Source of the DNA: Mytilus trossulus
Lineage: Eukaryota
Direction of reading: 5' to 3'
NCBI RefSeq assembly: GCF_036588685.1
Contig: NC_086379.1
Location: 58,652,001-58,716,000 of the forward strand
Length of the DNA stretch: 64,000 nt
Positions within the stretch are counted from its first letter, which is position 1. Each line of letters starts with the position of its first letter. The position numbers were made by a program, and so were the translations under genes. Below the pieces are notes generated by a model. It was given only the letters and a program-made list of their open reading frames with translations, was not told the origin of the DNA and searched no databases. This document shows, piece after piece, positions 1 through 64,000 of this stretch.

Positions 1-431
1 TTAAATCATCTCATTTGTTGAAAAGTTTTGTTTTCAATTGACCCTCATTGTCAATTTCAAGTTGTAAGTCAAGATATGAGTTGACTTAAAACATTATATC
101 AAATAACTGTTACCATTATGTAGTGATTACAATATTCGAGGTTTCATGGATTGCTTAAAAAAAGTCCTTATTTCCAGACATACATTTTGTACTATGATAT
201 GGACACCAAATGATGGTTTCTAACTTTCATTTGTCAGTTTGTTTTCGATTTTTGAGTTTACCTGTCCCTCTGGTATCTTTCGTTCGTCTTTCATATATAA
301 TTGGGCTTAAATATTGAGGTTTAGGTAATTTTTTAACTTTTTTTTTTCTAAGCACATAGACAGGTATCCCCGTCATAATAATTCACAGAACAGAAGGATT
401 GAATTGGAGAAAATCTTAACCTTATAAGTAC

Positions 432-569
432 CTTGGGTTCAGGTTACACATCTTCACAAAAGTGCAAAATAAATTTACAAATACTCTTTGTGGCACATTC
501 AACAAGCCTTGTTTACTTCTCATAATCTGTATTATATGGTGTACATTTCTCATAAATTGTTCTATCAGT
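432..569 (-). CDS. Putative internal exon of a minus-strand gene (LIEQFMRNVHHIIQIMRSKQGLLNVPQRVFVNLFCTFVKMCNLNP)
   Basis: On the - strand: ttttcag acceptor, open frame, ag|gtac donor. Product not recognised. Confidence 0.4.
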
Positions 570-973
570 CTGAAAAATATAATGTCATATGAATTACTTC
601 AACTTTACACTGAAAAGTAAAGGCATAAAATTTGTGCTAATTGGTATTCAGAAAGATATTTTTCAAAATTATGAAAGATACATAACCTTTATCTGTCCTT
701 GAAGGTTTTGAAGTGAATTATCAAACTACAAAATGTATATTGAAGCATAAACAATGTACATGTATAGAGGATAATATCAATTTTGATGTTATGTTAATGC
801 TAATTAGGTGTTATGCCCTTGTTTGTTTAATGCAGACTCTGAACAAATTTTATTTATTTATCATTACCAACTTTTATTATTTATATTATTAAAATAAGCT
901 TTAACATGTTTAATTGTATGTGAGTTGCTAGAAAAATGTGTTGATCACACCATGTACAATACATACATGTATA

Positions 974-2175
974 CTGAGTGCCAATGAAAACGCAAAACTT
1001 GGTTTTTCAATACTAAAATTTATATTAGAAATGATAATCTTTCAAAATAAATTGTTCTTGAAAATTAAGAATTCTAACAATAGATCGATATCAAACAAAA
1101 ATGTCTCATTGTCATCTTTCAGACGCTACAGGTAAACGAAACATCCAATGTCGAATCATCAACTCACAGTCCTAACAAAACATGTTACAACCCCTAGTGC
1201 AGCGCAATCTCGACAGCGCCGTGGAACTAATCATCCCGGACGTTTAATGTGATCTCAAGGAATGTTGTTCCACTTGTCCCACATATCAAACTCAAGCTGA
1301 CTTCATGATATTGGTGGTGGTTTTCATCGTCTAAACAATGTACAATCTGATGCAAAATTTGCTCGATCGGACCAAAATCGTGCGAAACATGTGACTTTTG
1401 GCCAAGATGGGTGCCAAATGTCTATGTTAACACCACTGACGGTTTTTGGTACACAATGAATGATTTTTGGTCTACAGAATTCAATATTTACGCCTTATGG
1501 CCGTTTAGATGTCACTAAAGAAAGACTTTGGTGCTCTTCAACAATTTCTGCGCAAATGGTGCTCTACTGAAATTGCTCCAAATGATCTACTGTGACCACC
1601 ATTGAACTCTCGTGACCTTTGTACACCCGTCAGAATCAATATCGAATATGGTTAAGACCAAATGCATCGGTCTGGCTGAGCGTTTCTTGCTTTTTGTTCC
1701 CCGGGCTGTCGCTTATCATTAAATGATCCATTTTGGTTGAATTTGTGGATGATTTGGGTTATTGTAGAGGCTACAACTTCAGTCTTCTCGTAATTGTATG
1801 CAGTATAAGGCTTCATTGGATCATGCCCAATACTGCATATTGCTGGTTGTCAGAAAGTCCTGGCATTTACTCAGATGTTTATTGCATTTTCCATACAATA
1901 AGGGCGGGAAAATTCATGACATAAGCCAAGCTTTAAATGACAAAATCGTGAAGATGGTGCATATGTTGAAAAGCGGTGAACTCGGTTTATGTCCGTTCAA
2001 AATAACCCTTACTTCGCATTTGATCCAAAAATCACTCAACCGTAAAGTTGTCGTCAATTGTCTTAAAAGTCATTTTAAACCAACTATACAAAGTTCTTCA
2101 TGTTCTTATATAAATGAATAAAAATTATAAGATTTTTTTGAAAAACAAAAGTGTTGCGTTTTCATTGGCACTCAG
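974..2175 (-). mobile_element. Tc1/mariner DNA transposon, internally deleted and degenerate
   Basis: TIRs ctgagtgccaatgaaaacgcaa / ttgcgttttcattggcactcag, each flanked by TA. Minus strand encodes decayed Tc1 HTH (STITQIIHKFNQNGSFNDKRQPG) and C-terminal (WNNIP..HI....PRRC) remnants. Confidence 0.85.
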
Positions 2176-2432
2176 TATATGTATATATAATTTTTAGAGA
2201 AAAGGAAAAATGAAACTTTTGTTCCTCTGAAAATGACTATCAATGCTCATCTGTAAAAAAATGTTTATACATGTATTTATTCAGAAAATACATGTATATG
2301 AATGAAAATAGATCTACCCTATGGCTGAGATGCACAGATTGTTTCTTAAACAACTTGAACGGAGAATGTTCTATAATAAATGTTTAAATGCTTTAAATTG
2401 GAGATGTTAAAATTCCCAAAACAGTTCCATAT

Positions 2433-2620
2433 AAGGCCGTTACTTTTCTCGTTTGAATTGTTTTACATTGTCTTATCGGGGCCTTTTACAGCTGACTATG
2501 CGGTATGGGTTTGCTCATTGTTGAAGGCCGTACGGTGACCTATAGTTGTTAGTTTTTGTGACATTTTGGTCTTTTGTGGATAGTTGTCTCATTGGCAATC
2601 ATACCACATCTTCTTTTTTA
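2433..2620 (+). repeat. High-copy interspersed repeat family A (aaggccgttagttttctcgtttgaattg...ggcaatcataccacatcttc)
   Basis: Further full or partial copies at ~44236-44426, 58346-58615, 61186-61437; inverted copies at ~44012-44200 and 22417-22570. Confidence 0.85.
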
Positions 2621-2689
2621 TACCATTATACATTGTACCTATTGTACATGTACATCTAGCACATACACAACTTCAACATTGTATGCATG

Positions 2690-3312
2690 TGACGGGTTAT
2701 GTTCTTCTCATACATGTATATGTTATGATGGTATGATACTAAACCCCTAACTGGAAGGATTGTGCCTGATGTTCATATGATGAAATCATAATCTTTCAGT
2801 CAGTTTTATTGAAGTCTGGAGCTGGCATGTCAGTTAACTGCTAGTAGTCTGTTGTTGTTTATGTATTATTGTCATTTTGTTTATTTTCTTTGGTTGCATC
2901 TTCTGACATCAGACTCTGTAAGACTTCTCTTGAACTGAATTTTAATGTGCGTATTGTTATGCGTTTACTTTTCTACATTGGCTAGAGGTATAAGGGGAGG
3001 GTTGAGATCTCACAAACATGTTTAACCCCACCACATTTTTGCGCCTGTCCCAAGTCAGGAGCCTCTGGCCTTTGTTAGTCTTGTATTATTTTAATTTTGG
3101 TTTCTTGTGTACAATTTGGAAATTAGTATGGCGTTCATTATCACTGAACTAGTATATATTTGTTTAGGGGCCAGCTGAGGGACGCCTCCGGGTGCAGGAA
3201 TTTCTCATTACATTGAAAACCTGTTGGTGACCTTCTGCTGTTGTGGTTTTTTTTTTTCTTTGGTCGGGTTGTTGTCTCTTTGACACATTCCCTATTTCCA
3301 TTCTCAATTTTA
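2690..3312 (+). repeat. Interspersed repeat family B
   Basis: Near-identical, internally deleted copy at ~37040-37330 (gacacgggttatg...gacacattcccc...ctcaatttt). Confidence 0.8.
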
Positions 3313-5010
3313 TTTACATGTATGTGCAATCTTACTGTGAAGTTGTAGGGATCTGGATTGAAAAAATGTCAGAGGAGATGATATATAGTGTAACAAATTC
3401 TGTAAGGTACCCACTTTTATCTGTCTGCCCATGCCCCAACAATTGCTACATTGCCATACTTTGAACAGGTTTTGGACTTCAAACAAAAATCATAATACCT
3501 AGAATTACAATTGTATAGCCCAGCAAAGCAAAACCCACAAGGGTCTTCCTGCCACTGTTCCAGTAATTCTTTGACAACACGTGAACTGATTCACAATATT
3601 ATACTTACCCCACTGTATAAGGCTTCAGTGTCTCCCTGAAAATGAAAAAAATATATGAATATATGATACAATGTATCTTAAAATACACACATGTACATGT
3701 ACATGTACAATGTATATGTACATGTTGTAGATGAGCATACATGTTAATAAAAGTTCATATAGTTCGTTAGTATGGTTAGTCTGTTTTATATTTCCAAAAA
3801 AGTTCACTAAGTATTGCTTGAAAAAATTGTGGATGTACATGCATGTTATTCCAAGTACAAATGTACCAGTACAATGGACATGAACCTTGAGAATTTGTTC
3901 GTCTGATCAGCATAAAGGCTTTTGAATTTGGATTGTTTTCTATTGACCATGTTGACTACATATTATTCACACTACAAATGTATTGATTTATAGCTAAGCA
4001 TACATCAAACATCATGTACATTGTACATGTAAAGTAAACATGTCAGATACAGATTCATGTACATGTACATGACATACATTTAAACTACAGTTGCCATGTG
4101 GTTTATGTTGCAGTGCTGCAGAAAATACATACATGTACATACAAAAATGTACATTTACATGATTTAAAATGTTATACTTTTATTTGTATTTTTTTTAAAA
4201 AGAATTAACTCTCAATTCAATGTGCATGTACATGTACATTGTACATTTTGTAGTTCAAATTCTATCAAAAAGATTTAACAAGAATTAAAAAAAAACAATT
4301 CTCATACAGCTGGCTACAACAATATTATGCAGTACTAGTTTTGCTCATTGTTTAAGGGTGAATGGTGACCAGTATCATGAGTATTGGGTCCATTTGCCCT
4401 GTGTCTGTACTTTTCATCCATAGAGTTCATTCGCCCTTAATTTGTTCTTCCTTCTTGTCTTTTATGGATTAATCATAAAAAAAAACGTCAGCTTGGAATT
4501 AATAAAAAAACATTGATGTAAAAATTCTAAATCATGAAAAGTTCATTTATTATTATTTTTTGGTGATGTCACATGTGCTGGACCAGAGATAAATTATAAC
4601 GTGTTGTAGTCCAAATAATCATGACATCTTGAAAGGCTATTACATATGTACATATTTTTTCTTTGACACCTTACATCATGTACATTGCTGGAAGGCATCA
4701 AGGCAAAAATTAAAATAGCCTTCCAAGACGTCATAATTATTTGAATTCAACGTATTGATGTCTTTTAATGGATTTTCTAATTCTACTTTTGATAAAATCT
4801 ACGAGTACTTCGATTGTCGCCCCTGATATTCAACAGGTTTCAAGTGGGAATTCCATTTTCTTTGCAGGCAATTCCTAGTGTGAAGCCTTTACTATCAGAA
4901 AGTACATGTTGGAACCCATCTGGATATAATAAGGCTGTTTTCTACTTATGAGTTCACTCTATCATTAGTTGTTTACATTGGAGATTTACCTGAAGTTGGA
5001 CTGTCACAAA

Positions 5011-5703
5011 GGAATCTGGGTCTGTTCGCCCTGATTCACGTTCGCCATACTACATTTTTTTACGTGTTCGCCCAGATTTTTTTTCTTTTCTATTTGTTGT
5101 CCAGTCGAATAATTGTAAGTATTTGAACAAAATATGTTAAAGTTTGTTAACAAATTGACAGAATATTTATATTGCCGCATGCAATCATTTTATCATTTTC
5201 TCTTTGATTTACAGAGTATAATTGGTATACTGGTATACAATGTATTTCTCTTTATTGATATTTGTTAACAACTTAATTGTATTCAGTCAATCATGAATGC
5301 ATGCAGTATAACTGAGACTAGGACTGTCTCCGAGTATAATAATGAACTTGTAAATCCGTTTCATGATTTAACAGTTCGCACATCATTGCGTTTCAAGCTG
5401 AATATTTTATCAAAACAAAACGTTTGATTTTTATTAATAATCCATCAAAAGACAAGTATCACAAATCAGTGATCTGAATTATTTTGTCATTGAACAATTT
5501 ACGATCCTAAACAAGTCATAAACTTTTAAATATTTCCCTGTTTCCATAAATTTCAAAAATATATACCATAGAAATATCATAATCTGAATAAGTTTTTTCA
5601 ACTTCAATGCCCTGAATATCAATATTTTTTAGTAGGGCGAACGGACTCTCTGGGCGAACGTACCCCGGGCGAACATGTTATTAGGGTGAACGATCCCGAT
5701 ACC
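5011..5703. mobile_element. Non-autonomous DNA transposon (MITE), 8-bp TSD
   Basis: TSD gtcacaaa at 5003-5010 and 5704-5711; imperfect TIRs ggaatc.../...gatacc with repeated gttcgccc / gggcgaac motifs. Confidence 0.8.
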
Positions 5704-5855
5704 GTCACAAAGAGATATGTTCCCGCCAGTTGTCAAAGTCATTAAATCTCAATTGGATGATTTTTATCTGGAAATCAGTTTTATCTGTTTATATGTGTGT
5801 ATTGTTATATTTTACACACTGTATATATATAGATATATGTTTAGAGCATACTCAC

Positions 5856-6280
5856 CTAGTGTTTATAAACACATCACTTTCCAAATTGCTTCTTACTTTT
5901 TCTGCCACATCAATATTTACTTCATTTGGAGAAAGCCTATATTTTCTGCAATAGTCTACCACTTCCTGTGTTGAAAACGAGAAATCTAAACTGTTCTGTA
6001 TACATGCAGTATACTCTTTCTCTTTATCATTCAATGGTTTAAACATTCCGATATTACTATATACACTGTCCAGCAACTCAGACAGGGGTATGGACTGGTC
6101 ACAGTAAATAATGCCTATACATTGAAGACATGTGATATCCCATTGCGATGTACTTGAGGGTAATACCCCTTTGCATTTGACTTTATATTGGGAGTCTTCG
6201 TCGTCATCCTCTGAGTCCGATTTACGTTGTAATTTTAATATTTTGCGAACGCGTTTTCGTATTTTCCGCTGCTCAGCCAT
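5856..6280 (-). CDS. First coding exon of an uncharacterised minus-strand gene, possibly a pseudogene
   Basis: ATG at 6280 (MAEQRKIRKRVRK...SSTSQWDITCLQCIGIIY), open frame ending at a canonical ag|gtgagt donor at 5855. Downstream exons look disrupted. Confidence 0.5.
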
Positions 6281-6389
6281 AACGGAAGTAAACAAACATT
6301 GCATAAAAGAGAATCAAGCTCGGAACGGAACTACACGCAAACACGGATTAGAATTGAGATCTCTAGGTAAAGTGACATACATTTCTTTT

Positions 6390-7582
6390 GTTAAAGTCAC
6401 TGAAGGCGTTACCAATATGTTCCCTTCCTCAGTTGGAGTAAAACAAGGCTGCATTCTAAGTCCTACCTTATTTTCTTTTTATATAAATGATTTAACCTCA
6501 ATGTTTGATAACACATGTGATCCTGTAACATTACATGACATAAAATTGTCTAGTCTTTTATATGCTGATGACTTAGTATTAATTTCAGAATCCTCAGAAG
6601 GTTTACAAAATTGTCTAAACAAGTTAAATACTTATTGTGAAAAATGGAACTTGACTGTCAATCTTGACAAGACAAAAACAATGATATTTAATAAAAGTGG
6701 TAAAAAACTTACAAAAGACCAGTTTGTATTGAATAATGAATTAATTGAATGTTGCACAGAATATAAATATTTAGGTATACTATTCAAGCCATCAGGAATT
6801 TTCACTAATGCTGTAAATCTCCTATGTAAAAAAGCTTCTAAGGCATTGTTTTGTATTAAAAAAAATACTCTACTCAGATAAGATGGATGTTTCTTCCCAT
6901 ATGAAACTATTTAATTCTTGTGTTAGTCCAATATTACTGTATTGTAGTGAGATATGGTCGCTAAATATTGTGAAGAACAACAAAACTCTTGAATCTCAAT
7001 ATTTATCTATGGAATCAGTAAAACTCCAAATCAAATTTGCGAAAGGTCTTCTAAATGTTAATTCAAAGGCAGTAAATACAGCTGTATTAGCTGAATTGGG
7101 AATGTACCCTATTGGTATACAGGCCCTTAAGTCTTCTATAGGATTTTGGTTACATATTTTAAAGTCAAATGAAAATGAGTCTTTATTATATAATGTTTAT
7201 AAAGCTAACAAGCAGTTAAATGATGGATTTGCTTCAAAAGTTAAAATGCTACTTTCAAAATTAAATTTCACTCATGTTTGGGAAAATCAATGTACCTTCT
7301 CTAAAAAACGATTACTATTAGCCGTCGTGAAGAAGCTCAATGAAAATTACATTATATTTTGGAAAAATTGTCTCTTTAATGATGAAAATTCAATAAATGG
7401 AAATAAACTAAGAACCTACAGAAAATTTAAAGTTAAGTATGAACTAGAAAAGTACCTTTTATTGAATTTAGATAAAAATGTTACAAAAAATTATGCTAAA
7501 ATAAGAATAAGTAATAGTATGTTGGCTGTTGAACGTGGAAGATACAACAAAACAGCTCTAGAAAATAGAATATGTCCTTTAT
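6390..7582 (+). mobile_element. 5'-truncated LINE (RTE-X-like), 5' portion; reverse transcriptase and C-terminal region, interrupted at 7582
   Basis: GVKQGCILSPTLF and LLYADD RT motifs; YCSEIW; AVERGRY...RICPL. One frameshift in an A-run near 6860. The frame continues at 52554. Confidence 0.9.
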
Positions 7583-7678
7583 CAGTCCAGGCGATTATTT
7601 ATCCAAGTAATATAACGCATATCAGTAATATTACATGCAAAAATAATGTGGCTTATATTACAGTTATTTGTAATATAG
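7583..7678 (+). repeat. Left TIR plus subterminal GTAATATWAC boxes of the giant element
   Basis: CAGTCCAGGCGATTATT at 7583-7599; GTAATATAAC at 7607-7616; GTAATATTAC at 7625-7634; partial boxes at 7654 and 7670. Confidence 0.9.
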
Positions 7679-8149
7679 TTGATTAGAAAGCGTTATCTCC
7701 CTTTACTCATAGTCAAGTTTGAAATCTTAATGTAGCACTCTCTGTATAATAGATTTTGATACATTGATATACACACATTTTCAAATTAAGAAAAGGCATA
7801 TGACCACATATAATGGTAAATTAAAAATCAGAAACAAATTAAAAACAATAAAAAGCCTCAAAACAACAAACGCATAAGCAAACTTATTTTGGCTTAATGT
7901 TTAAGTTGATTTACAATTCAGTCAGCCATGGACCAACGGACGCGACATATCAGAAAACGGGAGCGATGAGAGATTGGTTTTTAATTAGATTGGTCATGGA
8001 CACATATCATTATATACATGTACAACTTTCATGATTTTTATCTTTCAAAATTTGAAAATATTTTTTTTCGATAAAATGTCATAACAATGCGCGAAGATGT
8101 TCTTGATTAAAATTTATACATGAATTAATAAAACATCTTAAATAAAAAT

Positions 8150-10450
8150 CCCATTAGTCCGACAACCATTATTCCGACAGCCCATTACTCCGACAGCCCA
8201 CTATTCCGACAACCCATTACTCCGACAGCCCATTATTCCGACAACCCATTACTCCGACAGCCCATTATTCCGACACTGCATTTTTCTTATGTGTATGGGT
8301 AAATTTTCTCTAAAAAAGACCAACTCCGTTCTCTGTAATATTTGTGGTTGTCCGTTTTGATCCCAATTATTCTTTCCATGCGGGATATAAGTCTCAGTAC
8401 ATTGGAATTGATAAACATGCTTATTGCAACTGCTCAGTCCTTACCCTGTTCCCTCTTTCGTTTTACGTGTCTGGGTATTTTATTTTTCTTTACATTTCAT
8501 TGTTTGTGTGTCCACTCTCAGTCGGTGCTGTTCTAGTTCGCTGTGTTTTTGTGTGTGTCTTGATCTACCTTCTTTCACTAGATCGTCGGTTACCCCCTTT
8601 CGCGTATCAGGGGAGTGAGGTTTCATCACTTTTAACTACATAAAGAAATATATCGATGTTGGATAACACTACCCGTCCTCTTTGGTCGCAACACTTTCTA
8701 CCCCTTGTATCACTCATCTGACATAGCCTGAGAGATGACACTCAATTTATTTTAGTTATATCAATTTTATATCCCGAGCTTATTTCAAAATCTAGAAAAC
8801 TATGCCTCTTTTATAATGTTTGAAGGAAGTGCAGGACTGATGATTTACAACAAAACGAAAAACAAATATGACGGACATGAACATTGCCGTAACTTCTTTT
8901 TCTTTTAAAAATATTCACGAGGAAAAGTGATATCGGGTCGGTGACTGTGTATGACATAGAAATATACAGTCAAGTATTTTGACTGTTCAAATAGAACGAG
9001 TGCAGTGTAAAAGCCAATAACAACTAGTAAGAAATCTAAGACAATGTGTGACATTCTTGTCCTGCTTGTGTCTTTCTCAAATTGTCTAATTGTAAAAACT
9101 TGCTAAATTATGTGTTTTGTGGCAAACTTGACACTTATTTTTCATTTAAAGATTGTTTTCAAGGGGGGAAATATTGAGATACAATGTATCATTGATTTAA
9201 AGGCAGGAAGTTCATATGTTAATTAAGAATCGGTGCTCACCCATTACATTAAGAATTGAAAATGCCAGATATTCAAAAAATCGTATTGTACAGCTGATAA
9301 AGTTTAGGATGAGCGTCATTTTTCAATCGAATGCTCACATTATCAAAATTTGAGGGAGGAACTCAGGCTTTCAGCATATTTAGTCTAGCACATGTCAGAA
9401 CTTTGAAAAGTTAGCCATGCTAAATATGATAAATATTCGATGTATACACAAGAAAACTTTACTAATAAAGGAAACAAATGATGATTATATTGATAGTTCT
9501 TTTGAACTATATAGTACATGGTTTGATACTGACTGTTATTTGATATCAATGTGCTAGTTTTTTTTCTATTTTGTTTTGCCTCTGATTGTGACTGAGGCTT
9601 ACGGTGTTATAAAGATAATTATATCATATTATTACTATGATATATTAGTATTGTAAAGTCTTAATGTTGACCCAATCAGTATACCGCCGCTTCGCAAAAG
9701 TGGGAATATACTGTTTTACCTCTGTCTGTCCGTCCATTCGTCCGTCCACTCGTCCGTCAGTTCGTCCTTCCGTCCCATGGATATTTTCGTTGCATTTTTT
9801 TCATGAACGACATTACAAGGATTTCTGATAGGTTTATTGAAGTCGACTGTATCGTGTGATATGTTTTCAGAATCATTACTGAACAAATTCCTGTTTACCG
9901 AACACTTTTCACATGACGGCCAAGTTGACAATTTTCGTCACATTTTTCGCAGTAACTACAATACAATGATTTTTCAAGGTTTACATAAGTCACTATACGG
10001 TGTGAGTTTTTTTCAGATTCACAACTCAACAACGAAGTACATGTATTTGTGCGGGAGCATCATCAGTAGCACGCACCATCACTGGTTGTTCTTGAGTTAT
10101 ATACTGTTTATATACCCTTTAATTTGAAAGTGAAATAATATTTTCTGTTATATTCTATATACAGATTTCGAATTGAGTGTATAGAAAGTATTCGAACTAC
10201 CCCAGCCTTATGTTTATACGGAGTTATTTCTTAACATATATTATTACATATCTAAACGTTATTATACAGACAGACAAGTTTTATTTTACCCTGATACCCT
10301 AATACTTGGCTTGATAAGTGTCGGACTTGTGGGTTGTTGGTGTATTGGGCTATCGGAGCAATGGGTTGTCGGACTATTGGGTTGTCGGACTAATGGGTTG
10401 TCGGACCAATGGACTGTCGGACTAATGGGCTGTCGGAATAATGGTGTGTA
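8150..10450. mobile_element. Non-autonomous element with inverted 16-bp tandem subterminal arrays
   Basis: (cccattaYtccgacaR)n at 8150-8276 and its reverse complement (Ytgtcggactaatggg)n at 10320-10446. Confidence 0.7.
9220..9360 (+). pseudogene. Decayed RTE-X-like LINE C-terminal fragment
   Basis: Remnants LRIGAHPL..RIENARY and DERHFSIECSHYQNLRE parallel the C-termini of the two LINEs in this window. Confidence 0.55.
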
Positions 10451-11653
10451 ATCTCAACGATCAGCATGCCAGATATTTCTGTTACTGAAAATTTTCAAAA
10501 AATAAAACTGAACAAGCATATTGTAAAACGAAGGACGTAACAAATAAAAATAATTCTTTATAAATTATACAGATCTGAATCGCAATTTTGGTCTCTTCAA
10601 TTTACTTTAATTTCACCAGGAACACCACGTAAACTTGCAAATCGGATGACAAATAAACAACAAATTTCTATTGTGAGATCGATATGATTTAGTATTACCA
10701 TATCAACAGTCCAGCATCTATGCCCGAGAAAACACATCAAAATGATGTTGGGCTTATCATCTGCATCACTTAGAAAATACCTTAAAACAAATTAAACTGT
10801 CATTTCAATTAAAATTTGCAAGTTGACAGAAACCACATGTTTTGTTAACCTGATTTTGAAGTGATAATTGTTGGCCAAATGTATTAATAGTAAATACACA
10901 TCAATGATTCTTAATTGTGTCCTTTTTAATAAATTATGTGTTAAGTTTATTTACAAAAAAGGTATAATTTGAATTTTGAAGCTGAAATAGAAAATAAAGT
11001 CATTTAACAGAGAAATTAACAACCACTTTCATGTTTGAAATATTTTTTATATCTTTAATGTACATGCAAATTATAACCAACATGAACAAACAATAAAATT
11101 GAATTATTATACATAATCTAATAAAAATATATCATATATATATGGCATAAAAAGTTAACAATGATAAACCATATTTTTCTTTGAATAAAAACAAGGTGAA
11201 AATGAAAAATTGAATGATTGCATAATTTAATGTGCTTATTGTCCAGCAACACATATTACATTCATATTAAGTATAAAAACATCATTTACAATGTAAATGA
11301 ACAATTGAAATAAATACCCAACTAATACTAAAAATGTTTTCAAAGATTTAGGAATACCCTATTGCTGACAAAAATGCAAATTTTTAAATTGTAATAATAT
11401 TGATAATTCTATGTAAAGGCAAAACATAAGATCTTGCATTTTAACTTGTTGTTTTAGTTTAATTCTTCTATGTAGATCCACTTAATCCAAAAAAAAGTTT
11501 TGATACCTGTAACAATTATCCTATAAGTATATAATGACAATTTGAAGTAAATAAACAATATAGCTTTATCATTATGCAAATGAACACATATAATTGGAAC
11601 CTTTCAGGAAAGGTCCATTCTTCATCTATACAAAGAGCATTCAAAGCAACTGA

Positions 11654-13100
11654 CTACTTGGATTTAACAGGCGTAGATGTGGTCATTCTTTTTTTTCTTC
11701 TTCCTTTTTGTGGAGTGTCTTCCATACGCCTCTTTCGGCCAATTATTTCACTTACATTCCCTTTACTATCTGGACCAAAGTAATATTCTACTTCGTTGTC
11801 TTCGGTCTTTCGTAGACAGTCTTTTCCTAGGAAGTTTGGTAATAAATCCATAGGGTTTCCAGCAGTAGACAGATACTCAATTTGCAGGTTGATTATATCT
11901 GCAATCCTTTCAATTGCTGACTCCGGTTGCAACCACAACTGTCCGCTCCTCAAAGACTTGCTGTATACGGGGTCAGTGTTCTGGTTTTGGTGTTTACTAA
12001 TCATAGTTGCTTTTCGCACATCATCAAAGGAATTCTCTCTGAATTCATGGTTTTTGGACAATATAACTTCTTCATAAACATCTTATAGGTTGGAGTATCA
12101 ATTTGGTAGATGTTTCTGTTACCCTTTTGAAGTAATTTTGTTCGGAAGAAATCATTATTAAGGAACAAATTAAGCATTTTCATAAAATTTAGGAATAAAA
12201 TCATTCCCACCCATGCAGAGTACAATACATATATGAATAGAAATTTTCTTTGCAATGTCAACATCTTCAAAATGGCTGTGAAAGAATTCTATTAAAGACA
12301 TTATATTGTAAACATCAATCTTTTTGTTTGGTTTCTGTAATACGACAAATACTGGGTGGCTATATTTCCCTTGTGCAAAGGGCCAGTTGTCTGAAAGTGC
12401 AAACATATGAATCGGAATGGCATCTATATCTCCTGATGTAACGATGCTACATGCTGCTTTTGACGGAGAAAGCTATGCTTTGCACATACACAACCAGTCA
12501 ACTTGAGACATTTCAGCTTCACCTTTTCTTTGGTGTATGTCATTTAGATCTTGTATAATTGGCTTAGGACACGTTTTCTTGAATGAACATTGTATTGGTA
12601 TAGTATAGTTCTGACATATGCATTCTACACTATGTTCACATGGAACAACCTTCATATTCAATTCACTGTCAATAAAATAAAATCAGCCCCTATTTCAAGT
12701 TGATTCGCATTAGCAGCCAAATAAGTACTCATGATGGTCTTTCCTTCTCTGGTAGTCACAATATCTTCTTTTCGAAATTGATTCTGGTTTATCATCTCAT
12801 GGGATGTTCTCAGATGAGCAATGGTTGCTTTTGTTTTTTTAAAGTTCTCTGTTGGTGTGTAGCTGCCTTGAAGGTATCTGGTGTAAAGGAATATTTTTCC
12901 TCACAAAGTATAAGTCTTTCTGCTGTTGGGAATTGTCGAAGGATTGGTTTTATAACTGCATTTTGAACATACTTTATATACTGTATGCCTGAGGTAACCT
13001 TCGTTTTAAATTTAACACCAGCATGTACATATATCCATTTATCTGGTTATTTCTGTACTTGAGTGGTTATCAAAAATTTACACGCTTAGCTTTTGTTTTA
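11654..13100 (-). pseudogene. Decayed XPG/FEN1 (PIN-like) 5' nuclease gene, AcademX-type
   Basis: Motifs in the expected order across frameshifts and stops: RLILCEEKY...K...R, KGEAEM (~12509-12526), SIVTSGDID (~12422-12448), VLCMGGNDF helix-turn-helix motif (~12197-12225); basic NLS-like C-terminus. Confidence 0.75.
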
Positions 13101-13334
13101 AACATCTGTTTTGAAGCAATATTATCTGTCCCTAATCAGTTGTTGATGACAGATTTATGTATCTACTTAACCATTTTATAATTGAGAGAAGATATGAAAT
13201 TTACCCTGTGTAGGGCTTAGTTTGAAGACTGTCAAAGGATTCATGGTTATATGACAAGGCTTTCTAACTAACTATACCGATATGTTACTACCTCGTTACT
13301 ACACAGTGTTTCGCTCTTTGTTGAAGGCTTTATG

Positions 13335-13867
13335 TACGGGGCGCCGAATGGGACTCTTGTGGTTTTGTACAAAATTAATTATTACATAACAAAATCATTT
13401 TTGTCTTACAAAACTATGTGATAGACTTGTTTTATGAGAACTTCAATTTTGTCAAAAAGGTGTGCAAATAAGTTTTGCATACACAGTTGACTCTTGTTAC
13501 CTGATATGGAAATTAAAAACACAAAAGTCAATTGTGTGAGACAGGATTCAACTTTGTTTTTTTGAATTTGTATGCTAATTAGTTCACATAATCCAAACTA
13601 AACTAATTTGCATACAAAATTGACTTTTGTCACCCAATTTTCAAAATTGGTAACAGAAGTCAAGTCTGTGTAACAAAAATGAATTTTGTCATGACAAAAG
13701 TGACTTTTTTCCACTAAAAGATAATTTTGTATGACAAAATTTTAAATTTGTAGTATTCTACAAATTTTGTTAAACTGAACTAATTTTTGTTGAACAAAAG
13801 TCACTTTTGTCCGTACAAAATTGAATTTCGAGTACAAAATCACAAGAGTCCCATTCGGCACCCCGTA
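13335..13867. mobile_element. MITE with ~34-bp TIRs and 5-bp TSD
   Basis: tacggggcgccgaatgggactcttgtg / cacaagagtcccattcggcaccccgta; TSD ttatg at 13330-13334 and 13868-13872. Confidence 0.85.
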
Positions 13868-15445
13868 TTATGATGGTTTTTGTGAAAAGTTTTTTAATTG
13901 GTAATCGTACACAGGGACAGTGTAGAAAGTCCATGTCGGTCCTGTCGTACAACACCGTCCTGACTGTTTTTTCTGTTATGTTGTAATTAAGTTCACAATT
14001 AAAGAACAGAACATATAGATTTGTAAGGGAATATTTTTTTTATAATGTACATTACCAAGTCATTATAGTTGTGAACGAGGGACTCTGGACTATTTACTGG
14101 AATAATATGATTATCTTTGTAAATTTTCAATTAATTAAATTAGCATTATATAATATCGTATGCAGTTAAAATGAAATTGCACCTAATTTCGATTTAATTC
14201 GTGTCATATTACTTATGTATGCTGTGTCTTGTGACATGTTTTTTAGTAGAACGTAGTTATAGTCTTTTATAGCAACAAATTTTATTAAAGGGATTCTGAC
14301 AATAAGGCGCGTGTTAACATCACGCACGAAGCGTTGGTTAAGTGGTAATTACATACTTGATAGTGAAATGACAGCTTTATTGTTTACACTCCCACGCAAA
14401 TTGTTAAAGTTCAAGGTTTTATCGCACTAGCATGATCGGCGTGCAGCGATTTGAATGTTATAGATTACACACAGGACAGGCCGTTGCATTGACTGATACA
14501 ATTGCTTACGGAATAACAAATGATCTGCAGTAAAGTATTATAATGAAACATACATCAAATGTAATTATTTGTCTTTATCATATCACGGGTGAAACAAAAC
14601 ACATCCTAAGCATGCAGTATTTATCTGAATATTTTGGACAACAGATAATATTTATTTAAAAATATCTTTTTTTATTCCAATTAAAGGGCCCACGAAGAGC
14701 AAAGTAATTCATTACAATGATTTTGTTAATTGACACAATGATGTTGATATAAATCATATATAAATATGAATTATAAGATGTTAAACGGTTAACCACAGCC
14801 TGCAAATCAGAGCCCCGCGCATATTAGAAGGAAAAAAGACATAACATTTATATCTATCATTAACAGGCAAATATTCTCAACGTCTTAAATTTAAAACAAT
14901 ATCTGTACTCTATTGATTATTATGATAGTTTTCTCATCTTAAAACATTTATTTATATCAATTGCAATACTTTTAAATACCTCTAGGTTTTCTTGAATAAA
15001 TTGCATGATGATAGAAATAAAATATTCTTATATTGTAAAATTACATTAGTGGTAATTTTAAAGTCCTAAATTAGTGTTCTTTATTTGTATACGCCCGTTT
15101 ACGAGACTTACTTGTGTATTATTTTAAGAATTGAATACTTTTTTCTGTATAAACTTCATTGGGTGTAAAAGCGTTGACCGAAGTACATTTTGTACGAAGC
15201 GCGGAAGCCCTTCATTCTAAAAATGTGCACACGGTCAACGCTTTTACGACCCTATGGAGTTACAAAAAGAAGCATTTAATACTTATAATTACAATATTTA
15301 GCTAGGATCATAAAAACAAGATTTTTATCAAGTTTTTGTTTAATTCACCTTTGCACTTTATTGTGGGACCTCGTGTCATCATGAATGATAAATTTTAGTG
15401 TGTTATGCAATTGCTTTTAAAAGGAATAACGCGAGATGTGCAGAT

Positions 15446-16260
15446 CTCGGGGGGCTACTTCCTATGTAATGACTGGTAGGGATGAGCCTTCATGATATAT
15501 GAAAAGGGTGAGAAATTCAGATTAAATATATCAATAGGTTGATATTATCACTTGCTGGATATATATTATAAGTATCTGAAACTAATCAAATGTTCATATT
15601 TATTTCTGATGCGGTTAAACCTCAGTTGTAAATGCATCAGCTATTTGTCAAACCAATTAAACTCTATTTATTCAATGTGGTATTTCCACTGATGTTAGAT
15701 ATATATGCAATAAATCCAATCATTTTGACATTTCCACCTAATTAACATTGAAAGGTTTGCATACATGAAACATTTGAAGAAATTCCATAGCATATAGTGT
15801 TAGCGTCCTTCAAGAGGCAACGTCAAATCAGTTTTTAATTAATGTAAACTCAGTAAAAGTGATACGTTCTGAAGTGTTACTACATTTGTCTGATAAAACA
15901 ATATTTATTGTCTTTTAAAATTGAAATTTCTTCATAATTAAAGCCGTTGAAGATATAAAAGGGGCAAATAGCAGAGTTTAGAATTTATTGGAAAAGCAAG
16001 GTGTGATTATTGCGACTGCGTTGCATCTAAACAAAAACGTAAAATGAGCGGGACCTCACTCAAAATTTTTGTAAACTCTAATGTACAAGAAGATGAAAAA
16101 TATCCAAATATATCTATAGGTCTGTTTTTTATTCATTAATATATGACAAGGTATATATTTTTGATAAACCAAATATATGAAAAGGGTGGGGTACTTGATG
16201 TCTCAGCTGCTCACCCCTACCCAAAAAAAAATGAAGTTACCCCCCCCCCCCCACCCCGAG
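15446..16260. mobile_element. MITE with G/C-run termini and 8-bp TSD
   Basis: ctcggggggg... / ...ccccgag; TSD gtgcagat at 15438-15445 and 16261-16268. Confidence 0.85.
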
Positions 16261-17912
16261 GTGCAGATGGCCAATAATAATAACGTATTATAATGAAACA
16301 TACATCAAATGTTATTATATGATTATAACATTGTTGATCGCCTATCTGTCGGTCTGTCTGTCCGTCATGTCGAACAATATTTTGTCATTAAACTGTGGTG
16401 AATTGTTTTTATCTATTGACGTAAAATACCTTTCGATTTTTATAAATTTTAGATTTATGTTTCCTGGTTGTAAGGATTTTATTCATAAAAATGAGGGAAT
16501 TTACATGTTTTCTGGTTTGCTTTCAACAATTTTCATGAAACTTTAGTGAATTGTTTATGTTCCCTTTCGATTTAAAAAGAAATCTCCTGATCATAATTTT
16601 TTTGACACTTTTAATTCACAAGAAAGTTTTTTTTTCTCCCAATATTTCGGACAAAAACTAGTTATCATTTGGTTATTTGTTTATGCAGTATCTATTGAAA
16701 TAATATCCCTTTTATATAAATTTCTGATTCGACATTGCGGAGTTATGCAATATTGTCAAATTGGAAAATGTACTGCCAAGTTGTAAAGACAATGTAACAA
16801 TTAAGTGTTCACGATTAAACTCCCAAATTAATGAATAACTTCATATTTTTAATGTGATCGCAAAATTTTGAGATGCTATTAAATTTGAAGTGTCGACGCC
16901 ACATATATTTTTATCACACTCAGAAAGATTAGTAAGATCTTGATACACCTCACAGATTTTTCATTAATTTCATATTTACAGTGTGAGTGTTCTTATCAGT
17001 CTCGTCGAGCTCATTGTACGTGAAGGTCACTTTTTCATCCAAGAAGAAAACCAACCACCAAAACGATATTAGACTTGAAATAAAAGCATTGTCTAAAAAA
17101 AATATAGTTTTTGTCAATTTTTACAAAACAACTTTGACCCTTTTATTGATATTTATAGATTATCGTTGATTATCTCAACGAGAATAATTTTCTCGCTTGA
17201 GCTGGAACAGCGAAAGTGAGAAAAGCAATCGAGTTGAGATGACCGATGATAATCTGTTTATCGCTATTTTACCTATGACGACGTTGTCAATTTCAATGTC
17301 AATTTCGTTAACAACGCACGTGGCGTCCTTAGTTTCTAGCGATATTTTTTCCATCTCAAGCGAGTAGCATGATATGAAAATTATCACAAAAAAAGATCAA
17401 AGGAAAAATGCACAAAATAGCGATAAATATATATATTAAAATTTTTATATTTGTATTTTATGTGTGTGTGTTTTAGGGCGAATTACATTTGCGCGCGTTT
17501 CGGGGATTCATTTATTAAATTACGCCGTTGCTCAATATTTATTGTAATCATGACATTTTTCCAGTAACACGGTTCATGCACACCCCTATATATGAAAATG
17601 TATCCAATAAAAGTATTATTCGAAGCTATAAAATATCTTCTGTGAGTGTAACTGCATCTGGTAAATTTGAAGTGACGACACTTTTTCTGTTTTATCAATT
17701 TGATAAGATCAGTATGGTGACTGGTTTATACTATTTCGCAATTTCGCCCTACATATTCAATAGGGCGAAAACGCTTAGTAAAAAAAACGCGAAATATTTT
17801 TTCTTTACGATTTCTCGCTTCTGCGTTTTCATGTTGTCGACCTCGCATTTTCGGTTTTGCGTTTAAGCGTTTCGCCTTTTGTTATTTGACAAATGCTAAT
17901 TGACATGGAACT

Positions 17913-18065
17913 CAGGCGCGGATCCAGAAGGGGGGGGGGGGTGGTTCCGGGGGTTGGAACCCCCTTTTTGGACGATCAATGCATTTGAATGGGGACATGT
18001 AATCGGAACTCCCTTTGCCCAGGGTTAGAACCCCCCTTTTTTTAAAATGGCTAGATCCGCCCCTG
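17913..18065. mobile_element. Short MITE (CAGGCGCGGATCCAG...CTAGATCCGCCCCTG)
   Basis: Imperfect TIRs; flanking direct repeat gaact at 17908-17912 and 18066-18070. Degenerate relative at ~26878-27014. Confidence 0.75.
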
Positions 18066-20143
18066 GAACTGTTCTATAGGAAGAAAGAAATAGGTATATA
18101 TATATGAATCGTTACCGTATTGTCATATCCACAAGGTATTTTTTTTAAGCTTGCACCAAAAACGACATCTTAGCAGTCTCCATTGATTCTTTTTTAAATC
18201 ATATATACGCAATCCAATGTACAAAACGCTAGACGTATTACGCAACTGAATAATGAACACGCGTAACGTCACTTACATGTTTGCAAACTGTAATGCATCA
18301 ATTTATTAAGCGAAATACATTGATATTAAAGAAAGATCTTCAGGAAAATACAGCATCGATGGACAACAGAAATTAATGTGTTTCTGATGAATGTTTATAG
18401 ACTTCCAGTGAGGTAAGAGTTGTTCTTATCCGTATTGAAGACCTCATTGTGACTTTGAGATAAAAAGCAGCAATACACATGTGCCGAGAGATTCATGTTG
18501 CCTTTTAACCATGTTAATATTGTGATAATGAACGGGGATTGTACACATGCAGTATGAGTCAGAAAACATAAGAAGAACCTACGCAATAATTCTAAGCATA
18601 ATTTGCCTGATTCTCATGTTCGATTCCGATCTTAATTGTTTTTCCTGTCGAAGGTCGGAGGTCCTTTAAATATTTCGGCTTCCACCACTAATATAAAGTT
18701 ACCTCCATGATATAACCAAGAGTGGTATTAAAAAAACAACAGTATACACAAAACAAAAAAAACAAAAAAATACTTAAGCAAAGTTTTCAAAGATTTTTTT
18801 TAGTAACAACCGTTAGATAAATATTTAGTACTATTGTAAACATTGAAGGCATTTGATGGAATATAATCTCAATCTAAATATGGAAACATGGATGGACTTT
18901 GATGGGAATTAGCCAATTAAAGTACAGTTTAGGAATGATGCAAATTTTAGTTGATAAAGAAATGCACATATCCAAATTAAGAGGAATGGTGAATTTCTAG
19001 TAAGAGAAGTCAAAAGCGAAATGAAACGATATAGGCCCTAACTGTATGAACTTATTAAATGTATATACGATCAGTAGTTCAACTTTACAAAAAAAACAGA
19101 TTGAATATCGCATTGTAAACTCTTAGATAAAATTCCTGAATGTTACTGAGAAGAAGAGTGTCGAAAGTACCTCTTTGTCTGATAACTTTAACCGGGCCCC
19201 CTATTTAGTTGTAATAGTATTTTATTGTGAAAATTGTTACATCAATATTACAAAAATGGCAGTTTCATTAGAATTGGAAAACAAGTCAATTTCAACTTTT
19301 ATCAATTTCTCTCCCATTTTTCATCACTATACTGTACAATTTCTAACTCATTTTTTCTCAAAAGGTAGTACACAGAGTACAAGTTAAAGTGCAATCAAGT
19401 CATTCTGTTAGAAGTGTTTTGAAGACGTATTTTATTGGCCAGCCGGACAAACAGTACTAGGACTATTTGTCCGGCCAATACAATGCGAATGTCAAGTATA
19501 TTTGTGTGTGCTCGTAATATAATCTTCAATACCACCAGGGAAGTAAATGTTTGTAATCTGTATTGTTATGACCTTATCTTGTTACTGGTACTTTAAAATT
19601 GTTGTTTTCTTCATACTATTATATAGTCCAATGTGAATAACGAATAATTAGAAAAAAATCATATATACTAGTATCCCATATTTTTTTTTATATAAGAAGG
19701 AGAAAAAAATACTTATAAAACAATTAAACTTGGGTAGTGTTTGACTCCTGCATTTTAAGTTAACGTAAAGGATTTTGTCTAGCTGAAAAAGGTACATAAT
19801 TATTATATGTCTTAAGCTGTCGAAGAGACATAGACCCCTTGACATAAAGTCACCCCACTTTTTATAATCCTATATATACAACATCCCCACTTCCAAGTTT
19901 GCAACCTCAATCACCCCACCCATTATACCATTTCGAGAGCTACTTGTAAGATTCATTTTCGGAATGTAACTAAGCTAAATTTTTATTCAGTTAGACATGC
20001 ATTTATAAATGCCTTTCTCAACTACTCTTGCTTTGAACGTCTTTTCCACCATTTGCACAGCTATAGTTAGCCGAATAATTTTGTAAAACTAAAGTTCGCC
20101 GATCAATTATCAAAGTTGTTTATTTTTCCTTGTGACTTCAATT

Positions 20144-20585
20144 AGAATCATATTCAAAACAGTGTGGTCCTGGCCATTGATTGACGACCTAAATTATCCC
20201 GTTGACTGGGACAGATTAGGTGAACGTTTGTCTGTAACGACCATTGCTCACTTCTTACTTATTATAGAATTTAAACTGTGCGGTCACCACAGGTTCTTAA
20301 CGCCTTTAATAATAAAATAATTCGAAAAATTATTCAGGAATAACCTTTATGTTTTGATTTATATCATTGATATAAATCAACACATCGTATTATTCCGGAT
20401 TCGATTTTCGAATTGCTTTATTTAGGTGTTGAGAACCTTTGGTGACCCCACAGATTCAATGTCTTTAACAAGTACATAGTGAGCAGTGATTGTTACCGAC
20501 AAACGTTCACCTAATCTGTCCAGTCAATGGGATAATTTAGGTCGTCAATCAATGGCCAGGACCACACTGTTTTGAAAATGATTCT
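20144..20585. mobile_element. Foldback-type MITE with ~110-bp or longer TIRs
   Basis: agaatcatattcaaaacagtgtggtcctggccattgattgacgacc... mirrored at 20478-20585; possible ATT TSD. Confidence 0.8.
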
Positions 20586-23500
20586 ATTTGGGGTCCCTTT
20601 TATAAGATTATATCATTCTCTGAAGTTCATATACTATCGTGTTCCATTGTCAAATTCCGAAGACTTTAAACTTTATCACAAATATTGATATCGCCGTTTT
20701 CAGCCATGATCTTAAATTTGAAAATCAGTGATCGGTTTACACGCTTGGTGATACTGAAGATAATATTACATGCACTTCCGAACGCACATTATATGACATG
20801 CGCATTGCATTGGCCGGGCAAATAGACCTGGCACTATTCTTTGGACTAGTCTTTCTTTTGTGTTGCATGCATATACTAACGGGAACTAAATACAAAGTAG
20901 ATCTGTTAGTTTTTATTAAAATCTGAGATGCAAAATGAGATCAATAGTGATGACATTTTCTAAAAGCGTGAGTTTCGATCATCGTGAAAGGCTGTACGGT
21001 GACATATAGTTGTTAATATGTATACATCATTTTGTATCTGGTGGAGACTCAGAGTTGTTTTATTGGCAATTTATATACCATATCTTCTTATTATATATAT
21101 TATATCTATACATGTAGCTACATGTTGTATTGTTCATCAGTGTATATAAAGTGCGAATCCAGCTAGTTCATTTTTACTGTTATATGCGGATATGTCTATT
21201 GTAGAATAAAGGATCATGGGAAAACTGTATTTGTTTACGTTTTGAAAATATCAAGTTAAAGGATTTTAAGTTAAGTTTTAACATATTTTCATTGTGATAT
21301 GCCTTTATAATATACAAACAAAGCATTAAAGTTCAAATAAGTGTTATAAAGGCATCATAATATAGCATATCGATTATTGAAAGCGAACCATTTTAACTAT
21401 AGATGCGATGAATTATCACTGTTAGTGCAGTCATTATTAATGTAGAATTTTCGAAGATGCGAGGAATTTTTATTGTAGAATTATGTGATAAATGCACTTG
21501 CAACAAATGCAAAAAAAATAAAGGATTTATGATACATGTATTTTCAAATTGAAATACAAACTCCTCATTCATTCTTCATCAAATATATAGCTTTTCAAAC
21601 TTTTAACAAAAGCGATTCTCAAAATGTCATATTGTATTCTTCAGATTACGTTTCTCCTTGATTTTAACTTATATAGGGAGTCACTGGAGCGTGACAGCAA
21701 CGGACCCTCTTAGGCAGTCAGTGGGCCCCTACTTATGAAAAATTCCAGATCCGCGAATGGATACTACCGCAGAGGTAAAACCATGCACATTTGGGTTATT
21801 GTACACGAAATGCATGCTACAATTCATTTTTGTTGATTTTAGACCCTTTGGAACTCTATGTGGGCTATTTCAGCAACTAGGCAAAAAATCCCCAAACTAG
21901 ATACACGGTTAGATTCAGCATGTCAACGAATTCCAAATGTCTATATTAAAGGACTTTTGTCTATGAATTTGGACCCCACAAAATTGAAAAAGGGACCAAA
22001 AATATAAAAAAAATGCATGCATCGTACACATTTGTTATTGAAGGCATGACTGTAACAATAGGATGAATATACAAAAATATCTTCTTCTGGGGTCTCATTG
22101 AGGTGTTCTGATCCCGTATTCCGCTTATTGTTTTGTCAGATTCCCGTATCCCGCTTATACTATGCAGTTCTAATTTTTTGTAATTATCCGTGTCCCGCTA
22201 GACTTCATTTCCCGTTTTTCACTACACAATCATTTGACTTTCACCTGTCACGCTTGCAAAAAAACGGCAATCCGGCGTGACGCTTATACCAGAATGCGAC
22301 CCACTATTTTACTCTATTTTGACTTATGTTAAGCCCATTATAAATATATTAAAAAGTAGCGTAGATTTTTTTATCCCTTTTTATCCCGTCTCGTTTCGTT
22401 TTTGAGCCATATATAGATGTCGTATGTAACAATGAGACAACTCTCCATCCATGTCACAATTTATAAAAGTAGACGTCAAAATACGGTCTTCAACAGAGTC
22501 TTGGCTCACACCGAAAAGCAAGTTATAAAGGGCTCCAGTGTAAACACTTTTAAACAGGAAAACAAAGGTGCTATCTTTATCAAGATGTACGTAATTAGTG
22601 GTGAAGTGTCATGGAAATGGATAAAAAAAAATAAGGATAAAGATCCCTATACGCTTTACAAGAAACTAAATGGAATACATTTGAAATAAGAAGTAATTTA
22701 TTAGTGTTTTAAAACCAAACTTTCCTCCGTAAGTTAAATTTTATCAAATCTTTCTCTTACTTTATCTATTATTTGAGCAAGTCGGCTAAATTAAGGCTTT
22801 ACAGCTAATTTCCTAATGCATGTAAAGCAAAATTTTGTTTGGCTTGCTTGCTATGTTTGTATAATTGTTTATACAAACTTTGTAAATAAGATTGACATTT
22901 TTAAACAATATGAATAGGCATAGTTTAACCTGTATTTTTTTAATATTTGAATTAAATTGGGTGTTACATGTATCATAATGATTATCCAATAAAAAAAAAG
23001 CAAGCAAATCAACTAAAGTCTTGCTCTTCATGCTTAAAGAAATGAGCTGTAATAGATAAAAAAGAAAAAAATTATACAATGAAAATGCACCGCATATACA
23101 ATAATAATGATTCGCTCCACAGTGAAAATGAAAGAATAGTATCATTATTCGACAGTAAACATGACTAGCATTACGAAATCATCATAGTGGAATTTAGTCA
23201 AATATGAAGAAACTGAATGACAAAACATATTCTACGTTATACAACTTTGATAATTGTATTAAAATGAATATTTTTTACTGCCACAACATCTCACCTGTTA
23301 GTTAAAAAGCACCTGCACGATCTGTTCGTGAAATGTTCTAAATATTCACCTATTTTGGTATATATTTCACAGCTGGATGGCTTTAGGCGCGATAAAACCC
23401 CGCTCGCATCTCTTACTTTGTTTTATTAGTATTATGTATTTCTGAACATATACATTTTAACTTATTTTCTTCATTTTCTTCAAAAATTAAAAAAAGTTCG

Positions 23501-24569
23501 TCTGTTTATTTATCATTCTACAGTAGACATTTATGGCATATACAGTAAAAATGATATTTTAGGATCCGCACTTTACATACACTGTTCATGTATTTTATTT
23601 TATTACACAAATTCTTTATTTTATCTCGCCACCCGAAGTATATGAACAAGGATATTGCTAAAGTTTCCATTTTCGTATAGTGTACGGTGATATTTCTAGG
23701 GCACTGTCTTGCGGTAGTTTATATATCGTATTACATTAGCTCGCTATGCCCATGTTTAATGTGACGTTTTAGATTCCAATGAACGGACTCATGCAGTGAT
23801 TGATATTTGTTCATGTCTGTAATATTCGTTATTCGTAGAAAAATCTGTTAATAGTATCAAATATGCCATTGGTTTTCTCGATTTGAATTGTTATATATTT
23901 TTCATGTCGGAGCCTTTTTTGACACGTCTATTGGTATATAGTATCGTTTATATCATTATTTGAGGTCGTACGATTGCCGATATAATTCCAAACAAAAGTG
24001 TCGAATTTATTACAGAGAGATAACTCTTTAAATCAGTAATGCGTTTGTTTAAGTCAAGTTTTATCAATATATTATAAGCATTTACCTGAAACAGATTGGA
24101 AATAATCTATGTAACCTGTAAAAGCTTAGAATATACTTATGCAAATGGTTGACATAAACACACTGACAATTTTAAGAATTATTTTCCTTAACTAAGGTTT
24201 ACAACCTTAAATCAAGTTAAATAGTTCACTGTCTCAACGGCAATCATACCAAATACTATTTTTTTATTATAAAACTAAGATGTATCGGAAACAATGCTGA
24301 TAGTTAGAAATGGTGTTGTCCATCTTTAGACAATTTGGGTGCAGACAGACAGTACTGTAACTTAATAGAAAATACTGTTGTCTATTCTGTGTAAGTAGCT
24401 CTTTACAGAAAATATTGATCTATCACAAGTAGTTCTTGCCAAACTAATAACTCAACAGAAAACTTAATATATTGGACATTATTAATATTAATAACTACTT
24501 GTTAGTACACGTTTATCATTCAAGTCACTGAACCTTGAGGACAGAGCCTTAACAAGACGTGATATATAT

Positions 24570-26631
24570 GTAGGATTCGGAATCGCGATGGTTGTCCGAA
24601 CCGCGATGGTTACGCTGTAGTGCAATGGTCAATCTGCGACGTTGAGTAAAAAGAAAAATGTACATGAGCTGTTAAAATGAAATCAAATTATTTAGATTTT
24701 ACAAAGCTGCTAGGCTCACGTTTGAAAAATCTTGTAACTTCTGTTCAAGTCATACCAAAGACTTTTTGAGATTTTGTTAATGTAAATTCAAATTTGTCAT
24801 TTTCCGATTAGCGCGCAGTAGTATAGAGTCAGATAAAGGGTGTTCAGAGGTGATTTTTTGTTATTAAGGTTGTATGTCTATACGATAACACTAAACAGGG
24901 TTCATATCAGTTTATCAAATGTTATGACAAACACAACAATTATTCCTATTTATTTTTTTACGAAGTACGCGTAGGGAGCAGTCAGGTTAATTTCGGACTA
25001 CTATGTTGCAGACAATTTACACTGTAACCGCAATACAATTATACTAGAGCGACGGTGTCTTTAGAAATCAGGATTTATCTCGATTTTAAACAACATTAAC
25101 ATTTTTTTTTTATTAAATTGTCAACATTTAATCACGAGAATCTTACTAAAAGATAAATCGGCGTTTTACGTTTCCGCAAATTGGCATTACTTTTCCGCGA
25201 AAAAAAGATGACGTTTCCGGAAAAAAAAGTTTACGTTTCCGCAAAAAAATATCTTTCTTTTCCGGAAAAAAAGTAACTATTCCGGAAAAAATAAATTATT
25301 ACTTTTCCGCAAATAATTAAGGAATACCTATTGATCGAAAGCAAAGCTATAATAAAAAATAAAATATGTATTAAGTTAAAGGTCATCATAACATGTAAGT
25401 AAAATACATCTATAAAATGTATGAACACGTATGTTCAAAAAGATCTTGATATGACAGTTAGTTCTGGCAGAATATTTGTAGCCAACACGTCGTAAAAAGT
25501 CCATATAAGCACATTCACCGTTTACAAATCTTGTATTTTGTTTAGGAAGGAAGGCCATCTTCACCTTTTCATATTTTCGAACGGGTGCTTTTACAGTTAG
25601 AGTTCTCATCTTTATGTAAGATGTTGTCTTCAGTTTCAATAACACATCGACAAAGACAAATATAGTAGGATGGCTCGCGTAAAACTGCTCCTTCAGGTAG
25701 GTACGAAAAGACTCGACACCATTCGGTGTTCTCTTTTCCTCGAGGTCAGGGGTGATGCCCAAATGGTTGGTGAAAATCTCAATTGCCATTTATATAAAAT
25801 TCCAATATATAATCGGCAGACCTCACGCATTTATCGTCAGATTGAGCATCGGCAATTGATCCAAAAAAGCATTCTTCAATCATGTCAGTTGGCAAGTAAG
25901 CCAAACCAAAGATTTCTCAATGAAGTTTAACTCATCGTTACCCGAGTCAGTAGTTATATCTAGTAAAGTGTAGCTATACTGAGATCAGAACATTTTCTTT
26001 ATTAGAAAGAAAAAATAAATAATTTTTATCATACATGTACATTCAAATGTTTTTAATTTACCAGGTAAATTTGCGGAAAAGTAATAAATACAAATTGCGG
26101 AAACGTATATTTCAAATTTGCGGAAACGTAGTATTGGGACTTTGAAAAATTAGCGGAAAAGCAATACGCCCAGATAAATTAACTTTAATCTTTAAAATTA
26201 TATCAGTATACTTTATTTCTGTTGTATTTATCGTGCAGTATTATTCTTAACATAGGATAGCCCATTTGCTGACAAAAATCATTATTCAGTCCCGTTGCTC
26301 CCCATATTTTACTGCCCGACATGGTTAAAAATATTTTTTTAACTCCCAAATGTAATGCTCAAAACTGTTAATATTGACTCGAATCGTTCCTTTCTTTCTT
26401 TTTCCTTTCATTTCCTGTGTGAGCATGAAACATGCACTCATCTACAAAACCCTATCCTCCTGTATGAAAATCAATGTTGTATTTGAAAGTTATATTCGAA
26501 AAAGTCACAATGTTGGAACGTCTTGCAATACCATTGCACTTCAGCGAAAGGACCATCACACGTCAGCGTGTCCATTGCACTTCAGCGTGACCATCGCACT
26601 CCAGCGTCCCCATCGCACCTCCGAGTCCTAC
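24570..26631. mobile_element. Non-autonomous TIR element in TA context, hosting a nested MULE
   Basis: gtaggattcgga / tccgagtcctac termini with repeated gcgatgg / ccatcgc subterminal motifs, flanked by (TA)n. Confidence 0.7.
25159..26171 (-). mobile_element. Deleted Mutator-like (MULE) element with transposase C-terminal remnant
   Basis: TSD agataaat at 25151-25158 and 26172-26179; inverted acgtttccgcaaa arrays; ORF 25376-25789 has RTPNGVESF...FYASHPTIFVFVDVL, typical of the MULE catalytic-E region. Confidence 0.8.
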
Positions 26632-27078
26632 ATATATACTGATTGTAATGCACCTTTTTTTACAGAATATATTTCATCTATCACAAAATGACTTAAGCAG
26701 AAATCTTAACCATGTAAAATTGCTTATTGATTCGATGTCACCGGACCTAGGGAACAATGCCTCAAAATAGTCGTCAAATGATATCATGAACTGATCTTAA
26801 TGCAACTTCATACAAAATGTTATTGATTTATTACAAGTACATTTGTAGTTCTTATCAAACTGACGTAACCAGAAAACCAATGGTGGATCAAAAAAGGGGG
26901 GATGAAACCCCCTTTTTTTGGAAGATCAAGGCATTTTACATAATGGGGACATAAAGATAAACCCTTCTTTATCCTGATTTGGGATCCCCCTTTAAAACTA
27001 GCTGGAACCGCCTGGAAACTTAATCATTGTTGACGCTAACTACGTCGACGTGTGTCATCATCGAAAAGGTAATACTTA

Positions 27079-27372
27079 GGGAGCTACCATTTGATTTTTA
27101 GGGGGGGGGGGGGGGGGGGCTAGGATGAAATTTGAAAAAAAAATAGGCAGGACAGGAGTTTTGAGTAAAAAAAAGGCAGGATGAGACACTTGCAAAAACA
27201 AAAAGTCAGGATGACAATTTATGTAAAAAAAAGTCGGGATAAACTAAAAAAAAGAATAGCAGGACCGGATAGAGTGAAATAATAAAAAGGCAAGACATAG
27301 ATTACAACTAAAAAAAATGCAGGACAAAATTTTTCATCCTAGCCTCCCCATAAAAATCAAATGGTAGCTCCC
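27079..27372. mobile_element. PIF/Harbinger (Tourist-like) MITE
   Basis: TIRs gggagctaccatttgattttta / taaaaatcaaatggtagctccc; TTA TSD at 27076-27078 and 27373-27375. Confidence 0.85.
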
Positions 27373-28732
27373 TTATGTCTCGCCATCAGAGACTTTTTTA
27401 CGGGCGAGACAAACAACTTGGTTTGAATATGATTACTAGAATATCCATGTATAAAGCATGTATCGCTCTTCTTGATCCAAAAATAAAACATCAAATAAAA
27501 CAAAAACAAAAATAAGACAGTATGTGTTGATTATGAGCAACCTGACTTTGATAGTGAAGAGTTGTCTATTATTTTTGTATAAATTAGATCCCGTTTACAC
27601 TGACAAAAAAGAATAGGATCGATCTTCAATCGGACTTAAAAAGTCTACCTATAGAGGTGGTTTTAAGGAGATCGATCTTAATATTTGAATCGAACATTAT
27701 TTTTTTGGTGTCGAAATGTAAGTTGAGAATCGGAGGTTAATTGCGTACACTAAAACATGAACTCGTGTAGAAACCTTTTCACAATATGTAGCACAATACT
27801 ACAGACATTAATGATTTCCCGCTCTGTCAGATTAATTATAAATGACACTTGTTACAGAGGAAACTAGAGTGGAATGTTTAAAAGTGAGAGAGATGATAAA
27901 CATAACCCTTCCCAGTTTCAAATAGCCGTGAGAAATGCTTAATCAGCATTTTCATTAAATGTTATGTAGAGCTATCGTTCCCGCTCTTGTCATATTGTAC
28001 ATGAATTTAAAACGCATGAACATATGTCTTTGTTTTTGTTATAGTAAACTTATTGTTGAAAATAAGGAAACAGTCTTTTTCTGATAATTGTCTTTTCTAA
28101 CAACGATTTGTCAATACACTTTGTTATGATCATTTTATTTTGTTCAATATATAGTTATATAGTTCATGACAGTAAAAATTATCATCATCATAGCGAACGT
28201 ATTTTCATACCCAACCACACATAATCTTTACTTTGTGTTAATTGCTTATCATTTATTCTTTCTGCCTATATAACATTTAATCCATGCCTCCATATTATAA
28301 GTGATTGGATTATAACTTTCCTGTTTTAATTACAAAATAACAAGTTGTTGAATGAAAAAAGAGACAAAAAGATATGCTAGATATATGTTGCTTATCTTGC
28401 AGTAACCCAACGAAACGAAATAAAACATAAAAGCCACCTAGCTATATGTCAACATAGGTCTTGTAACATAAGTAAACGTCAAGTTTGTGTATGCAGTCCA
28501 TACGTAGTTCTCGGATTATAGCATGTTGTTTGGTGTAAGCCAAGGCTCCGTGTTGAAGACCGTACCTTCACCTATAATGGTTTACTTTTATAAATTATTA
28601 CTGAGGTGGAGAGATGTATCATTGGAACTTATGCCACAACTTCTGTATATCTAATTCGATTCATAGGCCGTCAAAAATGTAATATAGTTATCTTGAGAAA
28701 TGTGTCTTCTACTAAGTAAGCGTTCCTTTTAG

Positions 28733-29977
28733 GTAGTAGCTATTCATCCGGCTACCGGACAAACAGTAAAAATATGTCTATTCATCCGCCAAGCCGGACA
28801 AATAGCACTTTAACAGTCTTTTGCTATTTGTCCGGCTAAAAATATAATGATAAAAAAATAGCATCGTGATTTAAGGAGATGAATAAACGCTTTGAGTAGT
28901 TATGAGCAATATATAGTCTAAAATTGCATATCAACATCTATGCAGCTAATACACCTTTAAATTAGTTACTTGGCTAAAAAATGTTCAAATTATTTTTATT
29001 CATTCATTAAAACAAATCAAAATCCAAATGAATATACTACAAAGTATATATTTTATTTAGATTTTTTTTTATTCTATATGAGTTAAGGGCAAGGGCAAAC
29101 AAGACTCTCATCTTTTTATTTGTTCTACCTGTGAATTTCATGTAAGGTAAAGAGTGTGACCACTATAGACAATAGCCAATATACATCCTTGATCCCGAAA
29201 GAAGATTTTGAATTTATTGTTTTATTGAAGTTATGTTCAAATCAGGTCGTCAAATAATGTTCAGACACGATTTTTTACTTAAATGTTCGGGGATTTTTTA
29301 CTTATAGAAAATAAGAGAGAACGATAGGCACGTGTAACCTTCCCCAAAAGTAAAAATGATGTACGATAGAAAAATATAAAACCAATGTTGATTAAGTTAA
29401 ATCGAATAAAAAAGGGGTTACCCCAACCCTGGTGCATGTATAATATTCCGAGTCCAGATATATCAGTACATGTTAATAGATCTCCGTTGTAGTAGAATTT
29501 AGAAATAATGCATGCAAGCATATTTGAGTTAGTCATTATCCAAATGCGTTTTGCCTCCATTTTTAGTTTGATTACAGGCTTTATTCCTCTAAGTTTTCGT
29601 GTATACTATATAAAATGAGTCTTCAATGTAGCGATTAACTCCCGCACCCAAATGCGTCCTTCCGCTGGCCCCTTAAAAATATGTATACTAGTACATATAT
29701 ACGCTATTATTCTGGGGTCACTATAGCTAATAAATAAAAAAAAATGGTTTACAGTAATCACATTCTCTCTAGTTTTCTTTGTAAATCTCGATCTTTATTT
29801 CTCAAAACGTCCATTGTATATGCGCGTTTGTTATCCAACACATCATCCATGACATGCACTTTCCACGCCACATGACACTTTTATAGATATTTAAGATTTT
29901 CGCATCCGCAAATGGAAGGCCGGACAAATATAGATTTTCAACTATTCGTCCGGCTACCCTGACGAATAGACACTCCA
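28733..29977. mobile_element. Non-autonomous element with gccggacaaatag / ctatttgtccggc subterminal hairpins
   Basis: Inverted motif clusters at both ends; related motifs at ~19436-19476 and ~20811-20846. Confidence 0.55.
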
Positions 29978-30510
29978 TTCCTTTTAACTAAAATGAACAT
30001 TGTCATGATTAAAGTATATATCATACATCGCTCGCCGCACTTTTCACGAATAAGTTACTCTCTTTAAATAAAGCTATTATTATTATTATTATTATTATTA
30101 TTCACAGTAATTTAAACTTCAAAAATGATAAGTAACATGTGTAAATGTGATCTTTGACTGTGAATTTTCAAAATGGTTGCGGCTCGCCTGATATTAGATT
30201 TTGAAGAATAACAAAACACATATTCCTTCCTTTAAATCAATGGCTTCAGTATTCACTTCAACAAAAGATAAAAAAAAAAAATCTCGCTCCCAAAATAAAA
30301 GTCCAACGAACAATTGTCTATTTTGCAGTCACCGAGGCCTGCAAAAAAGTAAAAACGTTTTATAGAAAGAATTGCTACAGAAATAAAAAAGCTTTTAATT
30401 TCGAGATTCTTATAAATATCCTTTAAAGCATTAAACAAATTGTTGTGTTGTTATTAGTTTTTACGTTGTGACCCACACTCAAAAATGTGATACATAATAT
30501 ATATATATAT

Positions 30511-32210
30511 GTCGTGTACAAGTTGCGATTTTGTACAGGTTATAACATGTACAAAAATATTGTACATGTTATAACTTGTATAATGCAAAAATACAAGTTA
30601 TAACATGTACAAAAGTACCTCATACATGTTATAACCTGTACAAAATATTGCTTAAAAATGGTTTTAACTTGTACACAATTTAAGATAAATCTTAATGAAG
30701 TAAAATATACATTTAAATTCACCAATGCTATAAAGAACAACAATAAATAGGCCAGAGCGTGTCTTTTTCTGTAGATGACAATGATCATAAAGTTTAAGAA
30801 ATATGTTTCATGACTTACAAAATGTATGTTGGCAAAATGTGTTTTCATGTGATTGTATGTTTTATGCATTCCATCTTTACTTAAATAAGTGTGACACTAT
30901 TTACTAAAAGCTTGCATTTCCTCAATGACAATTACATTCGATACTAGTAGCTAAACTCTTCCAAAAAATTTAAGAACAATGGCTTATAATTTTGGGTAAT
31001 ACTCCTCCCTTTCGTTTTATAGCATGCAAAGACTAAAACAATGTCTTTATATGCTTACTCTGTAAAAGCAAGAGAGAGCTGAAATAGTTTTCATCTGACC
31101 ACCCTTCATTATCAATATCTTTGGATCTACTCTTCAGCATTTTTGGCCTTCAGCATGACTTATGTAAATTTATAACTAATTATTTTTTAGAAACTATAAG
31201 ATCAATGCATGAGGTGAATGTCATTTTGATGTTTTAAATATAAATCTTCTACTATGAAAGCATGTATTTGTGGCCTTTGGATGTTGTCTGATCCATGGAC
31301 GGTTGACCGTTATGGGATAACCGTTTCACAAATGATATCGGATATGTTCCTTACGTCGGAACTCCAATCCCCGTCCCTTTCATAAATGTGACCTACCGAA
31401 TGAAACTATTTACCGGATTTGTTATCACATAAGCAACACAACGGACGCCTAATCATGTGGAGCAGGATCTGCTTACCCTTCCGGAGCACCTGCGGTCACC
31501 CCTAGTTTTTGGTGGGGTTCGTGTTGTTTATTCTTTAGTTTTCTATATTGTGTCATGTGTGCTATTGTTTGTCTGTCTGTCTCTTACATTTTTAGCCATG
31601 GCGTTGTCAGTTTATTTTCGATTTATGAGTTTGACTGTCCCTTTGATATCTTTCGTCCCTCTTTGTTGCCTTTAGGACACATACCGCATTTCCATTCCCA
31701 ATTTTATTTGTAGACACATCTATCCTGGCTATCCTCTTATGTCTTTTAGTGTCAACTAGAATGAAAGTAGTTTACTATTGCCTTCAAAGTGGACACTCAC
31801 AATTATAATTCATCAAATAAAGATATGTCCATAAATAGTCATAAGAGGATCATAAGACATGTCCTTAAGAAATATCTTATGACAGGCCTTAGGAATGCAT
31901 CGTAATACTGACCCCTGGACATTAACTGTATCATAAAAGGACAAAACACACTAACATGAAGGAATAATTAAAAAAGTTATGAAAATATTATTGAGGTTAA
32001 TAACATCTGTTGCGATAATAGAACCATATCCTTATATTTCGATTTTGTACAAGTTAAAACCATTTTTAAGCAATATTTTGTACAGGTTATAACATGAACG
32101 AGGTACTTTTGTACATGTTATAACTTGTATTTTTGCATTATACAAGTTATAACATGTACAATATTTTTGTACATGTAATAACCTGTACAAAATCGCAACT
32201 TGTACACGAC
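30511..32210. mobile_element. Non-autonomous DNA transposon with ~170-bp TIRs inserted in (TA)n
   Basis: gtcgtgtacaagttgcgattttgtacagg... at 30511-30680 mirrored at 32040-32210. Confidence 0.88.
31457..31662 (+). repeat. Interspersed repeat family C (gtggagcaggatctgcttacccttccggagcacctg...)
   Basis: Second copy at ~44576-44780; 3' fragment at ~235-290. Confidence 0.8.
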
Positions 32211-32952
32211 ATATATATATCAGAGTTATTGTCCAGCCTTTCCTTTTGTCGAAAAAAAAGCGAGACATAGCGATCTTACATGCTGTCATCGTCGTTGGTG
32301 GCGGAGTCCACACATATTCACTCTGTGGTTAAAGTTTTTGAAATTTAAATAACGTTCTTAAACATCCTGGATTTCTTCCAAATTTAGCTTTTCTAAGATC
32401 ATTAGATAGTATCCCGAAGTAAATTTGGTAAAACAAATCCTGTCCCGTATTTGTTTTGCTTACAAAAAGTTTTAGTTTTTTGCCAGGAAACATTGCGGTC
32501 ACTTGCAACTAACAGCAAAAGAAGGCAAGACACTGAGTTTCGCGGAACTCTTACGAATCTTATTTTTCCCTACTGAAACATTGGTGCAAACACTAGGGAG
32601 AAATTTATTATCTTTACTCTTGTGAAAAATACTGTATGCAACTTATCTTTCTTGCGCTCAGGGCAGTAAATTACATGGAGACATGTTTGGCAGTTGCCTT
32701 CTTTTGCGGGCTGACAGAAAGAAAAAAAGTAAACCTGAAACCTGCAAATATAAAATAAAATGGTAAAACTCGTGCATTATTTTAATAGCTCTATTGATTT
32801 TACCCAGCAAGATTATTAATGATGATGACAGTGTTTTTTTTTTATATTTAGGTCTAGAAAATATCTCTGAACGCTATACCCAACTCCTTTGCACACGTAA
32901 AATTTGAGTCAATGCTTTAAGGATATTAGTTGCTACCACATTAATTTTGTAA

Positions 32953-33737
32953 CTTACCGGAATTGCGAATGAGACACTATATACTAGTATAAATGATATC
33001 TTGTACCCTAGAAGTTCACAGATGGAAAAAAAATGACGTCTAAATTATCATACCGGCGTCACACATCAGCGTGAAGCTCCGACGTACGCAAGGCGTGTTA
33101 AAAAAAATCATAAACGCTGTCAATGCTTTAGTAATTTTGGATGCATTCAACCTTTCAATCATATCTGTAACGTGACCACAACAAGCTTTGAATTTCAGTG
33201 TGTATTGGGCGTACGAGAAGCGTACATAAGCGTTTATCTGGCATTCAAGAAACTATGTTGGCATATGCTTGGCGCTTGTCTAACGTAGATGGAATGCACG
33301 CTACGAAGGAAAAAAGTTTCTTGACCGTATTTTAGACGCATCCTGCTTGTATATTGGACGTTCTTTTATGGGGTGTGTGTTACACAAACACACCGCATAC
33401 GTTTTAATTAAGGTCGAACAATCTTGAAGCGTAAACAACGTGCCATTAACTTGTCTCAAACTTATCTGTAGCGCGTTAAACACGCTTGTATCGTTTGTAT
33501 TACGTGCGTGTAGCGTACATGTATACGGTAGACACACGTTTGAGCTGGATGAAATTTTTTAAGCTGCATACAAATTTCCTCGAGTTGTAGCGTTCATAAA
33601 GCGCATACCTTTGTTTTTCGACATACTTCAAACTTATGCAACGAGCGTTTATCGATTGCTTAGGGTTCTCTGGCGTGCAACCAATGTGTACTGAATTTGT
33701 CAATTTTCTCTGTACGTTTGGTGCGCGCCGGCATAAG
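32953..33737. mobile_element. Degenerate non-autonomous TIR element
   Basis: cttaccgg... / ...ccggcataag ends; interior dense in acgc/gcgt motifs. Confidence 0.45.
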
Positions 33738-33856
33738 GAGATTGGGTGATCTGGTTATGCTACACGTACATAGAAGTGACTCTGACAATGTTGACAATAT
33801 TGAATGTATAGAAGTGCTTATTAAGAGATGGGATTCGTTTGGGCACAGAAAAATCA
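33738..33856 (+). pseudogene. hAT transposase C-terminal (dimerisation domain) remnant
   Basis: RLGDLVMLHVHR....D....IEVLIKRWD...RKI resembles the hATC end motif RLxxLxLLHIHR...IDxF...R. Confidence 0.45.
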
Positions 33857-34724
33857 CCTCATCATTTGACAAACTGAAACATAACCGAATAAAACTTTCG
33901 AGGTGAACAAACAGTGGTACATTATAATACTTTAAATTTGACAATTATAAAGCTTTGATTTATAATGTTTGCATTTTCATTTTAATGTTTGAAAATTGTG
34001 TCTGTGAAACGATGTAAAATTGGCTCGATCGGGACAGCCAAAGAGGGAGGATAAACCTTAAAAAAATATTTTCAAATTCAGAGGGCCTTTCATCATAAGT
34101 TCGCCAATTGTCAGTTTCCCTAAAACTCAAAACATATATATAGTTTTTGAAGAGTCATAAAGCAGGAAATCGTCAAAAAAATCTTTCTTTACTGGCACAC
34201 CTAAGTAATCTAACTCCGGTTTATAACTGTATTCAATATATATCAGGCGCTTATTTATTGGAATGTAACAAAGATCTAACAGACCACAGTGAACAGACTG
34301 TGGATTCTGAGGAGATGCATTGCATACATGAAAATTTCCGGATAAATTTTCATTTTCTGCATAAAAAATGAACTTCCGCTGTAAATACATGAAGGTTTAA
34401 CAGAGAAAGTTTTTGTATGATAATAATTTGAAGACACTGTAAAGAGGGAAGACATTTTTTTGGAGTAATTTGATGACGAAGCAATAACATTTAGTTCTAA
34501 TACCGCGAGCCATAACCATCGTACGTGGTCAACGGAAGTACATTCCTTTACTTGACATAAATCAACATTTTCGGGATTATTTCATTCGTAGGCGTTTTTA
34601 TTTATAATTTAGAGCAAACGATGCCCAATGATGGTTCAACAAAGTATCAAAATTCCTAAATTTTATTGAATTCCACTAAGATCCCACTAAAATATATGAA
34701 TAAAAAAAAGGATGATGCTTTGGA

Positions 34725-34805
34725 CCAATAAAAACTTATGTTTGATAAAGTCCTTTGAATTCTAAGAAGACCCTCCCCTTTATTGACCAGTATATATAAA
34801 GGCCG
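34725..34805 (+). promoter_or_regulatory. Candidate Pol II promoter of the six-exon gene
   Basis: CCAAT at ~34725 and TATATATAAAGG at 34791-34802, about 150 bp upstream of ATG 34945. Confidence 0.5.
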
Positions 34806-34944
34806 GAAAAATATATTCTTTGCGAAATTATTTCATTCCATGTTCATTCCTATATTCCATAAAGTGTTTCATTATAAGTTATTCCCGCAAGTGTTAAAAT
34901 TGTGAAAGACGAAACAAAACTCAAAGTTGCAAGTGAAGAAGATC

Positions 34945-37900
34945 ATGGCAATGGAAAGACAAGAATTTGATCGTCAAAGGTAAGTTTTTAAGTTCCTGAC
35001 ACAGACCTTATGATATATTTTTTTTATACCTGAAAACCTTTAAAGTGAAATAAACTTGATACTAGTAAACAAAAGTATATATTCAAATAAATAAATAGAT
35101 AACTCAAGATGTATAAAATCCCCATTTTGATACCGCTATTTTGAGAAAAAAATCAATCTTCAAAATGAATTTGATGTGGCCTGAGTGCTGATTTCCAGAT
35201 TTTGTACTGAAAATAGTTTAAACTGTTAAACCCTGCATATCACAAAGACTGAAGAAATATGATACTACAGCTTTTATGGAGTTTTGAATTCGAAGTCCAA
35301 ACGCATTATCAACATGATCAATCTATCAAAACATGTAAAAATAATCTTTCATATGTTTATCTGTTGACATCCATGTTACGGAAATAATTATTATTTGGCA
35401 AAATGAGAGCAAATTTGATTTATTAAAAACAACATTATTTGAATAAACCCCATCTTGAAAGAATTGAAGAATATGTTTTCAAAATAGAGTCATAAAATAG
35501 CACTTATTATATAAATATATATCTTTAATCGAAAACTGTAATCAATCTATGAAGAAGAAATGCGCTGATAACATGCTGATTATTAAAATGGTGTAATTAT
35601 TGTTATCTGTGAAAAGAATAGTTACTGACACAATATAAATAGATAATGGAATTAAGTCAAAACACAAACAAATTAAATAAATTTTCAAAGAGTATAATTG
35701 TCTGTAAATTAACACTGTTAGACCGACGTATGTTATCTGTTCATGCATTTGGAAATTTTATTACAAATTCACGTGCCGTTGTAGTGACATGATTTATTAT
35801 ATATAAGTCATCAGAAGGTTAATCCAACATGGCATACATACACTTCATAAAGGTGGTTATAGTTTTTTTGTGTCCTAGTTGCAACACTAGTCTATTTTTA
35901 GAGTTCGAGTATAGGTAGATAGCAACAAAAATGAACTATAAACATATAAAAATGCATCAAATATTACAACCAATAGGGCTACACCATAGAACATTACCAA
36001 GGAAAAAATATTTATTGAGACAAGTTTAAGTATCGCATAAAATATATAAATATACAAGGACGAGGATGTGTCTTTAGAGGGCTTATGAATTGCCATAATC
36101 CTGAGACGGCTTCAATAAACAGGCTTTTATAGTACAATCTGCCATTTTTATAAAAACAGTTTAAAAAAGAATAACACTTTTAATTTCCTATTTTTAACGG
36201 AAAATACATATCAAACTTTATATATTAAATGAAAGTTGAAATACTACTTATAAAGATGTAAAAACACAATTGACTTCATTTTATCTTTGACTTCGGCATT
36301 ATCGGTTTGACGAATTATAATATCCGTTACTTAGAGTGCATTTCTTTCTAACACAAACGATGCAAACGGCTAAGCGCGCACATGTTTTGATTATTTGTTG
36401 ATCAAGTTTGACAAACTATGCACCCGCTTAACATCTACTACAGTTTGTCTTTCATCGTTTGTTTGTAAAAACGCTACCTTTGTTACTAACTTCAACCTTG
36501 AATTTCAGTAAGATTATAAGAGAACATCGGAACAATCTGCAAAAAGACAAACAATGCAATGAAATATTCGCCCTAGTGCCTATCATATCGTATAAACGTA
36601 ACACAAATATGACGTTTACAAAATTTAGGTTAGACAGAAATGCACTCTTAATCAGCATGAGATGACAGATTGACAGCTCCACTTTACCATGTTAACTATT
36701 TAATAATTGAGAAAAAATTTAAACTATTCACTTAAAACAGATTGAGATGAAGTACTATAAATCCTTAATCACAAACTATAAAACTTTAAATCATCATATA
36801 AATCTTAAAAATCCAATCGTGACAACGAAATATAAAATAAAATATCTAGAACAGGGACTTTCTTACGGAAACGCATTTGTGACATGCATAGACTTATGAA
36901 TAGACTTATTAAGAAGGGATATAATTACGATACTGTTGTCAAGTCATTAAATATTGCATATTTTTGCGTTAATATTGAGTCACGGATAAGGTCTTTGCGT
37001 CGGAACTAAACACATTTATTCTAAAAACAGTTGTTGGCATGACACGGGTTATGTTTTTCTCATATATGTTATGATGGTATGATACTAAACCCCTAACGGG
37101 AAGGATTGTGCCTGATGTTCATATGATGAAATCATAATCTTTCAGTCAGTTTAATTGAAGTCTGGAGCTTGCATGTCAGTTAATTGTTTAGGGGACAGCT
37201 GAAGGACGCTTCCTGGTGCGGGAATTTCTCGCTACATTGAAGACCTGTTGGTGACCTTCTGCTGTTGTTTTTTTTATTTGGTCGGGTTGTTGTCTCTTTG
37301 ACACATTCCCCTTTTCCATTCTCAATTTTAGTATAATGATAACGCAAGACAAACGATACAATATACAATACTAATAAAATAAAAAAACATGAAGAATAAT
37401 GTTGAACTATATCATAATGCCACTGGATCTTATTCCAGAATTGAAGTGGAGAAACACATCATATTGTTGAAAACCATTTGCAGAATATGCGGAACACGTG
37501 ACCTACACAGACCAACTTTTGACAAATGCGCTTTCACACCTGAAATAAAGGAAGTATTTGATGTAGACATCAAAGAAGATCAGAAGGAAATTCATCCCAC
37601 GGCTTTATGTCGTTCTCATGAAATGTTACTTTTGAAATGCAGGAAATTAAAAGCAGAAGGCCGCTTGAATGAATTTAAAACTCGGGTAAATCCTGTATGT
37701 TTTAAACCTCATAATGATGACTGCAAAATTTGTAATATCAAAAGAGGGAAAAAACGAAAAATAAACAATTTACAGCCGGAAGAAGACAAAAGAAAGAGGG
37801 TGATTCTGCCTAGTAATGAACACCGGGAAAGAGAATCAAGTCCAGAGGGTTTGACGGAATCAAATGCTTCTTCAGGGAACTCATTAGAATTTCCAAGAAC

Positions 37901-40900
37901 AATTAACACTAAAAATATGCTCGACATATTCAAAAAAATGTCGAAAACCGGACGGTCATCTTTCTTAGATCAACTTCTCCCTCTTTTAACACAAAATGAG
38001 ATTGCGTCTTTAGCAATAAACCTCGGATCAAAACAAGCAAAACTTCTAAAAGCAGACGCTGAACTTATGTCTCAAGATTCCCTGGAAAAGACCAAAATAA
38101 TAGATTTCAATCCAGATGAATGGCTTTCAAAGCGAAACAATGTATTGCTTAACTTCCTAAAAGGAATCACACTGTTCGATCCTAACAGATCGACCGAACC
38201 ACAGAAAATAACGCTATGTCGTGCTGTAGAACACGTTTATGGTTTAATATCGCAGAAATTGGTAGCACCACTTTCCTTTCTTTTGTCTCTGAATATATAT
38301 GCAAGAACGAGCAGCCGGTCTGTTATTGACTTAATCGCAAAATCATCGCCCAGTGGATGCTATAAAACATTACAGAAATGGATATCGAATGCAGGAAACG
38401 AAGTCCAGCCATGTCCACAAAGACCGTTAATGTTCGGTTTCGATAATGAACAAATTATAGGCTACAAGAGAGGTATAAGTGCGGAAAATCGCTCTAGGTC
38501 ATCTATCATAACCACTCAAGTACATGTTATAATGAAAAGTTCAGCTGATAATTTAGATATCCAATATTTAGAAAATCTAAAACCGAAAAATTATTTTTCA
38601 ATAAATCATTTTGAAGACAAAATTAAGCACGCAGAACGTTTCGATCTTCAAGAAAAGCAGCGAGTAGCTGAGGTTGAAAAACAAGAATTTAAAAAAATTG
38701 TGAGCAACATTCAAGACAACGATTCTGATTACTACCAAGAACTCGAATCGATTCACTTGGAACATCTTCAACACTACATTCAGACTGCCATTGATGCAGT
38801 TATTACAGATCGTATGACATCGCGATCATCAACAGACGATTTTGAGGATGAAATTGACAAACAGGATTTCCATGAAAGTAGGAAAAAGGATATCCTCATT
38901 TGCACTTTATGTGGGAGCGAAAATGCCAGGAAAAAATTAATATGTGAAGGATGCAAGAAAAAAAAAGGTATAAAGGAAGCAAGAAAAAATAGCAATTCGC
39001 AAACAACAGCAAAGCCTAAGAAAAAAGAAAAGCCTGTGTTGACAGAAGAGCTAAATTCTAATTCCACAGAGAGAAAAGAAAACACAGCAAATTATTCAAG
39101 ATTTTCATATGTATCCACCAACCATAAAGGGCCTACTGCAGTAAGCATGGGAATGCCTACATTTCAGAACCCAAATAGCAGTGAGTCTGTCGCAATGATA
39201 CTAAGACACATTGGAATGCAAGCTGGCATTAAGCGATACGGTAAAGATAATGATAGAGACTGGACTTTCGTCTGCTGTGACGGAAGACCACATAGTCTCT
39301 TCCAGAAGATATTGAATGAAGCTGTTATCTGTACACATTGCATTAATAACAAGGCGTGTTCAGATAAAGCCTCTTTTACATCAAAAGAAGAGTACACGCA
39401 ACACCACAAACGCCAACATTCCGATTTACAAAGTGCGTATCAAAAGGAATTCGACTGGCTTTATCTTAGAATAGGCGGGGGTCATTTTGAAATGAATGCT
39501 GTCAAGGCCTTTTTTGAGTTGAACTGGATACCATATCTTGAAAAGATGTGCGAGCTCATGGGATTTAACAGCCCAAATGCGAAGAACTTTGCTAAAACAT
39601 GTAAGGATCATCATGTAGCATGGCAACTTCTTCTTACATTTCACACTTCTGCTATGCGCGAAATGGTTGTACCATTTATTAAGCATATAGAAAAAAACCA
39701 AGGAGATTCCTCAGCAGCTAACTTTATATCTTTTTATAAAACAGTATTGTCTCATATTCCTAGACATCAATATTTACATTTACAAGTATGCAGATTTTCG
39801 CAGGCATTGATAAATTTACGTATGGGAATGAGGCGCAATAATGCCAAGCTAGTCGCTAGTGCAAAATTTCACTTAAAAGAATTGTTCTACGGTCGACATC
39901 ACCCACATTACCAGAGCATTGAACTTTTTGACACCGTTCAGTACAATACAATGCCAAATGTGGTGAAAACTATTTGGGATAACAACATATCTTTTACGGT
40001 GAGTGGAGACAGCTCAAAAGGACAAGATTTGGATTTTCTGCTAGAAGAAAAAAACAAAAATGTGAAACAATATCTGCCGTCAGGATCAATTCCGTCCGAC
40101 GAGACATGGAAGGCAATATGTTGCAATCTAAATTTTTTGAAAAATTAGAAAGTAAAGTTTCTATTCTCCTTGGGTTAAAAAATCCTACTGAATTTGGTAC
40201 GAAAGAACTTGACATTGATAACGCCATTAACAGTTTTAGACCTGTATTACGGAGGTACATTTCATCAAATGAGAAAAGCTTTGTCTCACTTAAAGGACTA
40301 GAACTACATCCAGATTTGTTACAATTTTTACCAATTTCTACTGGAAAACGTTTGCAAAAAATTAAATCGGAGATTTTATGCCAACCCATAGAGATTGTTA
40401 ACAATGAACCCGTATATGTTACAATAAATGAAGAAACCGATTATCAACACAAGCTTTCAAAGGAAAGATTAAGCATGAAAATACAGAAACTTATCGACCA
40501 ATTATCATCAGATGAACTTTTGCAGAGGCATTATCAAACTATTTTGGATTCCTTAAAAAGTCCCCTAATCAAACGTGATGTCTATGTAACACTTTATTTT
40601 GAATTGAAAGACGTGGTAAGCAGCACAACATCAGTGTTCGTGGAGTAGATGGGAACGAGAACTATGATTTCATATATTATACATCATACATGGCTAGGTA
40701 AAATAAGTACAATAATAGCTTAACTGTTAAAAAAACCCGTAGTTATGCTTATTGTGATGTTTGTGTGTATAACTTATTACAGAATTTACTAGAAAATTCT
40801 AGTGAATTTTGTTATAAGTTTAACACATAAACATATTTTTTCGTCAACAAAAACGGAAAATGTCTATTGGTGATATAAACAAGTGTTATTTCGATTTTGA

Positions 40901-43900
40901 AATTTATATATACACTGATGATTAAGGCCGAATAAAATATCATGTATTTCTAAAGTCACTAAAACTACAAATCAACATTAAAAGATAATACTTATTTATT
41001 TTTGTTTAACGATAGAAAAATTTGATATAAAGATAATTATCAACAAAATCAATTGCACATAAAACAATAGATATGTAAAATCATACGACGATTAGCGCGG
41101 TGAAATTATCAGTTTTCTCCTGGTAAATGTACTTTCTTTTTCAAATCCCAATTCAGACACAAACCTCAGTAGCTGTACCAACATTCAAAACACATGATCG
41201 TCCCTCTGCTCATTGTTATACATTAAAGTTTTTAAATGTTGTTTTTAATAACGTGAAAAGAGCTAAAGAGTAAAAAAGGATACATAGAATAAACGATCGC
41301 TCATCATTTTGCTCATAAAAAGTATATGTTATACGATTAAAAACTTAAGACTAACGAAAAAATGTAACGTTTTATAATTAAAAAAAAATAAATAATGTTC
41401 TATTTTTTCGATGACTATATATGTGCTATGGTCTTAATATGATTTTTTTAACATATAGCAAAAAACAAATCCATCTATACCACTGTACACGCTGTGGATA
41501 TAATTTTGTTTACACAATTCTAAAGAAATGTTATTGATTACAAGAATGTTCAATCTGACGAATAAAAACATGCGTTTAAAATAATTAACCTACTTTTTGA
41601 CATATATGTATAATCTTTATCAAACGATACTCACTTATATATATATACGATCTGTAGTAATTTATATATGCATGGTCTTTATTAATTATTTATAAAATCT
41701 TTTTGTATTTCTAAATTAGGTATGATTCAGAGAATGATCCTTCTGAGGATGAATTTAACATTGATGATGTTGAATCGTCTACTCCAAGAAAACCTAGAAA
41801 ACCCGGCGAAAGAAAAACTTATGATACGCTGCAGAAAAAGAAAACATCAGAAATATCCAATGAAAGAAGAAAAAAATCGACTGCTTTGCGTGGTATAAAA
41901 CAACAATTTAAAAGACTTAAAGAATTGAAACACCTAAATGTGACTTTTGCGTTCGTGTGCTTCGATTTGACACAACAACGTCAAACTATTAAGAGAGATG
42001 GGAAAGGAGCCTATTATGATAATTTGCTCAATGGTAGACCTATTGTGGATAAAAGGGACATACAAAGAAAAAAACAGAGGGATGGGTTGACGGAAACGTA
42101 TTTCCCTCATGAGGAAAATTTAAGAGAAACCCAGTTCATAACACCTACAAAGTTGTCGTGTGGTCCAGGAGTGTCCCGAAATATTGCCAGAGAGCAGATG
42201 GAGACACTGCAAGATGTAAACATTCAGCCAGGTCATGAGAATGACTCTTACTCACATGGTATGATTACTGTCATAGTATAACGTTATGCTGTTTATATTA
42301 CTACTCTAAATTATTGCTTTCATTTTTTTTAATACACGATCTATTTTTAGAAAGTGTTGCTTCATGGAATTGTGTTTAATCAGGTATTAATGAATTCCAT
42401 AAACATTTGATTTTAAGAAACGTATATACCTTCATTATCGTTTGCAAGAATTTTGCTTACTTCGCCATGTTCACATATTACAGACGGAAACCTTTCATTT
42501 GACAATTATTAAGATAAGAACTCAAAACAGTATAATCAATTGCAGGACGTCCGATGGTATTACATGTATTACATGACAAGCAAATATAGAGAATCAGTTA
42601 TTTTTGTATCTGCATATATAATATACCATATGACAACATGTACTAATATGGATGTATTGATTAACAATTTTATCTTAGATAAGCTGAAATAATCTGAATA
42701 TTTCCATTTTTTTTTTACTCATAGATGTAGCAACTCCACAAAGGAAGGTCACAAGAAAGAGAATTAGGACCGTAAAAAGTAAACGTACGAACATTATTGT
42801 TGCAGTAGCTGATGATGATAGTGACAATAATGATGTTGATGTGAATAACGATTCAGCTGTTGATGCTGTTGCTTTTGATGCTTCGAAAAATAATAATGAA
42901 AATGAAGATGGAGATATCGACGACGTTGACGACGGCGCCGATGATGACGACGACGATGAGGATGATGATGATGATGATAATAATAGCGATGAGGATGATG
43001 ATGATGATAATCATAGCGATGAAGATGATGATGATGATAATCATAGCGATGAGGATGATGATAATGATAGCGATGATGATGACAATAAGGATGACGACGG
43101 TGACGACGACGACACCAATGATGATGATGATGATTTAGCTGCTACTACTGATGATTTTAAATTTGACGACGACGATGACGACAGCACTGATAACGTGAAT
43201 TTACCACGACTTTACAGAGTAAGTTATCTTAATTTGAATTTTTGAAATACTAAGGCTTTTCTATCTCAGAAATATATGACCTTAGCTTTATTTGGGAAAA
43301 CTTTTAGGTATCTTGGTCCTTAAACTCGTACTTTATTTGGCCTTTCTGATTTTAAACCACCGAAGATAAATTCATAGTAGTAAAAATAATGTATAGTGGA
43401 AAAACTATTGCATATTATTATATTTTTTTTTCAATAACAAAACTATATTATAACAATACATTGAAATGATTTGATCTATTACAAAAATATCTTTTTCATA
43501 CATTTTTGGACATACTTCATATACACATGCATTCGATGCGGTGACCAATTTAAAGAATAAAAGTAAAGAGAACTGGAACAAGAAAACAATACGTCACTTC
43601 GTATTATGAACCTAAATAGTTTGCCAATACAAATTAAACAAACAAAATTAAGTTAATATAACAAGTCGTTTTTACCAGAAATTTCACAGACTTGAAAAGG
43701 CATATGCATGCTAGTGGTACCTACAAAACATAGACAAGAATTGAGCATACTTCTCCATTATTATTGCAGAATAACTTATCTAATGTGAAAAATACAGATC
43801 TATCGAAAAGAGGTAAGTCTTTTAATTACAATAAATGTGCGTCCCTGAGAGAGGTATCTGAATCATTTATCTAATTTTGTCTTAAGAGAAAAGGTATGGT

Positions 43901-46045
43901 AAAATATAAACGACTTAAACTATTACGTCGAAGAACAGACATAACTTATGTATGTGCCTGTCCCAAGTCAGGAGCCTGTAATTCAGTGGTTGTCGTTTGT
44001 TTATGTGTTCCATAGATATAGGAAGATGTGGTGTGAGTGCCAATGAGACAACTCTCCATCCAAATAACAATTTAAAAATTAAACCATTATAGGTTAAAGT
44101 ACGGCCTTCAACACGGAGCCTTGGCTCACACCGAACAACAAGCTATAAAGGGCCCCAAAATTACTAGTGTAAAACCATTCAAACGGGAAAACCAACGGTC
44201 CATACTTGTTTTTCGTTCATTTTTTTACTTAAATAAGGCCGTTAGTTTTCTCGTTTGAATTGTTTTACATTGTCTTATCGGGGCCTTTTATAGCTGACTA
44301 TATGCGTTTGGGCTTTGCTCATTGTTGAAGGCCGTACGGTGACCTATAATTGTTAATGTTTGTGTCATTTTTATCTTTTGTGGATAGTTGTCTCATTGGC
44401 AATCATACCACATCTTCTTTTTTTATATAACATCGGCATTCGAAAAAAAGACAAAAATGAAAATAAAATTAAAAAATTGAAGTTGTAGAAACCATTAATT
44501 CGTCATATTACGCACTATATAGTATACTCAAAACGTAGCTGCTCAAGAAGTACTTAGTTTGATTCTTCTTTGTGTGTGGAGCAGGATCTGTTTACTCTTC
44601 CGGGCCACCTGAGAACACCCTCAGTTTTTTGTGGGGTTCGTGTTGCTTAGTCTTTAGATTTCTATGTTTTGTCGTTTGTACTATTTTTTAGCTGTTTGTC
44701 TATTTCTTTGTTAGCTATGGCGTTGTCAGTTTATTTTCGATTGATGACTTTGACTGTCTCTCTTGTATCTTTCGTGCCTCTAATGTACATTTCTTAATTG
44801 TATTTTATAGCTAATGATGACAAAATGTATTTTACTGATATATGTTCGACCAAGTACGATATAATTGATTAAATCATTCATGCCTCTGACAGTTGAATAT
44901 ATGCCATTTGTTAAAATAAAATTAACGGTCCGAATTTTCTTGCAACAGATGCGCATTTGGACAATACATGTCTCTTCAGTGATGATCGTGGTCAAAATAT
45001 TTGAAATCCAAAGCTTATATAAAAGATGAAGAACTATAATCCAAAAGGTCCAAAAGGTATAGCCCAATCCGTGAAAGGAATCGGAGCTTTGCATGAGGGA
45101 GATACATTCCTTAATTTATAACAATTTCTAATATTTTGTTACAGCAAATTTTAATAACACAAAAAATCTGTTCATGCCAGTACTGAAGTACTGGCTACTG
45201 GGCTGTTGATACCCTCGGGGACTAATAGTCCACAAGCAGAGGCATCGACCCAGTGGTAGTAATAAAATTAACGGTACCAATTTTCTTTAAAATGTTTCTA
45301 TATTAATTGTCATACTTGAAAGAAAAAAAATCTAAAGATTTTTTTTATTTATATCCCAACAGAAAAACTGAAAAAATTATTCAACGAAAGAGCCAAAAAA
45401 ACAGAGCTGAATGATGCCGAATCTGATCATAGTCACGATAAAGACGGTAGCACCTCTACAGAAGGTAATTATTTCTCATACTTAACAATTCGATCATAAA
45501 AAATGTAGTTCGTATGGTTAAAATAGGATATGTATTGAAAGCTCACTAAAGATGTCTGTAAAGCATATGTGAACTTTCTTAGTTGTAGGGGAAATCATAA
45601 GTTATATTCGTCAATTTTTCTTTGCTAAACACTTGAATATGCACATTACGATGACGAAACTTTGGAAACTTCAACTTATTCATTCATTCACCATGTTCAC
45701 TAGCAATTGTATTTCGGTGAATCCACTTTTCAAATTTCTGAATATAATATGAATATCTGAAAAAACTGCTTTAGGAAAATGTAAATTCATTTTCTCATTC
45801 GAAATTGATTACTTTCATTCGCTGTACGCGCCTCCAATATTGTATTGATCAAGAATATTTTTGAAAGAAACTACTTTGAAAACTTTATCATGAAGTTTAA
45901 TTAAAAAAAATATTTTTGCCGTTTTTCAGAAAATACCTGTCGGTTTTGGACATATGTGGACGACGAAGATCTTGAGGCACGAAATGCTTTCCAGCCTAAA
46001 ACTGGGAAAAGATGTAGAAAGAAGACAACGGTATTAGACATTTAA
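34945..46045 (+). CDS. Six-exon gene for a 442-aa basic/Asp-rich, probably nuclear protein of unknown function (exons 34945-34979, 41720-42258, 42725-43218, 43770-43812, 45363-45464, 45930-46045)
   Basis: All five introns are GT-AG with matching phases (2,1,0,1,1); joined CDS is 1329 nt, open, and ends in TAA; AATAAA at ~46279. Confidence 0.8.
37389..40648 (+). CDS. Transposase-like protein (~1086 aa if the frameshift at ~40135 is corrected): RAG1-N-terminal/Chapaev-like Zn domain plus Academ/DUF6589-like DDE core
   Basis: N-terminus LKTICRICG...EVFDVDIKEDQKEIHPTALC...FKPHNDDCKIC; candidate catalytic motifs FGFDNEQ, VCCDGRP, GGGHFEMN, HPHY, DFLLEEKN; extra C4 and C2H2 Zn motifs. ORFs 37389-40148 and 40106-40648 overlap at a T6 run. 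Confidence 0.85.
42915..43185 (+). repeat. Coding (GAT/GAC)n trinucleotide-rich tract with 27-bp higher-order units (poly-Asp)
   Basis: Repeated agcgatgaRgatgatgatgatgataat units inside exon 3 of the six-exon gene. Confidence 0.9.
44917..45287. repeat. Interspersed repeat bounded by direct repeats (aaaattaacggtMcVaattttct)
   Basis: The same ~22-bp motif occurs at ~44918 and ~45264; intronic. Confidence 0.55.
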
Positions 46046-47729
46046 ATTCATGAATTCAATTTAGGTGACACCAATTGAGTGGTATCATTAAATACAATTT
46101 GAAACTCTAGAATGCTTTTGTAGTTGTTTTATAGTATTTATTTTGTATATTTGTTCAATATAAGTAAAGTCGCAAACTTCATAAAAAAATTTAAAGTAAT
46201 TATTTATTTTATCTTTATTTAAAAGAACGTGTTTTATAAGTTATTTTGTGAATCTGATAGTTGATATAAGCTTAAAACAATAAAGACAACGGCACCTGTT
46301 TAGTTTATTCACCAACAACATTACAATGTGGATGTAGTTAATTATAATATCAATTACAGTACCAAATGTATAAATGACAAGCTGTCCTAGCAAGTTATGT
46401 AATAAAAATAAACTCAAGCATTAACAATTTAGTGGTAACAAGGTCATTATTGTTTACAAATTGTAAATTTCGGTTAATGGTTATTATTGCTGTGAATAAC
46501 TTGAAACATGCGTATCCGTTTACAGTTTTTTATATGATTTCTAATGACTCTTAAAAGATTTTAAATACGCATCAATAACAAAATTGTTAAGTTTTAATTT
46601 TAAGATATCGACAAAGTATTTCAGTCCTTGTGGTTTCTTATTAAAAATCAAGCTTCATTCAACAATAACTTTCGTATTTTTGTTAGGACAATTAGCTACT
46701 TGCATATATTAATGGAACTTAAATAAAAATCAATATTGAATTTTTAAGTTCGTACGAATTAATTGTAAAAACGGGATTATATAAAAGATTTTAATAAAAA
46801 AAAAAGGAAAAAAAGGAGAAAATGAATAAAAAAAAATCATTAAATGCAACAAACAGCACAATGAGCGACAGCAAGTTTTTACTGTCATGTTTATACTTTA
46901 ACCAGTCAATTAAACTTAGTTTATCTAGTAATTGAATTGAATATAAAGAAGAAAATTATTATATATATCTATTACTTTTGATTTATTCATTTGCCTCAAA
47001 AAATTATCTTATTTCTTACCTTAGATGTGTATTTGTATTATTTTGTGTAAATATTATTATCCTTTGCAATATGTACAAGACACATTAATCATAATTTGTA
47101 CAAAATATAATATACATATGTGAAGTTGTTTTTTTGTTTTGTTATTTGTTTATTTGTCACATTTAAATTTAAGAAAGATCTTTCCATAAGTATTTTTGAT
47201 GCATTGTTAATAATTGTTATGCCATGTTAGACTGAATGTGCTGATTGATTTGAAATAAAGTATATTATATTTCATTATAAACAACATAGAAATTATCAAA
47301 TATTTTGCATCCAAGTATGAATTATTTTAATCAGCATATATCATATAATTAAACAATATATTTACACATTGTGTTTGATCAGTATATTACACACTTTGAT
47401 GGGGTTAAATACCATTAAATAAATCATTTCATTACCAGTATTTTTTTCAGCTATTTTCTATACATCCGCAGTTGTTTTTATTCTTATAATGGTATGACGT
47501 AATTGTAATCGTCGTCGTTGTCCCACGATAATAGTAAATAGTTTCTAATTAACAACTTGACTTTGAGAGTATTTATAAATCTCCATGAAGTTGATCCACA
47601 AGGTTCCATTCTTAAAAAAAGGAAAGTTGTAATTGATTCGAGGGTTCATGTGTCAGCTACTGAGGATAAAAGAGCACACGTACAATTCCACCTGGCAGAC
47701 CAATTATATCATAGTGTGGTTTCAAACGG

Positions 47730-47888
47730 TGTAGGCTGATTTTGAACAAATGGTATAAGAAAGTAATCTACGTAATGACCAACAAGTTCAGGTTTGGTGT
47801 AGGCTGATTTTGAACAAATGTGAAACCTGAACTTGTTGGTCATTACGTAGATTACTTTCTTATACCATTTGTTCAAAATCAGCCTACA
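47730..47888. repeat. Perfect 66-bp inverted duplication with a 27-bp spacer, in Penelope-like RT sequence
   Basis: Arms at 47730-47795 and 47823-47888; an arm encodes ELVGHYVDYFLIPFVQNQPT, resembling Penelope RT. Confidence 0.85.
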
Positions 47889-47914
47889 GTGGAGATCATT
47901 TTTAACATCTCATT

Positions 47915-48284
47915 AGAACTGTCAGAATAATCTGTCATAGAACTGTCTTAAACTGTGATAGAACAGTTATATACATAGAACAGTTCTACCTTAGAACTGT
48001 TCTAAGTAGAACTATCAGAATCAGAACTAGGTAACCTGATAAAATCAGCTCTAGGTAGAACTCTGAGGATCAGTTATATGGTAGAACTGTCAGTATCAGT
48101 TTTAGGGTAAAACTGTCTAAAACTATTCTTGTTAGAACTGTCTAAATCAGTTCTAGATAGAACTGACCAAATATATTCTAGGTAAATACTGTCTAGGTGT
48201 CAGGATCACAGATCTACAAACTGACATAGAACAGTTCTTCTGACAGATTCTGTTTGATGAGAGGTTAGAAGTTATCTTCACTGT

Positions 48285-48285
<1 letters not shown>
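47915..48285. repeat. Degenerate short-motif array (tagaactgtY)
   Basis: Many agaactgt / acagttct copies in both orientations. Confidence 0.65.
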
Positions 48286-48320
<35 letters not shown>

Positions 48321-48323
<3 letters not shown>

Positions 48324-48585
48324 TTTTGATAGAGTCTCAATTTGAATTGACATGATTCATTTGTCATTGAGCAATTACCGAAGAAGGATATCTGTTATCC
48401 GAAATATCTAATATTTGTATATTTTATAGTTATTTAATATTTGTATATTTTATAGTATAACATCACCATTAAATAACTATAAAATATACAAAAAATAGAT
48501 ATTTCGGATAACAGATATCCTTCTTCGGTAATTGCACGATGACAAATGAATCATGTCATTTCAAATTGAGACTCTATCAAAATCT
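48321..48585. repeat. Near-perfect ~265-bp palindrome (foldback MITE)
   Basis: agattttgatagagtctcaatttga... mirrored by ...tcaaattgagactctatcaaaatct. Confidence 0.85.
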
Positions 48586-48788
48586 TGATTTATACAATTT
48601 AAGCGAACGCTGGAACAATTTTAAAATTTCCAAACACACCGCAAAGACTAAAGAAATATGCCAGAAATAAAAATAGGTATTTACGATGTGAAATGGCACA
48701 ACTCTAGATTTCCAAAGGTTGTGACAGTTGAAACTGATCCACACCTAGATAGATTGAATGTTGATTGTTGCTATTTTCAGACACTAGT

Positions 48789-49516
48789 AGAGCCCAGGTG
48801 GTCATGTGGTCTAGCGGGACGGCTGCAGTGCAGGCGAGTAGGTGTTACGATATCACAGTAGCATGGGTTCGGATCCCGGCTAGGGAAGAACCAAAAATTT
48901 GCTTACATTGTTGGGTTCCTGTTTAGACGAGTTGTATATTTATATATATATATACAACTCGTCTAAACATCAACCCAACAATGTTAGATCTGTAGATTTG
49001 CTTGCGCAAATTTTTGGTTCTTCCTTCGCCGGGATTCGAACCCATGCTACTGTGATATCGTGACACCAAATCGCCTGCACTGCAGCCGTCCCGCTAGACC
49101 ACACGACCACCTGGGCTCTCAAAAAAAGAGCTTTCGGTGGCCATATGTTACCTTTCCACGTCAGTTTTAATCTAGCGGCGTACTACAGTACATGATATAT
49201 AAGGCATGAAGATGTTATTGTTACAGATCAGCTAAATTATCTATAGTAAAGGATCCTACAAATTAATGTAAGATACAGTCACAGAAAATAATTATATTCA
49301 TAAGTACGTCTGAGTCAGTGACAACCCTATAACAGATGTATCCATCGGATCGCCATCAATGATGGTGATACATGGCTGTGTACATAATGTATATACAACT
49401 CGTCTAAACATCAACCCAACAATGTTAGATCTGTAGATTTGCTTGCGCAAATTATTGGTTCTTCCTTCGCCGGGATTCGAACCCATGCTTCTGTGATATC
49501 GTGACACCAAATCGCT
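48789..49516. mobile_element. Cluster of tRNA-derived SINE-like repeats (+ 48789-48936; - 48953-49120; - partial 49395-49516)
   Basis: A-box-like TGGTCRTGTGG and B-box GGTTCGRATCC with a conserved tail; adjacent to (TA)n. Confidence 0.7.
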
Positions 49517-49524
49517 TGTATATA

Positions 49525-49770
49525 TATAAACGAGTCTAAATTGAAAACTACGTTCAAACCTATGATTGCGTTGGATAAAAACCGCCATTTTTATACGTGT
49601 GTATGTAAAACAAATTTTCCAAAAGACCAGAAAGTGAAAAAGTATATTTAAACAAAACGCATTTGACTAACAGGTCGAACAACTGATGTTCTTTAACCCT
49701 GCTATTGCCAAATAAAATTGATCACAACATGTAACAAAATGGATCTCAATATAAATTTAATTATAAACAG
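49525..49770 (+). repeat. Repeat family D following (TA)n
   Basis: acgagtctaaattgaaaactacgttcaaacc...; a longer copy lies at ~58826-59110. Confidence 0.8.
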
Positions 49771-49859
49771 AAAATAATTAACTTGTGGCCACGATGTTAT
49801 GCAACAAGCATAAGGTGTCAATATCATTGTGTACACTAGATCCAGATTTCAACAATAAA

Positions 49860-51010
49860 TGATGTTAGGGATCGTCACGGTATTTGGAAGGTCATAAAAC
49901 ATGTAACCTCATTTTTTAGATAGACTCTTGATATATATACTTAAGATACTACATCGTTTCCATCAATATCATTGGGAAAATTAAACCCATGGCAACAAAT
50001 GTTTACTTATCTCGTACTCAAGAAACTTTATTTTGTGCTGTGACAGTTCAAATAAAGTCAATGTTCCACGAGTTAATGTATTTCTATATTTATTGAAATT
50101 CATTTTAGAAAATAAATTAAATAAAATTAATGTATTTGAAATTGATGGAAAATTATAAACAAACAATAGGTGCGGCAATTGGTGCAGTTCCGTCACCTGG
50201 AATCTGTGACATATTTATGTTCGAAATAATGCATCTAGTTATTTCTGCATTTCAATATAAAGACAAAATATTCTATCATGCCATGATGGCATATATAGAG
50301 ACGATCAAATGTCGTTCTTAGATGATAATGTAATTAAAGGTAAAAGATTTACAACATATGGCATTCTTGACCTTGAAATCTATTTTAAAGAAACAAATTC
50401 TTATCTGTTTCTGCACATAAATAGCTGTCACTCACAGCATGTATTTAGACGATTTATCTAAGGTAAAGAAATACGGCAAATTAGAAACACAAGTGACCAT
50501 AACAAATTAATAAACAATCGAACTTATTTTCAAATTGAAATTATAAGAAAGGGGTAATATGATAGTATTACTTTTTTCTAATTCATATCAGTCTTCACAT
50601 TTAAAAGATACGTGTAGGCTACATCGTTCATTGATATCTTCGAGAAATAATACCTATGGCATATAGCCTTTTGGTTTCGTTTGGTTTCGTATGATATCAC
50701 ACAGATGCTTACTAATCTACATCAAGAAGTTCTATTGGTTGATGTTGAACGAGCCTATGACAGTTTCGACAAATAAAATTTAAAAGTCAATAATTGTAGG
50801 ACTTAATTGATTTGAGCTTGAGCTGATGAATAATTTATAACTGTATTTTGAACTATTTTTTAACATTAAAGACGTTTTTCGCCAATCAAGTGTATTTATA
50901 AATTTGTTGAGAATCATTTTAGAAAACAATGTATTTTAATTTGATGAAAACATTTATAAACAAATAATAGGTATGGTTGGACCCCTGATGATGGCAGATC
51001 TGTCATTATA
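49860..51010 (+). pseudogene. Decayed Penelope-like retroelement RT fragments
   Basis: YKQTIGAAIGAVPSPGICDIFM; FKETNSYLFLHINSCHSQHVF...GKEIRQIRNTSD; second fragment ILENNVF.FDENIYKQIIG. Confidence 0.7.
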
Positions 51011-52399
51011 ACTAGTGTCACAGAGCTATTCTAAGGCATTAGCTTTAAAAAGTAATGTTCATATATACATATTTAATATGCACAAGTTCACATATATATA
51101 TATATATATGAACACTTCCATTACATTACATTGTTAATATAGAGACACGTCCATTCTCTATCACTAACTATCTTCAATCCTCCCGAATCTCAACATTCAT
51201 CCACTTTTATTATTTGCTAAGGACTTTGCTACTTATATGAATTTCTCCAACATTAAATCGTCATTCATCTCCAGGTCACAGACGTTTAGGGACAGAATAT
51301 AAACAAACAGAAACATTAATGTATAATATACGGCTTCTAATTAGAAATGACTACAGCTTAAACACAGCGGAATCATACATCAAATTTAAAGGTCCATCCG
51401 ACAGGCTGCTAAAGATAATAAAAACAATAAATCTACAAATACTAAACACGCTTGACCATAGTAAATTAATATGGGCAATTAAATGCCGATCTATTATAAG
51501 AAATAAATGTGCAAGTTTCACCCTATGACAAGAGATCTATTGAAGAAGAATTAAAATGTAATTTACATATTTGATTATATAAAAAAAAATGTATCTTAAA
51601 ATGAATATCTCAAGCTAAACTAAAATGATGTCGTGTCCTTTAATGCAATGTGATATGCCTCGTGGTTGCATAGGAGTTTTTTTTATATCAAAATACTGAA
51701 ATCATTCCAACTAAGATGTTCCAAATCAATTAATTGGAAGAAATCCGAAGTAAAACTGAGACACTATAATACCTTACACACCCACCATTATGTGCGGAGT
51801 TAATTCATTTATATGAAATCAAGTTCGATTTATTGAAGTTTAAACATTTTCAAATATCATAAATATATCAATATATATATTAAACTTCATAAACTCATCC
51901 AAAAGTTACGTAAAATAAAAAAGATCCCTGCCACGACATAGTATATTTCAGTAAAATTGTTGTAGTTTAATAATTTTAAGGGAAACAACCAAAATCCATC
52001 TTATACCACATTCTAAGTAACCAAGAGTTATCTCCGCTGAAATATTGTTTTATTTTGATACACGGGTTTCTTTAAACATTTTTCGACGCTATACTATTAT
52101 CAAAATCCTTGCACATGATACCTTTCTAAAAAGCTACAATATATTTCTTCCTACAGAAATTACTTTGAAGACTGTGTTGAAATGCATTATGTCAAAAACT
52201 ACGACTTTAAGAGAATGACATGTCGGAAAAGCGTTTATTTTGTATTTAAACCTTTGATGCGGTAAAATGAATATTTTTTGCAAATGCTAAACTGAAAGTT
52301 GATCATTTCTGTATTAGAAAAGCTACTTGAGGTCAGTAACAATGATGTCGAATTTTACTAAAATGGTCGTCATAACTTAAATTACTTATATTCGTAATT

Positions 52400-52548
52400 T
52401 AGCAAAACTATATTACATCTTTTCGTAATATTGATTATTACGTCTTTTTGTAATATAGACGTTATATTACATAAAGCTGTAATATTACTTTATTATGTTA
52501 TATTATAGGTTTAAGTAATATTACTCTTTACAATAATCGCCTGGACTG
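52400..52548 (-). repeat. Right TIR plus subterminal GTAATATWAC array of the giant element
   Basis: AATAATCGCCTGGACTG at 52532-52548; boxes at 52515-52524, 52497-52506, 52479-52488 and 52461-52470 (18-bp period). Confidence 0.9.
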
Positions 52549-53080
52549 TTTATGCCATAAAGAGTTGGAAGATGAATTTCATTTCATCATTACATGTTCA
52601 GAAATTAATAAAACTAGGATCAAAATGTTTAATGAAATTTCTAATATTGTCCCCTGTTTTAATTCCATGAGTGAAGAAAATAAATTTGATTTTATATTTT
52701 CCTGCGAAGAATGTGATATTTTACTTATCATTGTTAACTACATAAGTGAAATGTATAATGAGAGAAACAATTATAATGTCAATATATGAACTGTGTAATG
52801 TATATTATAACATATTTTTTGATACATGAGCATAATATTTTAATACATAACTTTAAAGAGGAGGCATGCTGTCAAAACTAGTATTATAATTAATACTATT
52901 GATCTATGTTTTTGTTTTTCTTTCAATGCTACATGTTTGTAGTGTAACTGTTTATTGACTATCGTTTTGTAATTTTAATATGCCTGTTTGTTTGTTGTTT
53001 TTGTTGTGTATTTTAGTAACAATCCTATTGTTTGGATTTCAAACTAATAAAATTCTTATTCTTATTCTTATTCTTATTCT
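52549..53080 (+). mobile_element. 3' portion of the interrupted RTE-X-like LINE
   Basis: CHKELEDEFHFIITC... to stop at 52789; 3' UTR; AATAAA at 53046 followed by a (TTCTTA)n tail. Confidence 0.9.
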
Positions 53081-53139
53081 TTGATAACACATAAATAAAT
53101 AATACACAATTACATAAATAATTTGTTATGATTTGCAAC

Positions 53140-53477
53140 CCCCGCCCCCTGGATCCGCAACTGAGCGGGTACGGTATATAGCTCAATACATTTTTTATAG
53201 TTTCATCCATCGATAATATCCGTTTGTTGATAACAATTTATCACAAAATATACCTCAGAGGTATTTTTATCGTTCGGCTGCTGTCCTGTTGACATATGTC
53301 AAATATCTCCAATATTAAAAGTCTCTGGATCATAGTGGGTGCCATATTGCCTATTTGTTTTCTTTTCTAAAACGTGCTTTGTATATATAAATAAGAAGAT
53401 GACGTATGAGTGCCAAATGAGACATATTTCAAACAAAGACATAATTCAGTAAAGTAAGCAGTCATATGTTCAATGTT
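53140..53477 (+). repeat. Local direct duplication, partner at ~57900-58209
   Basis: Collinear ~330-bp similarity, including composite repeat junctions. Confidence 0.8.
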
Positions 53478-53821
53478 TTGTTATAATTAAAAGTTTTAAC
53501 ATTTTTAAACTGTTTCAAGCCAATTCCTGATAAAAAAAAAATGTACCAATTAAATTGTTGATTAATTACAGAGGATTATTGGAAATTTATCAAGTAAATT
53601 ATAGGCCTCACTTGAATACCTTAGTTTTATTTATTCATAATTATATTCATATTTCATTTTTTTAAAGATCTGGTTAATCCGTTAATTATTTATCTTTCAG
53701 ATATAATTTACAGAATCACTTTATGTAATGAGAAATTTATATTTCTTTTTACAAATGAAAATATGGTATTTTATACTTCCAAAATCTGCAGTGAAATTTT
53801 AATAAAGCGAAAATGTATTTT

Positions 53822-55810
53822 ATAGACAATAGACAATAGACAATATTTTATTCGCACAAACACATTTACATTAAATGGTTATGGCATACAAAATTAAGAC
53901 AATAAACGTACAATAGTTAAATTGATTACAATTATATTAGAGTGACAGTGGTATTCACAGCAAAGAAGAAAAAAGGCTATAAATATCAACAGTTAACACA
54001 TTATTAATGTTCATGAACAATTGAAAAAAGAACACAAACAAAAATTAGGTTGGCATTGCATATTAAAAGAAATACAAGTTATACAGATGTTCTTAATAAA
54101 AGACAATCATTAATATACTTTATGGTGATTTTTATAATGACTGGTAGACTGCTATTTAAAAGTACAGTCAAATGCTTAAGTGTTATAGTGGACTGCAATT
54201 TAATAAAATTGAAATTAAGATTTTTATTAATATTTTGTATATAGGTATCCCTTAATGATGAATAACATGGACAGATTGAGAAGAAATGGTATTCATCCTC
54301 AATTTCTTGTCTGTTACAGGATAAGCAAATGCGTTTACTTCTTTCAATGTTGGTATAACGCCCTCTTTCAATTGCTAGGGAATGTGCACTTAGTTTAAAT
54401 TTACTGAAAACTGATCGGTCAGTTTTGAATTTACATATATCAATATATGGGGGCCTTTTCCTAATTATTTTAGTATGACAAAAGAAATTTAATTTTTCAC
54501 ATTTATTGATAGAACAATTTATAATTTGATAAGCCTGGTCATAGATTCTTTGTTGGATACTATTTATGTGATATTTTAAATTAAAAGTATCAAAAGTGAG
54601 ATGACCAAAACCTAATTTATTTAACCAGTCTTTTACAATGTTAACCCATTTACTTGTTTTCTCTACATTATTATATATTTTATGGACTAAAGTGTTAGGC
54701 GAGTTTACAATATGGTTTAGAAATTTTATAGCTGAAAGCTGAATTTTAAAGTACAAAGGGATTCTGTTTGTCTCAGTTAAACAGGCTACATTTGTTGTTT
54801 TGCACTGTACACCTAAAATTTCTTTAATAAATTTAATATGTAAATGTTCAAATGGATCTGAATCTTTGAACACTTGGCTTACACCCCAAACTTCACTCCC
54901 ATAAAGAGTTATTGGAACAACTAAAGTATCAAATAATTTTTCAAGCATACTGCAGGAATTATCTAAAGAGACTGTTTTTTTAATTTTAAACCAAGCCTTT
55001 CTCCCTTTTTCCATAAGATTTTTTTTTGAATGACTTAAACTTCCTGAACAATTTATAGTTATTCCAAGGTAACAAATAGATTTAACAGTCTCAAGATGTT
55101 CTTTTTCTACTTTAAAATAATTACAGTGAGATTTTCCATTAGAATTGAATATTATAATTTTTGATTTTTGTTTGTTAACATCAAGTTTCCATAGGGAACA
55201 AAATTTAGCTAACTCATTTAGTGCATTTTGTAGCCCTTCTTCAACTTCGGGGGTTTCAGATAATAAAATAATGTCATCTGCATATAATAATGATGTTAAT
55301 TTAACATCTCCTATAATAATTGGTTGAGTGTTTGCATGATCAAGGTCATTTACAAGGCCATTTATATAAATATTAAACAAAGTGGGGCTAAGTACATCCC
55401 CTTGTTTTACTCCATAATTTGATATAAATTCATGGCTCATACCATTTTGAAATTTAATTCTGCATTTGTTGTCATTATACATTGATTGGATGACATTAAA
55501 AAGCTTGCCTGGAAGTCTGTTTTGGAGTAGAATGTAGAATAAACCCTCCCTCCAGACAGTATCAAAGGCTTTTCGCAGATCTATAAATGCTGCAAAAACT
55601 TTCTTTTTTTTAGTTTTATATTTGTCTACAATAGACTTTAATGAGAAGATATGATCTGCTGTTCTAGCTTTTTCTTTGAAGCCAATCTGATTTTCACTTA
55701 TCAAATTATTAGTGTTAATAAACTTCATTAGTCTAGTGTGTATAATTTTATTGAATAATTTTCCCAAATTAGAAGTCAATGAGATACCTCTATAATAAGA
55801 GGGGTCAGAT
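53822..55810 (-). mobile_element. 5'-truncated RTE-X-like LINE with open RT ORF (54079-55779)
   Basis: NQIGF, FIDLRKAFD, GVKQGDVLSPTLF, LLYADD and IERGRY...RICLSC...EDEYHF motifs; AATAAA plus (TTGTCTA)n tail at 53822-53852. Confidence 0.92.
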
Positions 55811-55811
55811 T

Positions 55812-55992
55812 TATATTCGTGATAGTTGACTTAAGTTGTATTTGTATTATAATTTAAAAAAAATAGTTTTATAGTCTCTCATAACTCTTTATAGAGTGGC
55901 TCTTGTTGTTAATTTGTGTTTTAAAAAGCTGTATATTTTATATGTGACAAGTGGTGAGACTTTAATAAAGTATTTGTCTTGTCTTGTCTTGT
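55812..55992 (+). repeat. Probable 3' end of another LINE
   Basis: AATAAA at ~55964 followed by a (TCTTG)n tail. Confidence 0.45.
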
Positions 55993-56230
55993 AATGAAGA
56001 TCAAAAGTAATTGGCAATAAATAAATCTATCATCCTTATAAATATCAAACATCTAATATACACATTTGTGTATTCAATTATGAGGTCAAATACTTGTGTA
56101 TTAAGAATTATATGTATATTATTGAGTGGTCTGTATAATTATGTAAGACTGAGGTTGATAGGTAATGTGGTCAATTTGATTGGCAGTTTAGGAGGTGGGG
56201 CATTGTTATTAAAGGTCCCCCTTGTCTCTC

Positions 56231-57568
56231 CCCTTACCGAAATAATCAGCATCCTGCACATAGTTGCTGCAGGTCTGCTGCGAAGTTGCTGCAGACTTGC
56301 AGCGAACACAGAGTCTGTGTTTGCAGCGTGTTTGCTGCAAATACGCCGCAGGTCTGCTGCAAACAATTTACCATGCAAATGAGTGTTTGCTGCAGACCTG
56401 CTGCAAACATTTTTATGCAAATGAGTGTTTGCGGCAGACCTGCTGCAAACATTTTTATGCAAATTAATCTAACTCCTGTGTGTTTGCAGCAGACCTGCTG
56501 CGTGTTTGCTGCAGACCTGCTGCAAACATTTTTATGCAAATTAATCTTTCTCCTGCGTGTTTGCAGCAGACCTGCTGCAAACATTTATATTCAAATTATT
56601 TTTTCTCCTGCGAGCTTGCGGCAAACTTGCAGGAACTACATAAATGATTATACAATACTAACCAATTAAGTCATGTTGTGTATATACATGACATTATCTT
56701 TATTACACAGTAAATTCTAAAAGTTTGGTTACATACATACTATAATATTTCGAATAATTAATTATTTGCATAATTATCATATAGTAAAGGTTTATTCCTT
56801 TAAAGAATAGTCTTAAGATTTCTTGTTGTTGAAGTAAGTGCTAAAATGAGTTGAATGCATATCTAAAATAAGATAAAAGGTTTATTTGAAATTTATTTTG
56901 TAAATAAATACTGCTTTTTAATTAACATTTTAATATAATTCAACTTGAATTAGAACAACACAATATTTTAAAATAAGTTATAATCTCCAAACATTCTTGA
57001 CTCGTGTACTGTATTATAGTTGATGCGTGTTTGAAAATGTTTTTCAAAACTTCATGCATGTATTTATTGAGGGGACGAATTTTATATATTTACACGTCTA
57101 TGAAGAATCAATACTTACAACAAATGTCTTTGAAAACTTTTCTATTAATTTCCAATCTAAAATACTCCCTAAATACTAATCCATTGTATGATAACATGAC
57201 TCAAACACCTTCAACATTTTCAAATTTTAAATCTGTAACTTCCAGGAAGTTACCAATGGGCATGCTCAGTCATTTTATGTAATTCTTGCAATGTTCTTGC
57301 AAACATATAGAATTATCAAAGATTCCTGCAATCTAGCTGCGAACATCCCTTAAATTCTAGAGTTTCCTGCAATCTTACCGCAAACATAAAAGTTTCTGCA
57401 AACTTGCCGCAAGCTTGCAGCAAAAAGCTGCAATGTTTGCAGGAGGTTCGCAGCTAGCTGCAAACTTCTGCAAACATTATTCAAAGGGTTCCTGCAAGCT
57501 TTTTGTTTGCAGCAGACCTGCAGCAAGTATGCTGCAGACCTGCTGCAAACATTTCAGTTCTGTAAGGG
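56231..57568. mobile_element. EnSpm/CACTA-like non-autonomous element
   Basis: cccttacMgaa / ttctgtaaggg termini, 2-bp TC TSD, dense gcagacctgctgcaaac subterminal repeats. Confidence 0.75.
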
Positions 57569-60500
57569 TCAGTCTGATTGTTTAGTGATAATGACAGTGT
57601 CAATCATACTAGTTGAATCAATACCCAGTTACTTAATCAAAAAGTTTTTTAAAAAGCCTGCACATCAAAACACCTTAATGACATACATTCTTGAATGAAC
57701 TGCTCCAATAATATACCCAGTTTTGTTCAGTTTATATGTGTATTATGCGCACATACATGATAACCATAGGGAACTATATTTCAGTGTGAATACATTTAGT
57801 AACAGTAGCTAACCTGTCCTGTTGTTAGGGAGGCCAGTGCCTAAGTAAAGATTTAGAACAAGTTCTAATCTTTCCAAAAAGGGGGTCCATCCCCCGGAAC
57901 CCCCGCCCTTCTGGAGCGGTTATGGTATATAGCTCAATTCATTTTTTATTGTTTCATCCATCGATAATATACGTTTGTTGCTAATTTTATCACAAAATAT
58001 ACCTTAGAGGTATGCTGTCCTGTTGACATATGTAAAATATCTCCAATATTAAAAGTGTCTGGATCATAGTGGGTGCCATATTACCTATAATTTTTTTCCT
58101 AAAACGTGCTTTGTATATAAAAATAAGAAGCTGAGGTATGAGTGCCAAATGAGACATCTTTCCAACAAAGACATAATTCAGTAAAGTAAGCAGTCATATG
58201 TTCAATGTTGAAAAGTAAGCTATAAATGGCCCAAAAATTACTTGTGTAAAACAATCCAAACAACAACAAAAAAAGAAAACCCCGGCCCAATTAAATATAT
58301 CAAAGGAGAAGACATCTATCCCATCAAAATATATATATATATTGTATAGGAGCCTGTATTTCAGTGGTTGTCGTTTGTTTATGTGTTACATATTTGTTTT
58401 TCGCTCATTTTTTTTTATATAATTAAGGGTGTTAGTTTTCTCGTTTGAATTGTTTTACATTGTCATATCGGGGCCTTTATAGCTGACTATGCGGTATGTG
58501 CTTTGCTCATGGTCGAAGGCCGTACGGTGATCTATAAATGTTAATTTCTGTGTCAGTTTGGTCTCTTGTGGATAGCTGTCTCATTGGCAATTATACCACA
58601 TCTTCTTTTTTTATTATAGATCCAACGCTGCAATTTTCACAAAACATATAAAAATTTCCCACCTTGTCGCACATACATATGGATAAAATTATTACATCTT
58701 ATTTCCTAATTATATATAATGCATATTGAGCAAAACTTTGGTTAGCTTGCTTGCTTTGTTTGTATATTGTACAAAATATAAAATATACAAGTTAAACTAT
58801 GCCTATATATATATATATATATATATACGAGTCTAAATTGAAAACTACGTTCAAACCTATGACTGCGTTGGATAAAAACCGCAATTTTTATACGTGTGCA
58901 TGTCAAACAAATTTCGTTGTAGAAGGGTCTAAAAACAGCACAAACAACATTTTCCAAAAGACCAAAAGAGTGAAAAAGTATATTTAAACAAAACGCATTT
59001 GACTAACAGGTCGAACAACTGATGTTCTTTAACCCTGCTGACTGCCATTGGCGATTGCCAAATAAAATTGATCACAGGTTGTAACAAAATGGATCTTATT
59101 ATAAATTTAATACGTCACAGAAAAAAAAAAAAAAAAAATATATATTGTTTATAGATGTCGATCTTATTTTCAAAGCTTGTATAAACAACTATACAAACAA
59201 AGCAAGTAAGCCAACCAACGTTTTACTTTGCAGGTATAAGAAATCAGCTGTAATGATTAATTCAGTTTGGCAAAAGTACAAGCCTGTTAAAAAACGAACA
59301 AACTGAAACTACAGTAATGTTGCTGACTTCACTACCTTGAAAACAAAGGGAACTGTTTGGAAGTCACATATACTGAAATGTGACAAAAATAAATACTAAC
59401 ACTGCCATGTATGTAAATATTTCTTCGCCTTTTTGACGAACACACAATTCAAGGATCACACATTTGCCTTTAATTATCTATACGAAAATTTATGTACTCG
59501 TGAATATTAGCACTCGTCTGGCTGTTATCGACGGCTTATTCTTACACTAGTAAGTTTGTCTCATGGGTAATTGTGTTTTTCGCTGTTGTTTCGTTGCTGT
59601 CTGGTAGACGAACACATGAAATATCTGTACCATCATCAAACATGTTAATGGCTATATATTGGGTAATTCAAATCCTATTTTCTTCGCATAGAAACAACTC
59701 GTCGTTAATCTGAGCATGGAAGTAATACTTTATATCACGAACTATAAATGAGTATACTCAAAATGAAAAACTAAGCGAAATTGTGAATCCCACATTGCAC
59801 GAAAAAAAGTGTTGCATTTCAGTAAATAACACGTGTTCTTGGTTGATTGTAAACACGTAGTAGTCCATCATTCATTGTGACTCATTTATTGGATTGGTCA
59901 AAAACCTAGGTAAAAATAAATTGCGTCACATGTTAATAAACAATTACATGTGCGAGAACATAAGTATGCTAATTTATTCATTTCCATTTAAGGTAGTGGT
60001 CCCGACCTGTTAAAGGGTAGTCAAGCAGACAATTTAAATATCCACATAGTTTAAAAATAGGTAGAAATGTGTATCGTTATCTCTAGACACAAACTATGTA
60101 CATGTATACACACACGTTAGACTAGAAAGTACGCACAGTACATGTACTACTTCCTGGTAAATCTGTCAGCTTAGTTTATCTCTTCAGTTGGCTCAACTAA
60201 TATAAGTTATTATTTAGGTATGTATTTATAGAATATTTGATTTGTTATACTTGTATTGATTTGTCAATATATGTGGGATTTGGAGAAGTATCCATGATGC
60301 TAGGTAACAATGGCTAAGGTATGTATTTACAAATATACATTGTCGTGTTTATTTTTGAGTACTGACAAATCAACCTTTCGGAATGTAGGGACACCGTATT
60401 TATAGACACGCCAGGATTTAAGACTGTATGTTACCCTCCATACGGGTCTTAAGGTTAATATATTGCTGTCGCATGGACGTTCGTTTCACATCTTCTTTTA

Positions 60501-61530
60501 TTTTATTCATATCTACAGATCAATATATCGGAAACATACAATGTTGTCTTTAGAACTTAATGTGCGATTACAAAATGCTGTAACATATGAGACTTGTTTA
60601 TGTAATAACCCTGTTCATGTACGTTAAAAAATAAGGCGAAATGTTGCTGGTAGCCACTCGTCAGCAAAAAGTATTTAAGAGCATTAGAACAAAAATGTCC
60701 TTAACGGAACATTCACAATCGTCTTATTTAATGTATAGATAAGATTTGTTTTTAAAAAAAATCATACGGCATTTCAAATAGTAAAAAAAAATAATATCTT
60801 GAACCTTAAAACGCATTTTACAAATACATATAATCCGTTGGATGTCTGATATGAACAGATTGAAAACTTAGTCTTTGATGAATGTTTTTGTGTATTATAG
60901 TTATAATTGGATTTGAACTATCTGTCAATAACTGCGAGTACCCTAAGATCTATATTAAGTGTCTTTTTGTTGTAGGGATGAACAGTACCCGGCCACGTCC
61001 ACTCTATGCTTTTGTCTTATGTATTTATATTTGTATCCATCTGATGAGTTAAGGCTTTTTCAGCTTATTTTTATAGTTTGCTCTTATGTCGTACTGTTAC
61101 ACCACTGTCTTAAGTTAGGGGAGGTTACGGACCTCGTTAAAATGTTTAGCCTCGCCACATTCTGTATGTATGTGCTTGTCCCAAGTCAGAAGCCTGTAAT
61201 TCGGTGGTTCAGTGTTGTTTGTTGCTGTGTTATATATTTGTTTTTCGTTTTTTTTTGTTTGTTTTTCTCGTTTCAATCGTTTTACATTTGTGATATCGGG
61301 GACTTATAAAGCTGACTGCGGTATGGGATTTGCTCATTTCTGAAAGCCTTTCGATGACCTATAGCTGTTAATTTCTGTCTTATTTGGTCTCTTGTTGAGA
61401 GTCGTGCCATTGGCATTCATATCACATCTTCTTTTTTGGAATACACTCGTAAACGGGCGATCATTAAATAAATTATTCTTATAATATTAAATATTTAATA
61501 ATAATTATACATGTTTTTATATTGATAGCA

Positions 61531-62703
61531 ATGGATAGAACTGAACCTTTAAAGTTTCGTCTCAAACACAGGAAATCAATTGATCAAGCCCAAACAAATA
61601 CCTCATACAAATGTGGGGAGTGCGGATTTAACTTCGGTGCAAAAAAAGATTTGCAAAAACATTTATCTAAACATAGGGAGGAAAATTCATTAATTCTAGA
61701 AAGCTCCTTACCAAAACTAAGTAATTGTGGAGCAAAAGTGTACGAATGTGATATATGCGACAGGATATTCAGCGAAAAAGTTTACCTTAAATTACATACC
61801 AGAATACATAAAGGATTCAAGCCATACAAATGTCCAGATTGTGATGGGAGATATAACGATTGCATCGAATTACAAAATCATCGTAAGTTGCATACTTATA
61901 TTGAAAAAACTAAGACATCAACCAAACCTTTAAAAGAAAAGAAAACATCAACCTCAAAAGAAATAAAACTTAAATCAACCAATGACAATGAGATGATGTA
62001 CAAATGTAAATGTGGAAGACGATATTCAAACTTGGTAAAATATAAGTCCCATGTACTATCTCATAAGGACAATCCTACAGACTTAAAGTGCTATCTTTGT
62101 GAAGCTACTTTCAGCAGAAGACGAGCTTTACAACTGCATTTGAACGAACATGCTAAAGAAGACCATACAGAGGTGTACAAATGTGATAAATGTGACCAGA
62201 GATACTTTTCTAAATGGTGGTTTGATAAGCATAATTGTTCATATGTAGAAAGTAAATGCCCAGAATGTGGAAAAACGTTTAAAGATAAGTTTCGTTTGAG
62301 AAATCATATGATTTTTCACTCAAACAAGAAGCCGTTTCTTTGTCAAGTTTGTAAGAAGAGTTTCCACTTGAAGCATCAATTAATAGTGCACGAACGGATA
62401 CATACTGGAGAACGTCCATTGTCATGTAACTTGTGTGGTAAAAGTTTCAATCAGCTAAACGTGTTAAAACGACATGTCCTTAACATACATACAAATCATA
62501 GATCTAAGAAATGCCCCCTCTGCGACAAAGGGTTCAATAGTGCTGATCAGTTAAAGAGTCATATGATAGTCCACAATCCTGAACCAGTTTTATGTTCATT
62601 TTGTGGGAAATGCTTTAAAGCTGTAGTGCATTTGAAAAATCATGTAAAGAGATGTAGACTTAATCCAAAACAAAACACGAGTCTAATCACTTTAGGAGAA
62701 TAG
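61531..62703 (+). CDS. C2H2 zinc-finger protein (~11 fingers, ~390 aa)
   Basis: Tandem CxxC...HxxxH motifs with HTGERP/HKGFKPY linkers; ATG at 61531 follows an acceptor-like ttgatag, so an upstream exon is possible. Confidence 0.92.
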   Translation: MDRTEPLKFRLKHRKSIDQAQTNTSYKCGECGFNFGAKKDLQKHLSKHREENSLILESSLPKLSNCGAKVYECDICDRIFSEKVYLKLHTRIHKGFKPYKCPDCDGRYNDCIELQNHRKLHTYIEKTKTSTKPLKEKKTSTSKEIKLKSTNDNEMMYKCKCGRRYSNLVKYKSHVLSHKDNPTDLKCYLCEATFSRRRALQLHLNEHAKEDHTEVYKCDKCDQRYFSKWWFDKHNCSYVESKCPECGKTFKDKFRLRNHMIFHSNKKPFLCQVCKKSFHLKHQLIVHERIHTGERPLSCNLCGKSFNQLNVLKRHVLNIHTNHRSKKCPLCDKGFNSADQLKSHMIVHNPEPVLCSFCGKCFKAVVHLKNHVKRCRLNPKQNTSLITLGE

Positions 62704-63589
62704 AATGTCAAGAACATAATTATATTCGGAGCCTTTTTAAGCTGACTATGCTGTATACATTTTGCTCATTGTCGAGTGCCTTATGGTGACAATATAATTG
62801 TAAGGTTTATAATTATGTCATTTATCTCAATGGGAATGATGCCAACTCTTATTGTTATATATAAATCGTAAACCTAAGATCTTGATAGGCCAATTCACCA
62901 TGTGGTCGTTGTTTTATATTTTATTGATTCTTTGTTTATGTATCCCTCTTGTAAGCTTTTCATAAAATTACATATCACGTGATATACTTGCCTCAATTTT
63001 GTTGAATGGAATCCTCAAAGTATTTGTGTAGAATGTAAATTATATCAATTAACTGTTGAAATATGTTTTGCCTGCATTTAATTTTGATATAGATTTGGAA
63101 ATATTGAAATTAAAATTGCAATACTATAACATGTAAACTACTAGTATGCAAAGTTAATGAACTATGAATGAAGGTAAATTATGGCCTATAATTTTGAGGG
63201 AAAAGCTATTGCAATGCTAATACAACTACCTACATAAAAAAATATAATTTATTTATCCTACGTAGTTCACCTTTCACTGACTTACAAAAAACAGAATATA
63301 TGCAATATATATAAAAAGTTCAATTATTAAATGATTTGATGCAAGAAAAATTAGCAAAGACGTACAAATAGAGGAGCATCAGTCATTTTGTCAGTCCCAA
63401 TTTATACAGAAAAAATAGAATGTCTAAATAACAACATTATATAAATATAATTGTAGTTGTTGGTTGAAATGATGTCTCGTCCAAAATGTAACCAGAAGCT
63501 TTCAGAGCGAATTTATGATAAAGACTTTCAGATTTATAAACCCAATCATAGACATTGCTATGGCACGCCGTTATTATATTTATTCAATT

Positions 63590-64000
63590 TCGAGATATCT
63601 TATTTAGTTAAATAAGATATCTTATAAACTAATAGAGATATCTTATATATTAAATGAGATATCTTATATACAAATAGAGATATCTTAAATATTAAAAGAG
63701 ATATCTTATATACAAATAGAGATATCTTATATATTAAAAGAGATATCTTATATACAAAGAGAGATATCTTATATACAAAAAAAGATATCTTATATATCAA
63801 ATAAGATATCTTATTAAAATGTTTATAAAGATATCTTATTAAATATATAAGATATCTTATTTAAAATATAAGATATCTCTATTAATTTATAAGATATCTT
63901 ATTAAATATATAAGATATCTTTTATAATGTTAATAATAGAGATATCTTTTTCACTTAATAAGATATCTTTAAAAATAATAGAGATATCTTATAAACTAAT
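63590..64000. repeat. AT-rich ~21-bp minisatellite (agagatatcttatata...)
   Basis: GATATC recurs at about 21-bp spacing to the window end. Confidence 0.9.

Follow-up and report, generated by a model that had tools for sequence, protein, structure and literature searches.

A probable 45-kb cut-and-paste transposon with short inverted ends interrupting a LINE in the mussel Mytilus trossulus

The window, by which the whole analyzed stretch of 64,000 nucleotides of Mytilus trossulus DNA is meant, contains a LINE whose left flank ends with ...ATATGTCCTTTAT at position 7582 and which resumes at 52554. Direct reading places the intervening element proper at 7583-52548 (44,966 bp), with termini reading CAGTCCAGG and a copy of TTTAT on either side. 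The sequence-only reading had delimited the element as 7578-52553, a range at which it is indeed located but which takes in both TTTAT copies. The features of the locus are given below, unstranded where no strand is indicated.

6132-7582, plus strand: interrupted LINE, 5' portion with reverse-transcriptase ORF; continued from 52554 onward
7578-7582: left target-site duplication TTTAT, 5 bp, read directly; a single TTTAT in paralogous LINE copies
7583-7599, plus strand: left terminal inverted repeat, 17 nt, CAGTCCAGGCGATTATT; first 10 nt common to the sister family
7600-7700, plus strand: left subterminal region, palindromic GTAATATTAC-type boxes at 7607-7616 and 7625-7634
8150-10444: segment between inverted arrays (8150-8275 and 10319-10444) of a 16-bp repeat; missing in the C10 copy
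10707-13231: nested unrelated 2.5-kb transposon, left end CAGTCCAGC, 4-bp duplication TCAA; window copy only
16971-20682: 3.7-kb segment; copy comparison shows it in the window, for the most part in C10, and not in C8
21138-23584: nested 2.4-kb element, 43-nt inverted ends starting CAGTGTAT, 5-bp duplication TTCAT; window copy only
25159-26171: nested 1-kb insertion, 8-bp duplication AGATAAAT; window copy only
30511-32210: nested high-copy element, inverted ends of about 175 nt; window copy only
37389-40648, plus strand: transposase gene, single exon, ancestrally about 1085 codons (ORF 37389-40148, second frame to 40648)
41718-46045, plus strand: second gene, spliced, acidic orphan protein, 423 aa in RefSeq ('PFC0760c-like')
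44915-45287: high-copy satellite unit, about 350 bp, intronic to the second gene; kept in every copy retaining the region
52461-52531, plus strand: right subterminal region, GTAATATTAC-type boxes at 52461, 52479 and 52515
52532-52548, plus strand: right terminal inverted repeat, 17 nt, AATAATCGCCTGGACTG, read directly
52549-52553: right target-site duplication TTTAT, 5 bp, read directly; a single TTTAT in paralogous LINE copies

The terminal inverted repeats, CAG...CTG, are perfect over 17 nt and extend at 72% over 65 nt. Together with the TTTAT duplication they bear out the initial proposal of an exact-ended giant DNA transposon splitting a LINE. The empty site predicted along with it, an intact LINE, was found in all 11 of 11 paralogous LINE copies, which read ...ATATGTCCTTTAT directly followed by GCCATAAAGAG... 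with one TTTAT. Moreover, the 300-bp ends have six other left and five other right matches in the genome at 99-100% identity, all stopping at exactly the same terminal base, and this recurrence with an identical cut-off rules out chance for the ends of the element. Exact GTAATATTAC boxes occur three times in the window, each time at most 90 nt from an element end, and boxes of this type are likewise present in the ends of the sister family. Accommodating these features, a transposase would recognize the 17-nt CAG...CTG ends and the adjoining GTAATATTAC boxes, pair both ends and excise the whole unit, and would then insert it through 5-bp staggered cuts, which would result in the 5-bp duplication of the target.

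The Mytilus trossulus genome contains four or more full-length copies (32-45 kb) with unrelated flanks, and the copies on C7, C8, C10, and C6 are colinear over 25-32 kb with 98.1-98.4% identity. Outside the nested insertions, a genome search with the interior of the element retrieved nothing but further family copies, and about 25 kb of element sequence has no counterpart in the rest of the genome. Of the end pairs matched by their duplications, three have inverted orientation or are split between chromosomes, and the duplication of the C10 copy reads ATATA / TATAT. In a sister family, whose members measure 21-23 kb, the ends also begin with CAGTCCAGGC, and the first 10 terminal bases are the same. 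Paired ends with different 5-bp duplications, as they had been expected from the single insertion, were found in two sister families: TTTAT, TTTAA, TACTA, and GTACA in the present one, and, in the other, TATAA, ATGAA, ATGTG, and one pair matching at 4/5 positions. The duplication length is 5 bp in all eight insertion events (seven perfect pairs and one 4/5 pair) and is a trait of the family. It is hardly credible that no single mobile unit exists here and that a segmental duplication, ordinary DNA enclosed by a pair of small elements, or a faulty assembly is seen instead: repeats of 30-40 kb are difficult for assembly and some ends are mispaired, as in the C10 copy, but four copies carry the whole interior in one order up to the same terminal base, each of them with its own 5-bp duplication and unrelated flanks, the interior minus nested insertions has its matches in the family alone, and the sister family behaves likewise with three perfect duplication pairs. 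The stretch 7583-52548 thus most probably represents a single member of a young family of DDE cut-and-paste transposons of very large size.

The copies differ by later insertions and losses. Four nested insertions, about 7.7 kb of the 45 kb, are private to the window copy. Among them, the transposon at 10707-13231 is absent from the C8 and C10 copies, with an empty site in C8, and has copies of its own at C5:71714837 and C9:25379210 as well as many short derivatives; it shows no similarity to the transposase family described here. The high-copy element at 30511-32210 is flanked by a duplication of about 10 bp within an (AT)n run. The absence of the segment 16971-20682 from the C8 copy is probably due to a deletion there. 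As its transposase is frameshifted and four nested insertions followed later, the window copy is old and non-autonomous.

Instead of the three genes originally proposed, the element contains two, the transposase and the acidic orphan gene. The stretch 11654-13100, which had been taken for an XPG nuclease gene, lies inside the copy-private nested transposon and is without XPG or FEN1 similarity; it gave no Pfam match even at E 10 and no match in the PDB. The Pfam profile XPG_I has only three matches genome-wide, none of them in the window. Among the 88 interior ORFs of at least 65 aa, nothing credible was detected in Pfam, neither XPG nor helicase nor kelch or RAG2 domains, and XPG or helicase matches were likewise absent from the transposase and 48 diverse relatives. 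A viral, tyrosine-recombinase or polymerase module was not found in the element.

The exons of the second gene lie at 41718-42269, 42724-43236, 45362-45487, and 45929-46042, with the first two codons coming from an exon farther upstream. This gene is kept in the C8 copy and deleted from the C10 copy. A word-based homologue search returned Mytilus copies only and was probably swamped by the acidic low-complexity tract; comparison with gene models of longer relatives gave no similarity. The trypsin domain of the RefSeq protein XP_063404446 is not encoded in the element, which identifies this entry as a chimeric gene model.

The transposase is broken in the window copy by a 1-nt deletion near 40132, ends at a stop at codon 1016 in the C8 copy with loss of the last 70 residues, and is deleted from 40161 onward in the C10 copy. 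A full-length transposase is thus present in none of the three copies read (window, C8, C10), so that autonomy of the family at the present day is something we can only infer. The divergence of the transposase between copies is 0.7% vs. 1.7-2.1% for the remaining element, and its dN/dS is about 0.35, both of which suggest that the gene has been under selection. The protein features a RAG1-type N-terminal zinc domain at residues about 17-147, followed by an RNase H-like core whose DDE residues are D352, D631, and E886. No variation was seen at D631; D352 and E886 likewise do not vary in alignment A2 and are conserved to 90% or more in A4. Just C-terminal of the second aspartate, a C2H2 finger is formed by C648, C651, H672, and H677, so that C648-x2-C651 and H672-x4-H677 both lie between D631 and E886; the two alignments both show C648, C651, and H672 conserved to 90% or more, and A2 alone does so for H677. 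The zinc domain corresponds to Pfam RAG1_imp_bd (PF12560, E 5e-12), and the family profile matched the mouse RAG1 N-terminal zinc domain in the PDB (chains 6oem and 21wb, E 5e-10 to 8e-10).

Relatives of this protein are widespread in databases, comprising 1415 representative clusters of uncharacterised proteins, and the Mytilus entries are named 'RAG1 importin-binding domain-containing protein'. Accordingly, the earlier suggestion of an undescribed lineage is not established, as the transposase family was already present in databases. A word-based homologue search gave eight matches with the protein and the same eight with the profile. Of the 48 diverse relatives, 15 carry the RAG1-type zinc domain, among them proteins of mussels, annelids, and lancelets, and 18 match DUF6589, a domain found at more than 100 loci in the Mytilus trossulus genome. 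Rust fungi and Mucoromycota, both with reported Academ elements, have DUF6589 as well. The core is of DUF6589 type and is not a Transib/RAG core.

AlphaFold2 models of the transposase reached pLDDT values of 84 and 93. The best structural match of the C-terminal half is the P-element transposase 6p5a_A (Z 10.3, 242 aligned residues, rmsd 4.9), vs. Hermes (Z 5.7), RAG1 (5.5), and BbRAGL (4.0); the whole model is likewise closest to the P element (Z 9.6). A Foldseek search of the full model against the PDB yielded nothing below E 0.001. In these models, the catalytic core thus appears closest to the P-element transposase, which is a resemblance in predicted fold and does not imply membership. 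Common to both is an RNase H fold with a helical domain inserted into it, but sequence identity with the Drosophila protein (PDB 6p5a) is only about 10% and the mussel transposase is without a THAP domain; no THAP or Tnp_P_element match in Pfam was obtained for the transposase or its 48 relatives. P elements are about 3 kb long with 31-bp ends and generate 8-bp duplications, vs. 5 bp in the mussel element.

Based on protein and end sequences, the element would be placed somewhat preferably in an Academ-related lineage and otherwise in Chapaev/CMCT, the Academ assignment being an indirect one. The Academ superfamily (Academ-1 or AcademX) reportedly goes back to Kapitonov and Jurka in 2010 and Kojima in 2020, AcademH is likewise attributed to Kojima in 2020, and the Academ DDE core profile is said to be that of Yuan and Wessler from 2011. 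Like Academ, the mussel family combines DDE cut-and-paste transposition with a large transposase (about 1000 aa), and the distribution of the DUF6589-type core over fungi and animals resembles that of Academ. Academ elements are abundant, diversified, and expanded in bivalves, where CMC elements are rare, and the curated Academ-1 of the bivalve Anadara begins with TAGTCCAG and ends with CTGGACTA (PMC10294476); the terminal AGTCCAG is common to this consensus and the mussel element. In the searched part of the curated Academ-1 library, 12-mers coding for the conserved EFDW motif of the transposase were not found, a weak negative given that the library was partial and line-wrapped. Unlike the mussel element with its 5 bp, Academ has duplications of 3-4 bp (AcademX) or 9-10 bp (AcademH) (PMC10045372). 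Neither the XPG nuclease of AcademX nor the SF2 helicase of AcademH is present, a RAG1-type N-terminal zinc domain is unreported for Academ, and curated bivalve Academ elements have a mean length of 5.6 kb vs. 21-45 kb here (PMC10294476). The duplication of 5 bp, the lack of a nuclease or helicase, and the exceptional size are hence atypical points of the element. Members of one superfamily are known to differ in the length of the duplication and in their terminal sequence (bioRxiv 10.64898/2026.08.26.747230). A new superfamily is not proven, and the element is regarded as a variant within a known kind of transposon.

A Chapaev-type lineage of the CMCT group (CACTA/Mirage/Chapaev/Transib) which shifted to 5-bp duplications and CAG ends is rather unlikely, and is nonetheless the best of the other placements. 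Besides RAG1 and RAG1-like proteins, the RAG1-like N-terminal domain (Chapa/NZD), which the mussel transposase shares, has been reported in transposons solely for Chapaev (PMC4411706; bioRxiv 10.64898/2026.01.24.700457). The CMCT definition includes CA..TG ends and duplications of 2-5 bp, so that the mussel element fits CMCT as defined there in its zinc domain, its C(2)C and H(4)H motifs, its ends, and its duplication (PMC12730594). Chapaev in the narrower wording has 3-4 bp duplications and CAC...GTG ends (PMC4079192), vs. 5 bp and CAG...CTG here. The initial statement that this combination falls outside textbook Academ and Chapaev is consistent with the published ranges (PMC10045372; PMC4079192), and the wider CMCT wording covers it (PMC12730594). 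The Pfam domains tied to CMC are DUF1280 for Chapaev, Transposase_21 for CACTA, and DUF1258 for Mirage (PMC3985635). None of the 48 relatives matched any of these at E <= 0.001, DUF6589 being matched instead, and the core of the mussel transposase is likewise without such a match, its predicted fold being nearer to the P element than to RAG1 (Z 10.3 vs. 5.5). In addition, RAG1 has a spacing of about 200 residues between its C(2)C and H(4)H motifs, whereas the two form a compact finger with a distance of 20 here. Relatives from Branchiostoma carry the zinc domain as well (E 2e-11), and it was from the lancelet that Chapaev was first described, a coincidence in favor of the Chapaev placement. 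A RAG-like transposon (ProtoRAG/Transib) is very improbable and largely refuted already: 5-bp duplications are typical of Transib and RAG and the N-terminal zinc domain is homologous to RAG1 residues about 100-220, but the family profile matched RAG1 only at residues 102-269 and never in the core, RAG1 and BbRAGL reach Z values of only 4.0-5.5 vs. 10.3 for the P element, a RAG2-like or kelch partner was not found among the 88 ORFs, and the ends do not resemble the CAC heptamer.

Animal DDE cut-and-paste transposons usually measure 1-6 kb, and other giant transposons of eukaryotes are Teratorn, Starships, Mavericks, and the large CACTA elements of plants. In common with these, the mussel family comprises tens of kb which are mobile together and include genes other than the transposase; unlike them, it would move 21-45 kb by a plain DDE transposase with 17-nt ends. 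This raises the question of the cargo limit for DDE chemistry, and the family would be a candidate for a large-cargo vector system. With regard to the origin of RAG1, the zinc domain is joined here to a core unlike that of RAG1 and Transib, as opposed to its stated restriction to RAG1, RAG1-like proteins, and Chapaev. Tentatively, DUF6589-type transposases might even represent a third lineage in which a core like that of the P element, and not like that of Transib, is regularly combined with the RAG1 N-terminal zinc domain and RAG-like 5-bp duplications are generated, a large lineage across bilaterians and apart from Transib/RAG and Chapaev; this is a possibility that we consider doubtful at present. 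Its mussel members would have grown to 20-45 kb, with private genes and with ends involved in inversions and a translocation. Likewise, the mispaired duplications among the copies hint that mussel chromosomes may have been reshaped by these elements.

The element that splits the LINE is real and unusual, and the sequence-only reading of a large transposon with exact ends, 17/17 terminal inverted repeats and a 5-bp target-site duplication is confirmed, with junctions and empty sites in agreement. At the left junction, ...ATATGTCCTTTAT passes into the element start CAGTCCAGGCGATTATT, and at the right the element end AATAATCGCCTGGACTG passes into TTTATGCCATAAAGAG. The junction reading gives the following features of the window:

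7583-52548, element, 44,966 bp
7578-7582 and 52549-52553, 5-bp duplication TTTAT

The inverted ends match at 17/17 positions and continue imperfectly to 65 nt. Both flanks belong to the LINE, which shows RVT_1 matches in ORFs at 6132-6881. When the genome was searched with the 300-bp sequence adjoining the insertion on its left, at least 40 LINE copies emerged; each of the 11 that were read has TTTAT only once and carries on uninterrupted into the sequence of the window's right flank. This paralogous empty site, for which the earlier reading had suggested looking, directly shows the insertion and its 5-bp duplication.

The 300-bp ends recur throughout the genome at 99-100% identity (six further left and five further right ends), all terminating at the identical base. 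Three further copies are colinear (C numbers denote contigs of the assembly):

C8:68240906-68274000, 33.1 kb, duplication TTTAA / TTTAA
C10:42614724-42646868, 32.1 kb, ATATA / TATAT, shifted by one base within a TA run
C6:75317365-75357233, 39.9 kb, duplication mismatched

The order of the window copy is kept over 32.3 kb aligned at 98.4% identity in the C8 copy and over 25.1 kb at 98.1% in the C10 copy. The genome holds four full occurrences and one partial occurrence of the transposase gene, and the interior segments, once nested insertions are subtracted, match the genome only in copies of the family. Colinear copies and copy-restricted interiors thus rule out both a segmental duplication and a composite element.

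Element ends were sorted by their flanking 5-mers, and matches were scored among the six right ends. TTTAT and TTTAA represent duplication-matched, colinear pairs, while TACTA, GTACA and TATAT are matched between ends that are mutually inverted or located on different chromosomes:

TACTA, left end (+) at C6:74894145, right end (-) at C6:75179322
GTACA, left end (-) at C6:74917924, right end (+) at C6:75357233
TATAT, left end (+) at C6:75317365, right end (+) at C10:42646868

In this mispaired set (C6:74894145-75357233 and C10:42614724-42646868), two pairs have both ends on C6 in inverted orientation, and the third has one end on C6 and the other on C10; moreover, two left ends face one another on C6 at a distance of 23.8 kb. 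This arrangement would be compatible with copies that underwent ectopic recombination or alternative transposition with one another, or with an assembly that contains mis-joins. A sister family in the same genome, 21.3-22.7 kb in length and with a transposase gene 68% identical, shares the first ten terminal bases, CAGTCCAGGC, with the present family, as well as its GTAATATTAC boxes. Its duplications are TATAA/TATAA, ATGAA/ATGAA, ATGTG/ATGTG and CTATA/ATATA. Accordingly, paired ends with different 5-bp duplications, proposed in the sequence-only reading as a check, were found in the colinear TTTAA copy on C8 and in three perfect sister-family pairs. A duplication of 5 bp is characteristic of the family; the target sites are AT-rich and share no strict consensus.

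Four insertions nested in the window copy are private to it, and each has a duplication of its own; the C8 copy shows the respective empty sites:

10707-13231, 4-bp duplication TCAA
21138-23584, 5-bp duplication TTCAT
25159-26171, 8-bp duplication
30511-32210, about 10 bp duplicated within an (AT)n run

The first is a 2.5-kb non-autonomous transposon, whose left end CAGTCCAGC shares its first 8 bases with the giant element. Full copies are present at C5:71714837 and C9:25379210 besides many internally deleted derivatives, and a first look yielded 1393 candidate copies genome-wide. An XPG/FEN1-like gene at this position was considered and rejected: the ORFs of 10707-13231 had no XPG match in Pfam even at E 10 and no match among PDB chains, and XPG_I matched only three times genome-wide, never in the window. 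The "three-gene content" of the sequence-only reading is therefore wrong, since its XPG-like stretch is a nested, copy-private transposon without XPG similarity. The 2.4-kb insertion at 21138-23584 has 43-nt inverted ends starting CAGTGTAT and belongs to a further family that pairs CAG...CTG ends with a 5-bp duplication. The insertion at 30511-32210 is high-copy and Mutator-like in its features, its inverted ends measuring about 175 nt. Tandem repeats form a minor share of the element; one satellite unit of about 350 bp (44915-45287) lies inside the element in every copy keeping the region and builds long tandem arrays elsewhere, e.g., C1:74915473-74919605 and C7:1460608-1464599. Pfam searches of 88 other element ORFs (at least 65 aa) gave nothing credible. 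Downstream and outside of the element, an ORF at 61522-62703 encodes multiple C2H2 zinc fingers (Pfam zf-C2H2, zf-H2C2_2).

Two genes were located in the element:

37389 to 40648 (via a second frame), transposase gene, single exon
41718-42269, 42724-43236, 45362-45487 and 45929-46042, second-gene exons, mapped from the RefSeq protein

None of the three transposase copies read is complete, and the damage differs in each. In the window copy, a 1-nt deletion near 40132 shifts the frame, the downstream frame being open to 40648. The C8 copy features the longest ORF (1015 codons, 490-3537 of the C8 locus), ended by a stop that aligns with a glutamate codon at window 40433-40435, so that 70 more conserved codons are lost; in the C10 copy, a deletion has removed 40161 to 48321. 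The reading frames of these damaged copies imply an ancestral protein of about 1085 aa, in agreement with the 1082-1244 aa of its relatives. Between copies, the transposase gene diverges by 0.7% versus 1.7-2.1% for the remaining element, with 9 synonymous and 13 non-synonymous substitutions; the resulting dN/dS of about 0.35 suggests that selection acted while some of this divergence arose. The second gene encodes an acidic 423-aa protein, annotated by RefSeq in another copy as 'PFC0760c-like', with no domain in Pfam and no homologue found outside Mytilus copies; in M. galloprovincialis gene models it is fused to the transposase. A further RefSeq protein, XP_063404446 (C10, right of 42646868), joins the truncated C10 transposase to a trypsin domain encoded outside the element, which points to a read-through or chimeric model with a neighbouring gene.

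Pfam assigned residues 53-147 of the transposase to RAG1_imp_bd (E 5e-12). Likewise, a profile of 34 relatives matched mouse RAG1 residues 102-269 and 21wb, the NMR structure of the RAG1 N-terminal zinc domain (E 5e-10 to 8e-10), and left the RAG1 core unmatched. A HMMER search of 1.8 billion representatives returned 1415 relatives, the named ones belonging to Mytilus, the annelid Owenia and Branchiostoma. Among 48 relatives, Pfam detected DUF6589 in 18 and the RAG1 domain in 15, and XPG, helicase or CMC families in none. D631 is invariant in both alignments (34 and 48 sequences), and D352 (FDNEQ) and E886 (LEExN) are invariant in the former and at least 90% conserved in the latter. In the finger, conservation reaches at least 90% in both alignments for C648, C651 and H672, and in the 34-sequence alignment alone for H677. 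AlphaFold2 predicted an RNase H fold at residues 342-925 (pLDDT 84 for the whole protein, 93 for residues 569-930). The whole model resembled the P-element transposase (Z 9.6) as well as retroviral integrases, Hermes and ISCth4 (Z 8-9); the C-terminal half matched the P element best (6p5a_A: Z 10.3 over 242 aligned residues at rmsd 4.9), compared with Z 5.7 for Hermes, 5.2-5.5 for RAG1 and 4.0 for BbRAGL. In the predicted model, the transposase is a DDE protein of the RNase H fold that carries zinc modules.

The window holds three exact GTAATATTAC matches, each no more than 90 nt away from an end of the element; the palindromic boxes cluster next to either end and are likewise conserved in the sister family. 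As putative binding sites, boxes and ends would be bound by the transposase, which would pair both ends and cut and paste the element. Defective copies, including that of the window, would have been moved, if at all, by protein from another copy.

Regarding its classification, the element is, on balance, probably Academ-related. DUF6589 occurs at more than 100 loci of this genome, many in ORFs of about 1000 aa, and is present as well in two fungal groups with reported Academ elements, rust fungi and Mucoromycota. A survey of bivalve transposons found that Academ is plentiful and has expanded in these animals, and curated no more than two CMC elements; its curated Anadara Academ-1 consensus starts TAGTCCAG and ends CTGGACTA (PMC10294476), close to CAGTCCAG...CTGGACTG of the element. 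In addition, the nested 10707-13231 transposon combines its similar end with a 4-bp duplication, the Academ-typical length. Nevertheless, the 5-bp duplication is a misfit and the element is devoid of XPG or helicase; codon words for the conserved transposase motif were absent from the searched part of the curated Academ-1 library. Some DUF6589 matches lie in frames that stay open for 1816-2171 aa, double the length normally seen (e.g., C14:48545013, C13:51389895, C7:38715296); these could be relatives that carry additional domains, for instance a helicase or nuclease. Membership in Chapaev/CMCT appears unlikely: the zinc domain and the C(2)C/H(4)H motifs fit, as do CA..TG ends together with a duplication within 2-5 bp (PMC12730594, PMC4411706, PMC4079192), whereas DUF1280, Transposase_21 and DUF1258 were matched by none of the 48 relatives (PMC3985635) and the predicted structure is not RAG1-like. 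The probability left by these two assignments falls to an unplaced lineage. According to a recent preprint, Transib by itself already includes elements that differ in end sequence and in the length of the duplication (bioRxiv 10.64898/2026.08.26.747230), so the 5-bp duplication alone makes no new superfamily, and the undescribed lineage suggested by the sequence-only reading is unproven. Transposase proteins of at least 90% identity are present in M. edulis and M. galloprovincialis; the family is thus common to the Mytilus species complex, and its whole unit of 21-45 kb has moved with precise ends and 5-bp staggered integration.

Follow-up and report, generated by a model that had tools for sequence, protein, structure and literature searches.

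Current accounts place the N-terminal zinc domain of RAG1 (NZD, or Chapa) outside RAG1 and RAG1-like proteins in Chapaev transposases only. On one view, a common ancestor of Chapaev and Transib carried the NZD and the core as one protein from the outset (PMC4411706). A preprint of 2026 names Chapaev ‘the only lineage’ that retains the domain and treats sporadic amphioxus proteins as incoherent; it also reports the resemblance of the solved NZD to ZAD domains and describes its type I ligand pattern (10.64898/2026.01.24.700457). Chapaev elements have target-site duplications (TSDs) of 3–4 bp and invariable 5'-CAC...GTG-3' termini as their hallmarks (PMC4079192). Academ, a superfamily enriched in bivalves (PMC10294476), makes TSDs of 3–4 bp (AcademX) or 9–10 bp (AcademH) (PMC10045372).

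We analysed a 64,000-nucleotide stretch of Mytilus trossulus DNA (the window), which probably holds one frameshifted copy of a giant cut-and-paste DNA transposon whose transposase carries an NZD on a DUF6589/Academ-like core. The initial annotation had placed an open reading frame (ORF) at 37389–40648, and that interval contains two overlapping ORFs on the + strand, of 919 and 180 aa (Table 1). These are a single transposase gene split by one frameshift; a copy on contig C6 (L003:2492–5746) reads through in one uninterrupted frame of 1085 aa, an intact protein on another chromosome. The window ORF differs from this copy by 26 substitutions and by one base of length in a T-run near 40133.

We assessed the N-terminal domain with sequence profiles and a structural model. 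Residues 53–147 match the Pfam family PF12560 (RAG1_imp_bd) with an E-value of 3e-11 and 43.8 bits (cut-off 23.3), and PF12560 scores overall were 43.8–46.3 bits. The family profile also matched PDB 21WB, the NZD of mouse RAG1 (E 5.6e-7). The candidate ligands are H23, C31, C34, H69, C74, H77, H108, C112 and C115, and six of these (H23, C31, C74, H108, C112 and C115) either never vary or are conserved to at least 90% among 28 relatives. Their pattern is that of two predicted, interleaved zinc sites of type I, with one N-terminal His and a C-terminal His-Cys-Cys. An AF2 model of the domain (pLDDT 85) has helices at 17–27, 46–57 and 75–89, equivalent to H1, H3 and H4 without H2, and ZAD domains took the first six places among its VIA matches and the first among its Foldseek matches. 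The RAG1-N motifs that the initial annotation had described at residues ~22–116 were all found there. Taken from these profile matches and the model, the domain is a RAG1-type NZD/Chapa with a predicted ZAD-like fold.

The domain shares with the NZDs of RAG1 and RAG1-like (RAG1L) proteins the arrangement H...CxxC...HPxxxC...H...CxxC and a second zinc site to which the N-terminal part gives one ligand and the C-terminal part three. It is also like RAG1 in its predicted helices (H1, H3 and H4), in the ZAD-like fold of its first module and in being followed by a basic stretch. Unlike vertebrate RAG1, the family lacks the vertebrate-specific H2, as do invertebrate RAG1L proteins. No RING or zinc-dimerisation domain follows the NZD, in contrast to RAG1, and the annotated lack of a RING finger was borne out by a Pfam search, which found no RING family at E ≤ 1. 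The family's NZD also differs in being joined to a core unrelated by sequence to that of RAG1/Transib. The basic stretch sits within the PF12560 ‘importin binding’ match and is a putative nuclear localisation signal.

The catalytic core is predicted to be an RNase H-fold DDE domain. Its AF2 model (pLDDT 89) aligned best with P element transposase (VIA-align Z 10.1 over 321 residues), followed by Tn5 and Hermes (8.3), retroviral integrases (~8) and RAG1 (6.2); we note that Z-scores of 8–10 are moderate only, by the structural tool's own caution. The probable catalytic triad is D352, D631 and E886. Integrase superpositions put the first D of the integrases at D352, and when P element, Hermes, HIV-1, PFV and RAG1 were superposed, the catalytic E of each fell at model residue 583–587. 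The motifs listed earlier for the core, including GHFEMN and DFLLEEKN, are present, and the superpositions favour E886, in DFLLEEKN, over the E of GHFEMN. E886 is the most likely third catalytic residue in the model and E701 remains an alternative. Across 48 relatives, D631, D882, E886 and N889 never vary, and conservation reaches at least 90% at D352 and E701. P element and hAT (Hermes) transposases are the best overall structural matches and have in common with the core the RNase H fold and a large helical insertion before the catalytic E. They differ from it in showing no sequence similarity and in their TSD lengths; the family has neither a THAP nor a BED domain, and the C/DxxH motif is not where it normally follows the second D.

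By sequence, the core shows no similarity to RAG1/Transib. Searched against the PDB, the family profiles hit neither RAG1 nor Transib chains, and the Pfam RAG1 family (PF12940) had no match anywhere in the genome, in line with the initial annotation and with a structural score for RAG1 that other proteins exceeded. The element also lacks the heptamer-like CACAGTG termini of Transib/RAG1, and has in common with that group the 5-bp TSD length only. Profile comparison instead suggests that the core is a member of a large metazoan family with a distant relationship to Pfam DUF6589 (PF20231). PF20231 matches 23 of 48 relatives (best E 2e-9), some of them above its cut-off, at 37 bits, and others near or below it, and DUF6589 is the only recurrent core family among these relatives. 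The window protein has no PF20231 match at E ≤ 1, and the DUF6589 link therefore rests on the relatives. DUF6589 is also the assignment of the three highest-ranking named Atlas clusters, mostly from Mollusca, and an Atlas search that excluded DUF6589 clusters returned nothing usable.

We compared the NZD-bearing loci with the canonical DUF6589 loci of the same genome. The latter lack an NZD, and 44 of 78 have Helicase_C within 15 kb (expected 0.3%), versus none of the 18 NZD-bearing loci; PF20231 found none of these 18 at E ≤ 1e-3. Helicase pairing and abundance in bivalves suggest that DUF6589 here plays the part of an Academ transposase domain, in AcademH-like elements linked to a helicase. 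The term ‘Academ-like’ uses DUF6589 as a proxy at the sequence level, with Academ and Chapaev known here by description; of the ‘Academ/DUF6589-like’ core annotated initially, the DUF6589 relation stands, and the Academ part is tentative, by proxy. The likenesses to Academ are the DUF6589-related core and the DUF6589 loci that adjoin SF2 helicase genes, as in AcademH. Unlike Academ, the element carries an NZD, has a 5-bp TSD, is far larger (33–45 kb, where curated Academ elements of bivalves average 5.6 kb; PMC10294476) and includes neither XPG (AcademX) nor an SF2 helicase (AcademH). Of the XPG_I and Helicase_C matches in the genome, none lies within the window, and 48 further ORFs of the element (≥ 75 aa) had no XPG or helicase Pfam match. 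A nearby XPG-like gene was rejected as part of the element: it lies in a separate nested transposon and its XPG identity is unsupported. We read the element as a new Academ-related variant that lacks the TSD length and CAC termini of Chapaev and the accessory-gene and TSD hallmarks of Academ.

The element spans 7583–52548 (~45 kb) and ends in perfect 17-bp terminal inverted repeats (TIRs) of the form CAG...CTG. The left and right ends share a subterminal box at offset 24. The genome contains 15 exact TIR sites, versus 1–2 for a control pattern. Four complete copies were recovered (45.0, 33.1, 39.9 and 32.1 kb), together with a 718-bp derivative that has both ends, and the TIR-bounded copies occupy four chromosomes. 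At an independent insertion, that of the copy on C8, the 5-bp TSD is TTTAA on either flank. The 5-bp TSD length of the initial annotation is supported by both insertions, but the duplications lie at the element ends, far outside the ORF to which that annotation was attached.

Table 1 Features of the element and its transposase gene in the window
Feature	Position	Strand	Remarks
Left target-site duplication, TTTAT	7578–7582		Same 5 bases at 52549–52553
Left TIR, CAGTCCAGGCGATTATT	7583–7599	+	Perfect reverse complement of 52532–52548
Left subterminal region, GTAATATWAC boxes, offsets 24 and 42 from end	7600–7690	+	Boxes at 7607 and 7625
Transposase ORF, first frame	37389–40148	+	Residues 1 to ~915 of 1085; NZD, both zinc modules and D-D-E residues
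RAG1-type NZD/Chapa (by profile), residues 23–115	37455–37733	+	PF12560 E 3e-11; PDB 21WB E 5.6e-7
Basic stretch after NZD, residues ~117–139, KRGKKRK...KRKR	37737–37805	+	Read from sequence
D352 in FDNEQ, candidate first catalytic Asp, strand beta1	38442–38444	+	At least 90% conserved in 48 relatives
CxxC...CxxC zinc ribbon (C505, C508, C519, C522), between D1 and D2	38901–38954	+	At least 90% conserved in relatives; weak zinc-ribbon matches
D631 in CCDG, candidate second catalytic Asp	39279–39281	+	Invariant in 48 relatives; after strand beta4 in model
Classical C2H2 zinc finger (C648, C651, H672, H677), between D2 and strand beta5	39330–39419	+	Profile matches PDB C2H2 fingers
E886 in DFLLEEKN, most likely third catalytic residue	40044–40046	+	Invariant, as are D882 and N889
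Transposase ORF, second frame	40106–40648	+	C-terminal ~170 residues, via frameshift at T-run near 40133; one frame in C6 copy
Right subterminal region, GTAATATTAC-type boxes, 18-bp period, offsets 24, 60 and 78	52440–52531	-	Boxes at 52515, 52479 and 52461
Right TIR	52532–52548	-	Five copies end similarity here
Right target-site duplication, TTTAT	52549–52553		Matches left flank

The family is widely distributed. A total of 3624 representative proteins are related at E ≤ 1e-3, with named members in Mytilus, Crassostrea, Owenia, Branchiostoma and Lytechinus. The fusion of NZD and core occurs in mussel, annelid and amphioxus, and the oyster and sea-urchin proteins have the core in common with these. 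In the amphioxus protein P0194 the NZD is matched at E 1e-10 and the core aligns with the family profile at an hhalign E-value of 6e-143. Another amphioxus gene model, P0195, has an NZD with a Crypton-like tyrosine recombinase. The NZD family occurs in amphioxus beside RAG1-like transposons.

Because the Chapa domain is already known in the Chapaev group (CMC/CMCT), a divergent member of that group would have recruited nothing new. The element resembles Chapaev and Chapaev3, a group that takes in the Aplysia elements and N-RAG-TP, in having an N-terminal Chapa/NZD on a DDE transposase and in its occurrence in marine invertebrates, molluscan and amphioxus Chapaevs being known, and its 5'-CA...TG-3' termini are those of most CMCT elements. 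We nevertheless consider this origin unlikely, since the TSD is 5 bp and not 3–4 bp, and the termini are CAG/CTG and not the ‘invariable’ CAC/GTG. C(2)C and H(4)H pairs are present as C648xxC651 and H672xxxxH677, but lie only 20 residues apart and form a contiguous, ordinary C2H2 finger, and no LH motif is conserved in the family. Its core has no sequence likeness to RAG1/Transib, P element and the integrases match it better in structure than RAG1 does, and the sole recurrent core family is DUF6589. When the published Chapa alignment is inspected, the ...IHPT..C... motif of the family NZD differs from Chapaev-1/2_BF and Chapaev-1 to -3_ACa; the RAG1-like ...IHPT..C... and ...PH...C.IC that the family keeps are absent from the Chapaev sequences there. 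The protein has 1085 aa, far more than the 556 aa of the Chapaev3 transposase, and the element is much larger as well.

The core could also represent a separate, unnamed DDE superfamily whose DUF6589 matches mirror only a shared architecture of RNase H fold and insertion domain. The PF20231 results for the window protein, for the relatives near or below the cut-off and for the 18 NZD loci are in keeping with this, as are the giant size, the missing helicase and XPG genes and a 5-bp TSD that is unique. Against it, half of the relatives match the same Pfam family, some of them above the cut-off, and the Atlas offers nothing usable beyond DUF6589; we give this reading a similarly small chance. 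Far less probable is an origin of the ORF as a domesticated host gene in a segmental duplication. The repeated unit is indeed very long, its copies are few and some share flanking duplications. However, perfect TIRs, differing 5-bp TSDs at separate loci on four chromosomes and the 718-bp derivative with both ends are at odds with a host gene, as are the frameshift, premature stop and deletions seen among copies and the many paralogous subfamilies with intact ORFs.

Under the reading as an Academ-related transposon, the NZD is found on at least two unrelated DDE cores, one of Transib/RAG1-Chapaev type and one of DUF6589/Academ type, and would therefore behave as a module mobile between transposon lineages. 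This suggests that the RAG1 NZD has moved between different mobile-element lineages. The earlier proposal that another transposase class recruited the RAG1 N-terminal module is supported by the NZD evidence together with the non-RAG1, DUF6589-related core. A coherent, large family with the same NZD on another DDE core favours module shuffling over single inheritance. More tentatively, the NZD might be a promiscuous module that was joined independently to Transib/RAG1-like, Chapaev, DUF6589/Academ-like and Crypton-like (P0195) proteins, with this family nearer than Chapaev to the lineage that donated or received the RAG1 N-terminus; we regard this as possible, though not the likelier outcome.

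The transposase consists of a two-zinc NZD, the basic stretch, a helical region and the RNase H-fold DDE domain, in that order. Within the DDE domain a zinc ribbon separates D1 from D2, a C2H2 finger follows D2, and an all-helical insertion domain precedes E. In the proposed mechanism, the protein would bind both the phased subterminal GTAATATTAC boxes and the TIRs of 17 bp, excision would fall at the CAG...CTG termini, and integration would take place with a 5-bp stagger at AT-rich sites. The mobilisation of 33–45 kb by a single 3.3-kb transposase gene would be unusual among TIR transposons. Intact copies could be used to probe candidate NZD functions (end binding, nuclear import, regulation), which is hard to do in RAG1. 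Identity between copies is ~98% overall and 99.2–99.7% inside the ORF; several copies are young and the family was apparently recently active.

The window is AT-rich animal DNA in which the transposase is encoded by two overlapping open reading frames. We treated these as one gene because that is what the other copies of this DNA show. The copy on contig C6 of this genome (L003:2492-5746) has an uninterrupted frame of 1085 aa, from which the window copy differs by 26 substitutions (12 synonymous and 14 nonsynonymous) and by one base of length in a T-run near 40133. The C8 copy carries a premature stop codon after residue 1015, and the gene of the C10 copy is interrupted by an internal deletion. 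In a family-profile search, the mussel's own genome also yielded several paralogous subfamilies whose frames of 990-1142 aa are intact. Directly upstream of the start codon, and common to all copies of the element, lies a short interspersed repeat (about 290 + 150 bp) with very many copies genome-wide that are 90-98% identical.

The N-terminus of the protein had been read as a RAG1-type zinc domain (NZD) without a following RING finger, and both parts of this reading held. Residues 53-147 match PF12560 (RAG1_imp_bd) at an E-value of 3e-11, far over the curated cut-off. The mouse RAG1 NZD structure (21WB) was matched by the single protein with an E-value of 3.5e-4 and by the family profile with an E-value of 5.6e-7. 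A Pfam search of the protein and its relatives found neither a RING nor any other family after the NZD, where a basic stretch, as read from the sequence, resembles a nuclear localisation signal. Across 28 aligned relatives, the putative zinc ligands H23, C31, C74, H108, C112 and C115 show no variation or almost none. Their pattern is the “type I” layout, with one N-terminal His and a C-terminal His-Cys-Cys, that has been described in RAG1, RAG1L and some Chapa domains (2026 preprint, 10.64898/2026.01.24.700457). The AlphaFold2 model of residues 1-150 (pLDDT 85) contains helices corresponding to H1, H3 and H4 and differs from the vertebrate NZD in lacking helix H2. Foldseek ranks the ZAD domain of Pita first for this model, and in VIA-align each of the top six matches is a ZAD domain (Z 3.1-4.3, residues 23-99). 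The NZD is reported to have no homologue of solved structure except for a local ZAD similarity of its first zinc module (10.64898/2026.01.24.700457). The ZAD likeness is thus common to the mussel domain and the real RAG1 NZD, the two being compared through this reported similarity.

Sequence comparison detected no similarity to the Transib/RAG1 core in the transposase, the core of the window protein has no significant Pfam match, and the only matches of the sequence profiles in the PDB besides the NZD were zinc fingers. We modelled residues 300-960 with AlphaFold2 (pLDDT 89, pTM 0.88). Foldseek returned no significant PDB match for this model, and the structural comparison was made by an exhaustive VIA-align search. 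The highest scores were for the P element transposase (Z 10.1, 321 aligned residues), the retroviral integrase cores (Z 7.6-8.7, about 120-140 residues), Tn5 (Z 8.3, 208 residues) and Hermes (Z 8.3, 294 residues), all above RAG1 and BbRAGL (Z 5.8-6.2, about 340-350 residues). The core therefore has the RNase H-like fold of DDE enzymes, carrying a large helical insertion, and, in line with the initial annotation, it is not specifically RAG1-like. Counting inward from the ends of the superposed ranges, the catalytic Glu of HIV-1, PFV, P element, Hermes and RAG1 falls on model residues 583-587, and the first Asp of the integrases falls on model residues 53-54. These positions point to D352 (FDNEQ), D631 (CCDG) and E886 (DFLLEEKN) as the likely catalytic triad. 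Among 48 relatives D631 and E886 never vary, and D352 has a conservation of at least 90%. The third catalytic residue is probably E886; E701 (GHFEMN), which is likewise conserved and sits where the insertion domain begins, is kept as the alternative. The core is interrupted by two zinc modules, a CxxC...CxxC zinc ribbon between the first and second Asp and a classical C2H2 finger after the second.

We next consider the relationship of the core to DUF6589 and to Academ. Searching 1.84 billion representative proteins with the profile returned 3624 relatives at E ≤ 1e-3. PF20231 (DUF6589) was matched by 23 of the 48 long relatives (best E-value 2e-9, some above cut-off) and PF12560 by 10, and no other Pfam family recurred in this set. 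In the ESM-Atlas, the three top-ranking named clusters for the core are DUF6589 clusters and mostly molluscan, and nothing usable was left once DUF6589 clusters were excluded. The equation of DUF6589 with Academ was tested by gene pairing within the mussel genome. AcademH elements combine a transposase gene with an SF2 helicase gene (PMC10045372), and Academ is reported to be among the most abundant DDE superfamilies of bivalves, to which it is nearly restricted among molluscs (PMC10294476). The genome contains at least 103 PF20231 matches, three of them within very long open frames (1816, 1835 and 2171 aa), and 150 Helicase_C matches. Helicase_C lies within 15 kb at 44 of the 78 distinct DUF6589 loci, with 0.3% expected by chance. 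At dozens of loci it is divergently oriented on the opposite strand, usually 2-9 kb from the DUF6589 gene (for example, C12:49673922/49678115, C3:33062379/33059390 and C8:67540223/67545668). These paired loci are an abundant AcademH-like population. In the genome profile searches, none of the 18 NZD loci, all in open frames of about 400-1140 aa and most of 900-1140 aa, had a helicase or a PF20231 match within 15 kb. The XPG_I profile matched only four loci in the genome and none in the window, and the Pfam RAG1 core profile had zero matches in the genome. The NZD-bearing family is thus a branch apart, related to the Academ-type domain but without either Academ accessory gene. Only close relatives scored in the family-profile search of the genome, which therefore gave no direct link from the family to the canonical DUF6589 loci. 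Of the proposed Academ-like character of the core, relatedness to DUF6589 stands and strict Academ membership does not: the element fails the hallmarks of both accessory gene and target site duplication (TSD) length, and we therefore class it as related to Academ/DUF6589 rather than as a member.

An affiliation with Chapaev was also weighed, as Chapaev is the known carrier of the NZD/Chapa domain outside RAG (10.64898/2026.01.24.700457). We regard it as unlikely, the element being set apart by most of the described hallmarks of Chapaev. Those hallmarks are TSDs of 3-4 bp, termini that are invariably CAC...GTG, and the motifs C(2)C, LH and H(4)H, while Chapaev3 has TWA TSDs and a transposase of about 556 aa (PMC4079192). 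The mussel element, in contrast, has 5-bp TSDs, CAG...CTG termini and a DUF6589-related core without detectable similarity to Transib/RAG1. Its transposase does contain C(2)C and H(4)H, but with a spacing of only 20 residues, as in an ordinary C2H2 finger, and it has no LH motif. In the published Chapa alignment, the sequences of Chapaev-1/2_BF and three Aplysia Chapaevs are clearly unlike those of the amphioxus and mussel members of our family, which by inspection keep the RAG1-like IHPT..C and PH...C.IC motifs.

The DUF6589-related transposases that carry the NZD extend beyond mussels. The core has named relatives in Mytilus, Crassostrea, the annelid Owenia, Branchiostoma and Lytechinus, and the full NZD ligand pattern is present in 21 of 67 collected proteins of at least 800 aa, including those of Owenia and Branchiostoma. 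Few proteins were gained from a second and a third round of word-based homology search. The B. floridae protein P0194 has an NZD (E-value 1e-10) and a core that aligns with the family profile over 828 columns (hhalign E-value 6e-143). The preprint mentions “sporadic” amphioxus proteins with NZD-like models that form no coherent group (10.64898/2026.01.24.700457), and our family may be the coherent group behind them. A second amphioxus protein, P0195 (a 1314-aa gene model of Branchiostoma floridae x japonicum), matches the family only in its N-terminal 117 residues. Its NZD, 50% identical to that of the family member P0026, is joined to DUF3504, QRICH1 and phage-integrase-like domains, so that P0195 resembles a Crypton-like tyrosine recombinase with an NZD. 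It may represent a fourth enzyme class with this module, or the gene model may be a chimera; if real, it is another sign that the NZD has been shuffled among mobile elements.

The transposase gene is a small part of the element that carries it. Copies are about 98% identical far beyond the ORF, and the element greatly exceeds the span given in the initial annotation. The similarity of five copies ends at 52548-52553, and the left end was traced from a palindromic box near the right end.

Features of the giant element and its surroundings, in window coordinates
Feature	Position	Strand	Description
Left TIR	7583-7599		perfect 17-bp inverted repeat CAGTCCAGGCGATTATT
Right TIR	52532-52548		perfect 17-bp inverted repeat CAGTCCAGGCGATTATT
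Transposase ORF, frame 1	37389-40148	+	919 aa
Transposase ORF, frame 2	40106-40648	+	180 aa, overlaps frame 1
First downstream frame	41715-42278		conserved in all copies
Second downstream frame	42688-43242		conserved in all copies
Upstream short repeat	36897-37330
Nested transposon	10707-13231		2.5 kb
Gene read as XPG-like	11654-13100	-	within nested transposon
Left RVT_1 ORF	6132-7686		reverse transcriptase
Right RVT_1 ORF	54079-55779		reverse transcriptase
C2H2 ORF	61522-62703		zinc finger

The window element is bounded on either side by TTTAT and the C8 copy, in a different context, by TTTAA, which bears out the proposed 5-bp TSDs. The exact terminal 17-mer has 15 copies in the genome, compared with 1-2 for a control. 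Its sites define four complete copies on four chromosomes (45.0, 33.1, 39.9 and 32.1 kb) and several truncated or rearranged ones. A 718-bp unit (G000:C3:78508740-78509457) keeps both ends as inverted terminal 17-mers, one with a single mismatch, and is probably a miniature non-autonomous derivative. Inside both ends, GTAATATTAC-type boxes recur with an 18-bp period, starting at offset 24 on either side. Other candidate ends were rejected: the inverted repeat at 37113/40663 is only 75% complementary and copies run past it, and the boundaries at 35432 and 29084 reflect insertions or shared duplications in other copies.

With one 3.3-kb transposase gene per complete copy of 32-45 kb, the element is giant for a TIR transposon. 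A further 48 ORFs of ≥75 aa inside it have no recognisable Pfam match. The two open frames downstream of the transposase that are conserved in all copies likewise have no Pfam match, and the second ends in an acidic repeat rich in D/E. Later insertions that the C8 copy lacks account for about 12 kb of the window copy. Nested in the window copy is a separate transposon with termini CAGTCCAGCATC... and ...GAAGACTG and its own 4-bp TSD (TCAA), for which the C8 copy has an exact empty site. It has two other copies (96-98%) and many short derivatives built from its ends. Its first 8 bases equal the terminal 8 of the giant element, and on this likeness it could be moved by a related transposase. Minus-strand exons previously read as an XPG/FEN1 gene, a candidate Academ hallmark, lie within this nested transposon and so outside the giant element proper; Pfam, PDB and a genome-wide XPG_I search gave the reading no support.

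Other copies lie elsewhere in the genome. The copy at C6:75.19 Mb contains an N-run (assembly gap). The 23.8-kb segment G000:C6:74894145-74917924 is bounded by two inverted left ends, both matching bases 1-443, and represents a copy in rearranged or head-to-head form. Window positions 14000-27143, from the left part of the element, recur inverted at C8:68184465-68194557, some 46 kb upstream of the complete copy on that contig. This stretch ends at a left TIR (C8:68194557) and is either a second, partial copy or the outcome of a local rearrangement. The window also holds a C2H2 zinc-finger ORF and two RVT_1 ORFs outside the element, and the reverse-transcriptase ORF at about 53822-55812 belongs to a family of dozens of copies that are 97-99% identical.

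What the first reader, a model, noticed from the sequence alone, without database searches (positions are those of the whole stretch)
34945..46045. Hidden six-exon cargo gene whose first intron contains the whole transposase ORF on the same strand
Seen: six exons splice with consistent phases into a 442-aa open frame (MAMERQEFDRQR-YDSENDPSEDEF...ERRKKSTALRGIKQQFKRLKELKHLNVTFAFVCFD...poly-Asp...KTGKRCRKKTTVLDI*). A TATA box lies upstream. The ORF track shows only pieces of it. The 3.3-kb intronless transposase lies in the 6.7-kb intron 1. Inference: one promoter could yield either the accessory protein (intron 1 spliced) or the transposase (intron retention, alternative acceptor or intronic polyadenylation), a possible splicing switch controlling mobility. 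The frame stays intact despite repeat insertions in its introns, which suggests selection.
Basis: partly seen in the sequence, partly recalled or inferred. Interest (0 to 1): 0.8.

Follow-up and report, generated by a model that had tools for sequence, protein, structure and literature searches.

The report
Transposon partner gene behind the transposase
The predicted gene is real and is the conserved second gene of a giant mussel DNA transposon, but in this copy it starts just after the transposase gene rather than wrapping around it; a sister transposon family in the same genome does have the wrapped, splice-switched layout.

Summary
Spliced RNA contigs from 4 of 4 runs follow them, and RefSeq proteins of Mytilus trossulus match them (P0041, P0043, P0040).

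Exon 1 (34945-34979) is not supported. The only upstream partner seen for acceptor 41720 is a donor at 40697, 49 nt behind the transposase stop. It lies on a contig collinear with the transposase ORF. An in-frame ATG at 40690 gives MAR-YDSEN..., which is the RefSeq N-terminus. In this family the partner therefore lies in tandem behind the transposase (433 aa here).

It is not cargo. Diverged homologues sit 1.2-3.0 kb downstream of 16 of 28 transposase loci.

The unit lies in a 44,966-bp element with 17-bp TIRs and a 5-bp TSD. Its transposase has a RAG1-NZD/Chapa domain, which places it as Chapaev-like in the CMC(T) group.

RefSeq gene LOC134691272 has one start exon and isoforms encoding either the transposase or the partner. 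The transposase exon lies inside the partner's 16-kb intron 1. This is the maize En/Spm layout.

The parts
7583..7599 (+). Left terminal inverted repeat (17 bp, begins CAG...) of the 44,966-bp element. The TSD copy TTTAT lies at 7578-7582.
   Evidence: Perfect 17-bp inverted match to 52532-52548. The copies on C8, C6 and C10 share this edge. Empty sites in two other LINE copies read ...CCTTTAT|GCCATAAAG.
52532..52548 (-). Right terminal inverted repeat. The TSD copy TTTAT lies at 52549-52553.
7607..7634 (.). Left subterminal 10-bp palindromic boxes (GTAATATTAC type), 18 bp apart. The right-end boxes are at 52461, 52479 and 52515.
   Evidence: 5 of the 10 window matches (1 mismatch allowed) lie within 90 nt of the two ends. 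The same boxes lie upstream of the sister family's start exon (L030, L031).
34945..34979 (+). It is an unsupported candidate and its use is unknown.
   Evidence: Sequence. No contig and no RefSeq protein links it to exon 2.
37389..40648 (+). Transposase gene with a Chapa / RAG1-NZD-like N-terminal domain. In this copy it is split into ORFs 37389-40148 and 40106-40648 by a missing T in the run 40133-40138. The stop TAG is at 40646-40648.
   Evidence: PF12560, E 3e-11; PDB 21wb, E 3.5e-4; 7 T in C8, C6a, C6b; C6a intact at 1086 aa; +T in 4 of 4 runs.
40690..40697 (+). First coding piece of the partner gene (ATG GCT AG|), 41 nt behind the transposase stop. The 5' limit of this exon is unknown, because contigs run on upstream through the transposase ORF.
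   Evidence: X2 record 6; X1 records 1 and 4. RefSeq proteins P0041, P0043 and P0040 start MARYDSEN. The piece is identical in 4 genomic copies.
40698..41719 (+). Intron (1,022 nt, GT..AG) between the start piece and exon 2. It is partly retained in some contigs.
   Evidence: the spliced form in X2; the unspliced pieces X1 records 2 and 3, X2 records 7 and 8.
41720..42258 (+). Partner exon 2. It holds the conserved ~130-aa domain (SNERRxKS...TPSKLSCGPGVS).
42725..43218 (+). Partner exon 3, basic then poly-Asp. The length varies between copies (33 nt, 11 codons).
   Evidence: (124 against 157 nt at 42927-43083).
43770..43812 (+). Partner exon 4 (43 nt).
   Evidence: The contig letters between the ex3 and ex6 pieces number 143, plus 2 ambiguous, which equals 43+102. 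See also P0041.
45363..45464 (+). Partner exon 5 (102 nt).
   Evidence: X2 record 6, piece 45361-45462.
45930..46045 (+). Coding part of partner exon 6, with stop TAA at 46043-46045. The RNA contigs run on about 0.9 kb past 46049.

Best explanation
The gene is the second, accessory gene of a giant TIR DNA transposon (7583-52548) of the CMC(T)/Chapaev kind.

In this family the two genes lie in tandem on one strand. The transposase ORF ends at 40648. The partner's start codon is at 40690. A donor at 40697 is spliced to exon 2 at 41720, and exons 3-6 follow, giving a 433-aa protein in this copy.

Shown:
- The exon 2-6 structure.
- The 40697->41720 joint.
- An RNA contig that carries at least 1.7 kb of transposase ORF followed by the spliced partner exons. 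This is two ORFs in tandem, as in the maize Spm tnpD transcript.
- The conserved linkage of partner and transposase.

Inferred:
- The partner is translated from a shorter RNA with the same joint, whose 5' end has not been mapped.
- The partner acts as a TnpA-like helper, for example by binding the 10-bp subterminal palindromes or by recruiting the transposase.

The tandem layout looks like a derived form of the nested layout annotated in the sister family. There, one start exon next to the left subterminal boxes is spliced either to the transposase exon or, skipping it, to partner exon 2.
For: -: the joints and contig pieces in 4 runs from 3 studies.
- RefSeq M. trossulus proteins P0041 (423 aa, two accessions), P0043 (on a contig of C7's length, 100% to window 41718-42098) and P0040 all start MAR and follow exons 2-6.
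- exon-2 homologues (27-34% identity, intact 169-185-aa frames) lie 1.2-3.0 kb downstream, on the same strand, of 16 of 28 transposase loci. For loci at 49% identity or more the count is 14 of 16.
- only 12 relatives among 1.84 billion representatives. All the named ones I looked up are from Mytilus or Pinctada.
- the Pinctada relative carries a C-terminal THAP DNA-binding domain.
- TIRs, TSD and empty sites.
- the Chapa/NZD domain.
- isoforms X1 (transposase) and X2/X3 (partner) of LOC134691272 share one start exon.
- Passages of PMC2613891 and PMC1636069: Spm tnpD mRNA carries the two ORFs in tandem, and tnpA skips the ORF that lies in intron 1.
Against: - Contigs are graph paths, so a contig across two genes does not prove a single transcript.
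- The direct 40697->41720 joint is seen in 1 of 4 runs (X2). It is inferred from contig ends in X1 and is not informative in X5 and X6.
- Translation of a second ORF behind a 1086-codon ORF is unlikely, so a shorter RNA must exist, and none was seen as such.
- RefSeq models are computed predictions and I could not see their evidence.
- The expressed copies differ from the window copy (for example +T after 40132 and 40162 T>A), so this copy's own expression is not shown.
- The partner's function is untested. It has no Pfam, PDB or PHROG relative, and the structure prediction tool was off.
Confidence: 0.72

Rival explanations
1. A first exon at 34945-34979 is spliced to 41720, at least in some tissue, so that the whole transposase ORF is intron 1 and one promoter serves both products.
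For: - The donor is a 9-of-9 consensus, with a TATA-like box and a Kozak-like ATG, and its phase fits exon 2.
- The sister family is annotated with exactly this layout.
- By eye, its start exon begins ME..E, as does the second Met of this exon. This is weak.
- En/Spm and SmTRC1 work this way (passages of PMC2613891 and PMC1636069).
Against: - No contig shows the joint in 4 runs. X1's exon-2 contig begins at 41717 (TAG), as expected for two upstream branches only.
- Three RefSeq models start MAR, not MAMERQ.
- Phase fit alone occurs in 2 of 10 strong donors.
- The depth of exons 2-6 is only about 1-1.7 times that of the transposase part. This is a weak argument, because depth is a per-contig mean.
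- Contigs drop rare forms, so absence is not shown.
Confidence: 0.12
2. There are two separate genes. The partner has its own promoter inside the 3' end of the transposase ORF, and the long contig is only an assembly path through two overlapping transcripts. No long bicistronic RNA matters.
For: - RefSeq annotates the partner as its own gene with a MAR start.
- Contigs cannot show starts.
- In the 52% family, exon 2 lies about 2.1 kb from the transposase stop.
Against: - In two families a donor sits right behind the transposase stop (49 nt here, about 10 nt in the C7:46.37 Mb family). This is expected if the transposase exon itself is spliced on.
- M. galloprovincialis models P0044 and P0045 fuse the two genes.
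- The sister family has one gene for both products.
Confidence: 0.2
3. The gene is captured host cargo, with no role in the element's life.
For: - The acidic, low-complexity exon 3 looks like many host proteins.
- RefSeq gives it host-like names such as 'protein PFC0760c-like' and 'starmaker-like'.
Against: - Linkage to the transposase is kept across lineages with only 37-52% transposase identity.
- No relatives were found outside Mytilus and Pinctada among 1.84 billion representatives.
- Exon 2 is under constraint.
Confidence: 0.04

Closest known systems
Maize En/Spm (CACTA) tnpA/tnpD transcription unit
   Same: - Both belong to the same broad group (CMC/CMCT).
- Both encode two proteins on one strand: a transposase and a non-homologous accessory protein.
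- Both have a long RNA with the two ORFs in tandem.
- Both have subterminal repeat boxes.
- In the sister mussel family, a start exon at the element's 5' end is spliced either to the transposase ORF or past it. (En/Spm facts come from passages of PMC2613891 and PMC1636069.)
   Different: - In the window's family the short, ORF-skipping RNA was not seen, and the partner's ATG lies behind the transposase stop.
- The transposase has a Chapa/RAG1-NZD domain and no Pfam Transposase_21 match.
- The TSD is 5 bp.
- The element is 45 kb long.
- The partner has no similarity to TnpA that any tool reported.
SmTRC1, a CACTA-type element of Schistosoma mansoni
   Same: It is an animal element with several spliced transcripts, including a clone with two ORFs in tandem and shorter RNAs that lack the transposase domain (passages of PMC1636069).
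   Different: SmTRC1 carries Transposase_21 and this element does not. Its accessory proteins are unrelated. No shared start exon is described in the passages I read.
Chapaev / Chapaev3 transposons and the Aplysia N-RAG-TP element
   Same: All have the N-terminal Chapa zinc domain related to the RAG1 NZD (passages of PMC4411706, bioRxiv 10.64898/2026.01.24.700457 and PMC8355894). N-RAG-TP, like this element, is from a mollusc.
   Different: - No second gene is described for them in the passages I read.
- My searches found no paper on a partner gene: 'Chapaev'+'Mytilus' gave 0 papers, 'Chapaev'+'second ORF' gave 1 unrelated paper, and 'Chapaev'+'bivalve' gave 4 unrelated papers.
- Repbase reports are not in the library.
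RAG1/RAG2 and ProtoRAG
   Same: A transposase with the NZD-type domain that works with a second element-encoded protein; 5-bp TSD (passage of PMC8355894).
   Different: - The profile of this transposase matches only RAG1 residues 136-250, not the RAG1 core.
- The partner is not RAG2-like in any search.
- The genes here are in tandem on one strand.

Membership tests
CMC(T) group (EnSpm-Mirage-Chapaev-Transib), Chapaev-like | N-terminal Chapa (RAG1 NZD-like) zinc domain | tested here: met
   PF12560 at E 3.2e-11 over aa 53-147. PDB 21wb at E 3.5e-4. The family profile against RAG1 residues 136-250 gave E 3.3e-7. 3 of 4 paralogues match PF12560.
CMC(T) group (EnSpm-Mirage-Chapaev-Transib), Chapaev-like | [quoted passage not shown] | tested here: inconclusive
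   C648-x2-C651 and H673-x3-H677 are invariant in 4 paralogues and lie between invariant D631 and E701. The choice of catalytic D/D/E is by eye, and no structure or reference alignment was available.
CMC(T) group (EnSpm-Mirage-Chapaev-Transib), Chapaev-like | Termini 5'-CA..TG-3' and TSD of 2-5 bp (PMC12730594, passages) | tested here: met
   The termini are CAGTCC...GGACTG and the TSD is TTTAT. Two empty LINE sites confirm 5 bp.
EnSpm/CACTA proper | Transposase_21 (PF02992) domain; CACTA termini; 3-bp TSD | tested here: not met
   No PF02992 match at E up to 1 in 4 paralogues. The termini are CAGTC and the TSD is 5 bp. That CACTA elements have a 3-bp TSD is recalled.
En/Spm-type two-product unit | Long RNA with the transposase ORF and the accessory ORF in tandem | tested here: met
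   X2 record 6 (3939 nt) holds transposase ORF, then the 40697|41720 joint, then exons 2-6. It is a contig, so a single molecule is not proven.
En/Spm-type two-product unit | Short RNA from a shared first exon that skips the transposase ORF as intron 1 | tested here: not met
   In the window family it was not seen in 4 runs, and the RefSeq start is MAR. In the sister family it is annotated as LOC134691272 X1 against X2/X3, mapped. Contigs show presence, not absence.
En/Spm-type two-product unit | Accessory protein binds the subterminal repeats and is needed for transposition | not testable with these tools
   The only hints are the boxes at both ends and the THAP fusion in the Pinctada relative.
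Transib / RAG1 core | Sequence similarity of the catalytic core to RAG1/Transib | tested here: not met
   The profile of 4 paralogues against all PDB chains matched RAG1 only at residues 136-250. A fold comparison could not be run.
Captured host gene (cargo) | Relatives are ordinary host genes not linked to the element | tested here: not met
   16 of 28 transposase loci have the partner downstream. Only 12 relatives were found in the large library, from Mytilus and Pinctada.

The most novel reading that the evidence does not exclude
Mussel Chapaev-like giant transposons run an En/Spm-style splicing switch. One start exon beside the left subterminal boxes gives either the RAG1-NZD-domain transposase or, by skipping about 16 kb, a partner with a previously undescribed ~130-aa domain. 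The window's family is a derived state in which the partner acquired its own ATG 41 nt behind the transposase stop. The partner would be the factor that reads the 10-bp palindromic end boxes.
Probability: 0.35. Interest if true: 0.7.

Novelty: new variant of a known kind. Interest (0 to 1): 0.5.

Why it matters
The transposase carries the zinc domain that RAG1 also has, and RAG1 works only together with a second protein. Here a relative of that domain's carrier is tied to a conserved partner gene, in two layouts within one genome: nested with a shared start exon, and tandem. This gives a natural system for asking how animal cut-and-paste elements balance transposase against helper. It also lets one ask whether the En/Spm solution is ancestral to the CMC group or was reached twice. 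Practically, RefSeq names such as 'PFC0760c-like', 'starmaker-like' and 'COMMD4' for these proteins are misleading, because they are transposon genes.

Tried and rejected
- Pfam, NCBIfam (first try failed), PHROGs and PDB sequence and profile searches gave nothing for the partner domain.
- A word search with exon 2 found only an unspliced genomic ORF, because of the length limits.
- I looked for an exon-1 homologue in the compact family (C7:46.37 Mb), in the 52% family and in the 37% family by tblastn and donor scans. Nothing was convincing. The 35-nt candidate I noted in L008, L009 and L011 was superseded by the RefSeq start exon, which lies 10 kb further upstream.
- There is no homologue of that start exon within 1.4 kb of the window element's left end.
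- The Tudor-like last exon of the sister families is absent from the window family.
- Eight of 8 ORFs of 95 aa or more in 7583-34900 had no Pfam match, so the XPG-like note was not verified.
- The selection test among copies has little power, because the copies are 98% alike.
- One search ('Academ' matched 'academic') and paper search 102 (min_terms too low) were useless.
- I did not search with a joined spliced model. Exons were searched one by one, and full-length proteins came only from the tools.
- Supplementary files were not opened. Additional file 5 of PMC4411706 and Table S1 of the 2026 preprint might help type the Chapa domain.


Full report
WHAT IS THERE

The window is G000:C7:58652001-58716000, from a 1.3-Gb genome with 32% GC. 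Five contig lengths (C6, C7, C8, C10, C11) equal the contig lengths recorded for Mytilus trossulus RefSeq proteins. I therefore take the genome to be M. trossulus. This is an inference.

They sum to 1329 nt, which is 442 codons plus a stop. I checked this by phase arithmetic and by translating each exon separately. I did not build or search a joined model.

THE SETTING

The locus lies inside a very large repeat. Four to six copies on C6, C8 and C10 are 96-99% identical to window ~7583-52550.
- The edges are a perfect 17-bp inverted repeat (7583-7599 and 52532-52548), flanked by TTTAT on both sides.
- The element sits inside a LINE reverse-transcriptase ORF. Two other copies of that LINE read straight through with a single TTTAT.
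- It is therefore a 44,966-bp TIR transposon with a 5-bp TSD.
- Ten-bp palindromic boxes (GTAATATTAC) lie 18 bp apart near both ends.

THE TRANSPOSASE
- Its only Pfam match is the RAG1 N-terminal region (PF12560, E 3e-11).
- It matches the solved RAG1 NZD (21wb, E 3.5e-4).
- A profile of four paralogues matches RAG1 only at residues 136-250.
- The literature calls this the Chapa domain of Chapaev transposases, which belong to the CMC group (passages of PMC4411706 and bioRxiv 10.64898/2026.01.24.700457).
- The group's other marks are CA..TG termini, a TSD of 2-5 bp, and C(2)C plus H(3-4)H motifs (passages of PMC12730594). These are present, but my assignment of the catalytic residues is by eye.
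- The window copy is frameshifted. It has 6 T at 40133-40138 where three other copies have 7. C6a has an intact 1086-aa ORF.

RNA EVIDENCE

One search found 20 runs that hold the stretch. I laid four of them (X1, X2, X5, X6; 3 studies, 2 coded organisms; Logan contigs) on 40050-46049.
- The joint 42257/8->42724/5 is in 4 of 4 runs.
- Contig pieces follow ex2-ex3-ex6. Between the ex3 and ex6 pieces there are 143 contig letters plus 2 ambiguous, which equals exon 4 plus exon 5 (43+102). X2 also lists exon 5 as a piece.
- The contigs run about 0.9 kb past 46049.
- The splicing shows that these contigs are RNA.
- Upstream of exon 2, X2 record 6 (3939 nt) joins 40694|41717 and continues collinear to 40050 and 1,097 nt beyond. 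Because TAG is shared on both sides, the cut is 40697|41720, with GT at 40698-99 and AG at 41718-19.
- X1 record 1 ends at 40700 and record 4 begins at 41717. These are the break points expected in a word graph when this spliced form and the unspliced form (record 2, 40671-41286) coexist. A third form ending ...AAG would move the break to 41718.
- X5 and X6 say nothing about this site.
- The joint table printed only 15 of 57 joints.
- All four runs carry the extra T after 40132, so the expressed copies are not the window copy.

THE START CODON

ATG 40690 (ATG GCT AG|G TAT GAT...) is in frame with exon 2 and lies 41 nt behind the transposase stop.

RefSeq proteins of M. trossulus agree with it:
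- P0041 (XP_063443363.1 and XP_063443364.1, 423 aa, on a contig of C6's length) reads MAR followed by exons 2-6.
- P0043 (XP_063447025.1, on a contig of C7's length) is 100% identical to window 41718-42098 and starts MAR.
- P0040 (on a contig of C8's length) starts MAR.

These are computed models, and I could not see what evidence they rest on.

However, 2 of 10 strong donors there have an in-phase ATG-open segment, and the donor that is really used scores only 6 of 9. I found nothing that links 34979 to 41720. Contigs can miss rare forms, and I could not lay reads on 34.9 kb.

NOT CARGO
- The exon-2 peptide has diverged homologues (34, 32 and 27% identity; open frames of 169-185 aa). They lie downstream of, and on the same strand as, diverged transposase homologues.
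- 16 of 28 transposase loci with E <= 1e-100 have one 1.2-3.0 kb behind the main match. For loci at 49% identity or more the count is 14 of 16. The misses may be losses or may fall below detection.
- The exhaustive HMMER search found only 12 relatives among 1.84 billion representatives. The named ones I looked up are from Mytilus edulis, M. galloprovincialis, M. californianus and Pinctada imbricata.
- The conserved ~130-aa domain has no Pfam, PDB or PHROG relative.
- The Pinctada protein ends in a THAP domain (E 2.5e-13).
- Sister families end in a WYPG-type exon. UniRef titles one such protein 'Tudor domain-containing', and Pfam found nothing in it. That exon is absent from the window family.
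- Among four copies, exon 2 has 4 synonymous and 0 non-synonymous variable codons. The acidic exon 3 has 4 synonymous and 7 non-synonymous. Exons 2, 4, 5, 6 and the start piece vary at 4 of 852 columns, against 61 of 3853 in introns (p 0.009).

In the 52% family the transposase frame has no ATG before the CRICG motif. It has an acceptor (tttccag|T) in the same phase as partner exon 2.

RefSeq partner P0024/P0030 begins METPEQPNMELENTSST. A 33-nt degenerate pattern for its first 11 codons hits the genome 6 times with 1 mismatch each, and 0 times in the reversed control.
- Five of the six hits lie 9.5-11.8 kb upstream of a 52%-family transposase on the same strand.
- The sixth (C8:65101758) is on the opposite strand to its neighbouring transposase.

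The exon ends ...ACT GA|GTAAGT, and the palindromic boxes lie within about 300 nt upstream of its ATG.

RefSeq gene LOC134691272 (on a contig of C11's length) has three isoforms:
- X1 is P0053 (1108 aa), which reads MELENTSST-D-EAVLARHLKILETSCRICG... and is the transposase.
- X2 is P0030 (469 aa), the partner.
- X3 is P0032 (446 aa), the partner.

Mapping confirms this:
- P0030 aa 1-18 match C11:49610572-49610625 at 100%.
- P0053 aa 5-1108 match C11:49621142-49624453 at 99.5%.
- Partner exon 2 is at C11:49626524.

So one start exon serves both proteins, and the transposase exon lies inside the partner's ~16-kb intron 1.

This is the En/Spm design. In En/Spm the short tnpA RNA skips the ORF in intron 1, and the long tnpD RNA holds both ORFs in tandem. 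SmTRC1 of Schistosoma is similar (passages of PMC2613891 and PMC1636069).

HOW IT MOST LIKELY WORKS

In the window family the two genes are in tandem. At least some RNA carries both, like tnpD. I infer, but have not shown, that the partner (433 aa here) is translated from a shorter RNA with the same 40697->41720 joint.

Its role as a TnpA-like end-binding or recruiting factor is also an inference. It rests on three things: the conserved linkage, the boxes at the ends, and the THAP fusion in a relative.

Two M. galloprovincialis models (P0044, P0045) instead fuse the transposase to the partner through a predicted intron. They use the partner frame that is open from 40603. My contigs do not show that intron.

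NOVELTY AND LIMITS
- The protein is already in RefSeq under uninformative names.
- The two-product layout is known from En/Spm and SmTRC1.
- I found no paper on a partner gene of Chapaev-like elements or on these mussel elements. Repbase reports are not in the library.

Noticed in passing
window 7583-52548: The whole finding lies in a 44,966-bp TIR transposon with a 5-bp TSD (TTTAT), inserted into a LINE RT ORF. At least 4 near-identical copies lie on C6, C8 and C10. The C8 copy is about 33 kb because it lacks nested repeats, for example window 25159-26172, 30511-32210 and 44015-44200.
   Followed up: partly
window 40133-40138: The window copy has a T-run of 6 where three other genomic copies and all 4 RNA runs have 7, so this copy's transposase is frameshifted (919 aa plus a 180-aa frame). 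The C8 copy has a stop at codon 1016. C10 has a deletion of window 40161-48321 that removes the partner gene, and RefSeq model P0027 there runs on into a trypsin-like exon.
   Followed up: yes
window 40255-40610 and 40603-40697: M. galloprovincialis models P0044 and P0045 (1312 and 1408 aa) fuse the transposase to the partner in frame through a predicted intron. The partner frame is open from 40603, overlapping the transposase's last codons. The 4 runs' contigs do not show this intron.
   Followed up: partly
L030:88-387 (C8:74200687-74200986), L031: The sister family's start exon lies within about 300 nt of repeated GTAATATTAC-type boxes like those at the window element's ends, so its promoter seems to sit in the subterminal repeats, as in En/Spm.
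   Followed up: partly
window 42927-43083: The poly-Asp part of exon 3 differs by 33 nt (11 codons) between the window and other copies or the RNA contigs. It is the least constrained exon (4 synonymous, 7 non-synonymous variable codons).
   Followed up: partly
window 11654-13100 (- strand): Another first-stage note calls this an XPG/FEN1-like nuclease gene. The 135-aa ORF and 7 other ORFs of 95 aa or more in 7583-34900 gave no Pfam match. The short exons were not tested.
   Followed up: partly
window 43850-45450: Intron 4 holds very highly expressed or highly repeated short elements (contig word depth 10^3-10^5 in all 4 runs), one of them (44015-44200) specific to this copy.
   Followed up: no
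G000:C8:50065683-50066219: A further 99% copy of partner exon 2 has no transposase match listed nearby. It may be a deletion derivative.
   Followed up: no
proteins P0025, P0050, P0051: M. coruscus records named 'COMMD4' are fusions of these transposon proteins with a COMM-domain gene. The name is misleading for the transposon part.
   Followed up: no
G000:C8:65101758-65101790: One of the six copies of the sister family's start exon lies on the strand opposite to its neighbouring transposase (C8:65095636-65098890, - strand), which suggests a rearranged copy.
   Followed up: no
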